From assembly GCA_964531275.1 (NCBI GenBank), contig CAZHDZ010000001.1, positions 144,945-208,944 on the forward strand: a stretch of DNA of 64,000 nucleotides. The letters are read 5' to 3'. How positions within the stretch are numbered: position 1 is the first letter of the stretch; each line of letters begins with the position of its first letter. The notes under the pieces are model-generated. The model was not told where the DNA came from, made no database searches, and was given only the letters and a program-made list of their open reading frames with translations. Origin of the DNA: an uncultured Gammaproteobacteria bacterium (GTDB taxonomy: Bacteria; Patescibacteriota; Microgenomatia; Levybacterales; GWA1-39-11). Shown here in pieces: positions 1-64,000 of the stretch. The translations under genes were made by a program, and so were the position numbers.

Positions 1-451
1 CTCCACTCACATTGGACTTGATGAAGTTGATTCTGGTCAATTTGATAAAGAGGAAAGTATATCCTTTGCAACTGGAGCCTGCCTTTTGTTAAAGCGTGAT
101 GTTATAGATGATTTAGGTCTTTTTGACGAGAGATACTTCTTATACTATGAAGACGCTGATTTAAGCACGAAACTTATTAAAAATGGATATAAGCTGTTAT
201 ATATACCAAAAGGGATTGTTTGGCATAATAACGCAGGTTCTTCTGGTTCGGGGTCGGCTCTTCACGATTACTATTTAACCCGCAACAAGCTAATTTTTGG
301 TATGAAATATGCAAGTCCCAAAGTAAAAATTTTGCTTATGAAAGAGGCAGCAAGAATATTACTGAGTGGGCGAGAATGGCAAAAAAACGCAGTGAAGGAT
401 TATATTATTCGCAAGCTTGGAAAAGGAAGTTATGCGCCTAAAAAAGCATGA
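1..451 (+). CDS. Glycosyltransferase family 2, C-terminal part (5'-truncated by the window edge; the reading frame is open from nt 2)
   Basis: The in-frame translation from nt 2 reads ...SFATGACLLLKRDVIDDLGLFDERYFLYYEDADLS..., which is the classic GT2 C-terminal catalytic region (acceptor loop plus the ED motif). The stop overlaps the next gene's start (ATGA). Confidence 0.75.
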   Translation, partial: STHIGLDEVDSGQFDKEESISFATGACLLLKRDVIDDLGLFDERYFLYYEDADLSTKLIKNGYKLLYIPKGIVWHNNAGSSGSGSALHDYYLTRNKLIFGMKYASPKVKILLMKEAARILLSGREWQKNAVKDYIIRKLGKGSYAPKKA

Positions 452-2094
452 AAAATAAATTGTTATTTCTGGTCATCTTCTTAGGTTTACTTCCGTTATT
501 TAATCTTCTAACTCCTGGACTTCCAATAACACACGATGGAACTGATCACGTAGCTCGCATTGCAAATTTTTATACAGGTCTTTCAGATGGGGTACTATTC
601 CCTAGATGGGGTGGGAATTTGAACTGGGGTTATGGTCATCCCGTTATGATGTTTTTGTATCCATTTTCATCTTATTTGGCTTCCTTTTTTCATTTAGTAG
701 GATTCACATTTGTAGATTCACTGAAAATATTATTTGCATTAGGATTTGTCGCAAGCGGAATAACAATGTATTTATGGGTAAAAGAACAATTCGGAGAAAA
801 ATACGCTGTGGTGAGCGCAGTAATTTATATGTACGCTCCTTATAGGTTTGTAGATCTCTATGTGAGGGGTGCAATAGGAGAGCATATGGCATTTATTTTT
901 CCGCCGCTAATTTTATATTTTGCATATAGATATTTTCAGGACAAACAATATGTGTGTCCGTCGCTTATTGGTATAAGCATATCTTTTGGCCTATTACTAC
1001 TTGCCCATAATGCGATTAGTCTAATGTTCTTTCCTGTATTTTTTCTGTACGTTCTATTTTTGGGGTTAAGTCAAAAAAAATATAAGAAGTTCGTTTTTAT
1101 TGGCCTATCATTTTTGATTGGGTTTTTACTTTCTTCTTTTTTTGTTATTCCAGCTTTCTTAGAAGGTAAATTTACCTTGCGAGATATTGTAACTGGAGAG
1201 GAGTATAAGGATCGATTCATCACGAATCCGCTTTCCTTATTGTATGGAGGATGGAATTATGGAATTACGGGTCAATTTACTACACAAATTGGGTTAGTAA
1301 ATATATTAGGATTGATACTTTCTCCGATATTCTTTTTAAGAAGTAAATCAAAAGAAATGCGAATATTCTTTGGCATTATATTGTTATTGATAGCTTCCTC
1401 GTTATTTCTGACAATTTCATATTCGAATTTTATTTATGATTTAATAACCACATTTAAGAAGTTCCAGTTTCCATGGAGGTTCTTGAGTCTATCTGTATTC
1501 TTAACTGCCGTTCTAACACCAGCAGTTCTTCTTACCATCAAAGACAAAAAGCTACAAAAAATACTCATGGTTTTACTGATACTTATTGCCATTATTCCTA
1601 CCGCTACATATTGGAGAGCAAAGGAGTATAAGACAATTCCAGACTCTTTCTATGAAGGCATATACTACGGTACAACAGACACCGGAGAAAGCGCCCCCAT
1701 ATGGTCAGTAAGATTTATGGAAAGGGTTCCGACTGCACAATCCGAAATTATTGAAGGGAGTGGAAGCATAAAGACAATTAATAGATCGTCTATAGTCCAT
1801 GAATATGAAATAGAAGCCTTCACAAAGTTAAGAGTGAGGGAAAATACGCTATATTTTCCGGGATGGAGCGTGCTTGATAACGGAAAAAAATTAGAAATTG
1901 AATTCCAGGACCCATCGAATAGAGGGCTTATAACGTATTATCTAGAACCTGGCACTCATCAGATAAAGATTGTATTCTTAGATACAAAATTGAGGTCATT
2001 TGCCAATGCACTTTCGATACTTTCCTTAGTAAGTATTATCGGTATGTGCATTTATTTTATTTATCAAAAGTATGGCGCAAGCAAGAAAAAATAA
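448..2094 (+). CDS. Polytopic membrane glycosyltransferase-like protein (GT-C fold), YfhO-like, with an extracytoplasmic C-terminal domain and a C-terminal TM anchor
   Basis: 548 aa with more than 10 predicted TM helices. The C-terminus (YFPGWSVLDNGKK...LEPGTHQIKIVF plus a hydrophobic tail) matches the C-terminal motif shared by the YfhO-like paralogs at 2072, 6542, 37827 and 41462. It is ATGA-coupled to the upstream GT2. Confidence 0.55.
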   Translation: MKNKLLFLVIFLGLLPLFNLLTPGLPITHDGTDHVARIANFYTGLSDGVLFPRWGGNLNWGYGHPVMMFLYPFSSYLASFFHLVGFTFVDSLKILFALGFVASGITMYLWVKEQFGEKYAVVSAVIYMYAPYRFVDLYVRGAIGEHMAFIFPPLILYFAYRYFQDKQYVCPSLIGISISFGLLLLAHNAISLMFFPVFFLYVLFLGLSQKKYKKFVFIGLSFLIGFLLSSFFVIPAFLEGKFTLRDIVTGEEYKDRFITNPLSLLYGGWNYGITGQFTTQIGLVNILGLILSPIFFLRSKSKEMRIFFGIILLLIASSLFLTISYSNFIYDLITTFKKFQFPWRFLSLSVFLTAVLTPAVLLTIKDKKLQKILMVLLILIAIIPTATYWRAKEYKTIPDSFYEGIYYGTTDTGESAPIWSVRFMERVPTAQSEIIEGSGSIKTINRSSIVHEYEIEAFTKLRVRENTLYFPGWSVLDNGKKLEIEFQDPSNRGLITYYLEPGTHQIKIVFLDTKLRSFANALSILSLVSIIGMCIYFIYQKYGASKKK

Positions 2095-4423
2095 CCATTT
2101 CTTATCAGAGTACCTAAAAATGTTAAGAGCTTTTAAATATTTCATTCTGATATTTATAGCTTGGGGGATATTCTCTTCTCCCTTTCTTTTCTTAGGCAAA
2201 ACTCCTTTCCCCTCTGATTATCAAGTAAATTTTTTTCAGCCTTGGACTCAATACCCAGGGATGGCAGGTCCCGTAAAGAACAATGCACAGCCTGATATTG
2301 TTGGTCAAATTTATCCATGGAGGTATTTTGCAATCGATCAACTAAAACATGGTTCAGTGCCATTCTGGAATCCATATAGTTTTGCGGGAACGCCCCATCT
2401 AGCAAATTATCAGTCCGCTGTTCTTTCTTTTTACAATATTTTTTTCCTACTTCCCATAAAATTTATAACTGCGTGGGGAGTGCTCGTATTGCTACAACCA
2501 CTTCTTGCGGGTATATTTACCTATCTTTTTGCAAGAACCCAAAAAATATCAGAGTTAGGTAGTCTACAAGCTGCCATCTCCTTTATGTTTTGCGGCTTTA
2601 TCGTTACATGGATGGGCTATGCAACCTTAGCCTATGCCATACTCCCATTGCCGTTAGCATTTTTTGCTATTGAGAAATTTGTTGGTTCTCAAAGACATAG
2701 GTACGCGATTCTATTATCATTTTGCATTCCGCTCTCTTTTTTTAGCGGTCATTTTCAAACAAGCCTGTACTTTTTAGGTGGGGTAATATTTTATCTAATT
2801 TTTAACTCTATCGTATCGAAAGAGAAAAAGAGATACCTTCATTTATTTGTATATATATTTTTTGGTATTTTATTATGTGCACCACAGGTATTGCCTTCCA
2901 TAGAGTTTTACACCCAAAGCGTGCGAAGCGGATTATTCCAAAAATTTGAGGCAATTCCATGGGGATATTTGCCGACATTTATCGCACCTGATTACTATGG
3001 CAACCCAGTTACAAGAAATGACTGGTTTGGCCATTACGCAGAGTGGAATGGTTATTCAGGCGCAATTACAATTCTTTTGGCATTAGGATCAGCTTTTGTT
3101 GTCAGGAATAAAAAAGTCATATTTTTTGTTTTCTTGCTTATTTTGTCTTTGCTTCTTGCATATGATACACCCCTTTTAACGTTGTTGGTCAATCTAAAAG
3201 TGCCTGTTCTTTCAACGAGTGCAGCAAGTAGGATTGTGGTTTTATTTAGTTTTTCAGTAGCTATATTAAGTGGTTTTGGAATCGATGCGATTACAACAGC
3301 ACTTTCTAAAAGAAGTAAAAAGGTGATCTTGATTGCATCTATTTTTCTTTGTGTATTATTGCTAGTTGCTGTTTTTCCTTTTCTTGGTGTGTTGCCAACA
3401 GATAAAGCTCTAATTGCAAAGAAAAATATGATACTGCCTGTCGGCATTTCAGTATTTGCTATTGTGCTTTTAGCTTTTGCCTATCTTAAAAATACAGGCA
3501 AGATATTTAGAATTCTTCTCATGGGTGTTGTTATTTTATCTCTATTAGAGATGCTACGATTCTCTACCAAATGGCAATCTTTCAATGATACAAAGCTGGC
3601 TTACGTGTCTGTACCTATTACAAAATTTTATAACTCAATGAATCACTACGATCGAGCTATTGGACTTTCAGGGGGAGAAGATGCAGTTTATTATAAAGTA
3701 CCTATTTTAAGAGGGTACGACCCTCTGTACATTGAGCGATATGGAGAGTATGTTGGTTATGTTGCTTATGGAAAGTTGCAGCCACCAGAAAGATCAGTAG
3801 TGAATTTTCCCATAGCTTCAGATAGAACTGCACAAGCTATCTCATTTTTAGGAGTAAAAACTGTTGTCCATAAAATATCTGATGGAACATTCCCATGGGC
3901 ATTTCCATTCGATAAGTATCCACTTCAGCAATTTACAAAAGTATATGAAGATTCAGCATATAGAGTCTTTAGGAATAATAGTGCCCAGGACAAAGTATTT
4001 GTCGTTAATGATGTAAAAATTGTAAAAGAAAAGCAAAAGGCTTTAGACCTTTTATTTTCCTCTGATACAAAAAATACGGCTGTAGTTTCAGAAGAAATTG
4101 GACAAATTGATGCAGCTTCATTGTCATCAGCTAAAGTCGAAAAATATGAACCCAACAGAATAGAAATAAAAGCAAAATCTACGGGAAATAGTTTGCTAGT
4201 ACTTACCGATAATTATTATCCAGGCTGGAAGGCAACGGTTAATGGTATTTCTTCAAAAATTTATATAACTAATTACTCTTTTAGGGGGGTAGTAATACCA
4301 GAAGGTGAAAGTAAGGTCATCTTTTCTTACTTGCCTGAAAGCTTCATGATTGGGGTCTATGTATCTCTTATCGGATTAATGGGTATAATAATTCTTGGAA
4401 TACTGCGGATATTTAAAAAATGA
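2072..4423 (+). CDS. YfhO-family membrane glycosyltransferase-like protein
   Basis: 783 aa. The N-terminal loop reads QPWTQYPG...YPWRYFAIDQLKHGSVPFWNPYSFAGTPHLANYQS, a YfhO-type WNPY..G.P motif. It has many TM helices. The C-terminus reads TDNYYPGWKATVNG...FRGVVIPEGESKVIFSY plus a TM anchor. Confidence 0.7.
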   Translation: MAQARKNNHFLSEYLKMLRAFKYFILIFIAWGIFSSPFLFLGKTPFPSDYQVNFFQPWTQYPGMAGPVKNNAQPDIVGQIYPWRYFAIDQLKHGSVPFWNPYSFAGTPHLANYQSAVLSFYNIFFLLPIKFITAWGVLVLLQPLLAGIFTYLFARTQKISELGSLQAAISFMFCGFIVTWMGYATLAYAILPLPLAFFAIEKFVGSQRHRYAILLSFCIPLSFFSGHFQTSLYFLGGVIFYLIFNSIVSKEKKRYLHLFVYIFFGILLCAPQVLPSIEFYTQSVRSGLFQKFEAIPWGYLPTFIAPDYYGNPVTRNDWFGHYAEWNGYSGAITILLALGSAFVVRNKKVIFFVFLLILSLLLAYDTPLLTLLVNLKVPVLSTSAASRIVVLFSFSVAILSGFGIDAITTALSKRSKKVILIASIFLCVLLLVAVFPFLGVLPTDKALIAKKNMILPVGISVFAIVLLAFAYLKNTGKIFRILLMGVVILSLLEMLRFSTKWQSFNDTKLAYVSVPITKFYNSMNHYDRAIGLSGGEDAVYYKVPILRGYDPLYIERYGEYVGYVAYGKLQPPERSVVNFPIASDRTAQAISFLGVKTVVHKISDGTFPWAFPFDKYPLQQFTKVYEDSAYRVFRNNSAQDKVFVVNDVKIVKEKQKALDLLFSSDTKNTAVVSEEIGQIDAASLSSAKVEKYEPNRIEIKAKSTGNSLLVLTDNYYPGWKATVNGISSKIYITNYSFRGVVIPEGESKVIFSYLPESFMIGVYVSLIGLMGIIILGILRIFKK

Positions 4424-5175
4424 ACAATTTAACAGTAATAATTATCTCAAAAAATGACGAAGAAGTTCTTCCTGAAGCCATAGCCTCTGCAAAAGGTTTT
4501 GGGGAGATAGTAGTAATTGATGCAAGCAACACAGATGATACTCAGCAATTATGCATGAAGCTTAAAGTAAAATGTGTGAGGCATACTTTCAAAGATTTTG
4601 CCGATCAAAGAAATTTTGGTATGTACCATGCATTTAACGAGTGGGTGCTTTTTCTTGACTCTGATGAGAGACTGACTGATCCATTTAAGAAAGAGGTACT
4701 ATCCGTTATCAAGCAATATAATCCTGATAGTGAGATAGCTGGACATTTTATTCATAGAAAGACATTTTTTTATGGAAAAGATTGGAATTTTAGTGATCGC
4801 GTACAGAGACTTTTTTATAGAAAGAAGTTTATCGAATGGGAAGGCGTTGTCCATGAAACCCCAAAAGTAAATGGCAAATTAGGACAGATCGAGGCTCCCG
4901 TTCTTCATTTTACACACAGGCATTTATCTCAAATGGTAAAAAAAACAAACGAATGGTCTTTATATGAAGCAAAATTGAGGATCACCGCACAACATCCTAG
5001 ACTTGCGCCATGGCGCTTCCTAAGAGTGATGGGAAGTGAATTCATAAATTCTTATGTTAAAAATAAGGGCTATAAAAACGGAACACACGGGCTTATTGAA
5101 GGAATTTATCAGTCTTTTTCTATATTTATAACGTATGCAAAGCTTTGGGAACTCCAGCAACAAAAGAAGATTTAG
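4420..5175 (+). CDS. Glycosyltransferase family 2 (WaaE/KdtX-like small GT2)
   Basis: The N-terminus is TVIIISKNDEEVLPEAIASAKGFGEIVVIDASNTDDT, and LDSDE serves as the DxD motif. It is a paralog of the ORF at 21416..22195. Confidence 0.8.
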   Translation: MNNLTVIIISKNDEEVLPEAIASAKGFGEIVVIDASNTDDTQQLCMKLKVKCVRHTFKDFADQRNFGMYHAFNEWVLFLDSDERLTDPFKKEVLSVIKQYNPDSEIAGHFIHRKTFFYGKDWNFSDRVQRLFYRKKFIEWEGVVHETPKVNGKLGQIEAPVLHFTHRHLSQMVKKTNEWSLYEAKLRITAQHPRLAPWRFLRVMGSEFINSYVKNKGYKNGTHGLIEGIYQSFSIFITYAKLWELQQQKKI

Positions 5176-5417
5176 TTTTTTCTAAAATTTAACCACGAAG
5201 AGATTTCCGCAAGTGTCAGTCTTTTCTTAGCAAATTTGAAAAGATAAAGAATTTCAACAATTCCAAATTCGTTAATAGGGATTAATACAAATAGCACAAT
5301 AAACCAGTTACGCTGCTTTCCTTGGGATGCTCTCCAAAGTGCAAACCCTTTTATCGAAAGTTGTATAACAGAAATTATAATAATAAGTGTAAGACTTAAT
5401 GGATCCGGTGTTTTCAT
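5172..5417 (-). CDS. Small hydrophobic protein (2 predicted TM helices), hypothetical
   Basis: An 81-aa minus-strand ORF fills the otherwise empty 308-bp gap between two + strand genes. It is hydrophobic (IIIISVIQLSIKGFALW...FIVLFVLIPINEFGIVEILYLF). No clear SD sequence is present. Confidence 0.35.
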   Translation of the reverse strand: MKTPDPLSLTLIIIISVIQLSIKGFALWRASQGKQRNWFIVLFVLIPINEFGIVEILYLFKFAKKRLTLAEISSWLNFRKN

Positions 5418-5483
5418 AATTAAACTCTAGCATATGAGCTTTTCTTGTGCAATATTGATAGAATATAAAAAAGGATAGAAAGT

Positions 5484-6548
5484 ATGAATATAGGAATTTA
5501 TTCGCCGTATTTAACGACATTAACAGGTGGAGAGAAGTATATATTTACGGCTGCGTCCTGTCTTGCATCTGAGCATAAAGTGTCAATTTTTTGGGATGAC
5601 CCTGATATATTGGAGAAGGCTTCAAGAAAATTTGATCTGGATCTTTCAAAAGTTACCGTTGTCCCTAGTTTATTTTCAGAAAAGACCTCTTTTTTTAAAA
5701 GATTTTTTTCTACGTTCAAATACGACCGTTTGTTGTACCTTTCAGATGGTAGTATCCCAATTGTTCCTTGCCGACTTCTTATACATTTTCAATTTCCTGT
5801 AGAGTGGCTAGATACAAACAGCTTTATTTTTCTTTTTAAAAAGTCGAGGATTTCCAAGATAATATGCAACTCTCATTTCACAAAGCACTTTATTGACAAA
5901 AAATTTAATACTGAAAGTTTTGTGCTGTATCCCCCAGCCTCCACAAATAAAGAAGAAATTGCAGAAAAAGAAAAAATCATACTTACCGTAGGAAGATTTA
6001 GTATGCTTCCGAACGGGACAGATTTTAAAAAACTCTCCTCACTTGTTGAGTCCTTTAAGAAATTTCAGAAAAAAAGACTGAAGGGATGGAAAATGGCCAT
6101 TGTTACAAGTGTTTCTGACGACTCGCTGGAAGCATACAATCAATTCGAGTCAAGCATCAAGAGTTCTTACATAACAGTATATAAAAATGCAGAACACCAA
6201 AAAATTGTTGAGTTGTATAAAAAAGCAAGTATTTATTGGCATGCATCTGGGTTTGGAGAAGACTTGCAGAAGTACCCAGAAAGAGCAGAACATTTCGGTA
6301 TTTCAACCGTTGAGGCGATGTCGTTTGGCGCAGTCCCTATTGTAATTAATTCAGGAGGTCAACCTGAGATTGTGAAGAATAAAGAAAATGGATTTCTATG
6401 GAATGACCAAGAAGAGCTTATAAATCAAACACATAAAGTAGCAGTAGATCAAGATCTGTATAAAAAAATTCAAGAGAGTGCGATTGAGTCTTCACAAAGA
6501 TTTACCAAAGAAAGATTTTGCGAAGAGCTTAGTCATCTCATATGGTAG
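5484..6548 (+). CDS. Glycosyltransferase family 4 (GT-B, retaining)
   Basis: The C-terminal domain motif is EHFGISTVEAMSFGAVPIVINSGGQPEIVKNKENGFL (E-x7-E). A good RBS (AAGGA) lies 8 nt upstream of the ATG. Confidence 0.8.
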   Translation: MNIGIYSPYLTTLTGGEKYIFTAASCLASEHKVSIFWDDPDILEKASRKFDLDLSKVTVVPSLFSEKTSFFKRFFSTFKYDRLLYLSDGSIPIVPCRLLIHFQFPVEWLDTNSFIFLFKKSRISKIICNSHFTKHFIDKKFNTESFVLYPPASTNKEEIAEKEKIILTVGRFSMLPNGTDFKKLSSLVESFKKFQKKRLKGWKMAIVTSVSDDSLEAYNQFESSIKSSYITVYKNAEHQKIVELYKKASIYWHASGFGEDLQKYPERAEHFGISTVEAMSFGAVPIVINSGGQPEIVKNKENGFLWNDQEELINQTHKVAVDQDLYKKIQESAIESSQRFTKERFCEELSHLIW

Positions 6549-8770
6549 AAAAGTTCAAAAAGATATTGTTTCCACTATTTCTCTTAATAGTTATAGCTTT
6601 TTTTTATGCACCCTTTCTGTTGTTTGGAAAGATTCCAATTCCTGCAGATACGTTAGTGGGTCTATACCATCCATACAGAGATTTTTATAGTCGGGAATAT
6701 CCTCGAGGTATCCCTTTTAAAAATTTCTTAATAACAGATCCTGTAAGACAAACATATATTTGGAAAGAACTTTCTATAGATCTTTTGAAAAGGTTGGAAA
6801 TGCCATTATGGAATCCATACGAGATGGCCGGCAAGCCTTTGGCGGGTAACATTCAGTCTTCCCCATACTACCCGTTGAATGTAGTATTCGCCATTTTACC
6901 TATGAGTATAGGATGGGGGGTTTTTATTTTTTCCCAGACAATCCTAAGTAGTATCTTTACGTATCTCTACCTGAGGAATTTGAAACTGAACAATGCCGCC
7001 TCAGCTTTCGGAGCTATAGCATTCTCTTTTAGTGGTTTTGTTGTCGCTTGGTTGACATGGGGAAATGTGGTGCACACAGCGTTATGGTTGCCTCTCGTGC
7101 TTTTGGGTATCGATAAGATAACTTCAAATAGTAAGTATAAAAAAGCATGGATTTTCCTTTTAGCATTTGGATTGTCTAGTGCTCTTTTAGCCGGACATAC
7201 TCAAACATTTTTATACATATTCTTTCTTTCTTTTCTTTATTTTTTACTCAGATGGCGGAAGAACGCAAAGAACTTTATTATTTACATATTAATTTGCTTG
7301 GGTGTGGGAATAGTTACGTTTATTCAGTGGTATCCTTCGTTGATGTTCTTGGCTAACTCCGCAAGGGGAACAGATCGACAATTTCTTGACGTTGAAGGAT
7401 GGTTCATTCCTTGGAAACATCTAGTTCAATTTTTATCACCTGACTTCTTTGGTAATCCAGCCACACTTAACTACTTTGGAATTTTTAATTACGCAGAATT
7501 TGTCGGATATATAGGGGTCTTGCCGATTCTATTTGCATTTCTCGCATTGGTAAAAAGGAATAATACAATTAATTTTTTTGTTGGTGTAGTCTTGTTTTGT
7601 CTTGTTTTTAGTTTGCCTACTGGATTGTCCTCCATTCCGTATCTTTTATCAGTTCCTATTATTTCAAGTTTGCAGCCGACACGTTTGATTTTTTTGATCT
7701 GTTTTGGATTGTCAATCTTATCAGCTTATGGTCTTAACACAATCATGCATGAGAAGTTACGAATCAAAAATCTTCTCTTTCCAGCAATATTTCTAGCTTT
7801 TTGTTATGTGACGCTATTGCTATTTGCAATTTTTCCAAACTCTTCTTTCTTCGAACATGCCCAGCAGGCAAAGATTGCTTTAAGAAATTTAGTTCTTCCT
7901 CTCGCTTTATTTCTTATGGGTGTTGTCTGTATATTTTCTATTGTCTTAATTAAGAATCGTAATATAAAAATGTTTCTCGTTATTGTCTTATTTGCTCTTA
8001 CATCATTTGATCTTACTCGGTTCGCCCAAAAATTCACCCCATTTACATCAAGTGCATATCTGTATCCATCAACAAAAACACTAGAATTTTTAAAGTCAAA
8101 ACAAAATATATTTAGAGTAGCTGTTATGGATCGAAGAATTCTTGCACCAAACTTTTTAACACACTATAAAATACAGACAATTGAGGGTTACGATCCACTA
8201 TATTTGAATGCTTATGCTGAATTTATTGCTTCTCTTGAGAGAGATAAACCTGATATACAACCACCTTTTGGATTTAACAGAATTATTACACCGCATAACT
8301 ACAATTCTCAGATGTTTGATTTTCTTAATACAGAATACGTTTTGTCCTTAGATTCCATTGATTCACCAAAGCTTAAAAAAGTTTTTGAAGAAGGAGAGAC
8401 TAAGATTTATAAAAATTTGGGAGCATATCCACGTGCATTTTTTGTAAAAGATGTTTCCAGTGCTAACAATTCAATAAGACAAATATATAGCAGTGATCTG
8501 AAAAGCACGGCAATCGTTGAAGGTCTTGGCTCAATGACAAATCTAGCTATTGGAGAAGCGAGGATAACTCATTATTCGGAAAGCAGAATTGAAATAAGTA
8601 CGTACAACAAGGGAAATGGATTTTTAGTTATTTCAGACTCATTTTATCCCACATGGAAAGTCTACATAGATGGCAGGAAGACTACGTTATACAAAACAAA
8701 CCACGCATTTAGAGGGGTATATATTCCTGCGGGTAATCACACTATACTATTTAAAGATGGCTTACTGTAA
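6542..8770 (+). CDS. YfhO-family membrane glycosyltransferase-like protein
   Basis: 742 aa. The loop motif is PLWNPYEMAGKPLAGNIQSSPYYP. The C-terminus is SDSFYPTWKVYIDGRKTTLYKTNHAFRGVYIPAGNHTILF. It is a paralog of the ORF at 2072..4423. Confidence 0.7.
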   Translation: MVEKFKKILFPLFLLIVIAFFYAPFLLFGKIPIPADTLVGLYHPYRDFYSREYPRGIPFKNFLITDPVRQTYIWKELSIDLLKRLEMPLWNPYEMAGKPLAGNIQSSPYYPLNVVFAILPMSIGWGVFIFSQTILSSIFTYLYLRNLKLNNAASAFGAIAFSFSGFVVAWLTWGNVVHTALWLPLVLLGIDKITSNSKYKKAWIFLLAFGLSSALLAGHTQTFLYIFFLSFLYFLLRWRKNAKNFIIYILICLGVGIVTFIQWYPSLMFLANSARGTDRQFLDVEGWFIPWKHLVQFLSPDFFGNPATLNYFGIFNYAEFVGYIGVLPILFAFLALVKRNNTINFFVGVVLFCLVFSLPTGLSSIPYLLSVPIISSLQPTRLIFLICFGLSILSAYGLNTIMHEKLRIKNLLFPAIFLAFCYVTLLLFAIFPNSSFFEHAQQAKIALRNLVLPLALFLMGVVCIFSIVLIKNRNIKMFLVIVLFALTSFDLTRFAQKFTPFTSSAYLYPSTKTLEFLKSKQNIFRVAVMDRRILAPNFLTHYKIQTIEGYDPLYLNAYAEFIASLERDKPDIQPPFGFNRIITPHNYNSQMFDFLNTEYVLSLDSIDSPKLKKVFEEGETKIYKNLGAYPRAFFVKDVSSANNSIRQIYSSDLKSTAIVEGLGSMTNLAIGEARITHYSESRIEISTYNKGNGFLVISDSFYPTWKVYIDGRKTTLYKTNHAFRGVYIPAGNHTILFKDGLL

Positions 8771-8772
8771 AA

Positions 8773-9705
8773 ATGGAAGTTGATATTGTAATACCAAACT
8801 ATAACGGAGCTCATTTATTTGAAAAAAACCTACCCAAGGTTCTAGAGGCTCACGATGGGTATAAGGGCAAAATTATTGTTGTTGATGATGGTTCAAAAAA
8901 AGAGGACAAGCAAAGACTTAGGGAAGTTATAGCAGTGATAAAAAGTAATAAGCTAATTCTAGTAGAACATCATCTCAACAAAGGCTTTTCATCAGCCATA
9001 AATACTGGAGTGCATAAATCCGAAGCAAAGTTTGTTGTGCTTTTGAATAGTGATGTTGTTCCTAAGAAAAATTTCCTATTAGCATTACTTGAAAAAATGA
9101 ATTCAGACTCACTGTATTTTGGTGTAGGGTGTCTCGACGAAAGCTATGAGGGTGGAAAAATTGTAAAACGGGGTCGTGGCGTTGGCTCATGGAAGAGTGG
9201 TATGGTTGTTCACAGTAAAGGAGATGAGAGTAGTGAAGAGACATTTTGGATATCTGGTGGTAGTTGTATCTTAAGGCGTGAACTATTTGTAAAACTTGGA
9301 GGGATGGATACGTTATTTAACCCATTCTATTGGGAGGATATAGATCTCTCGTATAGGGCAGTAAAATCTGGATATAAGATATCATTTGATAAGAAATCAG
9401 TTGTAGAACACTATCACAATGAGGGTGCAATAATAACAGGCTTTAAAAAAGAGCGAATAACTCGTGCTGCATATCGAAATCAGTTCATATTTATATGGAA
9501 AAATATCACATCCCCAAATCTGCTTGCAAATCATATTTTGCTTCTTCCAATTAATATGGCAAGAGCATTAAAGAGAAGTGATTTAGAATTTTTTAATGGA
9601 TTATTCCTTGCCCTGATTAAGTTACCTGCTATAATTAAAAGACGTAAGATGCAGCAGAAATTCTACCAACGTTCTGATGCCCAGCTCTTACATAGCATCA
9701 CATGA
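8773..9705 (+). CDS. Glycosyltransferase family 2
   Basis: The sequence contains VDIVIPNYNGAHLFEKNLPKVLEA...IIVVDDGSKKED and FYWEDIDLSYR. Confidence 0.8.
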   Translation: MEVDIVIPNYNGAHLFEKNLPKVLEAHDGYKGKIIVVDDGSKKEDKQRLREVIAVIKSNKLILVEHHLNKGFSSAINTGVHKSEAKFVVLLNSDVVPKKNFLLALLEKMNSDSLYFGVGCLDESYEGGKIVKRGRGVGSWKSGMVVHSKGDESSEETFWISGGSCILRRELFVKLGGMDTLFNPFYWEDIDLSYRAVKSGYKISFDKKSVVEHYHNEGAIITGFKKERITRAAYRNQFIFIWKNITSPNLLANHILLLPINMARALKRSDLEFFNGLFLALIKLPAIIKRRKMQQKFYQRSDAQLLHSIT

Positions 9706-10430
9706 ATTCATCTAAAAAACTTCTTTCTATTGTCATTCCCGTATATAACGAAGAAAAAACAATAGGTATAGTCCTTGATAAGTTGCACAAACTACAAATT
9801 CCAAAACTTGAGGTTGAAATTGTCGTTGTCGATGATGGTTCAAAGGATAACTCTGCAAAAATTATTACTGAAAAAAAGAAAAAGATAGCAAATATCCATT
9901 TTATTCAGCACAAAGTTAACCAAGGAAAAGGTGCGGCGGTTATTACCGGATTTAATAACGCAAAGGGTTCCGTGCTTTTGATACAGGATGCAGATCTTGA
10001 GTATAATCCTGAAGAAATACCTATGCTTCTTGAACCAATTCTGAAAGGTATAGAAAAAGTTGTGTATGGAACTCGGTTGAGACGCAATTTTTCACTTTTT
10101 GGTAAGGAAAGAACCCCGCTCCCATTTCACTTTATTGGGAATAAATTTCTAAGCCTGGCCACAACAGTTCTTTATGGGGAAAGTATTACTGATATGGAAA
10201 CCGGCTATAAACTATTTTTAAAATCTGCACTTGATGGGATTAGTCTTAAGTCGAGATCTTTTGATTTTGAGCCTGAAATCACAGCGAAAATCTTGAAAAA
10301 AGGTATACACATCCTAGAGCTTGATATAACGACGAATCCGCGAGGTTATGATGAAGGGAAGAAAATAAGACCGGTTCACGATGGAACGATCGCACTTTGG
10401 ACACTTATTAAGTATAGATTTACTTCATGA
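9702..10430 (+). CDS. GT2 polyprenyl-phosphate sugar synthase (Dpm1/GtrB/CsbB-like, short form without C-terminal TM helices)
   Basis: The sequence contains LSIVIPVYNEEKTIGIVLDKL...VVDDGSKDNS...LLIQDADLEYNPEEIPMLLEPI, a Dpm1-like architecture. It is embedded among YfhO-like and GT-C genes. Confidence 0.7.
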   Translation: MNSSKKLLSIVIPVYNEEKTIGIVLDKLHKLQIPKLEVEIVVVDDGSKDNSAKIITEKKKKIANIHFIQHKVNQGKGAAVITGFNNAKGSVLLIQDADLEYNPEEIPMLLEPILKGIEKVVYGTRLRRNFSLFGKERTPLPFHFIGNKFLSLATTVLYGESITDMETGYKLFLKSALDGISLKSRSFDFEPEITAKILKKGIHILELDITTNPRGYDEGKKIRPVHDGTIALWTLIKYRFTS

Positions 10431-11662
10431 AAACCCAGCGCTTTTCGCTATCAAGCGTTATTTTGGCAGCACTCATTGTCCCCGTGATAATGACGTATCA
10501 AATTTTTCCAGGAGATACTAATTATATTCAATTTGGCCTTATTTTTGCCGGAATATTTTTGAACTTCCTAATCGACATAGTACCCTTTCAAGAAAAAAGA
10601 TACTATTTCATAAAGTATGTTTTATTCTGGACAATCCTTTTCCTTGCAGTAGGTGGGGCATTTATATCGGCAGTTATGGTGCGTCACAAGGTTGCACCTC
10701 TTTTTCAAATTCACGACATCATATTGCAACTTGAAGCTGCAATCCGTTTCTTTTTAGACGGAATTAACCCTTGGGCTGCAACGTATCACAACACTTTTAT
10801 GGCTCAATGGCACTATAGTGATACGGCTATTAATCCCGCACTCTATCATTTTGTAATGATGCCGTTTTATCTCCTTTTTTCACTACCTTTTTATTTTGTT
10901 TCTAACCACACAATTGGCTATTTTGATGGCCGTATTCCTCTATTTTTCCTATACCTGTCTCTTTGTATAAGTGCCTTTTACTTCATAAAGGACAAAGAGC
11001 AAAAGCTTATTGCGACAACTCTTCTTGCGCTAAATCCTGCAATGTTTGCATACACCTTAGAGGGTAGAAGCGATGTTTTTATGTTCGCATTTTTCTTCGT
11101 TGCCATGATTATGCTTTCAAGAAAGAATTTTCTACTGGCAGGTTTGCTTCTTGCACTTGCATTTACAGTGAAGCAGTCCATATGGCCATTTATTCCACTC
11201 TATATAGCCTATGTATATTTTGTTTCAGCAAGCCTACGATCTACAATAACAAGACTAAGTCCATTCTTTGTTTTATTCGCTATTCTGGTAGCCCCTTTTT
11301 TCCTATGGAATCCTAGCGCTTTTCTGAACAGTACGGTTTTTTACCTTTCAGGCAATACGCAACACAGCTACCCAATTTCCGGCTATGGATTAGGGATGGT
11401 TCTGTATCAACTTGGATTTATTAAAGATCTTAATGGGACGTATCCCTTTATCATATGGCAGGTACTATTTGTGGCTCCTCTCTTAGTCGTTCTCCTTCGC
11501 TTTTTAAAAAAACACCCACAAGTTAAAACACTCATATTTACTTATGGCATATTAGTTTTTGTTTATTGGTATACCTCACGTTACTTTAATAATAGTCATG
11601 TTGGTTATTTAACTATGGTATTTCTTACAGCGTATTTATGGCCAGATCGTCATGAAAAATAG
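10427..11662 (+). CDS. Polytopic membrane protein, probable GT-C-type glycosyltransferase (family uncertain, GT87/DUF2029-like size and topology)
   Basis: 411 aa with about 11 hydrophobic segments. It is ATGA-coupled to the upstream Dpm1-like GT2. Confidence 0.5.
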   Translation: MKTQRFSLSSVILAALIVPVIMTYQIFPGDTNYIQFGLIFAGIFLNFLIDIVPFQEKRYYFIKYVLFWTILFLAVGGAFISAVMVRHKVAPLFQIHDIILQLEAAIRFFLDGINPWAATYHNTFMAQWHYSDTAINPALYHFVMMPFYLLFSLPFYFVSNHTIGYFDGRIPLFFLYLSLCISAFYFIKDKEQKLIATTLLALNPAMFAYTLEGRSDVFMFAFFFVAMIMLSRKNFLLAGLLLALAFTVKQSIWPFIPLYIAYVYFVSASLRSTITRLSPFFVLFAILVAPFFLWNPSAFLNSTVFYLSGNTQHSYPISGYGLGMVLYQLGFIKDLNGTYPFIIWQVLFVAPLLVVLLRFLKKHPQVKTLIFTYGILVFVYWYTSRYFNNSHVGYLTMVFLTAYLWPDRHEK

Positions 11663-11664
11663 CC

Positions 11665-13644
11665 ATGCACAATTTACTCTCTTTTGAATTTATTTTCTTT
11701 TTTATTTATTCCTTCATTGCAATTTTTCTTGCTGTTTTTATACCTGGAGCCGTTACTCTTCGTATTTCTAAATTCAATCTACCTCCCATTGCGTCATTTG
11801 TCTCTTCAATTGTCGTTGGGACAGCTTTATGGGTGCTCATAGGATTTGTTCTTGGCTTTTTGAATATCCGTTTTTTAACGTACCCCTACATACTAGTTGC
11901 AGTACTGTACTGGTTAACTACAAATGGCAAACTGAAAAAACCAAAATTGCACCTAACAGCGCCCAAATATCTCATTATCGGCTTGATCATCGTCGGATCA
12001 CTAATGCAAATGTCTTTTGGGATATTTATGGGCGCAACCGATCCGAAAGGACTTTCCTTTTGTTGCATCGATGCTAGTGATAATTTATATTTTCTTTCTT
12101 TAAGCCGAGAACTTATTCACAATATCCCTCCAACTGAACCAGGATTGGCAGGCGTAGTAGTTAACAACTATCACTATTTGTCCAATGTATTTATCGCTGA
12201 TTTAAGTAGAATTTTTTTCATTCCAGTAAATATTTTGCAATACCAAGTCTCAGCGGTTTATCTTCCTATTCTTTTAGGGCTTGGTGTTCTAGCTTTTTCT
12301 TTAAGTATTACTAAAAAATTGCGTTATGCATTTTGGTTACTCTTTTTTATCTACTTTGGAGGGGACTTTATTTGGTTGCTTATGATAATTCTCCAAAAAG
12401 GAACTAACTTTTTCAGCATGAGCTCCCTTGAAGACGGTGCAAAATTCCTAAGTAATCCTCCTCGCTCTTTTGCAACTATACAATTATTTGGAGCACTTAC
12501 ATTATTCATGTATTGGCTTGTCAAAGATAGAAATATTAAAAAAGCGGTTGTTATTGGCATAGTATTTGGAACTCTTGTAGGGTTCAAGGTATATATCGGG
12601 ATATTTGCAATGATGGGTCTTGGAGCTCTCTCTATTTGGTGGATATTCAAGAAGGAATATTGGAGATTAATTCTTCCCTTTGTGTCTGTTATTGTTGTTA
12701 TGACAGTCTATTTACCGGTGAATGTTGGCGCAGGGGGGCTATATTTTACCTCGTTTTGGTTTTTTGAAAACTTTATTGTACAGCCATACCTTCAACTTGA
12801 AAGGTTAGAATTAGCTCGAAGAATATTTTTGGATGACAACAAGCAAGTTAAAGCCCTTGCTTTCGAATTGCTATATGTTGCTATTGTAGTATTCGCGTTA
12901 TTTGGAACTAAGTTGATAGGTTTTATCCAGTCAAGAAAAAGTATTAAATTATTACCCCTAGAGTTGCATATCCTACTTATTGCTGGAATTATTCCAAGTA
13001 TCATAGTCGGATTTTTCTTCCAACAAACCTCTGGAGGTTCTAACACCTTTAACTTTTTAGTAAATGTATTTGTTTTTGGGAGTATTTACACCGCAGCAAC
13101 TGCATTCTGGCTAACTTCTTATAGAAAAAGCTTCACAATATTTGTTGTAATTTTTATTGTGGGGCTTACTATTCCTAGGGTGGTTTTTGAAACAAAGCAA
13201 AATATTAAAAGACTTGCTACACACCAAGTAATGACATTTAGTCACAATCAACTGAATGCTTTTCAATTTCTTAAAAAACAAGAAAAGGGACTTGTAGTTG
13301 TAGATCATACTTATTTTGGGCTTGATAGGACAAGTCCACTTATCGCTTATTTTACAGAACAGCCAATGTTTTTATCTGGTATTCAAATCCTTGAGAGTCA
13401 TAATATTAAGGTAGGCAAGCGCTTAAGAGTTTATGAAACAATTCTTAATGGTTCAGATATAGCTTCAGCAAAAGCTTTAAAAAGTAATAATATTACGTAT
13501 CTTATTCTTGGCATAACAACCCAGCTTTCTGCAACCCACTCAGCTCAGTTCCTAGATACTATTTATAAAAATAGGGAAGTGAGAGTGCTTAAGGCCAACA
13601 GGCAAAAAATTGATATTATATTAAGTGATAGATCAATGAGATGA
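11665..13644 (+). CDS. Polytopic membrane protein with a soluble C-terminal domain, GT-C-like (family uncertain)
   Basis: 659 aa. The N-terminal roughly 480 aa are highly hydrophobic. It lies in the coupled gene chain. Confidence 0.5.
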   Translation: MHNLLSFEFIFFFIYSFIAIFLAVFIPGAVTLRISKFNLPPIASFVSSIVVGTALWVLIGFVLGFLNIRFLTYPYILVAVLYWLTTNGKLKKPKLHLTAPKYLIIGLIIVGSLMQMSFGIFMGATDPKGLSFCCIDASDNLYFLSLSRELIHNIPPTEPGLAGVVVNNYHYLSNVFIADLSRIFFIPVNILQYQVSAVYLPILLGLGVLAFSLSITKKLRYAFWLLFFIYFGGDFIWLLMIILQKGTNFFSMSSLEDGAKFLSNPPRSFATIQLFGALTLFMYWLVKDRNIKKAVVIGIVFGTLVGFKVYIGIFAMMGLGALSIWWIFKKEYWRLILPFVSVIVVMTVYLPVNVGAGGLYFTSFWFFENFIVQPYLQLERLELARRIFLDDNKQVKALAFELLYVAIVVFALFGTKLIGFIQSRKSIKLLPLELHILLIAGIIPSIIVGFFFQQTSGGSNTFNFLVNVFVFGSIYTAATAFWLTSYRKSFTIFVVIFIVGLTIPRVVFETKQNIKRLATHQVMTFSHNQLNAFQFLKKQEKGLVVVDHTYFGLDRTSPLIAYFTEQPMFLSGIQILESHNIKVGKRLRVYETILNGSDIASAKALKSNNITYLILGITTQLSATHSAQFLDTIYKNREVRVLKANRQKIDIILSDRSMR

Positions 13645-15263
13645 AAAAATACATACGACACAAAACATTAATTCTTTTTGGAATTGTTCTTATAGCCGCT
13701 TTTTTCAGGTTGTTCAGTCTCTCTACTAACCCACCATCACTTACCTGGGATGAGGTTTCCTGGGGCTACAACGCATATTCGTTGGGGATTGATGGCCGTG
13801 ATGAATTTGGAAAATTCTTGCCCATAACATATCTTGAATCCTTTGGAGACTTTAAGCCTCCACTATACGCATATCTTGACATTCTGCCAGTCAAAATCCT
13901 GGGCATGAGCGAATTGGCAGTAAGATTGCCATCAGCTTTTGCTGGTATTTTGACTGTAGCCCTTACATACTTGCTTGTCGTTCAAATATTTGGCCGAGAA
14001 AAAGAGAAAGAAGCATTCGTAGCAGCTTTTATAGTTGCTATCTCGCCATGGCACATAATGCTTTCCCGAGCGGCTTTTGAAGCAAATGTTTCAACCGCTT
14101 TGATTGTATTGGGACTATACTTATTCTTAAAAAGCAAGAATGACAAGATCATACTGTTGCCCTTTTCAGTAGTTTCGTTCGTTGCTTCTTTGTACACATT
14201 TAATTCGGCTAGGGTGATAGTCCCAATTATAGTTATTGTTCTTGCAATTGTATTCTATAGATTTTTATTGAAAAATTTAGTAATTGCATGTGTTTCCGCA
14301 TTGCTTGGTTTCTTACTTTTTCTCCCTCTTTTTATATTCCTTCAGTCTCCTCAGGCAAAATTGCGTTTTGATGAAGTGAATATTTTTTCAGATATTAACG
14401 TTATTAATAGAACAAATCAAGAGATTGCAAATGACGATAACTCAGCATTTTCAAAGGTGATTCACAATAGAAGATTTGCTTATGGAGTAGAATACTTAGG
14501 CCATTATTTTGACAATCTCACTCCAAAATTTCTTTTCTTTAGCGGGGATGGAAATCCTAAATTTTCAATTCAGGACGTGGGGCAGGTTTATTTATGGGAA
14601 GCTCCTTTTCTGCTCCTTGGAGTCTTGTTATTATTTAGACAAAGGCGAAAGTACTGGTGGATAGTTCCCTTCATGATTGTAGTGGCAATTGTTCCCGCAG
14701 GATTTGCTCGCGAAACACCACACGCGTTAAGGACGGAAAGTGTAGTCCCTTTTTTACAAATAGTAACAGCAATCGGTGTTTGTGCCTTTATAGATTGGTT
14801 TAGAGGAAAAATACAAATCTTTTCAAAAGTATGCCTAACTCTTGTTATATTTATTTCCCTAATGTACTTTGCTCACAATCTTTTCTTCCATTACCCAAAA
14901 GAATATTCGGGTGAATGGCAATATGGATATAAAGAGTCTTTGGAGTATGTGAAAGGTCAACAAAATAATTACCAAAAGGTATATATAACAGAAGCTTTGG
15001 GTAGGCCGTATGTTTATGCACTTTTTTACTTAAAATATAGTCCACAAAAATTTCGCCAAGAAGCAAATATTTACAGAGAGGCATTAGGTTTTGTCCATGT
15101 AAGAAGTTTTTCGAATATTTATTTTGAAGAAGAGATTGAGAAGGTAAATACACAGAATTCTCTTTATCTTGCACAACCAGACAGTGTCCCTGTAAGTGGT
15201 AAAATTCTTAAAGAATTCAAATTATTAAATGGCAAGACTATACTTGTTGCCTACTCTTTATGA
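13641..15263 (+). CDS. Lipid-carrier-dependent protein/glycan glycosyltransferase, PMT/ArnT superfamily (GT39/GT83)
   Basis: The first loop is LTWDEVSWGYNAYSLGIDGRDEFGKFLPI...GDFKPPLYAYL, carrying the DE and KPPL signatures of PMT/ArnT. It has many TM helices and is a paralog of 15260 and 19747. Confidence 0.75.
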   Translation: MKKYIRHKTLILFGIVLIAAFFRLFSLSTNPPSLTWDEVSWGYNAYSLGIDGRDEFGKFLPITYLESFGDFKPPLYAYLDILPVKILGMSELAVRLPSAFAGILTVALTYLLVVQIFGREKEKEAFVAAFIVAISPWHIMLSRAAFEANVSTALIVLGLYLFLKSKNDKIILLPFSVVSFVASLYTFNSARVIVPIIVIVLAIVFYRFLLKNLVIACVSALLGFLLFLPLFIFLQSPQAKLRFDEVNIFSDINVINRTNQEIANDDNSAFSKVIHNRRFAYGVEYLGHYFDNLTPKFLFFSGDGNPKFSIQDVGQVYLWEAPFLLLGVLLLFRQRRKYWWIVPFMIVVAIVPAGFARETPHALRTESVVPFLQIVTAIGVCAFIDWFRGKIQIFSKVCLTLVIFISLMYFAHNLFFHYPKEYSGEWQYGYKESLEYVKGQQNNYQKVYITEALGRPYVYALFYLKYSPQKFRQEANIYREALGFVHVRSFSNIYFEEEIEKVNTQNSLYLAQPDSVPVSGKILKEFKLLNGKTILVAYSL

Positions 15264-16945
15264 TTATAAAATTTTTACAAAAACCTTTATTTATACTTTT
15301 TATAATTCTTGCCCTAGCAAGTTTTTTGCGACTATATGACCTGGGGCGCACTCCTGCAAGTCTTAACTGGGATGAAGTTGCTCTTGGGTATAACGCGAAG
15401 TCAATTCTTGAGACCGGAAAAGATGAATATGGAGAATTATTACCAGTAGTATTGAGATCCTATGATGACTACAAACCTGCACTCTATTCATACTTTGACA
15501 TACCATTTGTAGGAGTTCTTGGCTTAACGGAGGTTGCAGTAAGACTGCCTTCAGCAATTGCCGGAATAATAGCGGTTTTTCTCGTATATTTTGTAGTCAA
15601 GCAGCTTTTAGGTGAGAAGAGAATAGTCATTGGTACTATTGAGATAAATTCCTACTGGGTTGCGCTTTTAGCTTCATTCCTGCTTGCTATTTCACCGTGG
15701 CACATTCAGTTTAGTCGAATTGCATTCGAGTCAAATGTAGGTCTTACGCTAAATATAGCTGCCTTTTACCTCTTCTTAAAAGGCTTAAAGAAAGGTATAT
15801 ATCTTCCCTTCTCTTTTGCTCTTGCGGCTTTAAATTTACATATGTATCAAAGCGATAGAGTTTTTTCTCCATTGTTAATAATCGTACTGTCGATCATTTT
15901 TTATAAAACAATATTTAAGAAAAAGAAGATGTTAGTTGTCTCTCTTCTTGCAGCATTTGTAATAGCTCTACCGCTTATTTTCTACATACTAACAAACAGT
16001 AATGCTTTGATGAGGGCAAAGGGAGTAAGTGTTTTTTCAGAACAGTCAGTTGTAAAAAGATCCTCAGAAAAACTCTTGAGAGATTCCCAATCAAATAATG
16101 TCCTTGGGAAAGTCTTTGACAACAGACGCGTTGAATACATCAAAGCAGTCTCATACGGATATTTATCGCATTTTGATCTCAATTGGTTATTTATAACTGG
16201 AGATATAGCACGTCACCACGCCCCATTTATGGGGCTTTTGTATATTTTTGAATTTCCTTTGCTTCTTATTGGTGTATATACGTTAATTTTCTTAAAAATT
16301 GAAAAAAAATATAAGGCAGCCTTTTTTGCTTATTTTTTGTTAGTTCCTATTCCAGCGTCAATAACTAGTGGTGTGCCTCATGCAGTGAGGACATTAAATT
16401 ATGTATGGACTTATGAGTTAATGATCGCATTAGGTATTGTTGCATGTATAGTATTTATTCTCACTCAAAAACAAAAAATAATTCGGCATTCCCTAGTCGC
16501 TCTATCCTTTTTGTTTTGCGTTCTGGCGGTGTTAAATGTTCTTTATTATTTAAATCAATACTTTGTTCAGTTGGATTATTATTATGCTAGGGATTGGCTT
16601 TATGGATATAAGCAGGCAATTGCCTATACAGAAGAAAATGCAGGCAAGTATGACAAGATCATTGTCGAAAATGAAACCCCTTTCGACCAATCATATATGT
16701 TCTTTCTTTTTTACTTAAATATGGATCCTGGTGAATATCAAAAGCTCGGAGGAACCGCAAGCGGCGGATGGAAAGAAAAGCATAAAGGTTTTGGTAAATA
16801 TACCTTTGAACCCATCAAAGACGCAAAATATGACGGGAAAGTTTTGTATATAGGGGAGCCTTCTGATATGCCAAATGGCTCAAAGATTAAAAAGAATATA
16901 TTGCTTCCTGATGGTTCAGTTGGGGTTACTATATCTGAATCATGA
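15260..16945 (+). CDS. PMT/ArnT superfamily GT-C glycosyltransferase
   Basis: The first loop is LNWDEVALGYNAKSILETGKDEYGELLPVVLRSYDDYKPALYSYF. It is a tandem paralog of 13641. Confidence 0.75.
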   Translation: MIIKFLQKPLFILFIILALASFLRLYDLGRTPASLNWDEVALGYNAKSILETGKDEYGELLPVVLRSYDDYKPALYSYFDIPFVGVLGLTEVAVRLPSAIAGIIAVFLVYFVVKQLLGEKRIVIGTIEINSYWVALLASFLLAISPWHIQFSRIAFESNVGLTLNIAAFYLFLKGLKKGIYLPFSFALAALNLHMYQSDRVFSPLLIIVLSIIFYKTIFKKKKMLVVSLLAAFVIALPLIFYILTNSNALMRAKGVSVFSEQSVVKRSSEKLLRDSQSNNVLGKVFDNRRVEYIKAVSYGYLSHFDLNWLFITGDIARHHAPFMGLLYIFEFPLLLIGVYTLIFLKIEKKYKAAFFAYFLLVPIPASITSGVPHAVRTLNYVWTYELMIALGIVACIVFILTQKQKIIRHSLVALSFLFCVLAVLNVLYYLNQYFVQLDYYYARDWLYGYKQAIAYTEENAGKYDKIIVENETPFDQSYMFFLFYLNMDPGEYQKLGGTASGGWKEKHKGFGKYTFEPIKDAKYDGKVLYIGEPSDMPNGSKIKKNILLPDGSVGVTISES

Positions 16946-18471
16946 ATAAAAAACTGACAAAGCTTATTATTCCCATTGCTCTAGGTCTCTTAATACTTCT
17001 TGGGATTTTTTCAAGGAGCGTAGAAGTTATTAATGGAAATTATATCTTCGGTTTTGATCACGGAAGGGATTATCTCCTGGCACGGGAAATAGCACACGAT
17101 CATAACCTTCGTCTGATTGGAACTCCTTTGGGGGCAGGTAGCGCGGGTATACAGGGTATTTTTCATGGACCGGGATACTATTACATTCTTGCGATATTCT
17201 ATATTCTGTTTGGCGCAGATCCATACGGTGGTGTTGTGGCGATGTTATTATTCGGCGTCGCGGCAATAATTGCTAGCTACTTATTAGGGAAAAGGCTATT
17301 TGGAAGTCTAGGTGGGTTATTGGTTGCAACTTTCATTGCTTTGTCTCCGCCGCTCATTTCTCAGTCTAGGTCTATTTGGAATTCACACCCAACGACTGTT
17401 TTTATTGTTCTTACCTTTTTATTCATATACGCGTCTCTAAAGGACAATAAGCATAGAGCCTTGTATGCATTTCTTGCAGCCTTCTTTGCTGGATTTACTT
17501 ATAATTTTGAGTTTGCTGTGGGAATACCTCTGACAATTGCTCTTCTTTTGTATTCAATTTTCATGTACAAAACCAAACTTATAAAATATTTGCCTATAGT
17601 AGGGGGGAGCATCATTGCCTATGCACCTATGGTTATTTTTGAAATAAAACATAAGTTCATGGCAATAAGTGGATTGTTGTCTTATTTAGGGAATCCACAA
17701 AAGAGCAAAAGTGAGCTTTCATTCGTTGAAAATAACATCGATCACGCACACTCATTCCTTTTTAATTTTGTAGACTCTTTTCCTAGGCAATCTACATTTC
17801 CTGGTCCAATAATTCTAGCTGTTTTTATTCTCGGATTTATTTTAGTGATACGAAGAGAAAAGAATAAGGATCTGAAAAGCTTTTTTATCTTTTTGGCGAG
17901 CTTGCCGTTGGTTTCTTTTGCAATATTTTCTCTATTGAGAAATGCTGTCTACCATTATTATTTGGTTCATCTTAACGTAGCCTATATACTTCTTGCTGTT
18001 TTTATCATTTTTGGATGTTTTCGAAATTTTAAAAATAAGTTTGTACAGATTGCTATTGTTGTTATTCTAGTCTTTTTTGGGCTTAATGCAGTTGGAACAT
18101 ATACAAAAATGATTTCATACGATTTGTATGATTACGGTGGAGACGCAAAAATACAAGGAAAACTCGACGCAATTAATTACGTATACAATGATGCAGAATC
18201 TAATGATTTTGGGGTTTTAGTATTCTCACCACCGGTTTATATATATCCATACGAATATTTATTCTTGTGGAAAGGTAAAAGTCAGTATGGTTATATGCCA
18301 CCGTTTGAAAAAAAGAAGATAACATATCTCATTATTGAGGTTGACCCGGCAAAGCCCTGGTCATATAAAGGATGGCTTGAAACTGTTATAAAGGATGGGA
18401 AGGTGTTACAGACTACTACGAGAAAAAGCGGTTTAATCATCCAAAAAAGATATTATGAAGAAAAAAACTAA
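16942..18471 (+). CDS. ArnT-like GT-C membrane glycosyltransferase
   Basis: The N-terminal loop reads FGFDHGRDYLLAREIAHD...PGYYYILAIFYILFG. It is polytopic and 509 aa. Confidence 0.6.
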   Translation: MNKKLTKLIIPIALGLLILLGIFSRSVEVINGNYIFGFDHGRDYLLAREIAHDHNLRLIGTPLGAGSAGIQGIFHGPGYYYILAIFYILFGADPYGGVVAMLLFGVAAIIASYLLGKRLFGSLGGLLVATFIALSPPLISQSRSIWNSHPTTVFIVLTFLFIYASLKDNKHRALYAFLAAFFAGFTYNFEFAVGIPLTIALLLYSIFMYKTKLIKYLPIVGGSIIAYAPMVIFEIKHKFMAISGLLSYLGNPQKSKSELSFVENNIDHAHSFLFNFVDSFPRQSTFPGPIILAVFILGFILVIRREKNKDLKSFFIFLASLPLVSFAIFSLLRNAVYHYYLVHLNVAYILLAVFIIFGCFRNFKNKFVQIAIVVILVFFGLNAVGTYTKMISYDLYDYGGDAKIQGKLDAINYVYNDAESNDFGVLVFSPPVYIYPYEYLFLWKGKSQYGYMPPFEKKKITYLIIEVDPAKPWSYKGWLETVIKDGKVLQTTTRKSGLIIQKRYYEEKN

Positions 18472-19732
18472 TAATATGATTAATAGATTATTCTCAAGTA
18501 GGATTTACCTCATCTTTTTTGCGTTACTTCTTACGGTACTGATAGTAACACGTTTTATAATGCCTGAATCAAAGAGTGGATTTGGATACGATCAGGTTGA
18601 TAACGCTTGGGCTGCAAAAGATATATTAATTGACGGAAAATTACCTCTTACTGGAATGCAGGCTAAAGGTAATACCGGATTCTATATTGGACCTCTTTAT
18701 TACTATTTCCTAGTTCCTTTTTACTTTCTAACTGGAATGGACCCGATTGCTTCGGCAATCGCAGCCCTAGTTGTTGCGATTTTTTCATTTTTTGTTGCTT
18801 ACTTTGTAACCAAAAGTATATTTGGCGAGAAAGCAGCTGTAATTGCAGCTTTTATTACAACATTTTCTTCCTACGTTTTGATTTTAGATCGTGTCCAGTG
18901 GCCGGTTAATTTTATTGTTCCGATATCATTTATTGTCTTTTTATGTGTTTATAAGATTTGCAATGGTAGTGTGAAGTATTTAATTCCGCTTTCAGTAGCG
19001 CTTGGATTTTCTCTTCATATTCATTTCACGTCTGTTTTCTATTTTATAATAATGATTCTTGCTATTCCTTTTTTTCCGCGAAAAAAAGAGCTAATAAAAC
19101 CATTAGTTATATCAATTGGAGTATTCATTCTTTTTGTCTCCCCAATTATTCTTAATTATGCTATTACGCGGCAGGCCACTACTGCATCTTCTTATTTAGG
19201 AAGTACTTTTCATGGTTTTCATATGCGGAGAGTGTTGCAGCTTCTGAAAGATGCTGTTATAGAATTTAATTCGATATTAACAATTCCTTATTCTCATTTT
19301 GCATCTTTTCTAATAGTTCCTCTATCTTTTTACCTTCTTCTTAAGGAAAAGTTATCACGAGAGAACATTATCTTGGTTTATTTATTTATACTTTGGTTAA
19401 TCATTCCATGGTTCGCTTTTTCTACATACTCCGGCGAGTTGACAAACTATTATTTTGCTCTCACAAGACCAGTCGCGATTTTAATAATTTCATATCTTTT
19501 TATGAGGCTGATTAATACTAGGAAAAACTACATATATGTTATTCTTGGAGTTGTGGCTATAGCATACATATATATAAATTTAGGTATCTTTAATGATCAA
19601 AGGCCGCAAAGTTTGTCAATGTATAGAAAGATTGTTAGTGACAAAATCTCAAGAGGGGAGAAAATTGAATTTGTTCAAGGAGACCCTCAATCTTACTTAT
19701 ATTATTTCTATACTACGATACAGAAGCAATAA
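18455..19732 (+). CDS. ArnT-like GT-C membrane glycosyltransferase
   Basis: The N-terminal loop reads GFGYDQVDNAWAAKDILIDGKLPLTG...GFYIGPLYYYFLVPFYF. It is polytopic. An alternative start is at 18476, just after the upstream stop. Confidence 0.55.
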   Translation: MKKKTNNMINRLFSSRIYLIFFALLLTVLIVTRFIMPESKSGFGYDQVDNAWAAKDILIDGKLPLTGMQAKGNTGFYIGPLYYYFLVPFYFLTGMDPIASAIAALVVAIFSFFVAYFVTKSIFGEKAAVIAAFITTFSSYVLILDRVQWPVNFIVPISFIVFLCVYKICNGSVKYLIPLSVALGFSLHIHFTSVFYFIIMILAIPFFPRKKELIKPLVISIGVFILFVSPIILNYAITRQATTASSYLGSTFHGFHMRRVLQLLKDAVIEFNSILTIPYSHFASFLIVPLSFYLLLKEKLSRENIILVYLFILWLIIPWFAFSTYSGELTNYYFALTRPVAILIISYLFMRLINTRKNYIYVILGVVAIAYIYINLGIFNDQRPQSLSMYRKIVSDKISRGEKIEFVQGDPQSYLYYFYTTIQKQ

Positions 19733-19746
19733 ATGTATATCTAAAG

Positions 19747-21387
19747 ATGTATAAAAAAACTGTCATATTTTTTTTGTTCCTTATTATTGCACTTGGGTTT
19801 TTCTTTAGAGTGTATAAGATCAATGAAATACCACCTCATCCATCTTTAGATGAGGCAACAATAGGTTATAACGCTTATTCAATACTAATTACTGGTAAAG
19901 ATGAATTCAAAACTCCCTTTCCCATATTGCTAAGAGCATATGACGATTACAGACCTGCCTTATACGTATATTTAGTTATTCCGTTTGTAAAAATATTAGG
20001 TCTTACAGTTGAGGCCGTTCGGTTGCCATCAGTGATTTTGTCGACAATTTCACTCCTTTCTTTCTATATTGTCGCTCGTAGAATTTTTAAGAAATTGGGT
20101 GTGGTGCGACCTGAGGCACTCTCGCTTCTACCAGTCTTTCTTATGAGCATTTCACCTTGGCACATCTATATTTCTCGACTGGGCCATGAGGTAAATGCCT
20201 TTCAAGCATTCTTTATTATTGGCCTAGGATTCTTTTTGAATTCTATTAAGAAAGAAACCGTTAACTTGAAGCATTTAATTTTTGCAGCAATTTTTCTTGG
20301 ATTGTCATTTGATGCCTATCAAAGTGGGAAAGTGTTTATTCCATTATTCCTTCTGCTTTTATTTATTTGGTACTTCAATTTGATTAAGAAGAATTGGAAA
20401 AAATTTGCATTAGCATCTGCAATAGGATTCGTGGTTATTCTGCCAATTCTCGTAGTTTCGTTTCAGCCTGAAGCTCTAATTCGTTTTAAGGCCACCAGCG
20501 TCTTTAATGTTCCTTTCGAGGTTGGTTACGAAAATGCCCAAAAACTGGTGGAATTTAGGAAAAATAATGACTACCTCAATATAGTTCTTTTTAATAGGAA
20601 TGTAGTACCCATAACTAATTTTATAAAATCTTTTCTCTCGCATTTTTCTTATGATTTCTTATACCGAAGCGTGGAAAATGCACAATTTAGAATTCCTGGC
20701 TTTGGACTTTTATATTTATTAGAGTTACCATTGCTTATTGGAGGTATTTTACTATTTGTCGTAAAGAGAAAATGGAAATGGATGTTGTTTCTTTTTCTTT
20801 GGTACGTAATTGGAATCCTTCCAAGCGCTTTGACTACGGACGCCCCCCAGCCTATGAGGGCGTTTGCCGCAATTGGCGCGGTTATGCTTCTTGCAGGTGC
20901 TAGTCTGGGACTTGTTAAGCGCTATACAAAAAAGAACAAGGTCTTTATGGTGGGATTGGCCTCTTTTTTCTGCTTGATTGCAACAATTAGTATTTCTCAG
21001 TTCTATATTTCTTATTTCAATGTTTTCCCTAAAAAATATTCAAACCAATTCCAATACGGAGTCATACAGTCGTTTGAATATCTAGATAGCCTTAATAAGC
21101 GACCCGCAAAAATTTACGTATCAAATACAAGAAATCTTGCTGCGAGTTATATGTTCTATCTTTTCTATAAAAAATATGACCCTATCAAGTATCAGAAAGA
21201 AGGGGGCTCGGTTTCGGGTTGGTTCAACTATGATCATAAGATTGATAACCTTTATTTTACAAATCCAGCCAACACACAAGAAGGTGCCCTATTGGTTGTA
21301 TCTTCAGGCGAATACACGTCAGGTAGAGTGTTGGCCGAAATCAAGGATTTAGACGGTAATACAGCTATACAAATTGTCGAGAAGTAG
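19747..21387 (+). CDS. PMT/ArnT superfamily GT-C glycosyltransferase
   Basis: The first loop is PSLDEATIGYNAYSILITGKDEFKTPFPILLRAYDDYRPALYVYL. It is the third copy of the family found at 13641 and 15260. Confidence 0.75.
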   Translation: MYKKTVIFFLFLIIALGFFFRVYKINEIPPHPSLDEATIGYNAYSILITGKDEFKTPFPILLRAYDDYRPALYVYLVIPFVKILGLTVEAVRLPSVILSTISLLSFYIVARRIFKKLGVVRPEALSLLPVFLMSISPWHIYISRLGHEVNAFQAFFIIGLGFFLNSIKKETVNLKHLIFAAIFLGLSFDAYQSGKVFIPLFLLLLFIWYFNLIKKNWKKFALASAIGFVVILPILVVSFQPEALIRFKATSVFNVPFEVGYENAQKLVEFRKNNDYLNIVLFNRNVVPITNFIKSFLSHFSYDFLYRSVENAQFRIPGFGLLYLLELPLLIGGILLFVVKRKWKWMLFLFLWYVIGILPSALTTDAPQPMRAFAAIGAVMLLAGASLGLVKRYTKKNKVFMVGLASFFCLIATISISQFYISYFNVFPKKYSNQFQYGVIQSFEYLDSLNKRPAKIYVSNTRNLAASYMFYLFYKKYDPIKYQKEGGSVSGWFNYDHKIDNLYFTNPANTQEGALLVVSSGEYTSGRVLAEIKDLDGNTAIQIVEK

Positions 21388-21415
21388 AAATTATTCTTGG
21401 TTATAATGTATATAT

Positions 21416-22195
21416 ATGAAAAAAATATCAGTAGTTCTTGCTACATTTAACGAAGAAGAGAATTTGCCAAGATGTTTGGATTCTGTAAAAAATTTAGCAA
21501 GCGAAATAGTTATCGTAGATGGTACTTCTAAGGATAAAACAGTCGAAATAGCTAGGTCATATGGCGCTAATGTTCATGTCACGACAAACCCTCCAAATTT
21601 TCACATAAATAAGCAAAAGGCAATCGATTACGCTACAGGAGACTGGATATTACAAATGGATGCTGATGAAGTTGTTTCTGAGGAGCTTTCTTCAGAAATA
21701 AAAAAAGTTGTAGCAAAAGACCCACAAGAAAATGGTTACTGGATGCCGAGGAAGAATTATTTTTTAGGAAGATTTCTTTTAAAGGGTGGCCAATATCCTG
21801 ATTATACGGTTAGATTATATAAAAAAGGGCTAGGATATCTCCCGCAAAAAGATGTACATGAGCAGGCAGTTATTGAAGGCAAGGTGGGTTATCTAAAAGA
21901 AGCCTTATTGCATTACCCATATAAAGACTTTGCTTTTTATTGTAAAAAGTGGATGCGATACAATCATCTTCTTGCTATGCAAATCAATGAAGATCTAAAG
22001 AAGAAGAATTTTATTTTGAAAATAATTTTAGGAATTGGGTATACACTTGCAAAACCAGCTCACTGGATGTTAACGGCATATGGAAGACACAAAGGTTTTA
22101 TGGATGGATGGCAAGGATTCGTTTTTGCCCTAATGTCAGCGCTTCGATTTCCCGTGTCATATATACTATACTTAAGAAAGGACTTTAGAAATTAG
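21416..22195 (+). CDS. Glycosyltransferase family 2 (small, WaaE-like)
   Basis: The N-terminus reads ISVVLATFNEEENLPRCLDSVKNLASEIVIVDGTSKDKT, followed by QMDADE. It is a paralog of 4420..5175. Confidence 0.8.
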   Translation: MKKISVVLATFNEEENLPRCLDSVKNLASEIVIVDGTSKDKTVEIARSYGANVHVTTNPPNFHINKQKAIDYATGDWILQMDADEVVSEELSSEIKKVVAKDPQENGYWMPRKNYFLGRFLLKGGQYPDYTVRLYKKGLGYLPQKDVHEQAVIEGKVGYLKEALLHYPYKDFAFYCKKWMRYNHLLAMQINEDLKKKNFILKIILGIGYTLAKPAHWMLTAYGRHKGFMDGWQGFVFALMSALRFPVSYILYLRKDFRN

Positions 22196-22196
22196 T

Positions 22197-23171
22197 ATGG
22201 ATAAAAAAATATTAGTCACAGGAGGGGCAGGGTATATTGGTAGCTTTATGACACGAGCGCTTCTTAACAAAGGATATCAAGTTATTGTTCTTGATAGTCT
22301 TGAAAGGGGCAATCAAGATGTAATTCCCGAAAATGTAGCTTTTTATCAAGGCAAAGTCGGTGATCGTGAACTTCTTCACAAAATATTTCAAGAGAACCCA
22401 TTTGAGGCAGTCATACATTTCGCTGCTTATATTTCCATGAAAGAATCTATGGAAAATCCTGGCCTTTATTTTGAACAGAACACTCATCAAACGCAAATGC
22501 TACTAGATATCTTGCATGAATTAGGAGTCAAAAATATAATCTTTTCTTCAACTGCAGGAGTCTATGGTAATCCTGAAAGAGTACCTATACGGGAAGATGA
22601 CCGCAAAGATCCTACTAATCCTTATGGAGAAAGTAAATTAATGGTGGAAAAAATGCTTGCTTGGCATAATAAAATTTATGGTCTTAATTATGCTGTCTTA
22701 AGGTATTTTAATGCTTGTGGTGCATTATCTGATGGTAGCTTGGGCGAAAGGCACACTCCCGAAACGCATATAATTCCAATAGCTCTAAAATCCGCAAGGG
22801 AAGGTCAAGATTTTGTAATATATGGAAATAACTACAATACTCCTGATGGGACCTGCGTGCGAGACTACATCCACGTTCTAGATCTTGCAGAGGCACATTT
22901 ATTAGCTCTTGAAAAAATAATGGAGCAACCTGGAGGGTATACATATAATGTAGGCACAGGAAAGGGACACAGCAATAAAGAGGTGGCAAGCACAATTCAG
23001 GAAGTAACGGGACTTGCGCTTACAATTCGATTTGAAGACAGAAGACCCGGAGATGCCGATGAGCTAGTTGCAGATGTAAGTAGAATAAAAGACGAACTTC
23101 ACTTCGAGCCCAAATACTCCGACCTCCCAACTATTATCAGGAGTGCATTTGCGTGGCACAGTAATAATTAA
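22197..23171 (+). CDS. galE: UDP-glucose 4-epimerase
   Basis: The sequence contains KILVTGGAGYIGSFMTRALLNKGYQVIVLD and the catalytic YGESK (YxxxK). The overall length (324 aa) and motif order match GalE. Confidence 0.85.
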   Translation: MDKKILVTGGAGYIGSFMTRALLNKGYQVIVLDSLERGNQDVIPENVAFYQGKVGDRELLHKIFQENPFEAVIHFAAYISMKESMENPGLYFEQNTHQTQMLLDILHELGVKNIIFSSTAGVYGNPERVPIREDDRKDPTNPYGESKLMVEKMLAWHNKIYGLNYAVLRYFNACGALSDGSLGERHTPETHIIPIALKSAREGQDFVIYGNNYNTPDGTCVRDYIHVLDLAEAHLLALEKIMEQPGGYTYNVGTGKGHSNKEVASTIQEVTGLALTIRFEDRRPGDADELVADVSRIKDELHFEPKYSDLPTIIRSAFAWHSNN

Positions 23172-23180
23172 CAGTAAGTT

Positions 23181-24245
23181 ATGCTCATTGCAGTCGACGT
23201 TGCCCCTATAAGTTCCCAGACAGATAGTCAACACAAGGTTCGTGGTGTAGGAATGTACTTAAGCCTTTTGAAAGATAATCTTGAAAAGTATGACAGAAGG
23301 AATAACTATATCTTTAGTTCTAACATCCGGGAGGATGGCAAAGAGGCAGATATAGTACATTATCCATACCTCGATCCTTTTTTTGTAACCTTTCCTATTT
23401 TTAAAAAGAAAAAAACGGTAATTACTGTACACGATCTTATCCCAATTTCATATCCAAAACATTTTCCTGCAGGCGTAAAAGGTAAGATATCTTGGCAAAT
23501 AAATAGAAAAATCCTACATCAAGCAGACCTTATCTTGGCAGACTCAGAAGCTTCCAGGGAAAATATAGTAAAGTTTGTTGGTGTTTCCCACCAAAAAGTT
23601 AAAAGTGTTCTCTTGGGTGTTTCAGAGCATTTTAGGAAAGTAAATCTTCACCAAAATGACAGCGCAGCTATTTCTGAAAAGTACAATCTTCCAAAGAATT
23701 TTTTCTTGTATGTAGGAGATGTCACATGGAATAAAAATCTGCCTACGCTTATTAAAGCCGTTAAAGAGGTTAATATTCCAATCGTCATGGTTGGAAAAGC
23801 TCTGGTTACAGATTTTGACAAATCGAACATGTGGAACAAAGACAGAATAGTAGTTAGTTCAGAGACTAGCTCTAAGCTTTTTATTAAGCCGGGCTTTGTG
23901 AGCGAGGAAGAATTAGTAAAGCTTTACAATATGGCTATTGCAGTATGCATGCCTTCGGTGGATGAAGGATTTGGACTTCCCGTTCTTGAAGGGATGAGTT
24001 GCGGAACTCCAGTTATTGTCTCAGGTAGGGGTAGCTTGCCTGAAGTTGCTGGTGAAGCAGGCATATACGTTGACCACGCTAATTATCTGGATATTGCTTC
24101 TAAAATGCGTGATGTAGCTAACAACCGCGCTGTATATCAAAAATACAGCGACCTTTCCTTGAAGAGGTCACATTTTTTTTCAATTGAAAAAATGATAAGA
24201 GAGACGATTAGTGCATACGAACTTTTAAATGAAAAAACATCTTAA
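23181..24245 (+). CDS. Glycosyltransferase family 4
   Basis: The C-terminal domain motif is PSVDEGFGLPVLEGMSCGTPVIVSGRGSLPEVAGEAG. Confidence 0.8.
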   Translation: MLIAVDVAPISSQTDSQHKVRGVGMYLSLLKDNLEKYDRRNNYIFSSNIREDGKEADIVHYPYLDPFFVTFPIFKKKKTVITVHDLIPISYPKHFPAGVKGKISWQINRKILHQADLILADSEASRENIVKFVGVSHQKVKSVLLGVSEHFRKVNLHQNDSAAISEKYNLPKNFFLYVGDVTWNKNLPTLIKAVKEVNIPIVMVGKALVTDFDKSNMWNKDRIVVSSETSSKLFIKPGFVSEEELVKLYNMAIAVCMPSVDEGFGLPVLEGMSCGTPVIVSGRGSLPEVAGEAGIYVDHANYLDIASKMRDVANNRAVYQKYSDLSLKRSHFFSIEKMIRETISAYELLNEKTS

Positions 24246-25482
24246 TAAAGCTCTCAAAAACCCTCTTTTTGCAGGTTCATTCTTCCTGTTTTCGGGGGGT
24301 CTTTTAGCTAACTTCTTTAACTTTCTTTTTAACTTACTTATGAGTAGAAATTTAATTGTTGAAGAATATGGTCTCCTAACAAGCATTGTTTCATTAATAA
24401 CGTTACTCTCAATTCCCGCAGGTGCAGTAACACCAACAGTTGTAAGCACCGCAGGAGAATATTTTGCGAATAAAAAGAATAATTTTCTTCATGCGTTTTA
24501 TATTAAGCTTTTTCGACCTCTAGCTATTTCAGGAGTAATACTAATGGTGCTGTTCTTCGTTTTTTCAAAACAAGCTGAGGCTTTTTTTAACATTCACAAT
24601 CCACTTTTATTTTTTATAGCAATTATTTGTGTTCTTATTTCATATATGACAACGCTCAATAATTCTTTTGCACAAGCAAGTCTTGCTTTTAGATATTTAT
24701 CTTTCTCAAACGCTATAGCTGCTTTTGTGAAAGTTGCTTGTGCTTTTTTGCTTGTATTAATGGGGTGGGGCTTATATGGGGCAATTTTTGGATTTGTGGC
24801 ATCCACACTCGTTCTATTTGGCTTTGGGATTTATTACCTGAGAGGTATTATATTTTTTAAAGCTGATGCAGTTCCAAGCATTTCATACAAAGAACTTATC
24901 TCATTTGGGATTCCATCAGCGGTAATAATATTTTGCTTGAATGCTCTTATCTCAAACGACATTTTATTAGTTAAGCACTTATTTAGTGCCTATGAAACTG
25001 GGCAATATGCAGGTCTATCGTTAGTTGGCAGAGTTATTTTTTATATTAGTGCTCCCGTAAGTACTGTCATGTTCCCAATCTTAATAAATAGGTATGCTTC
25101 CAACCAAAATTACAAAGGAGTATTGTATCTTTCAATTTTTATAGTCGGTTCTTTCTGTCTGCTGATAACGTTGTTTTATTCCCTTTTTCCTGAGTTTGCT
25201 ATACTTTTCTTCCTTAAAAACAAAGAATACCTCGAAATAAGTAAGTACCTTCCGTTGTTTGGCATATTCATAACTTTATATTCTGTGCTTTCTCTATTTG
25301 CTTACTATTTTCTTTCGATTAAAAAAACAAGTTTTGCTTGGATTCTTCTTTCCGGAACGATTACCCAGGCAGTACTAATATACACATTTCATGCAGATTT
25401 TGGCCAAATTGTGTTATCCTCAATAGCTGTTGCAGCAAGCCTTCTTTTAGTATCTATATATCTACTAAAAGCACAAAAATAG
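24229..25482 (+). CDS. Wzx-like polysaccharide/oligosaccharide flippase (MOP superfamily)
   Basis: 417 aa with about 12 TM helices. The N-terminus (...NFLFNLLMSRNLIVEEYGLLTSIVSLITLLSIP) is typical of the polysaccharide biosynthesis protein family. It lies in the glycan locus. Confidence 0.6.
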   Translation: MKKHLNKALKNPLFAGSFFLFSGGLLANFFNFLFNLLMSRNLIVEEYGLLTSIVSLITLLSIPAGAVTPTVVSTAGEYFANKKNNFLHAFYIKLFRPLAISGVILMVLFFVFSKQAEAFFNIHNPLLFFIAIICVLISYMTTLNNSFAQASLAFRYLSFSNAIAAFVKVACAFLLVLMGWGLYGAIFGFVASTLVLFGFGIYYLRGIIFFKADAVPSISYKELISFGIPSAVIIFCLNALISNDILLVKHLFSAYETGQYAGLSLVGRVIFYISAPVSTVMFPILINRYASNQNYKGVLYLSIFIVGSFCLLITLFYSLFPEFAILFFLKNKEYLEISKYLPLFGIFITLYSVLSLFAYYFLSIKKTSFAWILLSGTITQAVLIYTFHADFGQIVLSSIAVAASLLLVSIYLLKAQK

Positions 25483-25543
25483 TTTTTTCTTCTTTAAGGT
25501 CATTGCTTAATAACGCGAGCTAACTTAAAATAGCAGAAAGTCG

Positions 25544-27424
25544 ATGAACAAAGGAAAAATTCGAAGAATCTCCCTCATTATTCCTGCCTACAAACAAGAA
25601 AAAACGATAGTTTCAAATGTCAAAAAGCTGGTTACTGTTATGAAAGAGCTTAAATATGCGTTTGAAATAATTATTGTCGTAGACGGAAGGCTGGACAAAA
25701 CATATGAGAGAATAAAAGAGCATCAGTCATCACGAATCCGAGTTTACCAGTATAAGGACAATCAAGGAAAGGGTTATGCTGTGAAGTTTGGTGCGGCAAA
25801 GGCTAGGGGGGATGTCATTGGTTTTCTGGATGCAGGACTTGATATTGATCCCACAGGGGTCTCGATGCTGTTAAATCATATGATTTGGTATGACGCAGAC
25901 GTTATAGTCGGAAGCAAAATGCATCCAGCGTCACAAGTTGACTATCCATTTTATAGAAAAATGTTTTCGTGGGGATATAGAACTTTTACTCACTTGCTTT
26001 TTGGACTGAGAGTTAAAGACACTCAGGCAGGTATCAAATTTTACAAAAAAAAAGTAGTTGAGGATGTTTTTCCAAGGCTTCTTGTAAAAAATTTTGCATT
26101 TGATATCGAAATTTTGGCTCTTGCTTACGCTCTTGGCTACAAAAGGATTTACGAGGCTCCTATTAGACTACAATTTACAGGCGTAAGCTCAATCACTTCC
26201 AGAAGTCTTTGGAAAATTATTTCATTAATGATAATTGATACTATCGCAATATTTTATAGAGTAAGAATTATAAAATATTACCGAAACAGTAATAAAACGA
26301 ATTGGCTAACGAATAAGAAATCAAGAATATTAGTTCTCAACTGGCGTGATCCCTATCATCCTCTTGCAGGTGGAGCCGAAATATCTTTGAATCAGCACGT
26401 TAAGTATTGGGTAAAAAAAGGCATAGACGTTACGTGGTGCACCTCAAGATACGAAGGAAGCCTGCCAATCGAACGACGCGATGGGATTACCTTTATAAGA
26501 AAGGGAAATCATTTCACAAGCTTTATGATATTTCTCTTTTATTTCAACTTTCACAGAGACAGATACAGCCTCATAATCGATAGTTTTCACTTTTTTCCAT
26601 ACTTTTCAGTTTTTTATAAGAATAAGCCGGAAATTGTAGGACTTATAAATGAAGTTGCGGGAAAAATTTGGTTCAAAAATCTTATTTTCCCCTTGGCTCT
26701 TATTGGATATCTGCTTGAGCCATATATCATTAGACTTTATAAAGGTAGGACCTTCATTACAGGTTCTGAGTCAGCCAGAGACGACTTAGTTAAAATTGGA
26801 ATCTCTAAGAAAAAAATTCATGTTATACATCATGGATTTACGCCATCAAAAAAGTTACAAAAATCGAAAAAGAATCCATTTGGATTGGTGTTTCTTGCCA
26901 GGATATCAAAGGACAAAGGAATTGAGGACGCATTGGAAGTGGTCAAGAAAATATCAAAAAAACACAAAAAGATTGAGCTGACCGTAATTGGTAAAAGTGA
27001 ATCGGATAAATATCAAGCTTATGTTAAAAAACTTATTAAGGACAAAAAGATACAAAAAAATTGCAAGATTGTCGGTTTTGTGAATGAGCAGGAAAAATTT
27101 AGAATTCTGGCTCAGTCAAAGCTTTTGATCCATCCATCCATTAAAGAAGGATGGGGTCTTAACGTGATCGAAGCAAACTCCGTAGGCACTCCAGCAGTTG
27201 GTTACAAAGTTGAAGGATTGGTTGATTCCGTAGTGGATCGCGAAACAGGATTACTTGTACCGATGGATATCGACAACCTTTATGAAGCAACCCTTTCACT
27301 TTTGGATAATCAGGAATTGTACGAGCAGCTTTCGAGGAAAGCTATCGGCTGGTCAAAAAAGTTTAGTTGGAGTGAGGCAGGAAAAGAAAGCTACAATCTT
27401 CTTAAAAAAAGAATGTCGCTTTGA
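25544..27424 (+). CDS. Bifunctional glycosyltransferase: an N-terminal GT2 (Dpm1-like, with TM segments) fused to a C-terminal GT4
   Basis: The N-terminal part reads ISLIIPAYKQEKTIVSNVKKL...IIVVDGRLDKT...DAGLDIDPTG. The C-terminal part reads LIHPSIKEGWGLNVIEANSVGTPAVGYKVEGLVDSVVDRETGLL. A hydrophobic linker lies between the two halves. Confidence 0.75.
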   Translation: MNKGKIRRISLIIPAYKQEKTIVSNVKKLVTVMKELKYAFEIIIVVDGRLDKTYERIKEHQSSRIRVYQYKDNQGKGYAVKFGAAKARGDVIGFLDAGLDIDPTGVSMLLNHMIWYDADVIVGSKMHPASQVDYPFYRKMFSWGYRTFTHLLFGLRVKDTQAGIKFYKKKVVEDVFPRLLVKNFAFDIEILALAYALGYKRIYEAPIRLQFTGVSSITSRSLWKIISLMIIDTIAIFYRVRIIKYYRNSNKTNWLTNKKSRILVLNWRDPYHPLAGGAEISLNQHVKYWVKKGIDVTWCTSRYEGSLPIERRDGITFIRKGNHFTSFMIFLFYFNFHRDRYSLIIDSFHFFPYFSVFYKNKPEIVGLINEVAGKIWFKNLIFPLALIGYLLEPYIIRLYKGRTFITGSESARDDLVKIGISKKKIHVIHHGFTPSKKLQKSKKNPFGLVFLARISKDKGIEDALEVVKKISKKHKKIELTVIGKSESDKYQAYVKKLIKDKKIQKNCKIVGFVNEQEKFRILAQSKLLIHPSIKEGWGLNVIEANSVGTPAVGYKVEGLVDSVVDRETGLLVPMDIDNLYEATLSLLDNQELYEQLSRKAIGWSKKFSWSEAGKESYNLLKKRMSL

Positions 27425-27461
27425 CAGAGAGCTAAATATTGTGTAATCTAGACGAATTGAA

Positions 27462-28619
27462 ATGAATAAGTTTATACATTTTGCGCAACCTCTTTTTGGT
27501 GACGAGGAAAAAAAGGAGGTCATAAAGGCACTTGATTCAGGTTGGGTAACCTTAGGCCCGGGTACAAAAGCATTTGAAGAGCAATTTGCCAGCTATACAG
27601 GTGCTAAATATGCGGTGGCACTTAGTTCATGCACAGCAGCACTTCATTTAGCCCTTATCGCGGCAGGCATAGGCCCAGGCGACGAAGTAATCACTACAAT
27701 TTTTACATTTTCAGCCACAATAAATCCAATACTTCACGTAGGAGGAATACCAGTGCTTGTCGACATAGATGAAAAGACAATGAATATAGACCCGGAACTG
27801 ATAGAGCAGAAGATAACTTCAAAAACAAAAGCAATTATCCCAATGCACTACGGAGGATATCCGTGCGATATGGATAAAATTATGAAGATTGCCAGAAAGC
27901 ATAAGCTCATTGTTATAGAGGATGCTGCTACTGCAATTGGTACAACTTTCAAGAATAAAAGAGTTGGTAATATTGGAGATATGACCTGTTTTTCTTTTCA
28001 CCCAATTAAAAATATGTCAACTGGAGACGGTGGGATGCTTACTACAAATAGTAAGGGGTATGCAGAAAAAGTTGCTCTTTTAAGACTGCATGGAATGAGT
28101 AAAGAAGCATGGAAAAGACATACGGCGGCAGGTTCCTGGAAATATGACATTGTTGTGCCGGGTTTTAAATACAACATGACAGACATTCAGGCAGCATTGG
28201 GAAGAGTGCAACTTAGAAGGCTTGATAAATTTAACCAAACAAGGAAAAAATACGCAAAAATTTATAACAAAGAACTGTCAAAGATTTCTGAAATAACAGT
28301 TCCAACTTTTTCCGAGGATTCAGGTTCTTCCTATGATCTATATACGATAAGGATTAATACAAAAAAACTTTCAGTCTCACGAGATCAGATTGTTGACCTA
28401 CTTAAGGAGAAGGGAATAGGGGTAAGTGTTTATTACATTCCATTATTCGAGTTCAGTTACTTTAAGAGAGAATTGGGTCTTAAGAAAGCTAACTATCCAA
28501 AAGCAGCAAGGGTGTATGAAAATATGATGTCACTTCCTTTGTATCCCAAAATGAGTACTGATGATTTAAAGCGTGTTATAGCTACTCTTTCTGGAATAAT
28601 TAATTCTCACCGTAAATGA
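27462..28619 (+). CDS. PLP-dependent nucleotide-sugar aminotransferase, DegT/DnrJ/EryC1/StrS family (WecE/ArnB/PglE-like)
   Basis: The sequence contains LFGDEEKKEVIKALDSGWVTLGPGTKAFEEQFASYTGAKYAVALSSCTAALHLAL. The PLP-lysine motif FSFHPIKNMSTGDGG is intact. Confidence 0.85.
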   Translation: MNKFIHFAQPLFGDEEKKEVIKALDSGWVTLGPGTKAFEEQFASYTGAKYAVALSSCTAALHLALIAAGIGPGDEVITTIFTFSATINPILHVGGIPVLVDIDEKTMNIDPELIEQKITSKTKAIIPMHYGGYPCDMDKIMKIARKHKLIVIEDAATAIGTTFKNKRVGNIGDMTCFSFHPIKNMSTGDGGMLTTNSKGYAEKVALLRLHGMSKEAWKRHTAAGSWKYDIVVPGFKYNMTDIQAALGRVQLRRLDKFNQTRKKYAKIYNKELSKISEITVPTFSEDSGSSYDLYTIRINTKKLSVSRDQIVDLLKEKGIGVSVYYIPLFEFSYFKRELGLKKANYPKAARVYENMMSLPLYPKMSTDDLKRVIATLSGIINSHRK

Positions 28620-29317
28620 ACCCTCAATACGCCTGGTCTCCAAATAATTTTGATGCAGAAATACTTGGTGTCAATGTTGCAAAAATAACGACAGTTAACG
28701 ATTTAGGATCTATAAAAAAAATGCTCATTGAACTAGCTGATAATAAAATTGAATATGCACATTACAGATTAAAATCTAATGAAATAGAGATTATCCAAGA
28801 GCTTGAGAGAAATGGATTTATTTTTGTTGATGGTACGATTGCATTTATTAATGAGAATTTAGGTAATGATGATAGAATTAATTCAATCCGACTGGTAGAT
28901 CCAAAGGAAATAGAAAATCTTAAAGAAATCGCCTCGACCTTTCATGGCACGCGTTTTTTTAATGATTCACGAATTGATAAGAGAACGGCAACCGAAATAT
29001 ACAAAAGGTGGATCGAAAATTCAGTGAAGGATGAGACGGTCCAGGTTTTTGTATATACTGATGATGAAAAAATTTCAGGATTTGTGACTGTCCAAGATGA
29101 CCATATTGTTCTCATTGCAGTAAAGTCAGAAATGCAGGGTCGAGGGATAGGCAAAAAATTAGTTAAGCATGCCTTAGCTGTTATTAAAAAAAATGGTTTT
29201 AACTCGGCTTATATAGAAACCCAAATGCAGAACATCCCTGCTATTGGTGCCTATATCTCAAACGGATTCAAGGTGCTTGATACTTATGTAACTCTTGCAT
29301 GGGGAAAGACGCCTTAG
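28616..29317 (+). CDS. GNAT N-acetyltransferase, WecD-like (amino-sugar N-acetyltransferase)
   Basis: 233 aa. It has a C-terminal GNAT motif (EMQGRGIGKKLVKHALAVIKKNGFNSAYIETQMQNIPAIGAYISNGF). It is ATGA-coupled directly downstream of the DegT aminotransferase, as in the wecE-wecD arrangement. Confidence 0.6.
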   Translation: MNPQYAWSPNNFDAEILGVNVAKITTVNDLGSIKKMLIELADNKIEYAHYRLKSNEIEIIQELERNGFIFVDGTIAFINENLGNDDRINSIRLVDPKEIENLKEIASTFHGTRFFNDSRIDKRTATEIYKRWIENSVKDETVQVFVYTDDEKISGFVTVQDDHIVLIAVKSEMQGRGIGKKLVKHALAVIKKNGFNSAYIETQMQNIPAIGAYISNGFKVLDTYVTLAWGKTP

Positions 29318-29330
29318 TACAATGCAATCC

Positions 29331-30797
29331 ATGATCCTTTTAGGTCTTATTATCCCCGCGATCGCTATCATTTTTGAATCCTATCCAAGATTAGTTAATA
29401 GAAAGTTTGGGGTGGATATATGGACACATCTTCTTTATCTTAGGGAATACAGAAAACAAAATCGGATTCCTCAAAAAATAACTCATGGATTTCTCGTGCC
29501 GGGAGTTTATGATTACCCACCAGCATTTATATTTATAATGTCTAAATTTCCTGAAAAACTTGTAAAAAAGTATGAATTTTTGTTTTCGCCAATATTTGAT
29601 GCCTTACATCTTTTTTTGATCTTCATCCTAATCGTGAGTATTACGCAGAATATCTATCTAGCTCTTTTAACACAACTGCTTTATGTTGTAACCCCCATTG
29701 TAGTACTTGAGAATTCAAGCGCTACTCCAAGATCTCTTGGATATACCTTATTTTCAATTGTTTTTATGCTTTTGTATTTCTTCGGAGTTAGTCAAAATTT
29801 TTATTACTTTTTAGCCGCAATACTTGCAGGATCACTAATATTCCTATCACATAGATTCACATCTCAAGGATTTCTTTTTTACTCGGTTATTTTTTCGCTG
29901 TATTTTTTAACTCCAAATTTCATCATAGCATTTGTGTTGTCATTTCTTCTTGCTATAGTCTTTTCAAGAAAGTTTTACCTCACAGTTCTTCGTGGCCATT
30001 TGGGAAACTTAAAATTTTGGTATCAAGTAATAGCCTTTAGGTTTTACCATCAGGTTAAAGGAGAGTCTCGAAAGAATTCAAGTAATGATTTTGTCTTTAA
30101 TTTATACAATCAGTTTCTGAAGTTTCCGCCTTTTATTCTTGCTATTACTAACCCTTGGGTAATAGCTAGCGTTTATGGTATTTTGATTGGTACGCACAGT
30201 TCCCTTGTAAGTTATTTCATTGTATGGGTGATCACGTCATATGTATTGGCAATTCTAACTCTGTGGGTTCCCAAATTAAGATTTCTTGGAGAAGGGCAAA
30301 GATATCTGGAATTATCTGCTTTTCCTGCGGCATTTGTTGCAGCTCAACTATTTCTAGAATTCTTTAATAGTAAAAACCCCTTTGTTGTAGCTCTATACTC
30401 TTTTATATCAACTCTTTGCATAGTAACAATAGTTGTAATCCAAAGAAAGGCAATTATTAAAGATAGACTTAGAACAATTACTCCTGAGCTTTCAAATATG
30501 TTTGTTTATCTTAGAGCTCTTAAGAAAAAGCCAAAATTATTATGTATTCCACATCAAATAACTACGAATGTGATTTATCACACAGGATGTCCTGTATTTG
30601 TAAATGCGGACTACACGCATATATCAAGAATTTCAGATGTTTACCCTTATTTAAAATTACCAATTAAAAAAATCATGAAAAAATATGGCCTTGAGATGGT
30701 TCTTCTAAATGAAGAGTATGCAACGGTGAAAGACCTAAGGATACATAAATACAAAATTGTAAAGAGGTTTAGCAATTACGTATTAATTTCAATCTAG
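29331..30797 (+). CDS. Polytopic membrane protein, family unknown (paralog of the ORF at 30800..32287)
   Basis: The ORF track starts at 29295, but alignment with the minus-strand paralog (MILLIAIIVPVLGFILQSYPRLFN versus MILLGLIIPAIAIIFESYPRLVN) favours the ATG at 29331. About 12 TM helices are predicted. Confidence 0.6.
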   Translation: MILLGLIIPAIAIIFESYPRLVNRKFGVDIWTHLLYLREYRKQNRIPQKITHGFLVPGVYDYPPAFIFIMSKFPEKLVKKYEFLFSPIFDALHLFLIFILIVSITQNIYLALLTQLLYVVTPIVVLENSSATPRSLGYTLFSIVFMLLYFFGVSQNFYYFLAAILAGSLIFLSHRFTSQGFLFYSVIFSLYFLTPNFIIAFVLSFLLAIVFSRKFYLTVLRGHLGNLKFWYQVIAFRFYHQVKGESRKNSSNDFVFNLYNQFLKFPPFILAITNPWVIASVYGILIGTHSSLVSYFIVWVITSYVLAILTLWVPKLRFLGEGQRYLELSAFPAAFVAAQLFLEFFNSKNPFVVALYSFISTLCIVTIVVIQRKAIIKDRLRTITPELSNMFVYLRALKKKPKLLCIPHQITTNVIYHTGCPVFVNADYTHISRISDVYPYLKLPIKKIMKKYGLEMVLLNEEYATVKDLRIHKYKIVKRFSNYVLISI

Positions 30798-30799
30798 AA

Positions 30800-32287
30800 T
30801 CAGATTTTGATAAGCTTTATGTCTCCTTCTCTAAAAACCACCTTTGATTTAGGAAGAGAAAGATCACTTTCTCTGGCAAAGCTTTCTCTTAGTAAAATGT
30901 AGTTCAAGGAGTACTCCTTCTTAAGGTTATAAATAGAGTCTTTGAGTATAGGAAAGAACTTTTCTAATTTCATAAGCCCTGGGTTATCAGCATTCACTAA
31001 CACATCTGCTTTTGTATTAAAAACAGTCATTGTTGTTACTTGATGTGGTATGCACATGATACGAGGGTTTCCGGGTAGTTTATTTATGAAAGCGTATACT
31101 TTTTCAAGCTCAGGAGTTAGAGACCTATTCTTATCTTTGATAATCCCCTTAATTTGTATATATATTGTCATGCATAGATTTATCAGCACTAAAGAAGTGA
31201 AACCAACAACTACGAGAGTCCCATATAGTCCGTATAAATAAAACACTAAAAAAGATGTAAGGATTGAGGCTGGCACTGTGCACATCTCAAGATACCTCTG
31301 GCCTTCACCTATAGGAATTAGGAATTTAAATCGCAAAACAAAACAGCCTAAAATATAGAAAAATAATATCCATAATGCAAAATAGGAGAGTATAGGATCT
31401 GCGTCAAGTAAATTATTAGCGTGATATAAGTATAAAAATACAAATGAGGAAGCAGCCCACACGTTTGTTATCAGTAAAAATATAGGCGAGAAGTCGGAAA
31501 GCAATTTATAAACTATTCCAACCCAGTCTGACTTTTTGTTACTTGAGAGGCCATATATTTGGTGTGCAAATCTGAAGCGATAATTAATAACCCAGAAATA
31601 AATATTGGAAAGGTGTCCATGCGCAACTCTTAGGTAATAACCCCTTGTTGTAATTACAGCTAGAGTAAATCCAAGAATTGGAACAGCTACAAAATGAACT
31701 GAACCAAGCAGCGATGCCATAAATACGCATATGAACAAGTACGCTTGCAATGCAAATCGGTGTGTAAGAAATAATATTGTTGAAGTGATTACTGCAATGA
31801 GTATTGTGGTATTTGTAGGATTAAGTTGATATGAAATTAACGGATAGAAAGCAATAGTAAAAGAAAGATAGCCTAGAGATCTAGGTGTGAGATAGCTATT
31901 TTCGACTACAACCATTGGGGTCATAATATAGACAAGCTGTGCTACTAATGACATAGCTATTGAATTTGTCATCTGATAGCAAATTACAAAGACTAGTATT
32001 GTTTGGAGAGAATCAATAAGAGGAGAGATAAAACCCTGATACTTAAGAATTGTTTTCTTAGAAAAGAAGGAAAACAGAAAAGGAAAGACTGGAGGGTAGT
32101 CAAAATTACCGGGAATTATAAAACCTTTTTCAACTTTATTTGGAATTCTGTGGTGGGCGTTTCTAAATGCCTGAATTTCAAGAAGCCGAGTCCAAACATC
32201 GACTCCAAAAGAACGATTAAATAGTCTTGGGTATGATTGAAGAATGAATCCCAGGACAGGTACAATAATTGCTATCAATAAAATCAT
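30800..32287 (-). CDS. Polytopic membrane protein, family unknown (paralog of 29331..30797)
   Basis: 495 aa with conserved blocks (SYPRLFNRSFGVDVWT, GFIIPGNFDYPPVFPF, GEGQRYLEMC, MCIPHQVTT). It is convergent with its paralog; the two stops are 2 nt apart. Confidence 0.6.
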   Translation of the reverse strand: MILLIAIIVPVLGFILQSYPRLFNRSFGVDVWTRLLEIQAFRNAHHRIPNKVEKGFIIPGNFDYPPVFPFLFSFFSKKTILKYQGFISPLIDSLQTILVFVICYQMTNSIAMSLVAQLVYIMTPMVVVENSYLTPRSLGYLSFTIAFYPLISYQLNPTNTTILIAVITSTILFLTHRFALQAYLFICVFMASLLGSVHFVAVPILGFTLAVITTRGYYLRVAHGHLSNIYFWVINYRFRFAHQIYGLSSNKKSDWVGIVYKLLSDFSPIFLLITNVWAASSFVFLYLYHANNLLDADPILSYFALWILFFYILGCFVLRFKFLIPIGEGQRYLEMCTVPASILTSFLVFYLYGLYGTLVVVGFTSLVLINLCMTIYIQIKGIIKDKNRSLTPELEKVYAFINKLPGNPRIMCIPHQVTTMTVFNTKADVLVNADNPGLMKLEKFFPILKDSIYNLKKEYSLNYILLRESFARESDLSLPKSKVVFREGDIKLIKI

Positions 32288-32289
32288 TA

Positions 32290-33249
32290 TTAGTAAGCAT
32301 CTTTTTTCCAGCCATATTCATCAACTAGTTCAAGAATTTCTTTTATGCCTTCTTCAATACCATACTGGGGGCTAAAATCTAGAAAGCCTTTTGCCTTTGT
32401 AATATCTTGCGCTCCACGAAAAACCTGTTGGACAGTGGGCTCTTTAACCTCATAAGAAAATTTTGGAAAATGTTTTTTAAGAATTTCTGCAAAATCTGTA
32501 GCAGATCTTGGTTCTCCTCTGGATATATTAAAAGTCTGGTATACAGCACTTGGTCTTTCTACTGTTAATGCAAATCCCTCGGCTACATCCTCAACGTATG
32601 AAAAGTCTAACGTCTCTCCTCTAACCACCCATGCAGATTTACTTGTCAGTGCGGCATCAAGGAGAAGCTGCGTCACACGGTTTGCTGCATCTGTGTATCC
32701 GTATACAGAGGTTGGTCTTACAATTACCCATTCTTTTTTTGAAAGCCTTACGAAATATTCTCCTGCAGCCTTGCATGCACCATAGCTATTTATAGGATTA
32801 AGGATAACGTCTTCGGGTTGTGGGCTTTTTGTGAAATGACCATAAGTCATGCTTGAAGAAGTGTAAATTATCTTTGTAGCGCTACTGGATTTTTCAAATT
32901 CTTCCAGAACATTAAGCGTTCCATATAGTGTGATTGGAATCATCTCATCTTCAAATTCTGGGAGAGGTCTTGCCATAGGAATTGCCGCAAGATGAATAAC
33001 GATGTTGGGATTGAATTCATCAAAGGCTTTCTTGACATGTGCTTTATTTCTAATATCACCTTTTAGACTGTATGAGATTTTATTTTTATAGAGTTTTTTC
33101 CTATGTAATAACGCTGCCTTATGATATTTTGGTTTGTTAATAAAGCTAGAATTGTTATCAAGCACCCCAACTTCATAACCTCGTCCAAGGAGTTTGTGTG
33201 CGACTGCACTTCCAATTAGTCCATTGCCTCCAGTTATGAGTACTTTCAT
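32290..33249 (-). CDS. NAD-dependent sugar-nucleotide epimerase/dehydratase (extended SDR)
   Basis: The sequence contains MKVLITGGNGLIGSAVAHKLLGRGYEVGVLDN and the catalytic YGACK (YxxxK). It forms a minus-strand operon with 30800..32287. Confidence 0.8.
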   Translation of the reverse strand: MKVLITGGNGLIGSAVAHKLLGRGYEVGVLDNNSSFINKPKYHKAALLHRKKLYKNKISYSLKGDIRNKAHVKKAFDEFNPNIVIHLAAIPMARPLPEFEDEMIPITLYGTLNVLEEFEKSSSATKIIYTSSSMTYGHFTKSPQPEDVILNPINSYGACKAAGEYFVRLSKKEWVIVRPTSVYGYTDAANRVTQLLLDAALTSKSAWVVRGETLDFSYVEDVAEGFALTVERPSAVYQTFNISRGEPRSATDFAEILKKHFPKFSYEVKEPTVQQVFRGAQDITKAKGFLDFSPQYGIEEGIKEILELVDEYGWKKDAY

Positions 33250-33321
33250 ATGTCCTTGATTGTAGACAAAGAATATGGTTTTATCAATATGTTAGTTTGG
33301 TAAGATAATTAAGATATTATT
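33250..33321. promoter_or_regulatory. AT-rich divergent intergenic region, probable bidirectional promoter region
   Basis: This is the only divergent junction in the window (a minus-strand SDR operon faces the + strand methyltransferase operon). The 72 bp are AT-rich. No confident -35/-10 pair was identified. Confidence 0.3.
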
Positions 33322-34020
33322 ATGCAAAGTAGAATGAAGTTTCTTGCTAAAAGAGATGGGAAGAATGTGCTTGTTCCGGGACATTACTTTCTCTTTAATT
33401 GGGTAAAGCCATATATAAAAGGAAAGTCAGTTTTGGATATTGGTTGTTGGAGTGGACCGTTAGAGGAATTACTACAAAGCGTGAAATGTAAAGTGACAGG
33501 CATCGACATAGAGACCGCTCCATTAAAAGTAGCGAGTAGAAGATTTCCTGACTTCATCTTTTTCAAACATTCAATAATAGAGCAATTACCAATTCAAAAA
33601 AACCTATTTGATGTAGTTTTATATTTTATGGTAATAGAGCATATTCCAAGAGGCAGCGAATTAGTATCTTTGTTAAATATAAACAGAAGCATGAAAAAGG
33701 GGGGAGTGTTATTCATAAATACAATGAATAATAATTTACTATCCAATATTTTGGATCCCGCGTTTCTTTTTGGCCATAGGCATTATTCAAAAAAAGAATT
33801 ATACTCACTATTAAACCTTTCAGGGTTTGAAGTCAAAGAAACAAAATTCAATGCTGGTTTTTATACAACACTATCAATATTAATTTTATACTTCTGCAAG
33901 CACATATTACATATTCCGGAGCCGAGAAATCGTGTTATAGATGCCCTTGTCAGGAGAGACTATCAAGATAAAGGTTTTGCGGAAATTGATATAAGGGCTA
34001 TTAAGATTAAAAACTTATGA
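33322..34020 (+). CDS. Class I SAM-dependent methyltransferase
   Basis: Motif I is VLDIGCWSGPLEELL, and the remaining Rossmann-type motifs follow downstream. Confidence 0.7.
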   Translation: MQSRMKFLAKRDGKNVLVPGHYFLFNWVKPYIKGKSVLDIGCWSGPLEELLQSVKCKVTGIDIETAPLKVASRRFPDFIFFKHSIIEQLPIQKNLFDVVLYFMVIEHIPRGSELVSLLNINRSMKKGGVLFINTMNNNLLSNILDPAFLFGHRHYSKKELYSLLNLSGFEVKETKFNAGFYTTLSILILYFCKHILHIPEPRNRVIDALVRRDYQDKGFAEIDIRAIKIKNL

Positions 34021-35027
34021 AAAAAGTGTCAATAATAATCGTAAATTGGAATGGTCTTTCACATTTAAAAAAGTGCTTGCCAACACTCAAGAAAGTCACG
34101 TACAAGAACTTAGAGATTATACTCGTAGATAATGCTTCAAAAGATGATTCAGTTGCGTATGTTACCAAAAACTTTCCAAATATTAAGATAATTAAATGTA
34201 AAAAAAATCTAGGTTTCGCCGGTGGCAATAATGCAGGACTACCAGCAGTTACAGGGGATTATGTGCTTCTCCTTAATAATGACACAGTTGTTACCAAAGA
34301 TTTCGTAACAGAGTTGGTTGCGGCAGTGGAGGAAGACGATGAAATCGGGATAGTTCAGAGCAAAATACTATCTATGGATTATCCAAATAAGCTCGATTCA
34401 GTAGGTGCATTTTTAACATATACCGGCTTTTTATATCACTACGGGTATTTCCAGATTGATAAACGGAAATATGACAAGACAAAGTATCTTTATACTGCAA
34501 AAGGGGCATGCATGTTGGTGCGAGCAGACTTAATAACTCGGCTAGGACTTTTTGACGATGACTTCTTCGCATATTTTGAAGAAACAGACCTGTGCAATAG
34601 AGTTTGGATGGCAGGATATACCATAGTGTATGCTCCCAAATCTGTCATATATCATAAGGTTGGTGGCACGTCTAATGGAATGGAAAATGCATTTATTCAA
34701 TTTCATTCATTCAAAAATAGAATCAACTCTTATATTAAAAACCTAGAAGTAAAGAACTTAGCGTTAATATTACCCATTCACATTATTCTTTGTGAAGTGG
34801 CCGCAATTAGTTTTATTTTCAAATCAAGAATAGATTTATTTATGGCAATTAACAAAGCACTTCTATGGAACATAGCCAATCTTGAAAAGACATTAGCGAA
34901 AAGAAAGAAAATTCAAAAAATGAGAAAAGTATCTGATAGTGAATTTTTTCCAAAGGTTTTGAGAAATCCAAATCTTAATTACTATTATTCCCTATTTGCT
35001 AAAAGCTTGATAGGCTATAAGGAATGA
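34017..35027 (+). CDS. Glycosyltransferase family 2
   Basis: The sequence contains VSIIIVNWNGLSHLKKCLPTLKKVTYKNLEIILVDNASKDDS and DTDLCNR. Confidence 0.8.
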   Translation: MKKVSIIIVNWNGLSHLKKCLPTLKKVTYKNLEIILVDNASKDDSVAYVTKNFPNIKIIKCKKNLGFAGGNNAGLPAVTGDYVLLLNNDTVVTKDFVTELVAAVEEDDEIGIVQSKILSMDYPNKLDSVGAFLTYTGFLYHYGYFQIDKRKYDKTKYLYTAKGACMLVRADLITRLGLFDDDFFAYFEETDLCNRVWMAGYTIVYAPKSVIYHKVGGTSNGMENAFIQFHSFKNRINSYIKNLEVKNLALILPIHIILCEVAAISFIFKSRIDLFMAINKALLWNIANLEKTLAKRKKIQKMRKVSDSEFFPKVLRNPNLNYYYSLFAKSLIGYKE

Positions 35028-37063
35028 AAAAATATCTACTTTTTCTTGTATTCCTTGGACTAACATTCCTCTACTACCACAAAACTCTGAGCTCGTATTT
35101 CGAAGGTGATGAGTGGTTTTATTTCTCGGAATACTTTCCGCTTTTGATTAATCCATTTCTAGGTTTTTTCGTGGCTATTACGAAAGGAGTAACTGATGCA
35201 TATTGGATTTCAGCGGGCGGTCATGTTACGCCGTTGCAAAGTTTGCTTTGGTTTTTTCTCATAGTATTTTTCAAGCTCAACTTCAAGTTCTATGCTGTAA
35301 GCTCGTTAGTTTTGCATGCAGTGAATGTATTTTTGCTCTATGCATTAACAAAACAAATAATAAAAGATAAATTTTTCGCCTTCTGTGTAGCTGCTTTTTT
35401 TCTTACGAACTCTGCCCATTTCCAAGCAGTCAATTGGGCTATGGTTATAGTCTATGACCTTTTTCTAACAACTCTAATTCTTTTGTCTTTGCTGAGTCTT
35501 TTAAAATTTGGAAAGAATCAGCGATGGGTAGTTATCTCTACTGTTTGTTTTGTAAGTGCTCTTATGATTAAAGAAACAGCTGCCATCTTATTTATTATCT
35601 ATCCATTATTCTCTGCTTTTTTTAAGGCTAAGTATTTTAAAAAAAGCTTGTTTGTAACTGCTGCAATCTTTGTGTCCTACGTGCCCTTTAGATTCATTCT
35701 CCCACGTTTTTTTTCTGAGGGTAAACTGTTTCAAAACAATCTTGAGATAGGAATAAAAACTCTCCAAGATTTTCAACTTATTGTTACTAATATGTTTGTG
35801 CAGGATATTTACCCTTCAACGCTTGGATTGATTAAGATTCACCCCATGAATATGGTTGTTGTAGCTGCTTTAATTCTGGGAATGGTCTTGTTCAATCGTC
35901 AATATATGGGTGCAAGGATTGTTGTTTTTGGTATAGCAATTACACTTCTGAATGCTTCTTTAATTCTTCTTACTTCCCTCTTTTCACCCAGGCAACTTTC
36001 TTTTGAAATTGTTGATTCTAGATATTTATATTTAGTTTCAATTAGCGTTTCTTTAATAATTATAGGTATATATGTGATTATTATTGAAGGTTTAGCCATA
36101 AAGACTAAGTTGCGATATGTCCCTTTGTCCTTATTAGTTTTTCTCATGGCAATATTTAATTACAATTTATTGCAAAGAATATTAACGCCATATGTTGAGA
36201 CAGCCAAGATGAGACAGGATATTCTCAATTCTATTTTTGATGAAGTTAAGACACCTAGCGATAGATCAATTTTTTTGGTAGAAAGTAGCGGAAATTATTA
36301 TGGCTTTGCTCAGATTCCGCCATTTCAAACAAATCTAGGGCAAGTGCTTGCAGTTCACTATTTTAGCAGTGGAAATCTAAATAAAAGATTTATAAATGAT
36401 AGATCAGTACAAAAGAATCCGCTAGACAAAAATTGGCTTCTTGTTGATGGAAATAAGTCATTTGGATATTACCTCAGTAGAGAGCAGCTTATACAAGATG
36501 CACTGAAATTTAATATAAGCCCTCAAACTGTTCATGCATACACATGGGAGCCTGAGGAGAAAAAACTTGAAAGAAATACAGAAAAATTCATTCCAGAGTT
36601 AGAGCTAGAACTTTCTCAGAGACAACAACTACGTGAATGGAAGAAAGTACATCTTGATAGTTTTAGTTTTAAGATAGACCCATCCTATTCTGAAACGCAT
36701 TTAGGGCAGGATTCAGTAGTTCTAGGACATAATGAAACAATAACTGTTAAACGCATGACTAAGGATCCATCTATTTTTTTCCATGACTTTGCTCCTAGTA
36801 TATTTGACAGCAATGGAGACAAGATCTTAGACAGGACAAAGTTGTTAAATATTACTAAAGAAAATGGCGAGTTGGTAACTACACTCTATGTTCTTTCAGG
36901 AAACTACCCAATGTATTTGATTCCAATTAGTGATGGTATTTCTTATATAGAAATTTCAGCTAATGGGAATAGGTTCTATAGAGACGTCGACTCGCTCGAT
37001 GAAGAAAAAAGAAATAGTTTTATTGAGTTAATAATCAAATCTATTATTCTTAAGAGTTCTTGA
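35024..37063 (+). CDS. Polytopic membrane protein with a large soluble C-terminal domain (GT-C-like, family uncertain)
   Basis: 679 aa. The N-terminal roughly 390 aa are hydrophobic. The C-terminal roughly 290 aa are hydrophilic. Confidence 0.5.
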   Translation: MKKYLLFLVFLGLTFLYYHKTLSSYFEGDEWFYFSEYFPLLINPFLGFFVAITKGVTDAYWISAGGHVTPLQSLLWFFLIVFFKLNFKFYAVSSLVLHAVNVFLLYALTKQIIKDKFFAFCVAAFFLTNSAHFQAVNWAMVIVYDLFLTTLILLSLLSLLKFGKNQRWVVISTVCFVSALMIKETAAILFIIYPLFSAFFKAKYFKKSLFVTAAIFVSYVPFRFILPRFFSEGKLFQNNLEIGIKTLQDFQLIVTNMFVQDIYPSTLGLIKIHPMNMVVVAALILGMVLFNRQYMGARIVVFGIAITLLNASLILLTSLFSPRQLSFEIVDSRYLYLVSISVSLIIIGIYVIIIEGLAIKTKLRYVPLSLLVFLMAIFNYNLLQRILTPYVETAKMRQDILNSIFDEVKTPSDRSIFLVESSGNYYGFAQIPPFQTNLGQVLAVHYFSSGNLNKRFINDRSVQKNPLDKNWLLVDGNKSFGYYLSREQLIQDALKFNISPQTVHAYTWEPEEKKLERNTEKFIPELELELSQRQQLREWKKVHLDSFSFKIDPSYSETHLGQDSVVLGHNETITVKRMTKDPSIFFHDFAPSIFDSNGDKILDRTKLLNITKENGELVTTLYVLSGNYPMYLIPISDGISYIEISANGNRFYRDVDSLDEEKRNSFIELIIKSIILKSS

Positions 37064-37141
37064 AATTATTGCAAGCATTATTTCGTTATCACTTTAAAGA
37101 AAAACATCATAAGTGATTCTATTAATAGCGTTATTATTATG

Positions 37142-37147
37142 TATAAT
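37142..37147 (+). promoter_or_regulatory. Candidate -10 element (TGTATAAT context) 8 nt upstream of the ATG at 37156
   Basis: TATAAT, preceded by TG, lies in the 92-bp gap that breaks the coupled gene chain. The -35 is weak (CTATTA/TTCTAT). It would give a near-leaderless mRNA. Confidence 0.25.
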
Positions 37148-37155
37148 CAATTGAA

Positions 37156-37830
37156 ATGAAAGCAAAAAAATTTGAAGAGTCTTATTTTAAAGGGTGGTAT
37201 AAGAGTGCTGTTGGCAATTTTACAGCAGAAGATTTAAAAATTTCGAAGCGTTGGTTTTACGCTTGGCTTGTAAAGCTTAATGAATATGTGCCTTTACAAA
37301 AGGGTCATGGGAAGAGGGTTCTTGAGATAGGTTGTTCCATAGGTGCAGTATCTAACTTGCTTTCTGAAAGAGGGTTTAGTGTTTGGGCAACAGACATCTC
37401 AAGTTATGCAGTAAAAAAAGCTCAGAAATTGACTCCAGCTGCTAAATTTTCAGTTTTAGATATTCAGCAAAAGATAACTCTAAAAGAGAAATTTGATTAC
37501 ATTATCGCATTTGAAGTTGTAGAGCATTTAGACAAACCAGAGAAGAGTATAAAGAATATGTATGATGCACTTATACCACGGGGGAAAGTAATCGTTTCAA
37601 CACCTTTTCCGTATCCTTGGAATTTTCGAGACCCAACCCACATAAATGTTAAATACCCAAATGAATGGGTTGCTATCATGAAAGAGGTAGGATTTAAAAA
37701 GGTGTCATATCATAGATTTACCCTTATACCATTCTTCTACAGATTTAATAAAAGATTTCAATTTATAATTCCATTTGCTATACCGCTCCCATATTTAAAC
37801 AGTCCTATTTTCTTTATTGGTACTAAATGA
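37156..37830 (+). CDS. Class I SAM-dependent methyltransferase
   Basis: Motif I is VLEIGCSIGAVSNLLSERGFSVWATDIS, and the post-I motif is IIAFEVVEHL. Confidence 0.7.
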   Translation: MKAKKFEESYFKGWYKSAVGNFTAEDLKISKRWFYAWLVKLNEYVPLQKGHGKRVLEIGCSIGAVSNLLSERGFSVWATDISSYAVKKAQKLTPAAKFSVLDIQQKITLKEKFDYIIAFEVVEHLDKPEKSIKNMYDALIPRGKVIVSTPFPYPWNFRDPTHINVKYPNEWVAIMKEVGFKKVSYHRFTLIPFFYRFNKRFQFIIPFAIPLPYLNSPIFFIGTK

Positions 37831-40800
37831 AACGAATCAAAAGAAGCAGGGTCGAGATTATCGTTATTATTTTGCTTGGATTAATTCCGTTGCTGTGGTT
37901 TCGTGGCACAGAAGTTATATTAGGACATGATTCAGGTCTACCTCTATCACCGATACCCCACTTCTTAGACCGTCTATACGCATGGACTGTAAGATTTGGA
38001 TTTGGCAACGATCAGACATATGCAATTCCCGGCTTCTTTATTCATGGTTTGGAAGCTTTAGTTTCTTCCTTGGGATTTGATTTGCAGTCAATGCAAAAAA
38101 TTACTTTTTCCATTTGGTTTGTTCTCCCCGGAGTTACTATGTATTACTTAGGAAGCCGTCTTGAAAAAAAACTAAAGATTAATTTTCTAAGTCTGCCTGC
38201 AGCAGTTTTTTACATGATTAATCATTTTTTATTGCAGGGATGGTTTGTGGCAGAAAGAACTAAATTTTCAGTATATGCTGCGCTTCCTCTCATGATAGCG
38301 ATCCTATTAGATTGGAGTGACGGAAGGAGGAAGACGTTTACCGCTGCCGTATTAATTGCTCTGATATTTTTTGTACTGAATGGTTTGGCAAGCTTACCAC
38401 TATTTGGAGGGGTGATTATTGCCTTGATTGTTTTTATTTTTTACTATTTATATCAGCAGTTTTCATGGATAAGGATAGGATCACTCTTTCAACTTTTTGG
38501 TGTAACGTTAGTAGTAAGCGTTGCGCTTCATGCATACTGGCTGGTACCTTTTGTATTTTCATTAAAAACTTCCTATAGCGAGTCTGTGACTTTTTTTGGC
38601 GGGAAGGAGGGAATTCTTGATTGGGTAAAATACGCAAGCCTTAATAGCTCCTACAATAATCTATTGCGCCTGCAAGGGGTTCCTGAGTGGTACCAAAATC
38701 CTGGTCACCCATATGCAAATAATTTCTTAACTAATCCTCTGCTTATTTTTATTAGTGTTGCAATCCCCATTTGTGTTTTTTCAACACTTCTTATTTTTAA
38801 GAAGAGCGCTGAAAAAAAAGTAATACTTTTTTTTGGCCTTCTGGCTATAGTCTCTTTGCTATTCGTTGCAGGTGCACATCCACCTTTCGGAACTTTGTAT
38901 ATTTTCTTAATGCAAAATATTCCAGGGTTTATAGCATTCAGAAATCCATTCTACAAATTTTCTCCCTCATTATGGCTTGCATATGCTGTTCTTATTGGCT
39001 TTTTTATAAGCTTTATCATGAGTAGGGTCGTTGTAATAAACAAAAAAATTGCTTATGTTTTTTATTCGTTCGTAATAATTGGAATAGTACTTTATAGCTA
39101 CCCATTCCTTAATGGTACTTTTTTTGATTATGTTAAAAACGAACGCTCAAATAGAGTTGTGGTTCCATCCTATATTATGGACTTTGGTAAATGGAGTGAG
39201 AGTAGGGAGAGGATAGATAAAAAAACTTTAATGTTGCCCCCTCCGAATATTGATGGAACTGTGGAGGAATACACCTGGGGATATTGGAGTCTAGCACCAA
39301 TCAGTACGCTTTTGACAAATGCTCCAATTCTTAATAATAGCCTGTTCCTGGGTAAAAACGAAAAGACCATGCTTACCACTCTATATTCAATGATGGAAAA
39401 GGATGAGCAAGGTTGGGAACAGCTAGCTAAAATAATGGGGATAGACTCTTTTGTTGTAAGAGATGATTTTGTTTGGGATAATCCCTCTTCGCCTTCAGTA
39501 AATCCTGCCGTTTATCAAAAAGCATTAACATCCAAAAATGTTCAAAAGGTAAAAGAATTTGAGAAGTGGCATATATACGATCTCAAAGAAGGACGGGATG
39601 ATTTTCTCCAATATAACACCTATTCTTTTGTAGCCGGTGATGTAGGAACTATTGGAAAAATTGCATCTCTTCCTGGGTATTCTTATGAAGAGCCTTTAGT
39701 AGCAGATACGAACGGAAATAGTTTGCTCAAAATGAGTCCAAACACCTACTATCTTGATAGTTATTGTGTGATGTGTGATTTGCAGTGGAAATTTATAAAT
39801 ACACTTGCTTATACACCAACAATTACGCAAGGGTCATTTATGTACCCTATCATAGGGAGGAATGTGTATCAAGAAATTTCTTTGCTGGATCAACCGCAGG
39901 AACTGGCTATATATTATTCAGAAAAGGCGCTGCGAGATATATTAGGTCTACAAAAAAGTATTGATTTAGCAGAAAAAGATGACGTTTTAAAAGAGATAAT
40001 AACCGACATCGAGGAGGACTTATTTAATATAAGAAGAACGGTGCAGTTAAGTCAAAATGAAATTAATAATGTCACGAAACTAGACATACTATCATTCATA
40101 AGAACGCAAAAAGTAGTTATTAGCCAAATTAAGGAAAAAAATTTAAGTTCGATTTCTATGGATAAGATGCTTAAGGCAATCGAAATTAATGAAAGTTTTT
40201 TAAATCAAATTACCTTTAGAACCTCATCAGAAACAAAGAAGCAACTATTGGTAACTTCGCCAATAGCCCATGAATATAGTGTGTATTATCGACCTAATGA
40301 TAATATTGAAGATAGCAATTCTGTAAGCATTTCAATAAATAATCAGCAGCTTATTTTACCTGTTCTTGAAGAAGATGGGCGGTGGAGAAAGCTTTCTGAA
40401 GTAAATTTAAATAAAGGTCTGAATACTATAGTTGTTCAACAGCCAATTAATGATATTCAGAAGCAAAAATCAGTCAGGCTTGTTGAGTCAACCAATGGTT
40501 GTTATTATTCCGAGAAGATTGATTCAAAACGTGGAGATATATTTAAGCTTACATTTGATCATAGACTTTTATCCAGCTACGATAAGTTCTTCGTAACATT
40601 TGTACCTGCTGGAGAAAGCGTTGATAAGGCACCTAGTATAGATTCTCTAACATCGGTAAAAGGCAGTAGACTCTATGAGACTACATACGCGCCAATTGCT
40701 GGACGTAGCTTTCAATTCGTTATTTGTAACACTTCTATACACAATGACCCTAAGCATTCCGATATACAAATTGAGAATATAAGTATGCGAAAAATAGCTG

Positions 40801-41144
40801 TTCCGGACCTGATATTTGTTAAACAAGGAGCTCAGTCAAAATCTAGCCAACCAAGAATTCTAGAGAGAAGCAATACTTCATACACACTAGAAGGGACAAA
40901 TGTGAATGGATCCAGCGTTCTTACTTTTTCCCAATCGTACAATAATAATTGGAAAAGTGACACATATGAGCACTTTATTGTTAATGGTTTCTCTAATGGA
41001 TGGATTTTGCCTAGTGAGACTCAGAAAGTACGTGTAAAATACAAGATACAGGACTTATTTATCATTGGAGTAACGATCACAAGTATTTCGTTGGTAGGGA
41101 CTCTAATTATTTTAATAGGTATTTATAAAAAACGATCTAAATGA
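37827..41144 (+). CDS. Giant (1105 aa) YfhO-like membrane protein: an N-terminal GT-C-type polytopic module, an extracytoplasmic domain of roughly 650 aa, and a C-terminal TM anchor
   Basis: The N-terminal roughly 430 aa have more than 10 TM helices. The C-terminal end (SQSYNNNWKSD...NGFSNGWILPSETQKVRVKY plus IIGVTITSISLVGTLIILIGIY) parallels the YfhO-like C-terminal motif. An AftD-like (DUF3367) architecture is possible but unverified. Confidence 0.55.
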   Translation: MKRIKRSRVEIIVIILLGLIPLLWFRGTEVILGHDSGLPLSPIPHFLDRLYAWTVRFGFGNDQTYAIPGFFIHGLEALVSSLGFDLQSMQKITFSIWFVLPGVTMYYLGSRLEKKLKINFLSLPAAVFYMINHFLLQGWFVAERTKFSVYAALPLMIAILLDWSDGRRKTFTAAVLIALIFFVLNGLASLPLFGGVIIALIVFIFYYLYQQFSWIRIGSLFQLFGVTLVVSVALHAYWLVPFVFSLKTSYSESVTFFGGKEGILDWVKYASLNSSYNNLLRLQGVPEWYQNPGHPYANNFLTNPLLIFISVAIPICVFSTLLIFKKSAEKKVILFFGLLAIVSLLFVAGAHPPFGTLYIFLMQNIPGFIAFRNPFYKFSPSLWLAYAVLIGFFISFIMSRVVVINKKIAYVFYSFVIIGIVLYSYPFLNGTFFDYVKNERSNRVVVPSYIMDFGKWSESRERIDKKTLMLPPPNIDGTVEEYTWGYWSLAPISTLLTNAPILNNSLFLGKNEKTMLTTLYSMMEKDEQGWEQLAKIMGIDSFVVRDDFVWDNPSSPSVNPAVYQKALTSKNVQKVKEFEKWHIYDLKEGRDDFLQYNTYSFVAGDVGTIGKIASLPGYSYEEPLVADTNGNSLLKMSPNTYYLDSYCVMCDLQWKFINTLAYTPTITQGSFMYPIIGRNVYQEISLLDQPQELAIYYSEKALRDILGLQKSIDLAEKDDVLKEIITDIEEDLFNIRRTVQLSQNEINNVTKLDILSFIRTQKVVISQIKEKNLSSISMDKMLKAIEINESFLNQITFRTSSETKKQLLVTSPIAHEYSVYYRPNDNIEDSNSVSISINNQQLILPVLEEDGRWRKLSEVNLNKGLNTIVVQQPINDIQKQKSVRLVESTNGCYYSEKIDSKRGDIFKLTFDHRLLSSYDKFFVTFVPAGESVDKAPSIDSLTSVKGSRLYETTYAPIAGRSFQFVICNTSIHNDPKHSDIQIENISMRKIAVPDLIFVKQGAQSKSSQPRILERSNTSYTLEGTNVNGSSVLTFSQSYNNNWKSDTYEHFIVNGFSNGWILPSETQKVRVKYKIQDLFIIGVTITSISLVGTLIILIGIYKKRSK

Positions 41145-41458
41145 AAAATATTTCAAAATTTGTGCTATGTTCTCTAATAACGCTCACTGTTTATTTTGCG
41201 TTGCAATTACCATATATTAACATTCTCCAAATCTTCTTTACCGGATTTGTTCCTTTAACGTTCTTAATTTCTTTTCTCATGCTGTTTCGGCCAAGCAAAA
41301 AGAAAATTCTTATGAGTGCGCTGCTAATGCTTTTCTTTAATTTATTCTTCATTCTTTTTAGAAACCAAGAGATTGCAGAACATATAGCAGTTTTAAGTTA
41401 TTTCTTAATATTCTTATATATTGTGCTTTCACTTCCCGTTCTTAAAAGCAAAAAATAA
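41141..41458 (+). CDS. Small membrane protein (3 predicted TM helices), hypothetical
   Basis: 105 aa and hydrophobic. It is ATGA-coupled to the giant upstream gene. Confidence 0.45.
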   Translation: MKNISKFVLCSLITLTVYFALQLPYINILQIFFTGFVPLTFLISFLMLFRPSKKKILMSALLMLFFNLFFILFRNQEIAEHIAVLSYFLIFLYIVLSLPVLKSKK

Positions 41459-41461
41459 AAT

Positions 41462-43315
41462 ATGGATATTGTAAGAGGTGACTGGAGATTCTTCTGGCCG
41501 GATAGCTTGTTATCTTTCATTGGGATTCCATCCGCCTGGGATTCATCACTTAATACAGGTCTTGGAATGCAAGCAACGAATACGATGTGGATTACTAGCT
41601 ATCTACATCTATCAGCCACAATTTCTAGTCTGGGCTTGGGATGGCTCTGGACAACATTTTTATTTTGGCTTATTCCGATTATTCTTATATCAATTCTTTC
41701 ATCATATTTTTTATCCAGGTATGTGCTTCGCAATAAATCGCCCTTACTATCTCTTGTTTCAGGTGTAATTTATGCAACAAATACTTATTTTCTATTAATT
41801 TTCTTTGGTGGTCAGTTAGGTGTTGCGTTTGCATACTCTTTGGCTCCCGTCGTTATTCTTTCCTATTTATATTATGCGGAAAAAATAACCTTAAGCCGAG
41901 GGATTTTAGTTGGTATCGTAGCTGCAATACAATTAGTATTTGATCCGCGCCTTACGATGCTTACTCTTTCTGCCGCATATGCAGTTCTACTTATTAGTCG
42001 AATAGGGCTTCTGAAACTCCTTAAAATTTCTATAGTACCGGTTATAGTTGCTCTTTCCTTGCATGCCTTCTGGATAATACCGACAATTCTTTTCCACTCA
42101 AAAACGCCGTATGAAATGCAATCAGGTGCAACCGTCTCTTTTTTAAGTTTTGCCTTATTGGAAAATACAATAAGTCTTTTGCATCCCAATTGGCCTCAAA
42201 ATATATTTGGCAAGGTTTATTTCATGAAACCCGAATATTTAATTATTCCAATTATTGCATATCTGCCTATTGTGTTAGGTAAATCAAAAGAAGTAAGAAA
42301 AGAATTACTCGCATTCGCCTTCATTGCGCTTATCGGAGCGTTTTTGGCAAAAGGTGTAAATGAACCATTTGGCTTTGTTTATCAATTTATGAGTGGCTAT
42401 ATTCCCGGATTTACAATGTTTCGGGATCCAACAAAATTTTACTTATTAATTGCACTTTCCTATTCAGTTCTCATCCCCTATGGGATTTATACGGTATATG
42501 GTTTTTGCAAGAAGAGATTTAATGGAAAAATAGTATTAAACCACTTAATACTGTTATTTTTAGCGATATGGATCTTTCTTCAGAGGGATGTTTTTCTCGG
42601 TACAGTACATACTCCATCTCCACAAAAAATACCTCCAGGCTATGAACGGCTTGCACAATTTATAAGTAATCAGAATAATGACTTTCGTACTCTTTGGATT
42701 CCCCAATGGCAGAGATATGGATATTTTTCAAATCAGAATCCTGCTATTGGCAGAGGTGAAATTCCTATGAATAAAATAAACGACGAAAGACTTGATCTTC
42801 ATTCGATAAAGTATGTCATGGTCCCATTTGATTCAGAGGGCGAGATATTCATAAATGACGGAAAATACTCCGAGAAGCTTTTCAAAGATACAGTCCAAAA
42901 GATTCAAATTCTACCTTATCTCAGGCAAGTGGAAGAATTCGGAAAAATTATAGTTTTTGAGAACTTCGATTTTAGAAAAAGATTTTATGTTAGCGACAGT
43001 TCTTCTGATATTACTTTTTCAAGAAAGAATTCTATCTATGATCTAATACTCAATAAAACAAAAGACAAGAAAACCATTGTATTTACTGATAATTATTCTC
43101 AATATTGGTATGCTTCGTACCAAAATAAAACTTTTAAGTCTCAGAATTATCGGGGAGTAAATAGTTTTATAATACCAGGAGACGTAACTCAGATACGAAT
43201 TAGTTACGGGGTACAAAAAGTGGTTAATATTAGTTTTATTATTAGTCTACTGTCTTTATTTTTTCTATTAGGTTTTTTGGCGTTTTCAAAAATAAAAAAT
43301 GATAAAACTCACTAA
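41462..43315 (+). CDS. YfhO-like polytopic membrane protein with a C-terminal beta-sandwich-like domain and a TM anchor
   Basis: 617 aa. The C-terminus reads TDNYSQYWYASYQNKTFKSQNYRGVNSFIIPGDVTQIRISY plus a hydrophobic tail. Confidence 0.55.
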   Translation: MDIVRGDWRFFWPDSLLSFIGIPSAWDSSLNTGLGMQATNTMWITSYLHLSATISSLGLGWLWTTFLFWLIPIILISILSSYFLSRYVLRNKSPLLSLVSGVIYATNTYFLLIFFGGQLGVAFAYSLAPVVILSYLYYAEKITLSRGILVGIVAAIQLVFDPRLTMLTLSAAYAVLLISRIGLLKLLKISIVPVIVALSLHAFWIIPTILFHSKTPYEMQSGATVSFLSFALLENTISLLHPNWPQNIFGKVYFMKPEYLIIPIIAYLPIVLGKSKEVRKELLAFAFIALIGAFLAKGVNEPFGFVYQFMSGYIPGFTMFRDPTKFYLLIALSYSVLIPYGIYTVYGFCKKRFNGKIVLNHLILLFLAIWIFLQRDVFLGTVHTPSPQKIPPGYERLAQFISNQNNDFRTLWIPQWQRYGYFSNQNPAIGRGEIPMNKINDERLDLHSIKYVMVPFDSEGEIFINDGKYSEKLFKDTVQKIQILPYLRQVEEFGKIIVFENFDFRKRFYVSDSSSDITFSRKNSIYDLILNKTKDKKTIVFTDNYSQYWYASYQNKTFKSQNYRGVNSFIIPGDVTQIRISYGVQKVVNISFIISLLSLFFLLGFLAFSKIKNDKTH

Positions 43316-44474
43316 ATCAACTTTTTACAAAGAGAAAGAAACGAAGCAACGTCTTGCAAAATTCATAGTGGAGTCGCATCAACTAAGCTTTGGAGCTGAG
43401 TGCGAAAAATTTGAATTGGCTTTCGCGAATTACCAAAGGCGGAAATACTGCATATTTCTTAATTCCGGTAGTTCTGCAAATCTTGCATTAGTTCAGGCAC
43501 TACTTAATATGGGCAAATTAAAACATGGGGATAAGGTTGGTTTTTCTGCGCTTACATGGTCCACCAATGTGATGCCGATAATACAATTGGGCCTGTTAGC
43601 AGTTCCAATTGATGTGGAGCTTAATACTCTAAATGTATCCTCTTCTCAGATAAAAAAAGTATTGAAAAAACACAAGCTAAAAATGATATTCCTTACAAAT
43701 TTACTCGGTTTTTGTGATGACATTGATGTAATTAAATCTTTGTGTGACAAAGAAAAGATACTATTAGTCGAAGATAACTGTGAGTCGTTAGGCACTATAT
43801 TTAAAGGAAGATTATTGGGTAATTTTGGCATTTCAAGTACTAACTCTTTTTATGTTGGACATCACATGTCAACTATAGAGGGGGGAATGATAGCAACAGA
43901 CAGTCTGAGCCTTGCTAATCAACTGAGGATTGTGAGGGCTCATGGTTGGGATAGAAATTTATCCAGCTCAAAGCAATCAAAAATGAGAGATAAGTTTAAT
44001 GTTAATTCTACGTTCTATTCGCGATACACTTTTTATGAACAAGGATTTAATCTTAGGCCAACTGAAATAAGCGGCTTTATAGGAAACATTCAAATCAAAT
44101 ATCTTGATGAAATAACAAAGATAAGAAATAAGAATTTTCTAGAGCTTGCTGTTCCTATATATAATGATAGCAGTAGGTACCATGCAATAAAGTATGATCA
44201 TATTGATTTCCTTTCAAATTTTGCAGTGCCAATCGTTTGTAGGTCCAAGCGTATCCGTGATGAATTGGTAAAGAAATGTGATGGACAGGTGGAAATTCGA
44301 CCTATTGTTGGTGGAGATATGACTAATCAGCCTTTTTTTGCAAAACATAGTAAGGGGTTAGTGTTCGATTGTCAAAATGCTCGGCTTGTACATGAGCAGG
44401 GTTTATATTTCCCAAATAACCCAGAGCTTACCCATAGAGAGAAAAAAATTATGCTTAAGATATTCACGTCTTAA
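43299..44474 (+). CDS. PMP-dependent nucleotide-sugar 3-dehydratase of the ColD/E1 type (GDP-4-keto-6-deoxy-D-mannose 3-dehydratase-like), a DegT-fold enzyme
   Basis: It has a DegT-like fold (SGSSANLALVQAL, LTWSTN, VEDNCESLG, VRAHGWDRNL). At the position of the PLP-lysine it has His188-His189 (SFYVGHHMSTIEGG; codons CAT CAC at 43860..43865). The 391-aa length matches ColD. Confidence 0.8.
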   Translation: MIKLTKSTFYKEKETKQRLAKFIVESHQLSFGAECEKFELAFANYQRRKYCIFLNSGSSANLALVQALLNMGKLKHGDKVGFSALTWSTNVMPIIQLGLLAVPIDVELNTLNVSSSQIKKVLKKHKLKMIFLTNLLGFCDDIDVIKSLCDKEKILLVEDNCESLGTIFKGRLLGNFGISSTNSFYVGHHMSTIEGGMIATDSLSLANQLRIVRAHGWDRNLSSSKQSKMRDKFNVNSTFYSRYTFYEQGFNLRPTEISGFIGNIQIKYLDEITKIRNKNFLELAVPIYNDSSRYHAIKYDHIDFLSNFAVPIVCRSKRIRDELVKKCDGQVEIRPIVGGDMTNQPFFAKHSKGLVFDCQNARLVHEQGLYFPNNPELTHREKKIMLKIFTS

Positions 44475-44476
44475 TT

Positions 44477-44689
44477 ATGAAACCACAAGACATTTTCTTT
44501 GTTATAGTTCTTTTGATTCTTCTTTTGAAGAGGTCTTATAAAATTTCTGTGTATGTGGGATTGGCTTTCATTTTGGCTTCAATGCCATTCTTCTTGTTTC
44601 AAATATTCTTTACTGCGCAGAGATTTGTAACATATGGCTTTGCCTTCATTTTTCTTGGATCTCTTCTCTTGTTGGTTAATAAGAAGTAG
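44477..44689 (+). CDS. Small membrane protein (2 TM helices), hypothetical
   Basis: 70 aa and hydrophobic. It starts 3 nt after the upstream stop. Confidence 0.4.
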   Translation: MKPQDIFFVIVLLILLLKRSYKISVYVGLAFILASMPFFLFQIFFTAQRFVTYGFAFIFLGSLLLLVNKK

Positions 44690-44722
44690 ATTCTTAGCAT
44701 TAAGTTTTTTCATATTCAATCT

Positions 44723-44746
44723 CTTCTTTTATTCTCATAAAAGAAG
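44723..44746 (+). promoter_or_regulatory. Perfect 10-bp inverted repeat (CTTCTTTTAT-tctc-ATAAAAGAAG): an RNA hairpin or operator-like element 12 nt upstream of the ATG at 44759
   Basis: It is directly visible in the sequence. It is followed by the AT-rich stretch TAATATTTATATAT. It may be a weak intrinsic terminator for the upstream operon or a translational control hairpin. Confidence 0.35.
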
Positions 44747-44758
44747 TAATATTTATAT

Positions 44759-45667
44759 ATGGTAGTTCCGTCTCAAATTGCGATTGTGGGTATTACGTAT
44801 GAGAAGAAGTGGTATAGTGGGCCGCTTAAAAGTATAAAGCATACGGATAAGGTACGAGGAGATCTTATACTATACGCTTTGAGATATGCCACTGGAGTTG
44901 GATATAAGGTTGTAGTTGTTGACGGCGGAAGCGCCAAGACCTTAGTCTCTGCAATAAAAAAAATACAGGGGGTAAAATTATTCCAATCAAAAAAGCCAAA
45001 AAGATCTCCAAATAGAAGGAAGGCTATATTTGAAGCATCACAGATAGAAGATGTCAGAGCAATTGTTATGACAGAGCTTGAAAAAGTTTCTGTTATTACT
45101 GATTGCATTGAGATGATCGTTGACCCAATTATAAATGGTGATGCTGACTTAGTTATTCCAAAAAGAGATGATTTATTATTCAAAAAAACCGTTCCATCAT
45201 ATATGTATGAGTCGGAATCTGAAGGGAATCTGCTCTATTGCGAAGCATTAAGGGCAAATTCTCTGCTTTCTCCCAACTCCCCCGACCTAGATGTATTTTT
45301 TGGCGTTAGAGTTTTTAGAAATGATAAAAAACTTTTAAAGTCCTTGCTCTCGCATTATGAATCGAATCCATTTAACTCACTGTTGGAGCATAGGTTATTC
45401 GATTTTGAGGAGTACTCAAACGGCCAATTTTTCCCAGTAGTCAAAGCACTACAAAAGAAGAAAAAAGTAATTTCGGTTACTATTCCATTTACATACCCTG
45501 CCACTCAAATGGAAAATGAATTAAAGGGTCAGCGTGATTTTTTCATTTTAAAAAGAAGGTATCAGCGGCTTACAATACTAATAGAATTAATGCATTTTTT
45601 AGGGTACATCAACCATGAAGTCACTCGTAAAATAAAAAAAGGAAGTACAGTATTTACTAACGTTTAA
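44759..45667 (+). CDS. Hypothetical protein, possible nucleotide-diphospho-sugar transferase (GT-A-like) fold
   Basis: 302 aa and soluble. It contains ...YKVVVVDGGSAKTL... and ...INGDADLVIPKRDD..., reminiscent of GT-A folds. No confident family assignment was made. Confidence 0.45.
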   Translation: MVVPSQIAIVGITYEKKWYSGPLKSIKHTDKVRGDLILYALRYATGVGYKVVVVDGGSAKTLVSAIKKIQGVKLFQSKKPKRSPNRRKAIFEASQIEDVRAIVMTELEKVSVITDCIEMIVDPIINGDADLVIPKRDDLLFKKTVPSYMYESESEGNLLYCEALRANSLLSPNSPDLDVFFGVRVFRNDKKLLKSLLSHYESNPFNSLLEHRLFDFEEYSNGQFFPVVKALQKKKKVISVTIPFTYPATQMENELKGQRDFFILKRRYQRLTILIELMHFLGYINHEVTRKIKKGSTVFTNV

Positions 45668-45668
45668 A

Positions 45669-46202
45669 ATGGCAAAAATAGGAATTGATGTAAGCCAACT
45701 TACCTATCAAAATACAGGTGTAGCAAATTATCTTGGTAATTTGATTGAGGAAATGATAAAGAATAAAGAGCACGATTATATTTTGTTCTTCTCTTCATTA
45801 AGACGCTCAATACCGCCAAGGCTTCAGGAATTTTCTAAAAGTTCTAACGTGACTGTTGTTAGAAAGAAGTTGCCGCCAAGTGTTTTGCATATACTATGGA
45901 ATGTTATGCATATTATGCCAATCGAAAAGTTTTTGGGTTCAATAGATATGTTCATATCCTCAGATTGGTCAGAGCCGCCGACACGTAAAGCAAAAAAGGC
46001 AACTATACTATACGACCTAATTGTTTATAAATACCCTGAAGAAACAGCAAAAAAGATAGTCTTCGTGCAGACAAAAAAACTCTCATGGGTTCAGAAAGAG
46101 TCTGATATTGTTTTTTGCATTTCCGAATCAACGAAAAATGATGCGAAAAGTATTTTAGGTATCAGTGAGGCTAAGCTAAAAGTTGTTCTTCCTGGATTTT
46201 AG
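45669..46202 (+). CDS. Truncated GT4 glycosyltransferase (N-terminal Rossmann domain only); possible pseudogene or gene remnant
   Basis: 177 aa. The N-terminus (MAKIGIDVSQLTYQNTGVANYLGNL) aligns with the N-terminal domains of the GT4 genes at 47791 and 57016. The ORF stops (..KLKVVLPGF*) exactly where the C-terminal catalytic domain should begin. The stop overlaps the stop of a convergent minus-strand gene. Confidence 0.5.
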   Translation: MAKIGIDVSQLTYQNTGVANYLGNLIEEMIKNKEHDYILFFSSLRRSIPPRLQEFSKSSNVTVVRKKLPPSVLHILWNVMHIMPIEKFLGSIDMFISSDWSEPPTRKAKKATILYDLIVYKYPEETAKKIVFVQTKKLSWVQKESDIVFCISESTKNDAKSILGISEAKLKVVLPGF

Positions 46203-47782
46203 AGTTTGTATTTCGTTCCAGCAATCTTTTCTCTCTTCTCAAAAGAAATTGAACTTGCTTTATCTTTTCTAATGAGGATGCAGCTTTTGTCTTTAGCTGG
46301 ATTTATTTGGATGTAATTATTATATAGACTTCGGGATGCCTTGCTGCCTTCTTTTGCAAGAACCTTTAGGCATTTGCCATAGTAAAAATCAGGAATACTG
46401 TTTTCAAGTAATGTATTCCTCTCATGTTCATACAGCTCAACTTTTGGCATATATGAGGTATACCACGTATATTTATATGCTGAAGGGAGCTTTGCTTCCC
46501 AGATAATTAGATCGTCATATCCATCTACAAATAGTGTGTCATCGGAGTTTGCCAAATTTCTTATTGTTGTCCCTGTGTCCATTATATTTGAAAAATTTGT
46601 AAAGTATTCTGAGCTTGTATCAACTTTTTCATACATAAAGTAGCTCTTATTGGTCAATAAAAATATGGCAGATAAGGCTAATAACGCAATACTGATTACA
46701 CCTAGTCTTCGGGACTTTTTAAGTATCTCGATTGTTAGAAGACTCATGGTGAAGGTAAAAACTAAAAGCCAAGGAGCAACATGAAATGCCTCATAAAATG
46801 TCTGGTTTGCCCCTACTGGTCGAAGATTTACTAAAAAAAGTGTCGCCAATATAAAAAGACTTATTAATACATTTTTTTCCATCTTTGCATAAATAAGCAT
46901 GAGTAATAAAAAACAAATAGAATAAAGAATAAAAAGAATTCGAAGGAAGCCAAATCCGCCCGGAGTGGCTATGAGCACCACGGGATAAAAAATAGAGGTA
47001 AGTAGACTTATAAGTGGAGTAATGCCGGAAGCATCAGGAGCTATAACAAGTTTATTTACAGTAACTAAGTTGAGATAGTAGAACGCAAAATCATAGGTGA
47101 GAAAAATTGAAAAGGGAGCAATGAATATAAGAAGAGAGATAATAGGAATTTTTTTGGTAACTTTTTTAACGAGTGTTAAATATGTTGCTAGCAGAAAAAT
47201 AGCAGCAGGAATAAAAGGTTCCCTGAAGAAAATTATCAAAAAAGCGAGAAAAGGTACCACATATAAATCATATTTGCTTATTCTCCCTTTTAATGCATAA
47301 AAGCAAACACCTACCATATATATAATAAGGTAGCCGACAATGCTTTCAGCCAAGAATCTGTCTCCAAATACATAAAATTTAAATGGTTCGTAAAGAATTG
47401 CTGAAATAAGTATTGGATAACGAAATTTGAGAAAAAGACACATAGTTGAAGCAAAGGAAATAAGAAAAATAATTTGTCTGTGTCTCAGTATGAGGTCCGG
47501 AATTGAAGATGTATTAAGGAGATTTTGGATACCCGCACTAAGATAGGCCATTCCCGGTTGATGATTGAAGAAAAAATCTAAAAATATACGCTTTCCGGAA
47601 TTAATGAAATATCCTCCAAGATAATTAAAGCAATCATCAAAGCATCCAAATGCATTAACTCTCGGGATGTAGAGTTTGTATAGTGCTCCGAAGAGCACAA
47701 TAATTAGGAATATAGAAATGAAGAATAATAGATTCTTTTTGGTCATTTTGTATCTATCCTTTTGCAAATATTGTATCATCAA
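46199..47782 (-). CDS. Polytopic membrane protein with a soluble C-terminal domain, hypothetical
   Basis: 527 aa, the only minus-strand gene in this sub-region. It has more than 10 hydrophobic segments. Its C-terminal roughly 150 aa are hydrophilic. Confidence 0.55.
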   Translation of the reverse strand: MMIQYLQKDRYKMTKKNLLFFISIFLIIVLFGALYKLYIPRVNAFGCFDDCFNYLGGYFINSGKRIFLDFFFNHQPGMAYLSAGIQNLLNTSSIPDLILRHRQIIFLISFASTMCLFLKFRYPILISAILYEPFKFYVFGDRFLAESIVGYLIIYMVGVCFYALKGRISKYDLYVVPFLAFLIIFFREPFIPAAIFLLATYLTLVKKVTKKIPIISLLIFIAPFSIFLTYDFAFYYLNLVTVNKLVIAPDASGITPLISLLTSIFYPVVLIATPGGFGFLRILFILYSICFLLLMLIYAKMEKNVLISLFILATLFLVNLRPVGANQTFYEAFHVAPWLLVFTFTMSLLTIEILKKSRRLGVISIALLALSAIFLLTNKSYFMYEKVDTSSEYFTNFSNIMDTGTTIRNLANSDDTLFVDGYDDLIIWEAKLPSAYKYTWYTSYMPKVELYEHERNTLLENSIPDFYYGKCLKVLAKEGSKASRSLYNNYIQINPAKDKSCILIRKDKASSISFEKREKIAGTKYKL

Positions 47783-47790
47783 ATGTATCT

Positions 47791-48903
47791 ATGGTTATTG
47801 GAATTGATGCAAATGAAGCAAACGTATCAAAAAGAGTTGGCATTTCTGAGTATGCGTACCAAATTTTAACGAAGCTTTATGAATTTCGAAATAAAGGACA
47901 AACCACACATTCATTTGAGATCTACCTAAAAGCAAGGCCTCTTGATTTGCTTCCAAAAGAAGAGAGTTGGTGGAAATACAAAATAGTAAAGCCCCAAAAA
48001 ATGTGGACACAGATAGGCTTGCCATTAAATTTATTCTTCTCGAAGAGACCAGATGTTTTTTTAACTCTTACTCACTACGCACCAAGATTTTCCATGGTTC
48101 CAACGATTGTTTCCGTTATGGACTTATCGTTTTTACATTTTCCCGAAACATTCAAAAAGAATGATCTATATCAATTAACCAGTTGGACAAAATATTCGGT
48201 ACTAAATTCAAAGAGGGTTATTACAATTAGTGAAAGCAGTAAAAATGATATAATTAAATTCTATAAAGTGCCCGAAAATAAGGTAAGAGTTGTTAACATG
48301 GGCCTAAAAGAAATCAAAATGGATTCAGTAAGTAAATCACTCGAAGAGTTTGGTGTAACGAAGAAATTTATACTATTTGTGGGGACTTTGCAGCCAAGAA
48401 AGAATATAGTTCGTCTTATCCAGGCATATTCTATTCTTCCGCAAAATATAAAAGATTCTCATCAATTAGTAATAATTGGTAAAAAAGGTTGGTTATATGA
48501 TGAAATTCTTGAAACTCCAAAAAAATATGGTGTTGAGGAGAGTACTTTATTCTTAGACTATATTACTGATCAGGATCTTCCCTCGTTCTACAAGAAAGCT
48601 TCGGTATATATTCTTCCTAGTCTTTATGAAGGGTTTGGTCTCCCAATTCTTGAGGCTATGCGTTACGGATGCCCAGTACTGACTAGTAATGTTTCAAGTA
48701 TGCCTGAGGCAGGTGGAGATGCTGCAATTTATTTTAATCCCGAAAACACTCAGGATATAGAAGAAAAAATGGAGAAAGTACTTACTGATCACACATTGAG
48801 AGATAGAATGAAAGAGAGAGGGCTTATTCATTATAAGAAATTTACTTGGGAAAAAGCTGCGCGTGAAGTACTGAGTGTTATTGAGGAGGTTATCCAAAAA
48901 TAA
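47791..48903 (+). CDS. Glycosyltransferase family 4
   Basis: The C-terminal domain reads PSLYEGFGLPILEAMRYGCPVLTSNVSSMPEAGGDAAIYF. Confidence 0.8.
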   Translation: MVIGIDANEANVSKRVGISEYAYQILTKLYEFRNKGQTTHSFEIYLKARPLDLLPKEESWWKYKIVKPQKMWTQIGLPLNLFFSKRPDVFLTLTHYAPRFSMVPTIVSVMDLSFLHFPETFKKNDLYQLTSWTKYSVLNSKRVITISESSKNDIIKFYKVPENKVRVVNMGLKEIKMDSVSKSLEEFGVTKKFILFVGTLQPRKNIVRLIQAYSILPQNIKDSHQLVIIGKKGWLYDEILETPKKYGVEESTLFLDYITDQDLPSFYKKASVYILPSLYEGFGLPILEAMRYGCPVLTSNVSSMPEAGGDAAIYFNPENTQDIEEKMEKVLTDHTLRDRMKERGLIHYKKFTWEKAAREVLSVIEEVIQK

Positions 48904-48905
48904 AT

Positions 48906-49460
48906 ATGGGAAAAGTCAAAAGAAGATTAAGTGCCATATTACTGGAAGCTATATGCGCTAAGCTTCGTTGTGCAGGATATGTGCCGCTACATCACTATAG
49001 AAGATTTATCTATAGACTTTTTGGTGTGCAGATAGGTAGAGGCTCTACTATACACATGTTTGCAAGTTTTTATAATCCATTTAATATAAAAATTGGCATC
49101 GACACAATTATTGGAGAATGGTCAGTTCTTGATGGGCGAGCACCTTTGGTAATAGGAAACCATGTTGATATCGCTTCAAACGTAATGATTTATAACGCGG
49201 AGCATGACATACATTCAAAAGATTTTACAAAAGCTCGAATGGAAAAAGTTATTATTGAGGATTACGTTTTTATAGGCCCCCGTGCTATTATTTTGCCTGG
49301 CGTAACAATAGGGCGTGGTAGTGTTGTTGCTGCTGGGGCAGTTGTAACTCGAAGTGTTCCACCACTGACAATTGTTGGCGGTGTACCAGCAAAGGAAATT
49401 AGCACTCGAGAAGAAGGCAGTCTAACTTATAAGCTTGGCAGGGCAGCCTGGTTCCGTTAA
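48906..49460 (+). CDS. Hexapeptide-repeat (LbH) sugar O-acetyltransferase (WbbJ/WcaF/maltose O-acetyltransferase-like)
   Basis: Hexapeptide repeats are present: IGNHVDIASNVMIYNAEHDI...IGPRAIILPGVTIGRGSVVAAGAVVTRSVPPLTIVGGVPAKEI. Confidence 0.8.
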   Translation: MGKVKRRLSAILLEAICAKLRCAGYVPLHHYRRFIYRLFGVQIGRGSTIHMFASFYNPFNIKIGIDTIIGEWSVLDGRAPLVIGNHVDIASNVMIYNAEHDIHSKDFTKARMEKVIIEDYVFIGPRAIILPGVTIGRGSVVAAGAVVTRSVPPLTIVGGVPAKEISTREEGSLTYKLGRAAWFR

Positions 49461-49464
49461 AGCT

Positions 49465-50334
49465 ATGCCCTTTTCATTTATCATTCTTACGTATAACTCC
49501 TCCTCATATATAAGAGGCATTTTAGATTCAATTTTTGATATCGCGGGAGACATAATTTCAAAAGGTCAGGCTGAGGTTCTCGTTGTTGATAACGAATCTT
49601 CTGATGATACTTTAAAAATTGCATATGAATATGGCGAAAAGATTCATATCAAACAATCAGGTGGAAATTTAGGATATGCAAAAGGAATAAACAAAGCAGT
49701 AGAGTTTGCAAAAGGAGACTTTTTGGTAATAGTTAACCCTGACGCAAAGCTTCTCGAATTTGAATACGGGAAAATACTGGACACTTTTGAAAGAGACAAA
49801 AAATTAGCTGCAGCAGGGCTTTCTATTCAAAATTTTGAAGGTATTCATGAAGAGACATGTGGAAATTTTTTTAACCCTTTTACATTCCTTTTGTATGCAA
49901 TGGGATTTGAGAAATTGGCAAAAGTGAGGTTTGCCGGACATAAGGTGCAATACGTAGATTTTGTTAGTGGTGGTTTTATTATTTTTCGAAAATCATACTT
50001 TGACGAACTTAAAGGTTATGATGAGGATTATTTCATGTATGTTGAGGATATGGATATTTGCAAGAGGATTTACAAAAAGGGGCTAAAGACAGCCTTTTTA
50101 CCATATGGCAAAATATTACATAAAGGACAAGGTAGTTCTAGCAGACAGTTTGCAATTGTAAATATCTATAAAGGATTAGTCACTTTTTACTCAAAACACT
50201 CTAACTTTTTCGGCTTGCTGTATGTAAAAATCTTGCTTAGAATAAAAGCGGTACTTATAATTTTTATAGGAACTTTCCTTGGTAAAAAGGATACTATCGG
50301 AGCGTATACGAAAGCTTTGAAGGCAATATCATGA
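49465..50334 (+). CDS. Glycosyltransferase family 2
   Basis: The sequence contains MPFSFIILTYNSSSYIRGILDSI...VLVVDNESSDDT and YFMYVEDMDICKR. The ORF track starts at 49435, but the Met at 49465 gives a canonical GT2 N-terminus and avoids overlap with the upstream gene. Confidence 0.75.
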   Translation: MPFSFIILTYNSSSYIRGILDSIFDIAGDIISKGQAEVLVVDNESSDDTLKIAYEYGEKIHIKQSGGNLGYAKGINKAVEFAKGDFLVIVNPDAKLLEFEYGKILDTFERDKKLAAAGLSIQNFEGIHEETCGNFFNPFTFLLYAMGFEKLAKVRFAGHKVQYVDFVSGGFIIFRKSYFDELKGYDEDYFMYVEDMDICKRIYKKGLKTAFLPYGKILHKGQGSSSRQFAIVNIYKGLVTFYSKHSNFFGLLYVKILLRIKAVLIIFIGTFLGKKDTIGAYTKALKAIS

Positions 50335-53300
50335 AATTAGTCAATAAGATTTTTAAGAATGCGCTTCCAATAATTACATTACTTTTATTGCTCTTTATTC
50401 CTCTTTATCCAAAGCTTCCTTTGATAGATATAAAAAATACATGGGTTTATATTAGGTTCGAGGATTTTCTTGTGCTTTTTGCTATATTTTTTTGGTTCAT
50501 TTTATTGCTTCGCCGTGAGGTTACTTTAAAGACTCCGCTTACCATACCCATCTTGGCGTTTTGGATAATAGGTGCAATTGTCACGATGCATGGGGTAGTT
50601 ATTATTTTCCCAACAATTGCCACAGTTTTTCCTAATGTTGCTCTTCTTGCGTATCTTCGGCATATAGAGTATTTGTCAGTATTTTTTATAGCTTATTCAG
50701 CAGTTAAGAATAAAAAATTCGTAATGGCTTCAATTTGGACAGTCGTAATAACACTTCTGCTCGTAACCCTATACGGTTTTGGACAGAAGTATTTGTCCTT
50801 TCCTGCTTACCTTACGATGAACGAGGAATATGCAAAAGGAATCCCTATAATAATATCCCCACTTAACAGAATATCTTCAACCTTTGCAGGCCATTACGAT
50901 CTGGCAGCATATTTAGTTCTTATTATTCCAATTCTTGCAAGTCTTATTTTCGGGTTTAAAAGTATTATGGCAAAAGCATTTCTTGCTGTTGTCGCGCTTC
51001 TAGGAGTTGTTCTCCTTTTTATGACAGTATCTCGGGTTTCATTCTTTGTGCTATTTATCGCTTTATTTTTTGTTCTGTGGTTTCAAAAGAGAAAACTTGT
51101 TTTTATATTTCTTCCTTTCATTATTATTGGAGGGCTATTTTTTGCTGTTTCAAATTCTTCGCTTATCGAGAGATTTGGAAGCACAGTAAAGGAGGTTGAT
51201 GTATTAGTCGATGCTCAATCTGGAGCTCCAATAGGACACGTAGAGCTTCAACCACGTAAATATTTTGCCGATAAGACTATCCTTGACGAAAAAATAGAGG
51301 CGACCCCTTCGGGTTTTTTAAGACGTGGACGCATAAAGCTTGAGCCAGATGTTCCGCCACAGCTTTCAAAGTATGCAATTCCGAGAAAAATTGGAATTGT
51401 TCAGGCGAAAATAACTTCGACAGGCGAGACTCTGCCTCAAGGAAGTAGCTATATCAATTTGTCGTTGTCTCCTGTTACCGGTAGAATTAATAGTTTTTTC
51501 TATGAATATCCTCCCAATGAAGCGACTAGCCAGGCACAGCTTCGAATTGTCCCCGGAGACTATTTAGTTAAAAGAGCTTCAGCATATGACCTATCATTCA
51601 CTACAAGATTCCAGGGGGAGTGGCCCCATGCGCTCATGGCTTTTGGAAGGAATATACTTTTCGGAAGTGGATATGGTTCCGTTAGTCTTGCCGTTGATAA
51701 CAACTACTATAGAATGCTTGGAGAGACTGGATTATTGGGAACAACCGCATTTCTTGTGCTGTTTGTAATAACAGGAATCTATATAAGAAAGATGCTTCCT
51801 ACGACGGAGTCTCGTGTAATACGGAGCTTTGCCATGGGTTTTGGCGCTGGTTTGATCGGTCTTTCTCTCAATGCAGTGCTTATAGATGTGTTTGAAGCTT
51901 CCAAGGTAGCTTTTGTTCTTTGGTTGCTAACAGGATTAGTGATAGGAGCCTTATCTCTCAATCAGTCTCGGCATTTCAATACATACAAAGAGCTTTTAAA
52001 AGCTGCATACTCTCCTGCCGCTTTTATTGTTTATTTTCTTCTTCTTACGGTTACTATATTTTCTACGACTTTGGTTACTTATTTTAGTGGTGACGACTTC
52101 ACCTGGTTCAGATGGGCTGCTGATTGCAAATTAGGAAACGACTGTGCAAGTATGCTCTCAACAGTAGCTCATTATTTCCTCAATTCTGATGGCTTTTTCT
52201 ACAGACCCGGAACAAAGACGTACTTCCTACTCATGTACCCTTTGTTTTGGCTAAATCAAGTTATGTACCATTTTGTATCTGTCGCCCTCCATTTTGTCGT
52301 AGTAATCCTGCTATATCAACTTGCAAGAAAGATATTTAAGAACGAAATATTGGCAGCTGGTAGTGCTTTTTTATTCCTCATATTAAGTAGTTATCTTGAA
52401 GTAGTTCTTTGGGTTGCAGGTACAGGCCATCTATTCAATGCTGTTTTCATTTTGGCAAGCCTGCTGCTTTTTATTAAATGGGATGAGTCAAAGAACAAAT
52501 TTTATCTTGTTGGAAGTCTTGCGGCAGCGCTTTTATCTGTTGCTTTCCATGAGCTTGGAATAATAACTCCGTTCCTTGCAATTGCATATAAAATTTCTAT
52601 TGCACCAATTGGACTTAAATCATGGCTCAGCCTTGTAAGGGATAAAATATATCTGCTGTTATTTACTCCAGTCATTTTATACCTTCTGATAAGGTACTTT
52701 TCGCATACACATTGGTTCAATGGAGACTACTCTTACAATATCTGGAAATTTCCATTCAATGCTATTGGTAATTCATTTGGATACGCACTCATATCAGCAT
52801 TTGGTCCACTTACTTATCCTGTGTACGAAAAAGTAAGGGATATTCTAAAAACAAATATTCCATTTGCATTAATTTTTGGAATTACAATTATTGCAGTCTT
52901 ATATTTAGTAACACGGTTTGTTTCAAAGCGACTTGATACGCAATCAAAGAAGGTTATTATATTTGCAATTTTGTTTTTCGTAGTATGTCTTATTCCATTT
53001 CTAGGACTTGGGAATATCACATTCAGATATTCATATCTTGCATCTTTCGGAATAGTTATGATACTTATGCTTTGCGTTAATAAGTTATATCAATACTTAT
53101 TTTCTTATGGTCGAGACATAGCGCTTTTTGTAGTAATAGTGATATTTTCAGTATTTAGCTTGGTTCACATAATTCAGGCACAGCAAACAATGATTGAATG
53201 GCGTGGCGCTGGAGGTAGAGTTGAGAAATTTTTAAATTCACTAGACTCCTTATATGAAGATTCATGGTCTCATAATAAAGTTGACTTATACTTTACAAAT

Positions 53301-53516
53301 GTGCCGCTTAAAAACGGAAATGCATGGATTTTTCCAGTGGGACTTGATGATTCTGTTTGGTTTGCTTTTAAAAATAACAATATCGTAACGCACCAGGTTG
53401 CGACCTCTGCTGAGATTCCAAAAGCAATATTTCAGACTCCAACAAGTTGGGTATTCGAGTTTCAGGAGGATGGTAGTCTTAGGAGAGTTTATTTGGAGGA
53501 AAAGCAAAATGATTAA
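50331..53516 (+). CDS. Fusion membrane protein: an N-terminal O-antigen ligase/polymerase-like (Wzy_C) module plus a C-terminal GT-C-like polytopic module
   Basis: 1061 aa. Residues 1-540 are polytopic with a periplasmic loop. The segment ...HALMAFGRNILFGSGYGSVSLAVDNNYYRMLGETGLLG... is typical of the Wzy_C family. Residues 560-1061 form a second set of about 10 TM helices with loop YFSGDDFTWFRWAAD. Confidence 0.6.
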   Translation: MKLVNKIFKNALPIITLLLLLFIPLYPKLPLIDIKNTWVYIRFEDFLVLFAIFFWFILLLRREVTLKTPLTIPILAFWIIGAIVTMHGVVIIFPTIATVFPNVALLAYLRHIEYLSVFFIAYSAVKNKKFVMASIWTVVITLLLVTLYGFGQKYLSFPAYLTMNEEYAKGIPIIISPLNRISSTFAGHYDLAAYLVLIIPILASLIFGFKSIMAKAFLAVVALLGVVLLFMTVSRVSFFVLFIALFFVLWFQKRKLVFIFLPFIIIGGLFFAVSNSSLIERFGSTVKEVDVLVDAQSGAPIGHVELQPRKYFADKTILDEKIEATPSGFLRRGRIKLEPDVPPQLSKYAIPRKIGIVQAKITSTGETLPQGSSYINLSLSPVTGRINSFFYEYPPNEATSQAQLRIVPGDYLVKRASAYDLSFTTRFQGEWPHALMAFGRNILFGSGYGSVSLAVDNNYYRMLGETGLLGTTAFLVLFVITGIYIRKMLPTTESRVIRSFAMGFGAGLIGLSLNAVLIDVFEASKVAFVLWLLTGLVIGALSLNQSRHFNTYKELLKAAYSPAAFIVYFLLLTVTIFSTTLVTYFSGDDFTWFRWAADCKLGNDCASMLSTVAHYFLNSDGFFYRPGTKTYFLLMYPLFWLNQVMYHFVSVALHFVVVILLYQLARKIFKNEILAAGSAFLFLILSSYLEVVLWVAGTGHLFNAVFILASLLLFIKWDESKNKFYLVGSLAAALLSVAFHELGIITPFLAIAYKISIAPIGLKSWLSLVRDKIYLLLFTPVILYLLIRYFSHTHWFNGDYSYNIWKFPFNAIGNSFGYALISAFGPLTYPVYEKVRDILKTNIPFALIFGITIIAVLYLVTRFVSKRLDTQSKKVIIFAILFFVVCLIPFLGLGNITFRYSYLASFGIVMILMLCVNKLYQYLFSYGRDIALFVVIVIFSVFSLVHIIQAQQTMIEWRGAGGRVEKFLNSLDSLYEDSWSHNKVDLYFTNVPLKNGNAWIFPVGLDDSVWFAFKNNNIVTHQVATSAEIPKAIFQTPTSWVFEFQEDGSLRRVYLEEKQND

Positions 53517-54981
53517 GAAAATTTCAGAGTCTAAATGGATAATAATAATGTTTTTAGTTCTGTTTACTTTTCTAGGTTTTATTTTTCGTCTATACAAATT
53601 AGACAACCCAATAGCGGATTGGCACTCGTGGAGGCAAGCAGATACAGCAGCAGTCTCAAGAAACTTTATTAAAGATGGATTTAACCCTCTTTATCCTCAA
53701 TATGATGCTTTAAATCCGCTCAATGAAATCGGACATAATCCACAAAGATACTTCTTTGCGGAATTTCCCCTATATAACATAATCACTTACTATGCGTATC
53801 TTAATTTTGGAATTGATGAACGTTATGCACGAGCAATAAGCGCAATCTTTGCATCACTCACGATCCCTGTGCTTTATCTATTGGCCTCTCGTTATTCTAA
53901 TAAACGTGTTGCCCTGGCATCTTCCTTTTTCTTTGCCGTGCTTCCTTATAACGTATATTACGGTAGGGTGATTATGGCAGATCCGTTATATATATTCTTT
54001 GGTGTATCTGCATTGTATCTTGCTTCAAAATGGATTGAGAAAAATAACATTTTTTTCATGGTACTCGCAAGTATTTCTTTTGCACTCGCCATTCTTACAA
54101 AACCCTACGCTTTAGTTCTTCTTCTTCCTCTTGCATACCTAATTATTAGAAGATGGAAGCTGAAGGCGATTACCACATGGACGATCTACATATATCTTGC
54201 GATTGCAATTATTCCTTTTCTTCTGTGGAGACATCACATCAATCAGTACCCGGAAGGCATGTTTGGTACTGAGTGGTTGTATAACCAGGGTAACATTCGT
54301 TTTACCGGTGCTTATTTTAGGTGGCTTATTTTTGAGCGTATGAACAAACTTATATTTGCAACTGGAGGGTTTGTATTGGTTTTTCTGGGAATAGTAAGAT
54401 CAACATCAAAGAAAGAAGGGTATTTTTATCTTTTATGGCTTGCTGCAATTTTAGGGTTTTTTGTCGTAATTGCACGAGGAAATGTAACACACGATTACTA
54501 TCAATTGCCTATCGTACCCATAGGATGCATTCTTATGGCATTGGGTTTCGATTACCTCATAACTCATGGACAGAGCTATGTTAATAGAGCCTTAAATATA
54601 GGTATTGCCTTGTCTTTGGTTGTACTTATGCTTGCCTTCGGCTGGTATGAGGTGAGGGGCTATTACAACATAAATCATCCAGAAATAGTTGAAGCTGGAA
54701 AGGCGGTAGACCGGTTATTGCCAAAAGACGCTATTGTTATTGCTCCCTACGATAATGATTCCGCATTTTTATACCAAACAAATAGGCATGGCTATACATT
54801 CGGAGGAGATAAGGTTGAGAAATACATGCTTGAAGGTGCTACTCATTTAGTTTCGGTTAATTTTGACGATGTAACGAATTTTTGGATGCAAAAATGCGAT
54901 ATAGTTGAAAAAACATCCTCATATGTCATTGTCGATCTTAGACTTTGCAAGCAAGATGGAAAGGTATTGTCCTCACTATGA
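53509..54981 (+). CDS. ArnT/PMT-like GT-C membrane glycosyltransferase
   Basis: The ORF track starts at 53398, which would overlap the upstream gene by 119 nt. The ATG at 53509 (MIKKISESKW...) overlaps the upstream stop in an ATGATTAA arrangement. The loop reads DWHSWRQADTAAVSRNFIKDGFNPLYPQYD. Confidence 0.65.
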   Translation: MIKKISESKWIIIMFLVLFTFLGFIFRLYKLDNPIADWHSWRQADTAAVSRNFIKDGFNPLYPQYDALNPLNEIGHNPQRYFFAEFPLYNIITYYAYLNFGIDERYARAISAIFASLTIPVLYLLASRYSNKRVALASSFFFAVLPYNVYYGRVIMADPLYIFFGVSALYLASKWIEKNNIFFMVLASISFALAILTKPYALVLLLPLAYLIIRRWKLKAITTWTIYIYLAIAIIPFLLWRHHINQYPEGMFGTEWLYNQGNIRFTGAYFRWLIFERMNKLIFATGGFVLVFLGIVRSTSKKEGYFYLLWLAAILGFFVVIARGNVTHDYYQLPIVPIGCILMALGFDYLITHGQSYVNRALNIGIALSLVVLMLAFGWYEVRGYYNINHPEIVEAGKAVDRLLPKDAIVIAPYDNDSAFLYQTNRHGYTFGGDKVEKYMLEGATHLVSVNFDDVTNFWMQKCDIVEKTSSYVIVDLRLCKQDGKVLSSL

Positions 54982-56150
54982 ACGTTTTGTTTGTAACATA
55001 TGATTTTCCTTATCCAACTAATTCAGGTGGAAAAAATAGAGCTTACCATCTAATAAAGCATACGGCATCAAAAGCTAATATTTTCCTTTTTTCTTTTGTT
55101 CGTGATGACTATAATCCTGAGCATAATGAAGAGCTGATAAAAATTGGAATAAAGGGAATAAAGGTTGTTAAGAGAAAAAAACTGTCTTCATTTTCAAATT
55201 TTCCTAAAACCCTCCTACATAATTCCTCAATATTTAAAACTTTGTATTTCAGTAAAGATATTTTGCAGGATATTGAGGATTTTATTAAAAAAGAAAAAAT
55301 TGATGTTGTCCACTTCGAATCTTCCTATACGGGCTACTACATAGGTAAAGAATTAAAAAAGCTAGGCGTAAGGCAAGTACTAGGCACCGAAAATATTGAG
55401 TTTAGGCTTTATTTTGACTACGCAAAATCCTTTAAAAAACCAATAGTAAGACCATTTATTTCTTACCAGGCAAACAGATTAAAAAATGAGGAATTGGGGA
55501 TGGTGGTTGGAGCAGACTCTGTCACAACAATAACTCAGGAGGAGGCAGACTTCTTAAAGGTTTTGACAAAAGTTACATCTTCAGTAGTTGCAAACGGAAT
55601 CGAGCCTTCCACATATTCTTATAAGTATGATAGATCAATTAAAAAAAACATTCTTTTTGTTGGGAATTTTAGTTATTTTCCAAATGTCGAAGCTGTTGAG
55701 TTTTTCTACAATGAAGCGTTCCCTAAATTGAGAGATGATATTACGCTTACTATTATTGGAAAAAATTGTAAAGACAAATTCCATTTTGAGGATAAACGCA
55801 TTATTATGAAAGATTTTGTAGAAGATATAATTACAGAATATAGAAATGCAGACGCCTTAGTATTTCCAATTCGCATTGGAGGAGGTACAAATTTTAAAGT
55901 TCTTGAGGCAATGTCTTTGGGGGTACCAATAATTGCTCAACCGGAGCGACTTTCGGGATTACGAGCAGTGCCCGGCGAACACTTTCTCAGCGCTATAACC
56001 GGTCAAGAATATGCTGAACAAATTAATGTACTATATGCGGATGGGAAATTAAGAGAGAAATTAGCGGTTAATGCAAGAACGTTAATAGATAAATATTATT
56101 CATGGGAAAAAATTGGCCAAAGCCTTCTTAACGTATGGACATCTCAATAA
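54978..56150 (+). CDS. Glycosyltransferase family 4
   Basis: The protein begins MNVLFVTYDFPYPTNSGGKNRAYHLIKH, and the C-terminal part reads FPIRIGGGTNFKVLEAMSLGVPIIAQP. The start at 54978 gives an ATGA overlap. The ORF track begins at 54945. Confidence 0.8.
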   Translation: MNVLFVTYDFPYPTNSGGKNRAYHLIKHTASKANIFLFSFVRDDYNPEHNEELIKIGIKGIKVVKRKKLSSFSNFPKTLLHNSSIFKTLYFSKDILQDIEDFIKKEKIDVVHFESSYTGYYIGKELKKLGVRQVLGTENIEFRLYFDYAKSFKKPIVRPFISYQANRLKNEELGMVVGADSVTTITQEEADFLKVLTKVTSSVVANGIEPSTYSYKYDRSIKKNILFVGNFSYFPNVEAVEFFYNEAFPKLRDDITLTIIGKNCKDKFHFEDKRIIMKDFVEDIITEYRNADALVFPIRIGGGTNFKVLEAMSLGVPIIAQPERLSGLRAVPGEHFLSAITGQEYAEQINVLYADGKLREKLAVNARTLIDKYYSWEKIGQSLLNVWTSQ

Positions 56151-57013
56151 TCATAGTTGCGTATAATTCAGAGCAAACAATCAGAGATTGCATAGATTCT
56201 GTTATTGGGACCGTAAAAAAACACAGCTTTGAAATACTAATATCGGATAATAGCCGGAACAATAATACAAAGGAATTAGTGGAAGGACATTACGGAAAAA
56301 ATGTCATTTATTTTCAAAATGAAGACAATCTAGGCTTTTCAAAAGGAAATAATAGGGCAGTTGTGAAATCAAAAGGAACGTATGTCCTTTTCTTAAACCC
56401 TGATACAAAGGCATACGCAGGAACTATTGATGGAATGCTGGATTTTATGCAGCAAAATCCTAAGTGTGGAATATCTACCTGTTTTGTCGAATTGCCAGAT
56501 GGATCTTTGGACGACTCCTCTCACCGAGGATTCCCGACGCCCTGGAGAGCACTTATGCACTTTACCGGTATGTCAAAAGTTTTTCCTGCGAGCAAGTTGT
56601 TTGGGGGATATAACTTAACATATCTTGATATAACAAAAACGCACGAAATTGAGGCAGCAGCCGGATCTTTTATGCTCGTTCCGCGTACAGTAGGAGATGA
56701 AATTGGTTGGTGGGATGAAGATTATTTTTTCTATGGTGAGGATATAGATTTTTGTTATACCGTCAAAAATCGAGGTTATGCAGTGTATTTTGTCCCTGAG
56801 TTTAGAGCTTTGCACATGAAAGGAATTTCTAGCGGGATTAAGAAAGTTTCACAAAATGTAACAAAGGCAAGTGCGGAGACCAGAAAATTTGCTACACATC
56901 ATAGATTTAGGGCAATGGAAATTTTTTACGACAAACACTACAAAGATAAATATCCATTTCTTGTAACCCTTCTCGTGAAGGCTGGGATAAAATTTAAAAG
57001 AAAGATTGCATAG
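56135..57013 (+). CDS. Glycosyltransferase family 2
   Basis: The sequence contains MDISIIIVAYNSEQTIRDCIDSV...ILISDNSRNN, NPDTK and YGEDIDFCY. Confidence 0.8.
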   Translation: MDISIIIVAYNSEQTIRDCIDSVIGTVKKHSFEILISDNSRNNNTKELVEGHYGKNVIYFQNEDNLGFSKGNNRAVVKSKGTYVLFLNPDTKAYAGTIDGMLDFMQQNPKCGISTCFVELPDGSLDDSSHRGFPTPWRALMHFTGMSKVFPASKLFGGYNLTYLDITKTHEIEAAAGSFMLVPRTVGDEIGWWDEDYFFYGEDIDFCYTVKNRGYAVYFVPEFRALHMKGISSGIKKVSQNVTKASAETRKFATHHRFRAMEIFYDKHYKDKYPFLVTLLVKAGIKFKRKIA

Positions 57014-57015
57014 TT

Positions 57016-58113
57016 ATGGCAAAAAAGATTGGTATAGATGGAAGGCTTTGGAATGAAAGTGGCGTTGGTCGCTACATACGTAATTTAGTTTTGGGGATTG
57101 ATGCAGCCAAGACAGAAGACTCCTATTTTATCTTCTTAACTCAGGAGACATATGGCAAAGTTATGTTCAAGAACCCTAAATTTACAAAGGTTTTATCAAA
57201 TTCTCGCTGGCATACTGTTTCAGAACAATGGAAATTTAAGGAGGAAATAGAAAGGGAGAATCTGGACCTAATGCATTTTACTTATTTTTCCTATCCTATT
57301 CTTTACAACAGACCATTTGTTATTACTATTCACGATTTGATAATTGACCATTTTCCGACTGGGGTCGCAAGTTCCCTGCCTGCACCAATTTATAAGCTAA
57401 AGCACTTCGGATACAAAAGAATAGTTGCTTCTTCGGTAAATAATGCCAAAAAAATTATTGTTCCATCTGTTGCAACAAAAGACGAGCTCATTGATCATTA
57501 CAAGGCAAAGCCTTCAAAGATTGAAGTTATATATGAAGGGTTTGATGCAGCCATTTCTGGCGGAAAAGGTGGAAAGCTTGTAACCAACAAGGATTTTATT
57601 TTATATGTTGGTAATGCGTATCCTCATAAAAACTTGTCTGTGCTCTTTAAAGCGTTTTCCAAATTAAGAAAAAACTATGATCAGATTGAGCTTGTGTGTA
57701 TCGGTCGTAAAGACTTTTTCTATGACAGAATTCAAAGTGAGGCACCAGAGGGTATTCATTTTCTGAACAATGTTGATGATGCTGCACTTTTCGACTATTA
57801 TAAGAGCGCAAGTCTCTTTGTGATGCCAAGTCTTATGGAAGGATTTGGATTGCCCCTTCTTGAAGCTATGAGTCTTTCGCTTCCTGTTATTAGTTCTGAT
57901 ACTCCTGCTCTAAGAGAAATTGGTGGGGATGCTGTCCTCTATTTTCACCCACATGATTCAGATGAGTTGGAAGAAAAGATAACTATTTTGCTTAGTGATA
58001 AGAAGCTTAGCGCAAAATTAATAGAAAATGGGCAAATGCGATCCCGCAAATTTTTGTGGCAAGAGGCAGTCAGCAAGACAATAAAAGTATATGAAAGTTG
58101 CAATAGTGTATGA
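57016..58113 (+). CDS. Glycosyltransferase family 4
   Basis: The sequence contains MAKKIGIDGRLWNESGVGRYIRNL and PSLMEGFGLPLLEAMSLSLPVISSDTPALREIGGDA. Confidence 0.8.
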   Translation: MAKKIGIDGRLWNESGVGRYIRNLVLGIDAAKTEDSYFIFLTQETYGKVMFKNPKFTKVLSNSRWHTVSEQWKFKEEIERENLDLMHFTYFSYPILYNRPFVITIHDLIIDHFPTGVASSLPAPIYKLKHFGYKRIVASSVNNAKKIIVPSVATKDELIDHYKAKPSKIEVIYEGFDAAISGGKGGKLVTNKDFILYVGNAYPHKNLSVLFKAFSKLRKNYDQIELVCIGRKDFFYDRIQSEAPEGIHFLNNVDDAALFDYYKSASLFVMPSLMEGFGLPLLEAMSLSLPVISSDTPALREIGGDAVLYFHPHDSDELEEKITILLSDKKLSAKLIENGQMRSRKFLWQEAVSKTIKVYESCNSV

Positions 58114-59176
58114 CAGGGTTAATAAGATAGGTGGAGCCGAGAGGGTTCTTGAATCTATAAAAGATCTTTTTCCTGATTCAGTGCTTTTTACCTCAGTTTT
58201 TGATAGTAAAAGAGCGCCTTGGTCGAAAAAATTCACTATCAAAACTTCATTTCTACAGCGCCTTCCTTTCCTGAAAAACCACCACGAATTAATACCATAT
58301 CTTATGCCTATGGCATTTGAATCATTCAGATTCGATGAATTTGAATTAGTTCTATCTGTGACTAGTGAAGCATCAAAAGGTGTGATTGTTCCTCCAAATG
58401 TCAACCATGTTTGCATTTGTCTAACACCAACGAGGTATTTATGGAGTGGATATGATGAGTATTTTAAAAATTCAGTGCTACGTTTTTTAGCGAAGCCTGC
58501 AATTTGGTATTTAAAAAAATGGGATATTCTTGCTTCAAAAAGGCCTGATGATATCATTGCTATATCAAAAACCGTCCAAGATCGAATTAGTAAATATTAC
58601 AAGAGAGATAGTGAAATAATCTACCCACCTTCTGATAGATTATTCAGAGACAAACATAAAGTTATTGCAATAGATGAAAAAAATTACTTTTTGGTGGTTT
58701 CTCGCTTAGTGGATTATAAAAGAGTTGATTTGGCAGTTCGTGCATGCACCAAGTTAAAATTGCCACTTGTAGTTGTAGGTGAAGGCTCAGAAATGGAACG
58801 ACTGGAGGCAATAGCCGGAGATACGATTGTATTTAAGGGAAAGGTTGACGAAGAGAATCTTATCTCCTACTACAATAATTGTCGTGCACTAATATTCCCT
58901 GGTATAGAGGATTTTGGAATAACCATGGTCGAGGTGCAATTGGCAGGAAAACCTGTTATCGCACTTAAAAAGGGTGGAGCAAGTGAAATTGTTATTGAAG
59001 GTAAAACAGGCACCTTTTTTACAAAGCAAAACGTGCAAGCTCTATGTGATGTCTTGATAAATTTTGACGACAATCGTTATAATGGGAAGGAATGTCAAAA
59101 GAATGCTAGGCGTTTTTCTGAACAAAAGTTCAGAACGAGCCTTCTTTCATTTTTAAAGAGACACAAATATATATGA
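58091..59176 (+). CDS. Glycosyltransferase family 4
   Basis: The sequence contains MKVAIVYDRVNKIGGAERVLE and FPGIEDFGITMVEVQLAGKPVIALKKGGASEIV. Confidence 0.8.
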   Translation: MKVAIVYDRVNKIGGAERVLESIKDLFPDSVLFTSVFDSKRAPWSKKFTIKTSFLQRLPFLKNHHELIPYLMPMAFESFRFDEFELVLSVTSEASKGVIVPPNVNHVCICLTPTRYLWSGYDEYFKNSVLRFLAKPAIWYLKKWDILASKRPDDIIAISKTVQDRISKYYKRDSEIIYPPSDRLFRDKHKVIAIDEKNYFLVVSRLVDYKRVDLAVRACTKLKLPLVVVGEGSEMERLEAIAGDTIVFKGKVDEENLISYYNNCRALIFPGIEDFGITMVEVQLAGKPVIALKKGGASEIVIEGKTGTFFTKQNVQALCDVLINFDDNRYNGKECQKNARRFSEQKFRTSLLSFLKRHKYI

Positions 59177-60258
59177 AGGTTGTAATTTTTGCGGGTGGTG
59201 TTGGGACACGTTTGTGGCCTTTATCTAGAAAAAGTGCTCCTAAACAGTTTGAGAAAATTGTAGGAGATCAGTCAATGCTTCAGATTGCAGTAGCGAAACT
59301 TTTTCCTGAGTTCTCTTGGAATGATATTTATATATCTACAGGGACGCATTATGAGTCAATCGTTAGGGAGCAGCTTCCACAGCTTCCTGCAGAGAATATT
59401 CTCATTGAACCTGAAATGCGTGACGTTGGTCCTGCAGTAGGTCTTGTTACAGCACTTTTTGCTAAAAGATTTCCAAATGAACCCTTTGCTATTCTTTGGG
59501 GAAGCGACCATCTTGTAAAAAACGAAGAAGAATTTAGGCGCGCACTTCGCTCTGCTGAGCAAATTGTTAATGAAAACCAAGAAACAATAGTTTTTGTGGG
59601 CCAGAAGCCACGCTTTGCAAATCAGAACTTAGGATATATTGAATTTGGAAAAGAAATTGGTACATATAATGATTTGCCCGTTTTTTCCTTTACTGGTTTT
59701 CAGTATCGTCCCCACTTATCAACGGCAGAGCGTTTTGTAAAAGATGGTCATCACGCATGGAATCTCGGTTATTTTGTTACTACTCCCCAATTTTTATGGA
59801 GCCTTTTTGAAAGATATGCAGGAGATCTACATGTTCAATTGAGACAAATTTATGATGCGTCAGACACTCCTCAATATCAAGAGGTTCTTATGAATATTTA
59901 CCCACAAATCGAGAAAATTTCTTTTGATAATGCAATATTAGAAAAGATGGATGTAAGCTATGGGCGAGTATTATCAGTTGATATAGGGTGGAGCGATATT
60001 GGTGCTTGGGAAGCGTTGAAAGAGGCGTTGAGTAATTCTCAAGAAGAAAATGTTACAAAAGGAAAGGTAATGGTTGAGGATTCTTCTGATAGCTTAGTCT
60101 TTAACTATACGAACCAACTCGTAGTTGGAATAGATCTACAAGGGTATCTTGTTATAAATACAGACGATGTTGTTCTTGTCTGTCCAAAGGATTCTGTTCC
60201 AAAAATAAAGAAGCTTGTAGAAAGTCTTTCAGGCACAGAACACGAATCCCTTACGTAG
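59173..60258 (+). CDS. manC: Mannose-1-phosphate guanylyltransferase (GDP-mannose pyrophosphorylase, no PMI domain)
   Basis: The sequence contains MKVVIFAGGVGTRLWPLSRKSAPKQF and ...GYIEFG.... It is 361 aa and nucleotidyltransferase-only. Confidence 0.8.
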   Translation: MKVVIFAGGVGTRLWPLSRKSAPKQFEKIVGDQSMLQIAVAKLFPEFSWNDIYISTGTHYESIVREQLPQLPAENILIEPEMRDVGPAVGLVTALFAKRFPNEPFAILWGSDHLVKNEEEFRRALRSAEQIVNENQETIVFVGQKPRFANQNLGYIEFGKEIGTYNDLPVFSFTGFQYRPHLSTAERFVKDGHHAWNLGYFVTTPQFLWSLFERYAGDLHVQLRQIYDASDTPQYQEVLMNIYPQIEKISFDNAILEKMDVSYGRVLSVDIGWSDIGAWEALKEALSNSQEENVTKGKVMVEDSSDSLVFNYTNQLVVGIDLQGYLVINTDDVVLVCPKDSVPKIKKLVESLSGTEHESLT

Positions 60259-60260
60259 CT

Positions 60261-60899
60261 ATGATGTATGATGTATCAAAACGCCTGCTTGATATTATCA
60301 TTTCGATAATTGCTCTCATTATTTTTTCCCCAATAATTTTACTTACTGCAATAGCAATTAAACTTAATACGAAAGGCCCGCTTTTAGCAGATACACCTCC
60401 TCGTGTAGGTGAGGGTGGTCATTCTTTTAGAATGTATAAATTCCGTTCAATGGTGGCAAATGCTCATGGAATGCTAACTTCTGACCCTAAGTTTAAAAGC
60501 CTTTTGGACGAATATAAGAAGGGTGGATACAAACTAAAGGGAGATCCACGCATAACCTCCGTTGGTAAATTTATTAGAAAGTATTCTCTTGATGAGATCC
60601 CTCAGTTTGTAAATGTTCTAAGGGGAGATATGAGTGTTGTGGGGCCACGCGCTTATTATCAAGATGAATTACGAGATCAGCAAAAAAAATATCCCCACAC
60701 AAGAGATGCTGTGAAAGTTGTGTTGTCTGTTAAGCCAGGAATTACCGGTGTGTGGCAGGTGTCTGGGAGAAGCGATATTAACTTTGATAAAAGAATTCAA
60801 CTCGATGCACATTATGCCAAAAAGAGATCTATTGTCTATGACGTCCTTTTGATTTTAAAAACCCCACAAGCAATGTTCTCTGGCAAAGGCGCAATGTGA
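60261..60899 (+). CDS. Polyprenyl-phosphate sugar phosphotransferase (small bacterial sugar transferase, PglC/WecP/WbaP-C-terminal type), the initiating enzyme
   Basis: It has a single N-terminal TM helix (LLDIIISIIALIIFSPIILL) and the conserved motifs YKFRSM and DEIPQFVNVLRGDMSVVGPR. Confidence 0.85.
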   Translation: MMYDVSKRLLDIIISIIALIIFSPIILLTAIAIKLNTKGPLLADTPPRVGEGGHSFRMYKFRSMVANAHGMLTSDPKFKSLLDEYKKGGYKLKGDPRITSVGKFIRKYSLDEIPQFVNVLRGDMSVVGPRAYYQDELRDQQKKYPHTRDAVKVVLSVKPGITGVWQVSGRSDINFDKRIQLDAHYAKKRSIVYDVLLILKTPQAMFSGKGAM

Positions 60900-60940
60900 G
60901 GCTAAATGCTGGTTTTTTTATGGCGACACGGTGCAATAAA

Positions 60941-60968
60941 TGACTTTAGTTGCCTGAAGGGGTATAAT
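60941..60968 (+). promoter_or_regulatory. Candidate sigma70-type promoter (-35 TGACTT, 16-nt spacer, -10 TATAAT) upstream of the DUF4012 gene
   Basis: It lies in the 154-bp intergenic gap. TGACTT is at 60941..60946 and TATAAT is at 60963..60968. Confidence 0.35.
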
Positions 60969-61053
60969 AGTTTGAATCAGTAGCGCTTCATAATAGTACC
61001 CTTGTATTGCAATCAACTTTCAAAATATGTTTAAATTAACTGTATTTTGATTA

Positions 61054-63018
61054 TTGGAAATGGCTATGGACGAAAAAGGATTTCAAAAAATTGATCTGAA
61101 TTCACGAGAAGATGCGGTAACACCTCAACCAATGGAGGATAGAGTTATGAGAAAAAAGAAAAAGTTTTCAATTAAAAATAAAAAAATCTTTATGGGGGCA
61201 GGTATTGTAGTTGCAGTACTAGTTCTTCTTGGTGCTTTCGTAGGGTTTAAGGCATTGGGAGTGTACAAGCAAGCCATGAAGACAAAAGCTCAAGCAAGCG
61301 TTGCTTTCGCTAAATTGAAGGAGCAAGACATTGCTGGAGGACGAGAAGAATTGGCAAAAACCAAAATCGAAGTTGAAAGTCTAAAGAAGGAGCTTCAGGG
61401 TATGGCCTTTCTTAAATTTGTGCCATTAGCCAGTGGTTACTTTAATGACGTAGATCACTTAGTCAAAGCTTCTACGTATGGTATTAATGCAGGTATTATT
61501 GGTGCAGATGCTTTAATTCCTTATGTTGACGTGCTTGGTCTAAAGGGTAAGGGTACATTTACGGGTGGCACAGCCCAAGACAGAATCAGAACCGCAGTTC
61601 AAACAATGGGTAAGGTTGTTCCACAGATAGATAGTATTGAGAAGGAATTGGTAAGTGCTCAAAAAGAAATCGACCAGGTTGACCCGGGACATTATCCTCC
61701 TATTGGAAAAGTAAAAAAGGTGCGTGAGCAGCTCCAGCAAGTAAAGGATATTACAAATGGCGCAGTAATTGCGGTCGGCCAGGGAAAACCACTTATCAAA
61801 TCATTGCCATCGCTTCTGGGTGAAAAAGAAGGAAAGAAGTACTTATTATTGTTCCAAAATGACGCTGAGTTGAGACCTACTGGAGGATTTTTGACTTACT
61901 ACGCAATTTTTAGGGTAGAAGAAGGAGATATAAAAGTAGATAGCTCATCCGATATCTACAATCTTGATAACAGCATCTCTGCTCATCCAGCTCCTTCATC
62001 AATCATTAAGCAATACTTCCCTAGTGTTAAGAGTGCTTTCATTAGGGACAGTAACCTTTCCCCTGATTTTGTTGTTGCGATGAAAGATTTTGAATCGCTT
62101 TATGAAAAGTCTTCGCTTAAAAATGACGTTGATGGCATTATTGCAATCAACACCCACTTTTTTGTTAATATCATAAAAATTTTAGGAGAGGTTGAGGCTT
62201 CAGGACTTAAATTCACTGCAGAAAATGAGCCAAAATGTAACTGTCCGTCAGTTGTATACACCCTTGAGAATGAAATTTCTCGTCCTGTTAACTATGTGAA
62301 GACTAATAGAAAAGGTCTTATTGGAGACTTGATGTTTGCAACTCTGGATAAGGCTCTTAAATCATCGCCAAAGCTTTATTGGGGACAACTTTTCCAGCAA
62401 TTTATTGTTGATGCAAATGAGAAGAATATTATGTTCCACTTATATGACAAAGAAGCACAAAAAGGAATTGAAGCATTGAATTGGGCAGGTAGGGTAAGTG
62501 ATTTTAATGGAGACTATATGTACATAAATGACGCTAACTTTGGAGGACAGAAATCAAACCTTTTCGTTGAAAAGACTTTGACGGTAGATTACACCGTAAG
62601 CAATGGTGAAATTAAGAAGAAGGTAACTATTGAATATAAGAACCCAATGCCATACTCTGACTGTAATTTAGAAAGAGGAGGGCTTTGCCTTAATGCAACA
62701 TTAAGGAATTATCAAAGAATGCTAGTTACCAAAGGAAGTGTTTTGGATAACTCGAAAGGATCACAGGTTAAGGTTGGCACATCAGAAGATCTTGGCAAAA
62801 CTGTATTTGATGCCTTTTTCACGGTTAACCCTCTTGGAAAAGCTTCTATGACTTATGAGTATACACTGCCATTTAAAACAACTGATAAGACTCTTCCTGT
62901 TTATATCCAAAAGCAGCCAGGTGTTGACAATATTCCTACAACGATAACGGTAAATGGCAAGAAAGTACAAACCTTCGACCTCAGAGCAGATAAGAAGCTC
63001 GACCTTTCCGGATTCTAA
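61054..63018 (+). CDS. DUF4012-domain protein (membrane-anchored, coiled-coil N-terminal region); polysaccharide-locus associated
   Basis: It has an N-terminal TM helix (IFMGAGIVVAVLVLLGAFVGF). The motif LLLFQNDAELRPTGGFLTYYAIFRVEEGDI resembles the DUF4012 NNAExRPTGG core. Confidence 0.55.
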   Translation: MEMAMDEKGFQKIDLNSREDAVTPQPMEDRVMRKKKKFSIKNKKIFMGAGIVVAVLVLLGAFVGFKALGVYKQAMKTKAQASVAFAKLKEQDIAGGREELAKTKIEVESLKKELQGMAFLKFVPLASGYFNDVDHLVKASTYGINAGIIGADALIPYVDVLGLKGKGTFTGGTAQDRIRTAVQTMGKVVPQIDSIEKELVSAQKEIDQVDPGHYPPIGKVKKVREQLQQVKDITNGAVIAVGQGKPLIKSLPSLLGEKEGKKYLLLFQNDAELRPTGGFLTYYAIFRVEEGDIKVDSSSDIYNLDNSISAHPAPSSIIKQYFPSVKSAFIRDSNLSPDFVVAMKDFESLYEKSSLKNDVDGIIAINTHFFVNIIKILGEVEASGLKFTAENEPKCNCPSVVYTLENEISRPVNYVKTNRKGLIGDLMFATLDKALKSSPKLYWGQLFQQFIVDANEKNIMFHLYDKEAQKGIEALNWAGRVSDFNGDYMYINDANFGGQKSNLFVEKTLTVDYTVSNGEIKKKVTIEYKNPMPYSDCNLERGGLCLNATLRNYQRMLVTKGSVLDNSKGSQVKVGTSEDLGKTVFDAFFTVNPLGKASMTYEYTLPFKTTDKTLPVYIQKQPGVDNIPTTITVNGKKVQTFDLRADKKLDLSGF

Positions 63019-63024
63019 TCTTGT

Positions 63025-63558
63025 ATGACATATCTTTCCGATATTGGCTTTGTAATAAGACGCGTTAACCTGGGCGAAGCTGATAGATTCGTTACTATTT
63101 TTACCCAAAACAATGGTAAGGTTGAAGTGCTTGCGAAAGGTGTAAGAAAGATTACAAGTAAAAGATCCTCTCACATTGAGCTTCTCAATCTGGTGCGTTT
63201 TCATTCAGTCAAAACTTCAAAAAACTTCATCCTTACAGAAGTTGAGCTAATGGATTCATATGAAGGAAGAAAAGCAGATTTAAAGCAATGCGAGATTGCA
63301 TTTTTTGTTTGCGAGTTGATAGACAACTTGTGCCCTCATGGGCAAGTTAGTTCGGAGCTCTTCTCCGTTGTTATTAGATTTTTAAAGCGCGGTGAGCATG
63401 ACGATGAGGCACTTTTGGAATTTGAGACACAGATTCTTTCAATTTTAGGGTACTGGAATGTTGAGAAGAAATTTAGCAACGAAGAAGAGTCACGGATTTT
63501 CATAGAATCTTTGATTGAGAAAAAGATGAAGTCACGGATAATTGGCAATTTCTCCTAA
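63025..63558 (+). CDS. recO: DNA repair protein RecO (compact form)
   Basis: The N-terminal OB-fold signature is MTYLSDIGFVIRRVNLGEADRFVTIFTQNNGKVEVLAKGVRK. It is only 177 aa. Confidence 0.65.
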   Translation: MTYLSDIGFVIRRVNLGEADRFVTIFTQNNGKVEVLAKGVRKITSKRSSHIELLNLVRFHSVKTSKNFILTEVELMDSYEGRKADLKQCEIAFFVCELIDNLCPHGQVSSELFSVVIRFLKRGEHDDEALLEFETQILSILGYWNVEKKFSNEEESRIFIESLIEKKMKSRIIGNFS

Positions 63559-63585
63559 GCAATATCTGTGATACAATAGCCTCAA

Positions 63586-64000
63586 ATGGAAAATAATTCC
63601 CTACAAAAAATTGTTGCCCTTGCAAAGCGTCGTGGATTTATCTACCCCGGATCTGAAATATATGGGGGAGTTGCAAACACATATGATTACGGTCCAGTTG
63701 GGGCTGAACTGATGCGTAACATTCGGACATTATGGTGGGAGACCTTTGTACATAGGAGACGAGATATAGTGGGGCTGGACGCCTCTCTTATTTCCCACCA
63801 GGAGGTTTGGAAGTCGTCTGGTCATACTGCTGGTTTTGCTGATGCTTTAATTGACTGCAGGAATTGTAAGCTTAGAATGCGCGCAGATCATCTGATTGAG
63901 GATTGGCTTGAGAAGAACGCAAAAGATTTTATAGAGAAACAGCCTTCGACAAATAAAATTGAAAAAGAAGAGCTTTCAAGCGCTTTATCTTCAGGTAAAG
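63586..64000 (+). CDS. glyQS: Glycine--tRNA ligase (dimeric GlyQS type), N-terminal part; the 3' end runs off the window
   Basis: Manual translation from the ATG at 63586 gives [55 protein letters not shown]...[26 protein letters not shown], which is the GlyRS class II N-terminal signature. This ORF is not in the supplied ORF track because it is open-ended. Confidence 0.85.

Follow-up and report, generated by a model that had tools for sequence, protein, structure and literature searches.

The window (the whole 64,000-nucleotide stretch analysed) is best explained as holding most of a block devoted to cell-surface glycans. Our preferred reading, to which we assign a probability of about 0.65, is that this block is a conserved operon-like glycan-building locus making a lipid-linked surface heteroglycan, which would then be elaborated by GT-C glycosyltransferases outside the membrane. 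The directly supported part comprises gene content, folds, paralogy and conserved gene order, and the gene content agrees with the general idea of lipid-linked surface glycosylation put forward in the original prediction. Homologues carry the names Candidatus Levybacteria, Patescibacteria, Roizmanbacteria and Gottesmanbacteria and the GC content is 34-39%; from sequence, the source appears to be an AT-rich Levybacteria genome (Microgenomates, Patescibacteria/CPR), consistent with the CPR-like genome foreseen. CPR bacteria have very small genomes, of roughly 1 Mb. A tiny-genome CPR bacterium would devote a conserved 60-kb block, about three-quarters of whose genes encode glycosyltransferases, to an elaborate surface glycan. 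Among the papers searched, none described such a glycosylation system in Patescibacteria, in line with the earlier view that it is uncharacterised in such lineages.

Positions 448-60899 contain 45 large ORFs, 42 of them on the + strand (43 of 46 with the fragment orf1 at the window start), with a coding fraction of 97.9%. Among the 46 ORFs, 36 of the 45 neighbouring pairs overlap or lie at most 10 nt apart; the close or overlapping junctions and co-directional genes make the block operon-like. About 34 of the 45 genes encode glycosyltransferases, i.e. about one per 1.8 kb, the density originally claimed. Glycosyltransferases typically make up about 1-2% of genes in bacterial genomes, a value so far exceeded here that chance is not a plausible explanation. 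The borders are as follows.

1..451 (+): orf1, C-terminal 150 aa of a GT2 gene, open from base 2 (weak Glyco_trans_2_3 match; BLAST to orf27, orf38 and orf42)
61054..63018 (+): orf47, DUF4012 protein with one N-terminal TM helix, bordering the cluster (Pfam)
63025..63558 (+): orf48, RecO, a housekeeping gene (Pfam)

Since orf1 represents the 3' part of a further GT2 gene, the cluster continues upstream past the window start, rather than beginning at 448 as had been proposed; orf48 marks its 3' end.

Seventeen GT-C genes are supported by Pfam, paralogy, hhalign and folds, with one further possible member (orf10), matching the predicted number of about 17; the 17 together occupy 52.6% of the 60.45 kb. 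They comprise six PMT_2-like, two YfhO, one PTPS_related and one GT87-like gene, and seven or eight without any curated model. The Pfam cut-offs applied to those with a recognised family are 25 (GT87), 26.1 (PMT_2) and 28.5 bits (YfhO).

448..2094 (+): orf2, GT-C, PTPS_related with weak PMT_2, 10 TM helices (Pfam PTPS_related 49.8 bits)
2072..4423 (+): orf3, GT-C, YfhO family, 783 aa (Pfam YfhO 58.6 bits)
6542..8770 (+): orf6, GT-C, YfhO family (Pfam YfhO 69 bits)
10427..11662 (+): orf9, probable GT-C, GT87-like, 8 TM helices (Pfam GT87 E 2.2e-5, 24.8 bits against the cut-off of 25)
13641-15263 (+): orf11, PMT_2/ArnT-like GT-C (Pfam PMT_2/PMT, above cut-off)
15260-16945 (+): orf12, PMT_2/ArnT-like GT-C (Pfam PMT_2/PMT, above cut-off)
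16942-18471 (+): orf13, PMT_2/ArnT-like GT-C (Pfam PMT_2/PMT, above cut-off)
18455-19732 (+): orf14, PMT_2/ArnT-like GT-C (PMT_2 25.5 bits against 26.1)
19747-21387 (+): orf15, PMT_2/ArnT-like GT-C (Pfam PMT_2/PMT, above cut-off)
53398..54981 (+): orf40, PMT/PMT_2 GT-C (Pfam PMT_2 above 26.1 bits, and PMT)

The six PMT/ArnT-like genes expected are thus found as orf40, the true start of which is probably about 53506 (its orthologue has 489 aa), and orf11-orf15, a tandem array of five (13641..21387, +) with paralogy of 22-34%; orf14, just below the Pfam cut-off, is a clear paralogue of orf13 (E 1e-12). The GT87 match of orf9 covers profile positions 5-224 of 237. By contrast, the claim of five YfhO-like genes was too high: only orf3 and orf6 (31% identical) pass the gathering threshold. 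The relationship of orf2, orf30 and orf31 to YfhO is at the profile level only, orf30 and orf31 falling short of 28.5 bits, and hhalign relates the orf2 family to the PMT_2 (97.3%) and YfhO (97.5%) families.

Eight polytopic ORFs, with 8-22 predicted TM helices, have no Pfam match, and five GT-C families here lack a Pfam or NCBIfam model.

11665..13644 (+): orf10, 12-TM member of a Pfam-less Microgenomates family, possible GT-C (152 homologues)
29295..30797 (+): orf23, GT-C, new family, OST-like overall architecture (fold comparison)
30800..32287 (-): orf24, GT-C, orf23 paralogue (37% identity; BLAST), convergent with orf23
35024..37063 (+): orf28, GT-C, Pfam-less family with invariant N-terminal D-E-W (family alignment A2)
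37827..41144 (+): orf30, 1105-aa GT-C (profile similarity, TM map)
41462..43315 (+): orf31, GT-C, paralogue of the orf30 TM domain (BLAST 1e-14; hhalign 97.5%; MmpA 1.2e-8)
46199..47782 (-): orf35, GT-C, new family with invariant FGCFDDCFN (family alignment)
50331..53516 (+): orf39, 1061-aa, 22-TM fusion (BLAST, hhalign, profile matches)

That many of these proteins are transporters or other non-glycosyltransferase membrane proteins, so inflating the GT-C count, would fit the eight missing Pfam matches, profile searches of the Pfam-less polytopic ORFs against PDB sequences that found nothing, and the lack of a family assignment for orf10, for which seven of 56 homologues weakly match DUF6541 and hhalign to PMT_2 gives only 25%, over 408 columns. 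We consider this highly improbable. Profile similarity places orf28, orf30, orf31 and the C-terminal half of orf39 in the predicted GT-C superfamily: the orf28 family aligns with PMT_2 (97.1%, E 5e-11), the orf30/31 family with PTPS_related (97.4%, E 1.5e-11) and YfhO (95.7%), and the C-terminal half of orf39 (from about residue 560) is orf28-like (BLAST 7e-8, hhalign 93%). In orf30, which has a weak MmpA match, the N-terminal TM bundle ends near residue 420 and a C-terminal TM helix spans 1079-1097; the roughly 650 aa between them are probably extracytoplasmic. For the orf23/24 and orf35 families, the models show a GT-C fold, with an N-terminal polytopic module and the conserved first-helix arrangement. 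Read from the sequences, the GT-C proteins carry an Asp-containing motif shortly after the first TM helix (WDE, GDEW, GDDF, GHD, FDDC or GVDIW). In the orf23/24 family, D32 (of GVDIW) and D64 do not vary across 55 sequences, nor do D37-D38 (of FDDC) across 58 of the orf35 family; hydropathy and models suggest that these residues sit in the first extracytoplasmic loop.

The orf23 protein, probably starting at 29322 (491 aa), bears on the acceptor. In Foldseek its model is closest to the peptide-acceptor enzymes STT3, AglB, PglB and DPY19, the first three ranking top with TM-scores of about 0.55-0.60 normalised to query, so that protein glycosylation stays in play. Membership of orf23/24 in STT3/AglB/PglB was, however, rejected: the WWDYG motif is absent from the consensus and invariant columns of the 55-sequence alignment, there is no Pfam STT3 match, the PDB profile search is empty at E<=10, i.e. 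sequence-level similarity is undetected, and the proteins have 491 aa compared with about 700 or more for the matched full-length OST chains.

The soluble and membrane-anchored glycosyltransferases are interleaved with the GT-C genes. Eight or nine GT2 (orf4, orf7, orf8, orf16, orf27, orf38, orf42, the orf20 N-terminal domain and a weak match in orf33) and seven or eight GT4 genes or domains (orf5, orf18, orf36, orf41, orf43, orf44, the orf20 C-terminal domain and orf34, N-terminal half only) were counted, close to the nine and eight predicted.

4420..5175 (+): orf4, GT2 (Glycos_transf_2 62.7 bits)
5484..6548 (+): orf5, GT4 (Glycos_transf_1 75 bits)
8773..9705 (+): orf7, GT2 (Glycos_transf_2 71 bits)
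9702..10430 (+): orf8, Dpm1/AglJ/ArnC/PpgS-like GT2, candidate polyprenyl-phosphate sugar synthase (Glycos_transf_2 118.7 bits)
21416..22195 (+): orf16, GT2 with a TM helix at its C-terminus, opening the conserved core (Pfam; synteny)
23181..24245 (+): orf18, GT4 (Pfam)
25544..27424 (+): orf20, GT2-GT4 fusion, its GT2 domain an orf8 paralogue (Pfam)
34017..35027 (+): orf27, GT2 with C-terminal TM (Pfam)
44759..45667 (+): orf33, soluble 302-aa protein, weakly GT2/AglJ-like (E 1.5e-3 and 8e-4)
45669..46202 (+): orf34, 177 aa, N-terminal half of a GT4 only (Pfam; same form in relative)
47791..48903 (+): orf36, GT4 (Pfam)
49435..50334 (+): orf38, GT2 with C-terminal TM (Pfam)
54945-56150 (+): orf41, GT4 (Pfam)
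56135-57013 (+): orf42, GT2 (Pfam)
57016-58113 (+): orf43, GT4 (Pfam)
58091-59176 (+): orf44, GT4 (Pfam)

Against NCBIfam, every top match of orf8 is to a lipid-phosphate sugar synthase (AglJ 1e-33, ArnC 8e-22, Dol-P-hexose transferase 4e-16, PpgS 1.5e-15, also PgfS), all below equivalog cut-offs. One clear (orf8) and one probable (orf20 N-terminal domain) lipid-monosaccharide synthase stand against 17 GT-C enzymes; the proposal that Dpm1-like donors feed the GT-C enzymes agrees in part with these genes, whereas feeding of all 17 by two synthases goes beyond them. The orf20 fusion is present as two separate genes in many relatives.

The flippase, initiating phosphotransferase, ManC and sugar-nucleotide tailoring enzymes that had been predicted are all present, together with a small membrane protein and a small ORF that apparently spans the membrane.

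5172..5417 (-): DUF5652 small membrane protein, 81 aa (Pfam 55.5 bits)
22197..23171 (+): orf17, UDP-glucose 4-epimerase GalE (TIGR01179 397 bits against a cut-off of 262)
24229..25482 (+): orf19, Wzx/MOP-type flippase, 10 TM helices (Polysacc_synt_3 36.6 bits against a cut-off of 23)
27462..28619 (+): orf21, PseC/ArnB-like sugar aminotransferase (DegT 439 bits; PseC 381 and ArnB 371 bits, both below cut-offs)
28616..29317 (+): orf22, WecD-like GNAT N-acetyltransferase (profile matches)
32290..33249 (-): orf25, SDR sugar epimerase/dehydratase/reductase (profile matches)
33322..34020 (+): orf26, class I SAM methyltransferase (Pfam)
37156..37830 (+): orf29, class I SAM methyltransferase (Pfam)
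41141..41458 (+): 105-aa hydrophobic, apparently multi-TM ORF (kept in relative; no Pfam match)
43299..44474 (+): orf32, DegT-family enzyme, RfbH-like (profile matches)
48906..49460 (+): orf37, hexapeptide (WcaF-like) O-acetyltransferase (profile matches)
59173..60258 (+): orf45, mannose-1-phosphate guanylyltransferase ManC, without PMI domain (profile matches)
60261..60899 (+): orf46, small monotopic polyprenyl-phosphate phosphoglycosyltransferase, the initiating enzyme (Bac_transf 199.9 bits; EPS_sugtrans 8e-72)

We infer the donors, order of steps and acceptor as follows. ManC would supply GDP-mannose in the cytoplasm, and GalE, the two DegT-family enzymes, the WecD-like and WcaF-like acetyltransferases, the SDR enzyme and the two methyltransferases would tailor nucleotide sugars, giving N-acetylated amino-deoxy, O-acetylated and possibly methylated sugars. 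A polyprenyl-diphosphate-linked oligosaccharide would be started by orf46, lengthened by the soluble GT4 and GT2 enzymes and carried across the membrane by orf19, which adjoins orf20 with its orf8-like GT2 domain; the Wzy_C-like half of orf39 is a candidate polymerase or ligase. In parallel, orf8 and the orf20 N-terminal domain (Dpm1/ArnC-like) would put single sugars on polyprenyl phosphate. Outside the membrane the 17-18 GT-C enzymes, each probably making one linkage type, would transfer sugars from lipid donors, the likely product being an envelope glycopolymer of complex, branched structure, either a lipoglycan or a secondary wall polysaccharide; some of the enzymes may glycosylate proteins as well.

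The alternative that the block serves mainly for general protein glycosylation, acting on S-layer, pilins or other secreted proteins, appears unlikely. It would cast orf23/24 as minimal enzymes resembling oligosaccharyltransferases, the Wzy_C-like half of orf39 as a PglL-type O-oligosaccharyltransferase and the PMT_2 genes as protein O-mannosyltransferases, and it draws on the Foldseek ranking of orf23 and on the PMT and Wzy_C families including known protein glycosylating enzymes. Known protein O-mannosylation systems, however, need a single PMT where the block has six, the window encodes no candidate acceptor protein, and the orf23/24 consensus lacks WWDYG. Pilin glycosylation in Saccharibacteria, predicted but untested, is also in its favour (PMC11623550). 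By analogy with the mycobacterial Emb, Aft and Mpt enzymes, the anatomy of the block, i.e. the five tandem PMT_2 genes, very large non-TM domains (as in the 1105-aa orf30) and the Wzy_C-like module, seems to favour a polymer acceptor over protein-only glycosylation.

The machinery for arabinogalactan, LM and LAM in mycobacteria and corynebacteria (Ppm1, PimE, MptA/B/C, EmbA-C, AftA-D, Pmt) differs in that its genes are scattered over the 4.4-Mb mycobacterial genome, whereas those here lie within about 60 kb; genes of the decaprenyl-phospho-arabinose pathway were not seen, and sequence identity to solved enzymes is 5-14%. With Wzx/Wzy pathways for O-antigen, capsule and secondary cell-wall polysaccharide, the locus shares two hallmarks, the small Bac_transf initiating enzyme (orf46) and the MOP-type flippase (orf19), as well as GT2 and GT4 enzymes, sugar tailoring and a weak Wzy_C-like domain. 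The Wzy_C profile, among those originally suggested for searching, matched only the N-terminal half of orf39, weakly and below threshold (E 0.0055, 16.9 bits; orthologue 7e-5, 23.1 bits; cut-off 31.7), this half being weakly O-antigen-ligase-like (IctB 8e-7). Unlike in those pathways, this domain forms a fusion with a GT-C, the locus is dominated by GT-C enzymes, an unusual feature among loci of this type, and the 48 ORFs of the window include no Pfam family of chain-length regulators (PCP/Wzz) or attachment enzymes (LCP or WaaL), which may lie elsewhere in the genome, and no export component.

Multi-component (three-component) transmembrane glycosylation systems, including CsbB/GtcA/YfhO, GtlA/GtlB, GacI-J-K-L, Gtr and the GT136 systems, are similar in design (PMC8035078, PMC11127046). 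In these, and possibly here too, a GT-A enzyme charges polyprenyl phosphate with a sugar, a flippase acts and a polytopic GT-C carries out the transfer on the outer side of the membrane; both have members of the YfhO and PMT_2 families, and GacK is a precedent for a Wzx-type flippase in such a system (PMC8035078). By contrast, each module of the known systems contains a single GT-C, and a genome one to three modules, compared with 17-18 GT-C genes here in one co-directional block, several of them from families without a curated model, and no GtrA-type flippase was matched within the window, small multi-TM ORFs checked against Pfam included. The 105-aa ORF is a candidate for a small flippase or an accessory protein.

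In planktonic bacteria, islands rich in glycosyltransferases tend to be hypervariable (PMC9426551), and the block might likewise be an O-antigen/capsule-type island, shaped by phage pressure and gene exchange, with strain-specific content and no general significance. Small differences from a relative would fit this: orf13 is missing from the relative's contig, into which an AlgX and MBOAT O-acetylation pair is inserted. Of the 41 genes from orf3 to orf43, 40 are nonetheless collinear on that contig, itself from a different sample; their amino-acid identities are 41-87% (mean 65%; orf8 81%, orf33 77%), a pattern that, on sequence, we read as purifying conservation. Many Levybacteria genomes also have the central block orf16-orf30 (about 20 kb), with five or six polytopic ORFs per 21 kb. 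Orthologues of orf23, spread over well over 100 clusters, show 57-61% identity, and GC content is uniform along the stretch. The island explanation thus seems very doubtful, and the locus is a conserved lineage trait. The original prediction had regarded it as exceptional; it is instead typical of related genomes, an outcome that the prediction itself had named as refuting it, and this recurrence in our view makes the biology more interesting, not less. The DUF5652 protein has an orthologue at the same place in the relative, orf24 orthologues are found in Levy- and Daviesbacteria, and in loci of Levybacteria, Daviesbacteria and other Microgenomates, genes of the orf23/24 family have DegT and acetyltransferase genes as neighbours.

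The concentration of glycosylation genes originally read from the sequence of 448-60899 is confirmed by ORF, Pfam and profile counts. The window is AT-rich, with a GC content of 34-39% throughout and a positive GC skew in all sub-windows. The cluster comprises 45 large ORFs (46 with a gene fragment at the window start), numbered along the window, with a coding fraction of 97.9%; 43 of the 46 lie on the + strand, and 36 of 45 junctions overlap or span 10 nt or less. Because orf1 is a GT2 gene running off the window start, the cluster is larger than the window and extends upstream, its 5' boundary lying outside. No tRNA or Rfam family was found within the window. A Pfam scan run on every window ORF underlies most of the following assignments, in which GT-C denotes polytopic membrane glycosyltransferases, and GT2 and GT4 other glycosyltransferase families.

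Assigned genes of the cluster and its 3' flank (Pfam assignments marked P)
1-451: orf1, 3' end of a GT2 gene, frame open to base 2
orf2: GT-C, PTPS_related (P)
orf3, orf6: GT-C, YfhO (P)
orf9: GT-C, GT87, 0.2 bits below cut-off (P)
orf11-orf15: GT-C, five PMT_2 genes in tandem, orf14 being 0.6 bits below cut-off (P)
orf40: GT-C, PMT/PMT_2 (P)
orf4, 7, 8, 16, 27, 38, 42: seven stand-alone GT2 (P)
orf5, 18, 36, 41, 43, 44: six stand-alone GT4 (P)
orf20: GT2-GT4 fusion (P)
orf19: MOP/Wzx flippase (P)
orf46: small Bac_transf phosphoglycosyltransferase (P)
orf45: ManC (P)
SDR enzymes: two (P), orf17 being GalE (over the NCBIfam cut-off)
orf21, orf32: two DegT-family proteins (P), PseC/ArnB-like and RfbH-like, respectively
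orf22, orf37: acetyltransferases (P), WecD-like GNAT and WcaF-like hexapeptide, respectively
orf26, orf29: two SAM methyltransferases (P)
61054-63018: orf47, DUF4012, 654 aa with one N-terminal TM helix, between the initiating transferase and RecO
orf48: RecO

Pfam scans thereby place 10 large polytopic proteins in GT-C families. A further eight polytopic ORFs (orf10, 23, 24, 28, 30, 31, 35 and 39), with 8-22 predicted TM helices, gave zero Pfam matches, even at E<=10. Profile comparison (hhalign) using window paralogues alone was too shallow, and became informative once orthologues from fetched loci were joined to the orf28 and orf30/31 alignments. Against profiles of those window families that have Pfam support, the orf28 family then matched PMT_2 (97.1%, E 5e-11), and the orf30/31 family matched PTPS_related (97.4%, E 1.5e-11) and YfhO (95.7%). 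The hhalign links between the new family alignments (A5-A1, A5-A4 and A2-A1, A2 being the orf28 family) were non-significant, and PDB searches by sequence or profile (queries: the families of orf23, orf28 and orf30, and orf39 itself) gave no meaningful match. A reading of many of the Pfam-less polytopic ORFs as transporters was rejected on fold evidence. Five GT-C families here, lacking a Pfam or NCBIfam model, appear to be new; high-confidence structure models now cover two of the five.

In total there are 17 supported GT-C genes, together occupying 52.6% of 448-60899, and one possible candidate (orf10), in agreement with the predicted "about 17"; an Asp-containing motif directly follows the first TM helix in all supported members. 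The accompanying claim of five YfhO-like proteins holds only loosely, in that two are true Pfam YfhO members, while profile comparison is needed to relate the other three. ORF orf39 (50331-53516) is a 22-TM fusion with an orf28-like GT-C as its C-terminal half, and an N-terminal half with weak Wzy_C and IctB signals and a soluble insert of ~200 aa; an orthologue has 1050 aa and is 71% identical. No description of such a Wzy_C/O-antigen-ligase-like and GT-C fusion was found.

Candidates for all the parts of two known routes, i.e. polyprenyl-diphosphate-linked oligosaccharide synthesis and multi-component transmembrane glycosylation, are present. The first would employ orf46, the soluble GT4 and GT2 enzymes, Wzx and the weak Wzy_C-like module. 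In the second, as described for other systems (PMC8035078, PMC11127046), a GT-A enzyme would charge polyprenyl phosphate with a sugar, which a GT-C enzyme would then transfer outside the membrane. In NCBIfam, orf8 has its best matches exclusively among lipid-phosphate sugar synthases (AglJ, 1e-33; ArnC, 8e-22; Dol-P-hexose transferase; PpgS), and its paralogue forms the N-terminal domain of orf20, the gene for which adjoins that for Wzx; a layout of this kind is known from the streptococcal GacI-L system (PMC8035078). Judging by ManC, mannose may be among the donors. Next to orf23/24, a convergent pair of paralogues, lie DegT, GNAT and SDR genes, and such genes recur beside orf24-family genes in other Microgenomates, which suggests that an amino-deoxy sugar is transferred in an Arn-like manner.

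With respect to the product, we favour a complex envelope polymer, as may be inferred from the presence of five PMT_2 paralogues in tandem, of a Wzy_C-like module and of tailoring enzymes, and from the great size of the non-membrane domains; the mycobacterial Emb, Aft and Mpt enzymes would be the nearest analogue. Protein glycosylation is a live alternative, because the architecture of orf23 is nearest to those of STT3, AglB, PglB and DPY19; however, orf23 lacks the WWDYG motif, and a PDB profile search gave no sequence-level link to any of the four, so it falls outside the STT3/AglB/PglB family. There is no Pfam or NCBIfam model for the orf23/24 family (orf24 being 37% identical to orf23), which has 1303 cluster representatives (50% identity) at E<=1e-3 among 1.84 billion proteins. 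Identity across Levybacteria is 57-61%, Daviesbacteria also have members, and those in Desulfovibrionaceae and Acidobacteriota are ~28% identical; distant members give PMT_2 and PIG-U matches, all below threshold. It is conceivable, but in our view unlikely, that orf23/24 represent an unrecognised minimal (~490 aa) GT-C class with an oligosaccharyltransferase/C-mannosyltransferase-like architecture and peptide acceptors, the supercluster then being for general CPR protein glycosylation; were this so, the adjacent DegT and acetyltransferase genes would supply amino-deoxy sugars. The ~28% members (loci L029-L045) include, besides Acidobacteriota MAGs, those of the cultured Solidesulfovibrio alcoholivorans DSM 5433 and Fundidesulfovibrio agrisoli, which are experimentally tractable hosts for studying the function of the family.

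The locus is conserved within its lineage. Homologues are named as from Candidatus Levybacteria, Levyibacteriota, Patescibacteria, Roizmanbacteria and Gottesmanbacteria, and identical protein sequences are found on Logan contigs of 2.9 and 11 kb from SRR12762304, as well as on a 211-kb NCBI contig listed in the collection. Scanning a genome collection with the orf23 family gave 40 loci, and in those of Levybacteria (5-6 polytopic ORFs in every 21 kb) the orf16-orf30 block recurs in the same order (GT2, GalE, GT4, Wzx, GT2(+)GT4, DegT, GNAT, orf23, orf24, SDR, methyltransferase, GT2, orf28, methyltransferase, orf30). A relative, represented by a 66-kb contig from a different sample (SRR27197494), has orthologues of orf10, orf23 and orf35, and the loci fetched around these reveal collinearity from orf3 to orf43 for 40 of 41 genes (identity 41-87%, mean 65%). 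Over ~57 kb its gene content differs only in that orf13 is missing and that an additional gene pair, encoding AlgX-like and MBOAT (AlgI-like) proteins, separates the orthologues of orf28 and orf29 (17685-20242 in L047, a locus fetched from the relative; window ~37063-37156); what varies would accordingly be O-acetylation and one of the PMT_2 paralogues. Independent assembly in a different sample indicates that the locus is real and, judged from sequence, it is under purifying selection and typical of its lineage. The possibility of a hypervariable surface-glycan island was rejected on the synteny evidence. The same evidence shows the locus to be typical of related genomes, an outcome that the original prediction had named as refuting it; uniqueness is lost, whereas the gene concentration stands, and its interpretation as a lipid-linked glycosylation system is partly supported. 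Many Levybacteria-like contigs of the genome collection (L006, L008, L010 and others) are titled 'uncultured Gammaproteobacteria bacterium'; this title appears to be a placeholder or mislabel, judging by the genes present and by an identity of 51-78% with Levybacteria proteins.

CPR bacteria have genomes of roughly 1 Mb and are thought to rely on contact between their own surface and that of a host or partner; to our knowledge, the chemistry of their envelopes is essentially unknown. A ~60-kb block would be several per cent of a ~1-Mb genome, and that more than half of it codes for GT-C enzymes, with gene order kept in the lineage, speaks for a central role of a complex surface glycan in the biology of Levybacteria. 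The enzyme classes and logic are already known; what appears new is the scale, a single co-directional block in a CPR genome comprising 17-18 GT-C genes, and the conservation of that block. A literature search of a library with few subscription-journal papers found no such system described for Patescibacteria, and an earlier report may exist; glycosylation in Saccharibacteria is called "unexplored" in a preprint (PMC11623550). The model-less GT-C families widen the sequence space of a hard-to-detect enzyme class, and the locus is a source of targets for glycoengineering, for antigen or lectin probes, and for enrichment or FISH-based sorting of uncultured Levybacteria.

Several small or unusual ORFs accompany the larger genes.

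Small and unusual ORFs
5172-5417, - strand: DUF5652, 81-aa membrane protein, on the opposite strand within the otherwise co-directional block
41141-41458, + strand: 105-aa ORF, apparently multi-TM, between orf30 and orf31, 4-nt overlap with the orf30 stop
44477-44689, + strand: putative 70-aa hydrophobic ORF in the 284-nt orf32-orf33 gap
within 44759-46202: orf33, 302 aa, weakly GT2-like
within 44759-46202: orf34, 177 aa, GT4 N-terminal half alone

The relative keeps the DUF5652 gene at the equivalent site (L046 3500-3754) and has a 106-aa gene at the matching site between orf30 and orf31 (L048 16275-16595). The 105-aa ORF could be an accessory subunit or small flippase; neither it nor the 70-aa ORF has a significant Pfam match, which leaves the idea of a GtrA- or SMR-like flippase unsupported. 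Both orf33 and orf34 are separate genes in the relative (77% and 59% identical, respectively), hence recent pseudogene formation does not explain the half-GT4, which may function as a split enzyme. With respect to start codons, the NCBI copy of orf10 (546 aa) is 113 aa short, homologues spanning the full 659 aa (11665-12003 affected). The probable starts of three other genes are revised: orf23 to 29322, not 29295 (database copies have 491 aa); orf35 to 47746, not 47782 (515 aa); and orf40 to near 53506, not 53398 (uncertain stretch 53398-53516), its orthologue having 489 aa.

Follow-up and report, generated by a model that had tools for sequence, protein, structure and literature searches.

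YfhO has 13 TM helices, the last two separated by an outside loop of 389 aa, and CsbB acts as its partner (PMC5836110). AftD is composed of a GT-C core, CBMs and a structural β-sandwich followed by TM12 (bioRxiv 10.1101/2019.12.22.885152). We analyzed a window of 64,000 nucleotides (the whole stretch of DNA under study) from an uncultured Microgenomates bacterium (CPR/Patescibacteria, candidate phyla radiation), which carries a ~60-kb surface-glycan island. The original prediction described five plus-strand ORFs starting at positions 448, 2072, 6542, 37827 and 41462 as YfhO paralogues with a related C-terminal motif. All five ORFs are present, and our results indicated that they encode GT-C-type membrane proteins of three known families: 448 belongs to PF10131, 2072 and 6542 belong to YfhO, and 37827 and 41462 are AftD-like. 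They share a ground plan in which an N-terminal GT-C core of ~11 helices is followed by a variable outside-facing part, a β-sandwich and a single membrane helix, with the exceptions that 6542 has no terminal helix and 41462 no TM1. An Asp after TM1 is also common to all five (THDG in 448, PSDY/PADT in 2072/6542, GHD in 37827 and GD in 41462). Homology, fold, domain order and synteny together suggest that they are probably extracytoplasmic, polyprenyl-phosphate-sugar-dependent GT-C glycosyltransferases organized in two independent cassettes.

A related β module of ~70-90 aa lies at the C-terminal end of all five ORFs and, as predicted for most of them, is followed by a hydrophobic helix in four, 6542 being the exception. 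HMMs of the last 140 aa were built from 116-119 homologues each of the 37827, 41462 and 448 families, with the window proteins excluded, and searched against the 212 ORFs of the window that reach 60 aa or more. The 37827-family profile matched 41462 (E 1.7e-16), 2072 (3.5e-10) and 6542 (0.013), the 41462-family profile matched 37827 (1e-12), 2072 (5e-7), 6542 (2.7e-4) and 448 (0.03), and the 448-family profile matched 41462 (2.5e-5), 2072 (2.3e-4) and 6542 (1.9e-3) with no further match below 0.8 among these ORFs. Such a resemblance might arise by chance or composition from hydrophobic tails and AT-rich coding of low complexity, and pairwise blastp links were indeed weak (E 2e-4 to 0.28). However, when the terminal TM helix was cut from the profiles, again with the window's own proteins excluded, the tails were still linked at E 6e-7 to 7e-3 against noise of at least 0.1: 37827 and 41462 matched each other at 6e-7, their profiles matched 2072 and 6542 at 1.6e-4 to 6.6e-3, and the 448 profile matched 6542 at 2e-3 and 2072 at 3.3e-3, while the best unrelated window ORF scored 0.1 or worse. 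The weakest member is 448, whose trimmed profile aligned with that of 41462 at 80% probability and gave no match to that of 37827. Full-length profile comparisons (hhalign) among all five were collinear from end to end, as far as the tail (95-99.9%), the AlphaFold models of 448 and 37827 both showed a β-sandwich with a long helix, and the module is present in the Pfam YfhO model and in AftD alike. Since independent family profiles cross-match these tails and no other ORF, and do so after helix removal, a chance or compositional origin is effectively refuted, with hardly any probability left to it. These data demonstrate that the common C-terminal β module and anchor helix are real and homologous.

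ORF 448 (448..2094) encodes a 548-aa GT-C membrane protein matching PF10131 (PTPS_related; 2.5e-13, 49.8 bits against a cut-off of 26.4), as do nearly all of its 120 homologues. Its TM core (residues 1-388) contains the invariant THDG motif (28-31) just after TM1, and its AlphaFold model (pLDDT 84.6, pTM 0.88) shows the C-terminal β-sandwich at residues 432-510 (nt 1741..1977) and the anchor helix at residues 514-547 (nt 1987..2088). Foldseek analysis of the model recovered a GT-C fold, with AglB, PglB and STT3 at the top of the list at about 1e-4. In addition, 448 weakly matches PMT_2, some homologues have STT3 matches, and six PMT_2-type genes lie within the same island, all of which would fit 448, and possibly the PMT_2-like paralogues, being protein glycosyltransferases of the oligosaccharyltransferase (OST) or O-mannosyltransferase type acting on S-layer or pilin proteins rather than on polysaccharide. 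This assignment is quite unlikely, as AftD, and not any OST, gave the best TM-score (0.47) and rmsd (6.0), 448 has only a ~80-aa sandwich and neither an OST-type periplasmic domain nor a WWDYG-like motif region, and its neighbors, cytoplasmic GT2/GT4 enzymes, are those commonly seen in polysaccharide loci.

The YfhO assignment applies to 2072 (2072..4423, 783 aa) and 6542 (6542..8770, 742 aa), which both pass the PF09586 threshold of 28.5 bits (5.5e-16, 58.6 bits and 3.7e-19, 69.0 bits, respectively) and are 31% identical over their full length (E 1e-105). The match in 2072 links residues 679-765 to the end of the Pfam model on its C-terminal side (positions 744-835); the β module occupies about residues 681-753 (nt 4112..4330) and the anchor helix residues 760-778 (nt 4349..4405), and this tail is reached by all three family profiles. 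In 6542, the β module occupies about residues 674-742 (nt 8561..8767) and no terminal anchor helix follows: the protein ends in ...FKDGLL, and the following gene begins 3 nt on, at 8773.

The genes 448, 2072 and 6542, cytoplasmic GT2/GT4 enzymes and a TM-less GT2 at 9702..10430 (plus strand) constitute cassette 1 (448..~11.6 kb). The 242-aa product of 9702 is a soluble or peripheral GT2 (Glycos_transf_2, 3.2e-34) similar to polyprenyl-phosphate-sugar synthases (Dpm1/AglJ/ArnC/GtrB). Consistent with its prediction as a Dpm1-like enzyme, its best matches are polyprenyl-phosphate glycosyltransferases, namely AglJ (1.1e-33), ArnC (8e-22) and PgfS (5e-20) in NCBIfam, all far short of the equivalog cut-offs (116.9 against 325), and ArnC 9hwj (1e-16), DPMS 5mlz (4e-16, residues 8-220) and GtrB 5ekp (1.6e-13) in PDB. 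Whereas CsbB and GtrB have two TM helices, a scan of the 9702 sequence found no hydrophobic segment and no TM helix. The start of 9702 overlaps another GT2 (8773..9705), which separates it from 6542, so that its predicted position directly between YfhO-like and other GT-C genes is slightly loose. Its stop overlaps the start of a plus-strand gene (10427..11662), which suggests translational coupling; the multi-TM product of that gene weakly resembles GT87 (GT-C; PF09594, 2.2e-5, 24.8 bits, just under the cut-off of 25). In a set of 38 related metagenomic loci, each 12 kb or longer, 32 contain a 9702-like GT2 and 33 a 448-like gene; an 8773-like gene directly follows the 6542 homologue in 25, and the 9702-like GT2 lies two genes past it in 18. 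The association of the YfhO-like genes with the Dpm1-like GT2 is therefore conserved. We infer that 9702 would load a sugar onto polyprenyl phosphate at the cytoplasmic face, and that the charged lipid, once flipped by a putative flippase, would serve as the donor for the GT-C proteins 448, 2072 and 6542. At least 14 genes of the window are GT-C-like, so that the 9702 product has many candidate users.

The giant GT-C protein (37827..41144, 1105 aa) is AftD-like by both family profile and model. As the original prediction had noted, it has no recognizable family of its own in Pfam, where a search with 37827 itself gave no match. PF11847 (GT-C_AftD) was matched by 16 of 27 giant-family members, with scores in its relatives straddling the cut-off (e.g. 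24.5 against 26). The best PDB match of the family profile was AftD (6w98/6wbx, E 5e-4), and the alignment fell into three collinear segments, the tail motif included; profile positions 447-581 aligned weakly but collinearly with AftD 439-570, and positions 1038-1113 aligned with AftD 1198-1276 ('ESINPGW...VNGWQQGWVLPAG..ITLTF', then a helix). Further Foldseek analysis of the AlphaFold model (pLDDT 85.6) matched AftD along its whole length (E 5e-18), the next-best matches being PglB, AftA and ArnT at 3e-4 or weaker. These data indicate that the giant is distantly related to mycobacterial AftD and does not belong to YfhO.

The ~650-aa soluble part of the giant had been proposed as one new module, but the model resolves it into an AftD-like chain of domains. 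The N-terminal TM core (residues 1-430, 37827..39116; Foldseek AftD 6w98_A, E 5e-18) has an invariant GHD (33-35) after TM1 and contains the best-conserved loops of the entire giant. It is followed by the α/β periplasmic domain of the GT-C super-domain (residues 434-660, 39126..39806), with an invariant CxxC (C647, C650), and by a four-helix bundle (residues 673-795, 39843..40211; helices 690-713, 718-741, 748-771 and 779-795), which is DUF5667-like, PF18915 being matched by 7 of the 27 family members (best 1.9e-7). Two Ig/jelly-roll-like β-sandwiches come next (residues 804-884 and 892-968, 40236..40730; C892 and C967 invariant), and then the shared C-terminal β-sandwich (979-1072, NNNW...NGFSNGWILP) and anchor helix (1073-1104), together residues 979-1105 (40761..41144). 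The two central sandwiches gave weak Foldseek matches to CBM-bearing enzymes and jelly rolls (4e-4 to 3e-2), and tandem Ig_2/Big_6 repeats of unrelated proteins are a further match for residues about 797-873; by analogy with the CBMs of AftD, they are candidate glycan-binding modules. In sequence, the central 316 aa are nevertheless nearly family-specific: a search of 1.84 billion representative proteins gave only 21 matches. The TM core is the best-conserved region (mean 0.61), whereas the central modules have the lowest values (0.33 to 0.38) and the bundle is the most variable (0.33), a pattern in keeping with a catalytic core under conservation and acceptor recognition that varies.

The giant belongs to cassette 2 (~34..43.3 kb), together with a GT2 (34017), 35024, a methyltransferase (37156), a 105-aa protein and 41462. 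The 679-aa multi-TM protein 35024 (35024..37063, plus strand), whose gene is conserved upstream of the giant, had no match in a Pfam search; profile comparison points to a GT-C relative, since its family aligned (hhalign) with the window's PMT_2 paralogues at 96% and with the 37827-family TM core at 91.6%. Among 73 related genomic loci, 35 have a 35024-like gene, the SAM-dependent methyltransferase (37156..37830, plus strand; Methyltransf_23, 1.2e-20) is the commonest gene immediately upstream of the giant homologue (32 loci), and a 41462-like gene lies immediately downstream in 37. A 9702-like GT2 occurs within 10 kb in 32 of these loci, many of these GT2s being ~305 aa long with two TM helices, so the cassette often has its own GtrB-like GT2 in relatives. 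The 105-aa membrane protein (41141..41458, plus strand), which is unannotated, has three to four helices and a conserved LPYINI motif, overlaps the stop codon of the giant and ends 3 nt before 41462. Its homologues directly follow that of the giant in at least 24 related loci, with P24 and Y25 invariant in the alignment, and searches of Pfam and PDB with it gave no match. The reading frames are not the same in 10 of 15 loci, so that the 105-aa protein comes from its own gene and is not a read-through product.

ORF 41462 (41462..43315) encodes a short AftD-like paralogue of 617 aa (blastp against 37827, 4e-15), equivalent to the giant minus residues ~630-980: hhalign of the two aligned 67-630 with 39-545 (99.9%) and 981-1104 with 492-614 (98.4%). 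Its β module spans residues 511-582 (nt 42992..43207) and its anchor helix residues 590-608 (nt 43229..43285). The protein starts 6 residues ahead of the conserved GD(W/F)RFFWPE motif and lacks TM1, meaning that the first loop would need to reach outside without a preceding helix, and E143, R144 and K146, invariant in the giant family, are lost. MmpA, which heads its NCBIfam matches (1.2e-8), is an AftD N-terminal paralogue implicated in trehalose-lipid transport. It shares the N-terminal 668 residues of AftD, and in M. tuberculosis its gene is nine genes away from aftD (PMC8698533). These features, and the tight coupling and co-conservation of the giant, the 105-aa gene and 41462, raise the possibility that 41462 has no catalytic activity and serves the giant, in the manner of MmpA, as a scaffold or a partner in lipid handling, with the 105-aa protein as a third subunit. 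We regard this as doubtful, because the 41462 family keeps the GD motif and the PGFxxFRxxxKF loop, as expected of a working GT-C, the MmpA match, at 34 bits, falls well short of the 210-bit cut-off, and TM1 is retained in more divergent homologues. A glycosyltransferase role is preferred, and 41462 may be catalytic.

The two cassettes bear directly on whether all five proteins are YfhO paralogues in one three-component CsbB/GtcA/YfhO-type system centered on 9702 and decorating a teichoic-acid-like polymer. The PF09586 scores of 2072 and 6542, the precomputed PF09586 matches that exist for a few 448 and 41462 homologues, and the synteny of 9702-like GT2s with homologues of 448, 2072 and 6542 are in its favor. 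However, 448 is a PF10131 protein, 37827 and 41462 match AftD rather than YfhO by sequence profile and fold, and these two lie 27 kb off, in a cassette that has a YfhO-like gene in just 1 of the 73 loci. Moreover, 9702 is without the helices of CsbB/GtrB, no teichoic-acid synthesis genes were seen among 47 ORFs scanned, and no GtrA/GtcA or SMR flippase was found among the window genes, so that the proposed donor-flippase-acceptor system is short of one identified component. A single system of this kind is accordingly improbable. Instead, 448-2072-6542 and 37827-41462 belong to two separately conserved cassettes, and the predicted YfhO-GT2 association holds for the first of them.

In comparison with AftD, the family of the giant has Leu/Ala aligned with the essential D474/E475, in a weak profile alignment, and the C-terminal four-helix ACP-binding bundle of AftD is absent from the giant. 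The domain layout is that of AftD, with the GT-C periplasmic domain, a helical bundle and sandwiches in a chain. The helical bundle and the two Ig/jelly-roll modules, situated between the catalytic super-domain and the anchor, may hold a polymeric glycan acceptor in a manner akin to the CBMs of AftD.

The five ORFs originally predicted to share related C-terminal tails were all recovered in the window, starting at positions 448 (548 aa), 2072 (783 aa), 6542 (742 aa), 37827 (37827..41144, 1105 aa, hereafter the giant) and 41462 (41462..43315, 617 aa, its short paralogue). Pairwise comparison identified 2072 and 6542 as full-length paralogues (31% identity, E 1e-105) and 37827 and 41462 as paralogues whose similarity lies in the membrane core (26% over 326 aa, E 4e-15); links from C-terminus to C-terminus were weak (2e-4 to 0.28). 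Tail HMMs were built from the last 140 residues of 116-119 homologues each of the 37827, 41462 and 448 families, with the window proteins excluded, and were run on the window's 212 ORFs that reach 60 aa. Each HMM matched the tails of other flagged proteins and nothing else in the window. These matches persisted after the terminal helix was trimmed from the profiles: 37827 and 41462 matched each other at 6e-7 in both directions, both reached 2072 and 6542 at 1.6e-4 to 6.6e-3, and the 448 profile reached 6542 at 2e-3 and 2072 at 3.3e-3, with the top unrelated window ORF at 0.1 or worse. Full-length profile-profile alignments were collinear from the membrane core through the tail, with probabilities of 99.9% and 98.4% for 37827 against 41462, 97.7% for 41462 against 448, 96.4% for 41462 against 2072/6542, and 95% for 448 against 2072/6542 in core and tail alike. 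Moreover, in the AlphaFold models of 448 (pLDDT 84.6) and 37827 (pLDDT 85.6) the chain closes with a sandwich of eight to nine strands and then a helix of ~30 residues. The family profiles, collinear alignments and models together demonstrate that the shared tail is neither a chance resemblance nor an alignment artefact; 448 is its most divergent member.

The single helix predicted to follow the tail is present in four of the five ORFs (448, 2072, 37827 and 41462) but absent from 6542. By hydropathy alone, 2072 comprises a hydrophobic core to approximately residue 495, a soluble part (496-759) and a helix (760-778), and 6542 has a soluble domain without a final helix. ORF 6542..8770 (+) keeps the beta module and lacks the anchor helix of its paralogue, which is not hidden in another frame because the next gene begins 3 nt later.

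The label YfhO, originally given to all five proteins, fits two of them. Both 2072 (58.6 bits) and 6542 (69.0 bits) pass the PF09586 gathering threshold of 28.5 bits, but 448, 37827 and 41462 gave no PF09586 match even at E<=10. In 2072 the matching portion of the model is its C-terminal end, positions 744-835, so the shared module is already within the YfhO definition. A sequence search of 2072 against the PDB returned nothing useful. In contrast, 448 belongs with PF10131 (PTPS_related; 49.8 bits, E 2.5e-13, gathering threshold 26.4 bits), a family of GT-C-fold membrane proteins whose function is uncharacterised, and 119 of its 120 closest homologues carry this domain. It differs from the family in covering only profile positions 6-314 of 621 and in having its outside part shrunk to a sandwich of ~80 aa. 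Its model shows a generic GT-C fold, with the lowest Foldseek E values to AglB, PglB and STT3 and the top TM-score to AftD. As both AftD and YfhO carry equivalents of it, the shared tail is an established architectural element of these GT-C families and not a new one; the over-broad YfhO label is thereby corrected, and no new mechanism is revealed.

The giant and 41462 are AftD-like. The giant itself matched no Pfam family, including PF11847 (GT-C_AftD), and a search with its sequence alone against the PDB was not useful, but PF11847 was matched by 16 of its 27 aligned homologues (best 2e-13), and NCBI labels some relatives 'alpha-(1->3)-arabinofuranosyltransferase family protein'. The best PDB match of its family profile was Mycobacterium abscessus AftD (E 5e-4), in three collinear pieces, the last of which is the tail motif plus helix. 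Its model aligned with AftD (6w98_A) over the whole length (Foldseek E 5e-18, 1445 alignment columns, TM-score 0.48/0.41); the next matches, PglB, AftA and ArnT, were 14 orders of magnitude weaker. The published AftD structure contains a 'structural beta-sandwich' followed by the single helix TM12 (bioRxiv 10.1101/2019.12.22.885152).

A stretch of ~650 aa in the giant had been described as lacking a recognisable family and as a candidate new module. Residues 1-430 form the GT-C membrane core, the most conserved region (0.61), with an invariant GHD33-35 after TM1 at the place equivalent to D41 among the essential AftD residues K39, D41, E251, K361 and D474. There follow an alpha/beta periplasmic domain (434-660) that has an invariant CxxC and aligns weakly with AftD 439-570, a four-helix bundle (673-795) with DUF5667 matches in 7 of 27 relatives, two beta modules (804-884 and 892-968) with invariant C892 and C967, the shared sandwich (979-1072) and the anchor helix (1073-1104). 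Conservation falls to its lowest, 0.33-0.38, in the central modules. Residues 660-975 found only 21 matches among 1.84 billion representative proteins, nearly all at the equivalent position of the same ~1100-aa family; residues ~797-873 also match tandem Ig_2/Big_6 repeats of unrelated proteins, and weak Foldseek matches to CBM-bearing enzymes and jelly-roll proteins are consistent with sandwich folds. Therefore, the supposed new module resolves into a chain of common folds in AftD-like order. By analogy with the CBMs of AftD, the central beta modules may bind glycan. In six related loci, two full-length AftD-like giants of ~1030-1180 aa each stand in tandem.

By profile-profile comparison, 41462 corresponds to the giant minus residues ~630-980. 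Its best curated-family match was MmpA (NF053599), a short AftD paralogue of mycobacteria (PMC8698533), at 34 bits, far below an equivalog cut-off of 210; the giant scored 18.7 bits, likewise below the cut-off. The first GT-C TM helix is missing from 41462 and from the majority of its close homologues; these proteins begin 6-8 residues ahead of a conserved GD(W/F)RFFWPE, which in the giant comes after TM1, and more distant homologues retain TM1. With TM1 missing and three residues invariant across the giant family lost, 41462 could be a non-catalytic partner like MmpA.

Between the giant and 41462 lies an unannotated ORF of 105 aa (41141..41458, +) with 3-4 hydrophobic helices; it overlaps the stop codon of the giant, and 3 nt separate its end from the start of 41462. 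Neither Pfam nor the PDB yielded a match for it, and its candidacy as a GtrA/SMR flippase was dropped for want of support from either. Its position is kept in at least 24 related loci, and P24 and Y25 of its LPYINI motif are invariant. In the window it shares a frame with 41462 (TAA AAT ATG), as a split or read-through gene would; however, 10 of 15 related loci have them in different frames, and all three stop codons occur, so the two are separate genes. A bolder and rather improbable reading is that the giant, the 105-aa protein and the TM1-less 41462 make up a Microgenomates-specific multi-subunit GT-C machine, an AftD-type lineage outside Actinobacteria, in which a fast-evolving helical-bundle/Ig arm would recognise a CPR-specific surface polymer and the small protein would supply the function missing from the TM1-less partner (e.g. 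first-loop membrane insertion or docking, or lipid-sugar flipping).

Synteny analysis placed the five flagged genes in two conserved cassettes, with 37827 and 41462 forming a separate module. A metagenome scan with 2072 and 6542 gave 76 loci, and the counts for the first cassette rest on the 38 that span 12 kb or more. Its order is strongly kept: two 448-like genes, a 9702-like GT2, a 21416-like GT2, a 34017-like GT2, the GT2 4420, 2072, the GT4 5484, 6542, the GT2 8773, a 9702-like GT2 and an 11665-, 10427- or PMT_2-like gene. The gene directly after the 6542 homologue is an 8773 homologue in 25/38 loci, and a 9702-like GT2 lies two genes after the 6542 homologue in 18/38 and anywhere in 32/38. 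An 81-aa ORF (5172..5417, -) with a DUF5652 match (4.8e-15) and two to three hydrophobic helices sits between 4420 and 5484; it is the sole minus-strand gene of the first ~30 kb, and few such genes occur in the window.

For the second cassette, a genome-collection scan with the giant family gave 79 loci, and counts rest on the 73 with a full-length giant homologue. A 41462 homologue is directly downstream of the giant in 37/73 and within 10 kb in 46/73, a methyltransferase is directly upstream in 32/73, and the GT2 34017 is represented in 40/73. Homologues of 35024 occur in 35/73; ORF 35024..37063 (+), two genes upstream of the giant, encodes a 679-aa multi-TM protein with a soluble tail of ~300 aa and no Pfam match, and is GT-C-related by profile comparison (96% to PMT_2 paralogues). 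A 9702-like GT2 is present in 32/73, often directly after the 41462 homologue; in this cassette it frequently has a length of ~305 aa and two TM helices and is thus GtrB-like. YfhO-like and 448-like genes were each found in 1/73. The proposed association between YfhO-like genes and a Dpm1-like GT2 is therefore supported by the conserved order of the first cassette for 448, 2072 and 6542, but does not extend to 37827 and 41462. In cassette 1, YfhO/PF10131 enzymes are accompanied by a putative Dpm1-like donor synthase, and cassette 2 centres on an AftD-like enzyme. Two further GT2 candidates were set aside: 34017 as a polyprenyl-phosphate GT2, its PDB matches being generic GT2 enzymes, and 44759..45667 as the missing GtrB-like GT2 after 41462, its GT2 match being weak (1.5e-3) and its PDB matches spurious.

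The Dpm1-like GT2 of the window (9702..10430, 242 aa) overlaps its neighbours 8773 and 10427 at its start and stop. Its best NCBIfam and PDB matches were AglJ, ArnC, PgfS, archaeal DPMS (covering residues 8-220) and GtrB, and it carries DDG and DAD motifs. Its top NCBIfam score was 116.9 bits against an AglJ cut-off of 325 and no equivalog cut-off was reached, and it resembles polyprenyl-phosphate GT2 enzymes at the family level only. No hydrophobic segment was found in it. Such a GT2 occurs in 32/38 of the loci with YfhO-like genes, as a three-component donor-flippase-acceptor system would have it, but no window ORF matches GtrA/GtcA (PF04138) or an SMR-type flippase. Neither do the only small intergenic multi-TM ORFs, at 41141, 44477 and 5172 (-), match GtrA or SMR. 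The second of these (44477..44689, +; 70 aa, hydrophobic) begins 3 nt past a DegT aminotransferase gene and has no family match. Candidate flippases are the Wzx-like MOP protein (24229..25482) or an unrecognised small membrane protein.

The window (GC ~0.35) is an array of glycan-biosynthesis genes, almost all on the plus strand. Pfam scans of 47 window ORFs identified at least seven GT2 and several GT4 enzymes, sugar epimerases/dehydratases, DegT aminotransferases, acetyltransferases, two SAM methyltransferases, an initiating Bac_transf (60261), six PMT_2-type GT-Cs (13641, 15260, 16942, 18455, 19747 and 53398) and a weak GT87-like multi-TM protein (10427). Besides 35024, five multi-TM proteins matched no Pfam family. 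Four of these, 29295..30797 (+), 30800..32287 (-), 46199..47782 (-) and 11665..13644 (+), are 495-659 aa long, recur in related loci and are possibly further GT-C or Wzy-type enzymes. The fifth is a second giant ORF (50331..53516, +; 1061 aa) with ~20 or more hydrophobic segments, whose best match was a weak IctB/O-antigen-ligase-like NCBIfam model (8e-7); in ~20 related loci it is conserved on the downstream side of the AftD-like pair, accompanied by 45669, 47791, 48906, 49435 and the PMT-like 53398. For the last of these (53398..54981, +), the start codon as listed, TTG, gives a 119-nt overlap with the 3' end of 50331..53516, and the real start probably lies further downstream. For the flagged proteins, all of the nearest homologues are encoded in MAGs of Microgenomates-group Patescibacteria (Levybacteria, Daviesbacteria, Roizmanbacteria, Gottesmanbacteria and Woesebacteria). 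Among the closest genomic relatives, many are TPA assemblies titled 'uncultured Gammaproteobacteria bacterium', which looks like a batch mislabel given their gene content and nearest named relatives, both Microgenomates/Patescibacteria.

Based on the observed homology, folds, domain order and synteny, a working scheme can be proposed. Cytoplasmic GT2/GT4 enzymes would assemble a lipid-linked glycan, and 9702-type enzymes would supply polyprenyl-phosphate monosaccharide donors. After flipping of these donors, the GT-C enzymes would attach sugars outside the membrane, using a putative catalytic Asp after TM1 (THDG, PSDY/PADT, GHD and GD). The outside domains may select the acceptor, and the C-terminal sandwich and helix may clamp the outside domain to the membrane beside the active site, as in AftD. 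We are highly confident in the fold and family assignment of the five proteins and consider the donor/acceptor logic reasonably probable. Against the scheme stand the losses in 41462, the residues aligned with AftD D474/E475 (L/A in the giant family by a weak alignment, hence apparently not conserved) and the missing bundle for acyl carrier protein (ACP).

CPR/Patescibacteria are uncultured, host-attached organisms with very small genomes, and here ~60 kb, including no fewer than 14 GT-C-like genes, is devoted to extracytoplasmic glycans, providing concrete, testable candidates for how such organisms make an attachment-mediating surface. The AftD-like enzyme type has so far been studied only in mycobacterial cell-wall synthesis, the published AftD phylogeny comprises Actinobacteria only (bioRxiv 10.1101/2019.12.22.885152), and in the literature searched we found no paper describing AftD-like enzymes or GT-C expansions in Patescibacteria.

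The first cassette compares best with the YfhO/CsbB/GtcA system of lipoteichoic-acid glycosylation. Bacillus subtilis YfhO is a 13-TM protein with a 389-aa outside loop between its last two helices (PMC5836110). Like YfhO, 2072 and 6542 reach the PF09586 gathering score, combine a multi-TM core with a large outside domain (in 2072 also the last helix) and are syntenic with a polyprenyl-phosphate-type GT2. Unlike that system, the cassette holds two paralogues with further GT2/GT4 genes alongside, one paralogue (6542) lacks the terminal helix, no GtcA/GtrA gene was found in the window, and no teichoic-acid genes were seen among the 47 scanned ORFs; 9702 lacks the TM helices of CsbB, GtrB and ArnC and in this resembles eukaryotic DPM1. 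The second cassette compares with AftD (6w98/6wbx/6wby), sharing with it a GT-C core of ~11 helices, an alpha/beta periplasmic domain, beta-sandwich modules, a final sandwich, a single re-entry helix and a short paralogue encoded nearby (MmpA for AftD, 41462 for the giant). However, sequence identity is ~10%, the host is a Patescibacterium, and where AftD has three CBMs the giant has two Ig/jelly-roll modules and a four-helix bundle that is missing from AftD. The C-terminal bundle TM13-16, which binds ACP and is required for AftD function (bioRxiv 10.1101/2019.12.22.885152), is not in the giant, whose chain ends after the single helix 1073-1104, and no DprE1/DprE2 or UbiA-type arabinose-donor genes were found among the 47 scanned ORFs. 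None of the tail module, YfhO, PF10131 or the AftD-type GT-Cs is new in itself, and some relatives are auto-annotated as AftD-family; the giant family departs from AftD in its module content and its partners.

Follow-up and report, generated by a model that had tools for sequence, protein, structure and literature searches.

A conserved tandem array of PMT/ArnT-superfamily GT-C genes in a Levybacteria genome that probably add lipid-carried sugars to cell-surface molecules

Five homologous GT-C genes in tandem and a distant sixth

The stretch of DNA analysed here (the window, 64 kb) is from a Levybacteria genome (CPR/Patescibacteria) and carries, at 13641-21387, five adjoining ORFs on the plus strand that encode homologous polytopic proteins (G1 to G5; Table 1). 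The ORF list thus confirmed the array described in an earlier, sequence-only reading, and the peptides quoted there (LTWDEVSWGYNAYS, LNWDEVALGYNAKS, PSLDEATIGYNAYS, DFKPPLYAYL and DYKPALYSYF) are each found in translations of array ORFs. Similarity among the array proteins is far above chance by blastp E-values and by profile-profile probabilities (96.5-100% among all five with hhalign). Consistent with the proposed membership of the PMT/ArnT GT-C superfamily, Pfam PMT_2 or PMT matches were obtained for all six genes that include the more distant G6, with the PMT_2 score of G4 slightly below the cutoff (25.5 vs 26.1 bits).

Table 1. Genes of the array and its surroundings, with positions in the window.
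Gene	Coordinates	Strand	Description
A	448..2094	+	548 aa, PTPS_related/weak PMT_2 GT-C
B	2072..4423	+	783-aa YfhO-family GT-C (Pfam YfhO 5.5e-16)
C	6542..8770	+	742-aa YfhO-family GT-C (Pfam YfhO 3.7e-19), conserved upstream of the cassette
GT2a	8773..9705	+	310-aa GT2, conserved upstream partner of GT2b
GT2b	9702..10430	+	242-aa GT2 (Pfam GT2 3e-34)
D	10427..11662	+	411-aa polytopic protein, weak GT87-like GT-C
E	11665..13644	+	659 aa, ~13 TM helices, directly upstream of G1
G1	13641..15263	+	540-aa GT-C glycosyltransferase, PMT_2/PMT
G2	15260..16945	+	561 aa, G1 paralogue, D38-E39, K72-P-A
G3	16942..18471	+	509 aa, divergent GT-C, PMT_2 1e-9 (Pfam)
G4	18455..19732	+	425 aa, divergent GT-C without C-terminal soluble domain
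G5	19747..21387	+	546 aa, G1/G2 paralogue, D35-E36, R69-P-A
GT2c	21416..22195	+	259-aa GT2 (Pfam GT2 4.5e-23), closing gene of the array
GalE	22197..23171	+	UDP-glucose 4-epimerase (NCBIfam TIGR01179)
G6	53509..54981	+	Sixth, distant PMT_2/PMT-type GT-C

G1, G2 and G5 are clear paralogs, as had been proposed, with 30-34% identity over their full length (blastp: 34%, E 3e-91 for G1-G2; 30%, E 8e-62 for G1-G5; 33%, E 1e-73 for G2-G5), and the G5 clade is sister to G2 in a neighbour-joining tree. G1, which has a C-terminal alpha/beta domain of ~115 aa, matches both PMT_2 (1.4e-9) and PMT (7e-9) in Pfam, and clears the gathering score of the latter (PF02366; 36.0 vs 22.7). In its loop 1, D37-E38 is followed by K72-P-P, and all three of D37, E38 and K72 are retained in 41/41 orthologues; the D, E and R of G5 are likewise kept in 23/23 orthologues.

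G3 and G4, described earlier as more divergent genes between the paralogs, are indeed so and form a second pair (26% identity, E 6e-13 in blastp). Hhalign relates G3 to G1 (98.3%) and G4 (99.8%), and G4 to G1-G3 and G5 (96.5-99.8%), and blastp relates G4 to G1 and G2 at E ~1e-9. The DE and KPP motifs attributed to all five genes were found in G1, G2 and G5 (as DE and K/R-P) but not in G3 and G4: loop 1 of G3 has D39-H40, against a family consensus of D-Q, and F-H-G-P replaces KPP, and that of G4 has D46-Q47 and I-G-P. D39 is present in 25/25 orthologues of G3, and D46 and Q47 together in 33/33 of G4. The loop-1 Asp occurs in 100% of the members of all five families.

A sixth member at 53509 was also borne out, with Pfam matches to PMT_2 (3.3e-13 to 3.7e-13) and PMT (3e-12 to 3.6e-12) and an hhalign probability of 94.3% to G1; its loop is 'WRQADT', without DE. 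The longest ORF of G6 (53398-54981) opens at TTG 53398, but the internal ATG at 53509, with an 8-nt overlap with the upstream gene, is the likely start.

Genes flanking the array

ATGA overlaps join E to G1 and G1 to G2, and 4-nt overlaps run all the way from GT2b to G3, pointing to a single operon over this interval. From its sequence matches GT2b is a candidate polyprenyl-phosphate-hexose synthase making the lipid-linked donor: five of its eight top NCBIfam matches are polyprenyl-phosphate-sugar synthases (AglJ, E 1e-33; ArnC, E 8e-22; PgfS; Dol-P-hexose transferase; PpgS), all far under the equivalog cutoffs, which we count against our best explanation below. D falls just short of the Pfam GT87 cutoff (2.2e-5; 24.8 vs 25 bits), shows an hhalign probability of 93.3% to the G5 family and has orthologues upstream of G1 in many related loci. 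E has no match in Pfam, NCBIfam or PDB, and its orthologues in relatives are 36-72% identical. GalE scores 397 bits with TIGR01179, above the equivalog cutoff of 262. Farther upstream, A is related by hhalign to the YfhO-type B (99%) and to G3 (93%); B and C share 31% identity, and C has orthologues in most related loci.

At least 14 GT-C-type genes lie in the window, which is a glycan island that also encodes a Wzx-like flippase, a phosphoglycosyl transferase, numerous GT2 and GT4 proteins, enzymes of sugar modification and two DegT/ArnB-class aminotransferases. No GtrA-type flippase gene was detected in the window (Pfam, all ORFs of at least 150 aa; largest unassigned gap at most 450 nt), no ArnA-like formyltransferase/decarboxylase or ArnD-like deformylase occurs among its ORFs, and no Ser/Thr-rich candidate protein substrate is encoded in it.

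Conservation in related genomes

The array is genuine, and its conservation extends over one group of very small, uncultured bacteria. A G2 orthologue lies directly downstream of G1 in 79/79 loci of related species, followed by a variable set of G3-, G4-, G5- and A-type GT-C genes in which the A-type gene is often last. Conserved genes flank the array on both sides in most of 81 related loci: GT2a (54-56 loci) and GT2b (56-63) lie upstream of G1, and GT2c (60-62, median identity 63.5%) and GalE (48-49) downstream of the array. This kind of enzyme is already known, and the array is part of a larger conserved cassette. In relatives, a locus of at most 21.6 kb contains 1-9 genes of the PMT_2 type and as many as 11 GT-C genes, and an MptA_B-family gene was found in one relative.

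With respect to dating the duplications, the paralogy stands and the duplications are old, not recent, since orthologues of G1, G2 and G5 form separate clades across many species. Because the putative catalytic Asp is retained throughout every paralogue family, the divergence is compatible with the functional specialisation suggested earlier.

Fold and equivalence of the loop-1 residues

AlphaFold (AF2) models of G1 and G3 (pLDDT 87 and 87.2) have the GT-C fold, in agreement with the sequence-only reading. In Foldseek the best PDB match was ArnT for both, 5EZM for G1 (E 2.5e-8) and 5F15 for G3 (E 1.1e-6, TM 0.57), with STT3/AglB/PglB, Pmt4, ALG9/12 and Emb/Aft below it; the match of G1 to PMT structures spans only ~270 columns.

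The DE dyad of G1, G2 and G5 occupies the same position as the DE motif of PMTs (alignment probabilities of 95.7%, 91.7% and 77%, respectively), as had been predicted, and the DE-x-x-aromatic-G-x-x-A-x-S/Y helix aligns in confident columns with those of Arthrobacter Pmt and yeast Pmt4, being closer to PMT than to ArnT. The dyad also aligns to D55-E56 of ArnT, in low-confidence columns that are consistent across four family profiles, and 2 residues out of register in one run with a 2-sequence profile. The KPP lysine is at PMT_2 profile position 2, like K61 of E. coli ArnT and K85 of C. metallidurans ArnT. Neither PMT_4TMC nor Arnt_C was found by Pfam in any of the six genes, whereas both were detected in controls (58.8 bits for an authentic bacterial Pmt, from Arthrobacter, and 99.7 bits for a Ralstonia ArnT-type protein), which rules out a canonical PMT or ArnT for all six.

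Proposed role in extracytoplasmic sugar transfer

The array enzymes probably transfer sugars from lipid carriers to molecules of the cell surface. Our direct observations concern homology, fold, equivalence of residues, conservation and synteny; from them we infer donor, acceptor and catalytic roles. Our favoured explanation, which we judge to have about an even chance of being right, is that G1-G6 represent a branch of the ArnT/PMT superfamily (Pfam PMT_2) specific to this lineage, acting as polyprenyl-phosphate-sugar-dependent GT-C(A) transferases on the outer side of the cytoplasmic membrane on a glycopolymer or lipoglycan acceptor. Cytoplasmic GT2b would charge polyprenyl phosphate with a hexose taken from a UDP-sugar, with GalE providing Glc/Gal interconversion; the lipid-linked sugar would then be flipped across the cytoplasmic membrane, and each GT-C paralogue would add this one sugar at an acceptor position of its own. 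Catalysis would rely on the invariant loop-1 Asp (D37 in G1) as base, with the carrier phosphate bound, as in ArnT, by the K/R of the K-P-P motif. G1 and G2 may be a fixed core pair, and the variable genes after them may diversify the product.

By analogy with mycobacterial Emb/Aft/Mpt enzymes or Gram-positive three-component systems, the enzymes most likely act on a glycopolymer or lipoglycan of the cell envelope that is built or decorated outside the membrane, rather than on protein Ser/Thr. A glycan is favoured by the number of PMT_2-type and GT-C genes in related loci (up to 9 and 11), by the GT87-like gene beside the array and the MptA_B-family gene in a relative, by the location in a glycan island, by a best whole-chain structural match, ArnT, whose acceptor is not a protein, and by the lack of a Ser/Thr-rich candidate substrate in the window. 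Counted against our favoured explanation as a whole are the lack of a GtrA-type flippase in the window, the more PMT-like loop-1 helix and the low confidence of the ArnT DE columns. A protein acceptor is quite possible, since streptococcal sets of GT2, epimerase and GT-C glycosylate proteins (PMC12041528).

Alternative explanations and known systems

G1, G2 and G5 could instead be PMT-like protein O-glycosyl (O-mannosyl) transferases that move hexose from polyprenyl-phosphate-hexose to Ser/Thr residues of proteins that are secreted or lie at the surface (for example pilins, adhesins or S-layer proteins), with different paralogues for different protein substrates, a reading we regard as tentative and rather unlikely. 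It draws on the confident alignment with PMTs (GT39; actinobacterial Pmt and yeast Pmt1/2/4: 6P25, 9E61, 9I5K), the PMT model cleared by G1 and G6, the presumed polyprenyl-phosphate-hexose donor from a DPM1/Ppm1-like GT2 and the NCBI label of the orthologues, 'glycosyltransferase family 39 protein'. Yeast PMTs are diverged paralogues that form pairs, and G1-G2 might be a heterodimer like Pmt1-Pmt2, which their strict linkage and ATGA overlap would fit. GT2, GalE-type epimerase and GT-Cs together also resemble the Pgf operon for O-glycosylation of proteins in streptococci (PMC12041528). However, the array proteins lack the PMT_4TMC C-terminal module and a MIR domain, K/R-P stands in G1, G2 and G5 where PMTs carry H-P-P, ArnT is the better structural match, and the surroundings are a polysaccharide-type island without an evident substrate protein, so that the protein O-mannosylation put forward earlier was not supported. 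Moreover, bacteria with proven PMTs have, to our knowledge, one copy and not 5-9.

An ArnT-like lipid modification, in which undecaprenyl phosphate would donate a (possibly amino-) sugar to a membrane glycolipid or to the head group of a lipid anchor, with a change of surface charge, appears very improbable. ArnT (GT83) is the undecaprenyl-phosphate-L-Ara4N:lipid A transferase, and 5EZM and 5F15 are from Cupriavidus metallidurans. Besides being the top structural match for G1 and G3, it shares with the array proteins the GT-C(A) fold, Pfam PMT_2 and PMT, the K-P-P lysine (K72 of G1, equivalent to K85), the loop-1 D-E and an extracytoplasmic alpha/beta domain behind the last TM helix; the ArnC match of GT2b and the two aminotransferases point the same way. 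Identity is only 11-13%, however, Arnt_C and the operon partners ArnA and ArnD are missing, and a single lipid target poorly explains why five to nine paralogues stand in tandem where ArnT has one gene. Lipid A itself is an implausible acceptor here, as we know of no CPR bacteria that make it. We find it very improbable that part of the set consists of non-transferase accessory subunits, flippase-associated or scaffolding like archaeal Agl23, that would present or translocate lipid-linked sugars for G1, G2 and G5; the chief candidates for such a role would be G3, G4 and G6, in which the Glu and the K-P-P lysine are missing. The want of a dedicated GtrA-type flippase in the window, the missing soluble domain of G4 and matches to TIGR03663 (Agl23; 1.4e-12 for G6, 1.2e-7 for G3, 2.8e-5 for G1) fit this, but those matches, at 23-47 bits, are far under the 126-bit cutoff, the loop-1 Asp of G3 and G4 is invariant as expected of active GT-C enzymes, and the model of G3 shows the whole GT-C fold and matches ArnT and ALG12.

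For outer-face transfer to a glycan, the explanation we favour, three-component systems (GtrA/GtrB/GtrC, CsbB/GtcA/YfhO, streptococcal PgfS/PgfE/PgfM1 and GtrB/PgtC2) are comparable in combining a GT2 lipid-phosphate-sugar synthase with a GT-C transferase (PMC12041528, PMC8035078, PMC11127046). An epimerase is present as in Pgf, and YfhO-type GT-Cs also lie within the window. Differences are that no small GtrA/GtcA-type flippase gene was found in the window, that the array GT-Cs are PMT_2-type, not YfhO or GtrC, and that one candidate synthase would serve many GT-Cs. Mycobacterial GT-Cs (the tandem EmbC-EmbA-EmbB genes, AftA-D, MptA/B/C and PimE) are diverged paralogues, some in tandem, that each make one linkage type of an envelope polysaccharide or lipoglycan with polyprenyl-phosphate-sugar donors. 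They belong to other GT-C subfamilies and score weakly in the structural comparison (E 0.01-0.3), and Emb and AftD are far larger than the array proteins, but the GT87-like gene by the array, the MptA_B-family gene in a relative and the presence of Emb/Aft among the Foldseek matches are points of likeness.

A tandem array of five paralogous GT-C genes

All five ORFs that the sequence-only reading had proposed as a tandem array of PMT/ArnT-superfamily genes (G1-G5) are present and lie on the + strand, and every peptide motif quoted in support was found in their translations (see table). The sixth member it had placed far downstream, G6, was likewise recovered, as an ORF linked to G1 at 94% probability in profile comparison with hhalign. 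Genes are packed as in an operon, with ATGA overlaps of 4 nt from the GT2 gene at 9702 (GT2b) through G3. In blastp comparisons, G1 was 34% identical to G2 (E 3e-91) and 30% to G5 (E 8e-62), G2 was 33% identical to G5 (E 1e-73) and G3 26% to G4 (E 6e-13), while G4 matched G1 and G2 at E ~1e-9. With family alignments built from related loci, hhalign linked G1-G5 mutually at 96.5-100% probability. Judged by these sequence comparisons, their paralogy is far beyond chance.

Genes of the GT-C array and other features of the window
Feature	Position	Strand	Length
PTPS_related GT-C	448
YfhO-type GT-C	2072-4423
YfhO-type GT-C	6542
GT2a	8773-9705
GT2b	9702-10430
GT87-like protein	10427
E, polytopic protein	11665-13644	+	659 aa
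G1	13641-15263	+	540 aa
G2	15260-16945	+	561 aa
G3	16942-18471	+	509 aa
G4	18455-19732	+	425 aa
G5	19747-21387	+	546 aa
GT2c	21416-22195
GalE	22197-23171
Wzx-like flippase	24229
Convergent membrane protein	29295-30797	+
Convergent membrane protein	30800-32287	-
GT-C-type protein	35024-37063
GT-C-type protein	37827-41144	+	1105 aa
GT-C-type protein	41462-43315	+
Partial GT4 protein	45669-46202	+	177 aa
Membrane protein	46199-47782	-
GT-C-type protein, putative fusion	50331-53516	+	1061 aa
G6, sixth copy	ORF 53398-54981, likely start ATG at 53509
ManC-like gene	59173-60258
WbaP-type phosphoglycosyl (initiating) transferase	60261
DegT aminotransferases	two in window

Predicted GT-C fold

Scores against PMT_2 (PF13231) exceeded the gathering threshold of 26.1 bits for G1 (38.8), G2 (32.1), G3 (39.3), G5 (30.2) and G6 (50.4 bits); G4, at 25.5 bits, fell just under it and is tied to the other copies by profile comparison. 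Pfam PMT (PF02366, gathering score 22.7 bits), which cannot tell PMT from ArnT because ArnT matches it too, was passed by G1 (36.0 bits) and G6 (46.8 bits); G2 remained below it (21.2 bits), and G3, G4 and G5 gave no match. No NCBIfam equivalog was matched; G3, G6 and G1 gave only sub-threshold similarity (23-47 bits versus a 126-bit cutoff) to an archaeal family related to PMT_2, TIGR03663 ('flippase activity-associated protein Agl23'). Single-sequence phmmer searches of the PDB returned nothing for G1 and only a spurious EccD5 match for G6.

AlphaFold2 models of G1 (pLDDT 87.0, pTM 0.87) and G3 (pLDDT 87.2, pTM 0.89) had ArnT as their best Foldseek match in the PDB (5EZM, E 2.5e-8, TM 0.54, and 5F15, E 1.1e-6, TM 0.57, respectively), followed by STT3/AglB/PglB (OST catalytic subunits) and then by Pmt4, ALG9/ALG12 and mycobacterial Emb/Aft. 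PDB matches at Foldseek probability 1.00 were GT-C enzymes without exception. On the evidence of these models, G1 and G3 have the GT-C fold (GT-C_A class) that had been anticipated for the array, with G2, G4 and G5 tied in by their hhalign links.

Loop-1 motifs are shared by G1, G2 and G5

To place the DE dyad of the first extracytoplasmic loop (loop 1; D37-E38 in G1) and the lysine of the K-P-P motif (K72 in G1), we used PMT and ArnT references. The Pmt reference was an Arthrobacter ORF with PMT and PMT_4TMC domains, judged a genuine Pmt, whose 'VFDETYYVKDAYSYL' and 'VHPPVGKWM' align to 'VFDEVHFGKFASYYL' and 'VHPPFAKMM' of yeast Pmt4. E. coli ArnT came from the annotated K-12 genome, and the 5EZM sequence from an alignment with it; in 5EZM, the D-E at chain indices 58-59 and the E-K at 87-88 become D55-E56 and E84-K85 once a 3-residue tag offset is subtracted. 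Plasmid and chromid records supplied five further ArnT-type proteins, completing a 7-sequence ArnT profile. A C. metallidurans locus initially taken for ArnT was a paralogue of the 5EZM protein and was replaced by the 5EZM fragment.

The G1 family (its orthologues from related loci) aligned with the Arthrobacter Pmt and ScPmt4 profile at 95.7% probability, with 'SLTWDEVSWGYNAYSLG' on 'SLVFDETYYVKDAYSYL' in confident columns, which puts D37-E38 over the DE of PMTs, and with 'FKPP' on the PMT 'VHPP'. The DE of the G2 (91.7%) and G5 (77%) families fell likewise on the PMT DE, a motif absent from G3 (D-H/Q), G4 (D-Q) and G6, in which loop 1 differs ('WRQADT'). The claim that the dyad occupies the PMT/ArnT catalytic position thus holds for G1, G2 and G5, whereas G3 and G4 retain the Asp only. 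Against the ArnT profile, G1 aligned at 96.1% from K72 onward. The KPP lysine occupies position 2 of the PMT_2 profile, as do K61 of E. coli ArnT and K85 of C. metallidurans ArnT, and G1 K72 was also equated with K85 by the profile match to 5EZM. At this position, that of the carrier-phosphate Lys in the ArnT E-K-P-P motif, G2 has K and G5 has R; the residue is missing in G3 and G4. Equivalence of the DE with ArnT D55-E56 falls in low-confidence columns: with a 2-sequence ArnT profile the DE lay outside the confident region and forced extension shifted it by 2 residues, and with the 7-sequence profile the G1, G2, G5 and G4 family profiles each placed the Asp on D55.

All 41 orthologues of G1 have D, E and K, all 41 of G2 have D and E (K in 39/41), and all 23 of G5 have D, E and R; the Asp is followed by Q or H in G3 (D in 25/25), and D-Q is kept in all 33 of G4. 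In the AlphaFold2 models the conserved Asp sits where the first loop helix begins (H36-51 in G1, H38-53 in G3). Such conservation supports function.

Neither canonical PMT nor canonical ArnT

At E≤0.01, PMT_4TMC (PF16192) was matched by none of G1-G6, unlike the Arthrobacter Pmt, our positive control, which has this module (58.8 bits versus a 32.4-bit cutoff). Neither was Arnt_C (PF18583) found in G1-G6, in contrast to the Ralstonia ArnT-type control (99.7 bits), although this domain is not universal among ArnTs, since E. coli ArnT gave no match at E≤0.01. With these C-terminal modules missing, membership in the canonical form of either family was rejected. In G1, G2 and G5 the loop-1 helix is PMT-like and the K-P-P motif ArnT-like, and they have a C-terminal alpha/beta domain of ~115 aa of their own. 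Given this mixture of motifs, the private domain and the absence of PMT_4TMC and Arnt_C, we class them as a distinct branch of the PMT_2/GT-C(A) superfamily, separate from both canonical GT39 PMT and GT83 ArnT.

G1 and G2 are an invariant pair in related genomes

Orthologues of G1, 55-72% identical, come from Candidatus Levybacteria, Microgenomates and Patescibacteria, and several are publicly named 'glycosyltransferase family 39 protein' or 'phospholipid carrier-dependent glycosyltransferase'. Among 1.84 billion representatives scanned, clusters belonging to the family number 2,644 (E≤1e-30) or, with E≤1e-3 as the limit, 11,858. At least 569 loci were found in species-representative genomes, and 80 were analysed. 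A G2 orthologue lies directly downstream of the G1 orthologue in 79/79 loci, with a modal spacing of -4 (the ATGA overlap), and is followed by a changing mixture of G3-, G4-, G5- and PTPS_related-type GT-Cs. PMT_2 genes form contiguous runs of 1-7, and each locus (≤21.6 kb) holds 1-9 PMT_2-type genes and up to 11 GT-C genes. Of the flanking genes, GT2a and GT2b are upstream in 54-63/81 loci (GT2b in 56-63/81), and GT2c (60-62/81, median identity 63.5%) and GalE (48-49/81) are downstream, all lower bounds as many loci are incomplete.

In a neighbour-joining tree, orthologues of G1, G2 and G5 fall in separate clades, as do at least three additional groups of paralogues, each clade spanning many species. 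The duplications are hence old, and an origin of the array by recent tandem duplication was rejected.

Many MAG records with the same Levybacteria-type cassette (loci L004-L083) are titled 'uncultured Gammaproteobacteria bacterium', and others Eisenbacteria, Limnocylindrales or Cyanobacteria; these titles are probably placeholders or wrong.

Putative donor and acceptor

The whole 64 kb forms a single glycan island, with 44/47 ORFs of at least 150 aa on the + strand. It holds at least 14 GT-C-type genes (448, 2072, 6542, 10427, G1-G6, 35024, 37827, 41462 and 50331), a count reached with J, K, L and the C-terminal half of N, which profile comparison adds to the superfamily, as well as more than 15 GT2/GT4 genes, acetyl- and methyltransferases and sugar-modifying enzymes. 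GalE is bona fide. GT2b is a candidate polyprenyl-phosphate-sugar synthase: its top NCBIfam matches, AglJ, ArnC, PgfS, Dol-P-hexose transferase and PpgS, are enzymes of this kind, all far below cutoffs. No GtrA-type (GtrA/GtcA) flippase was matched in Pfam among ORFs of at least 150 aa, and no unassigned gap exceeds 450 nt.

Established here are homology, fold, the matching and conservation of active-site residues, the operon arrangement and conserved synteny with GT2b and GalE. In the route inferred, GT2b would make a polyprenyl-P-hexose, the lipid-linked sugar would be flipped across the membrane, and each GT-C paralogue would pass the sugar to its own acceptor site outside, the loop-1 Asp presumably serving as base and K/R as phosphate ligand.

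For the acceptor we favour an envelope glycopolymer or lipoglycan, to which we give an even chance, in view of the many paralogues, the GT87/MptA_B-type neighbours, the polysaccharide-island setting and the top structural match to ArnT. Protein glycosylation of the PMT or Pgf type (PMC12041528) is a serious rival that we nonetheless hold to be rather unlikely: loop 1 is PMT-like, and the gene set of GT2, epimerase and GT-C resembles that of Pgf (PMC12041528). For transfer of mannose from polyprenyl-P-mannose to protein Ser/Thr, the hints are the ManC-like gene and, on the other side, the lack of any Ser/Thr-rich (Ser/Thr/Pro-rich) candidate acceptor among the window ORFs. ArnT-like modification of a lipid is a minor alternative; set against the E. 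coli arn operon, the window offers no more than DegT aminotransferases and GT2 genes of generic type, and Pfam searches of its 47 ORFs of at least 150 aa detected neither an ArnA-type formyltransferase/decarboxylase nor an ArnD-type deformylase. Also minor is a non-catalytic, accessory role for some of the copies.

Implications for CPR envelopes

CPR/Patescibacteria are ultra-small, mostly uncultured episymbionts with almost uncharacterised envelopes. At least 14 putatively lipid-carrier-dependent membrane glycosyltransferases in 64 kb are a large outlay for a ~1-Mb genome and, together with retention of G1-G2 in all 79 related species examined, speak for a surface glycoconjugate important to the lifestyle. 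The mixed PMT- and ArnT-like motifs and the C-terminal domain of G1, G2 and G5 could inform the evolution of acceptor specificity in GT-Cs. A broader proposal, which we regard as speculative and doubtful, is that Levybacteria, and perhaps Microgenomates widely, build a lineage-specific envelope glycoconjugate almost wholly outside the membrane by a CPR-specific GT-C 'assembly line', in which an obligate G1-G2 pair, possibly a heterodimer like Pmt1-Pmt2, would work beside up to ~10 more, rapidly reshuffled GT-Cs. If true, this machinery would take up ~6% of a ~1-Mb genome, and the reshuffled portion would vary the cell surface, to aid attachment to hosts or escape from phages.

A literature search gave nothing relevant on GT-C or GT39 in CPR/Patescibacteria/Microgenomates and no description of a Levybacteria cassette with invariant G1-G2 and a variable GT-C tail, of PMT and ArnT motifs mixed in proteins with a C-terminal domain of their own, or of such GT-C gene density in a ~1-Mb genome. 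The enzyme class is an established one in its fold and general chemistry, and public records already annotate the proteins as GT39-family; the finding is a lead for CPR envelope biology and brings no new principle.

Other features of the island

The only gaps above 280 nt (5176-5483, 41145-41461 and 44475-44758) contain no Rfam family or tRNA, nor does the rest of the window. Protein E has ~13 TM helices and is encoded just before G1, the two genes overlapping by 4 nt. Its orthologues in relatives are 36-72% identical, and it matched nothing in Pfam, NCBIfam or PDB sequences, nor the PDB by profile. The convergent membrane proteins at 29295 and 30800 (9-11 TM) are paralogous (37% identity, E 7e-114), have no Pfam match or profile link to GT-C families, and could be Wzy/ligase-like candidates. 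The GT4 protein at 45669 has only the N-terminal (Glyco_transf_4) half of such an enzyme and, as it stops where the minus-strand membrane gene begins, may represent a truncated or split gene. The protein at 50331 (~27 predicted TM segments, no Pfam match) appears to join two polytopic modules in one chain; by hhalign, its C-terminal half (residues 561-1061) matches the 35024 protein at 89% and the family of G1 at 82%. Those at 37827 and 41462 are paralogous (hhalign 97.5%), with an N-terminal membrane module weakly like PTPS_related/YfhO GT-Cs; the former also carries ~650 aa of soluble sequence and, at its C-terminus, a TM anchor, and this C-terminus is similar to the one of the YfhO-type protein at 2072 (blastp 2.9e-4).
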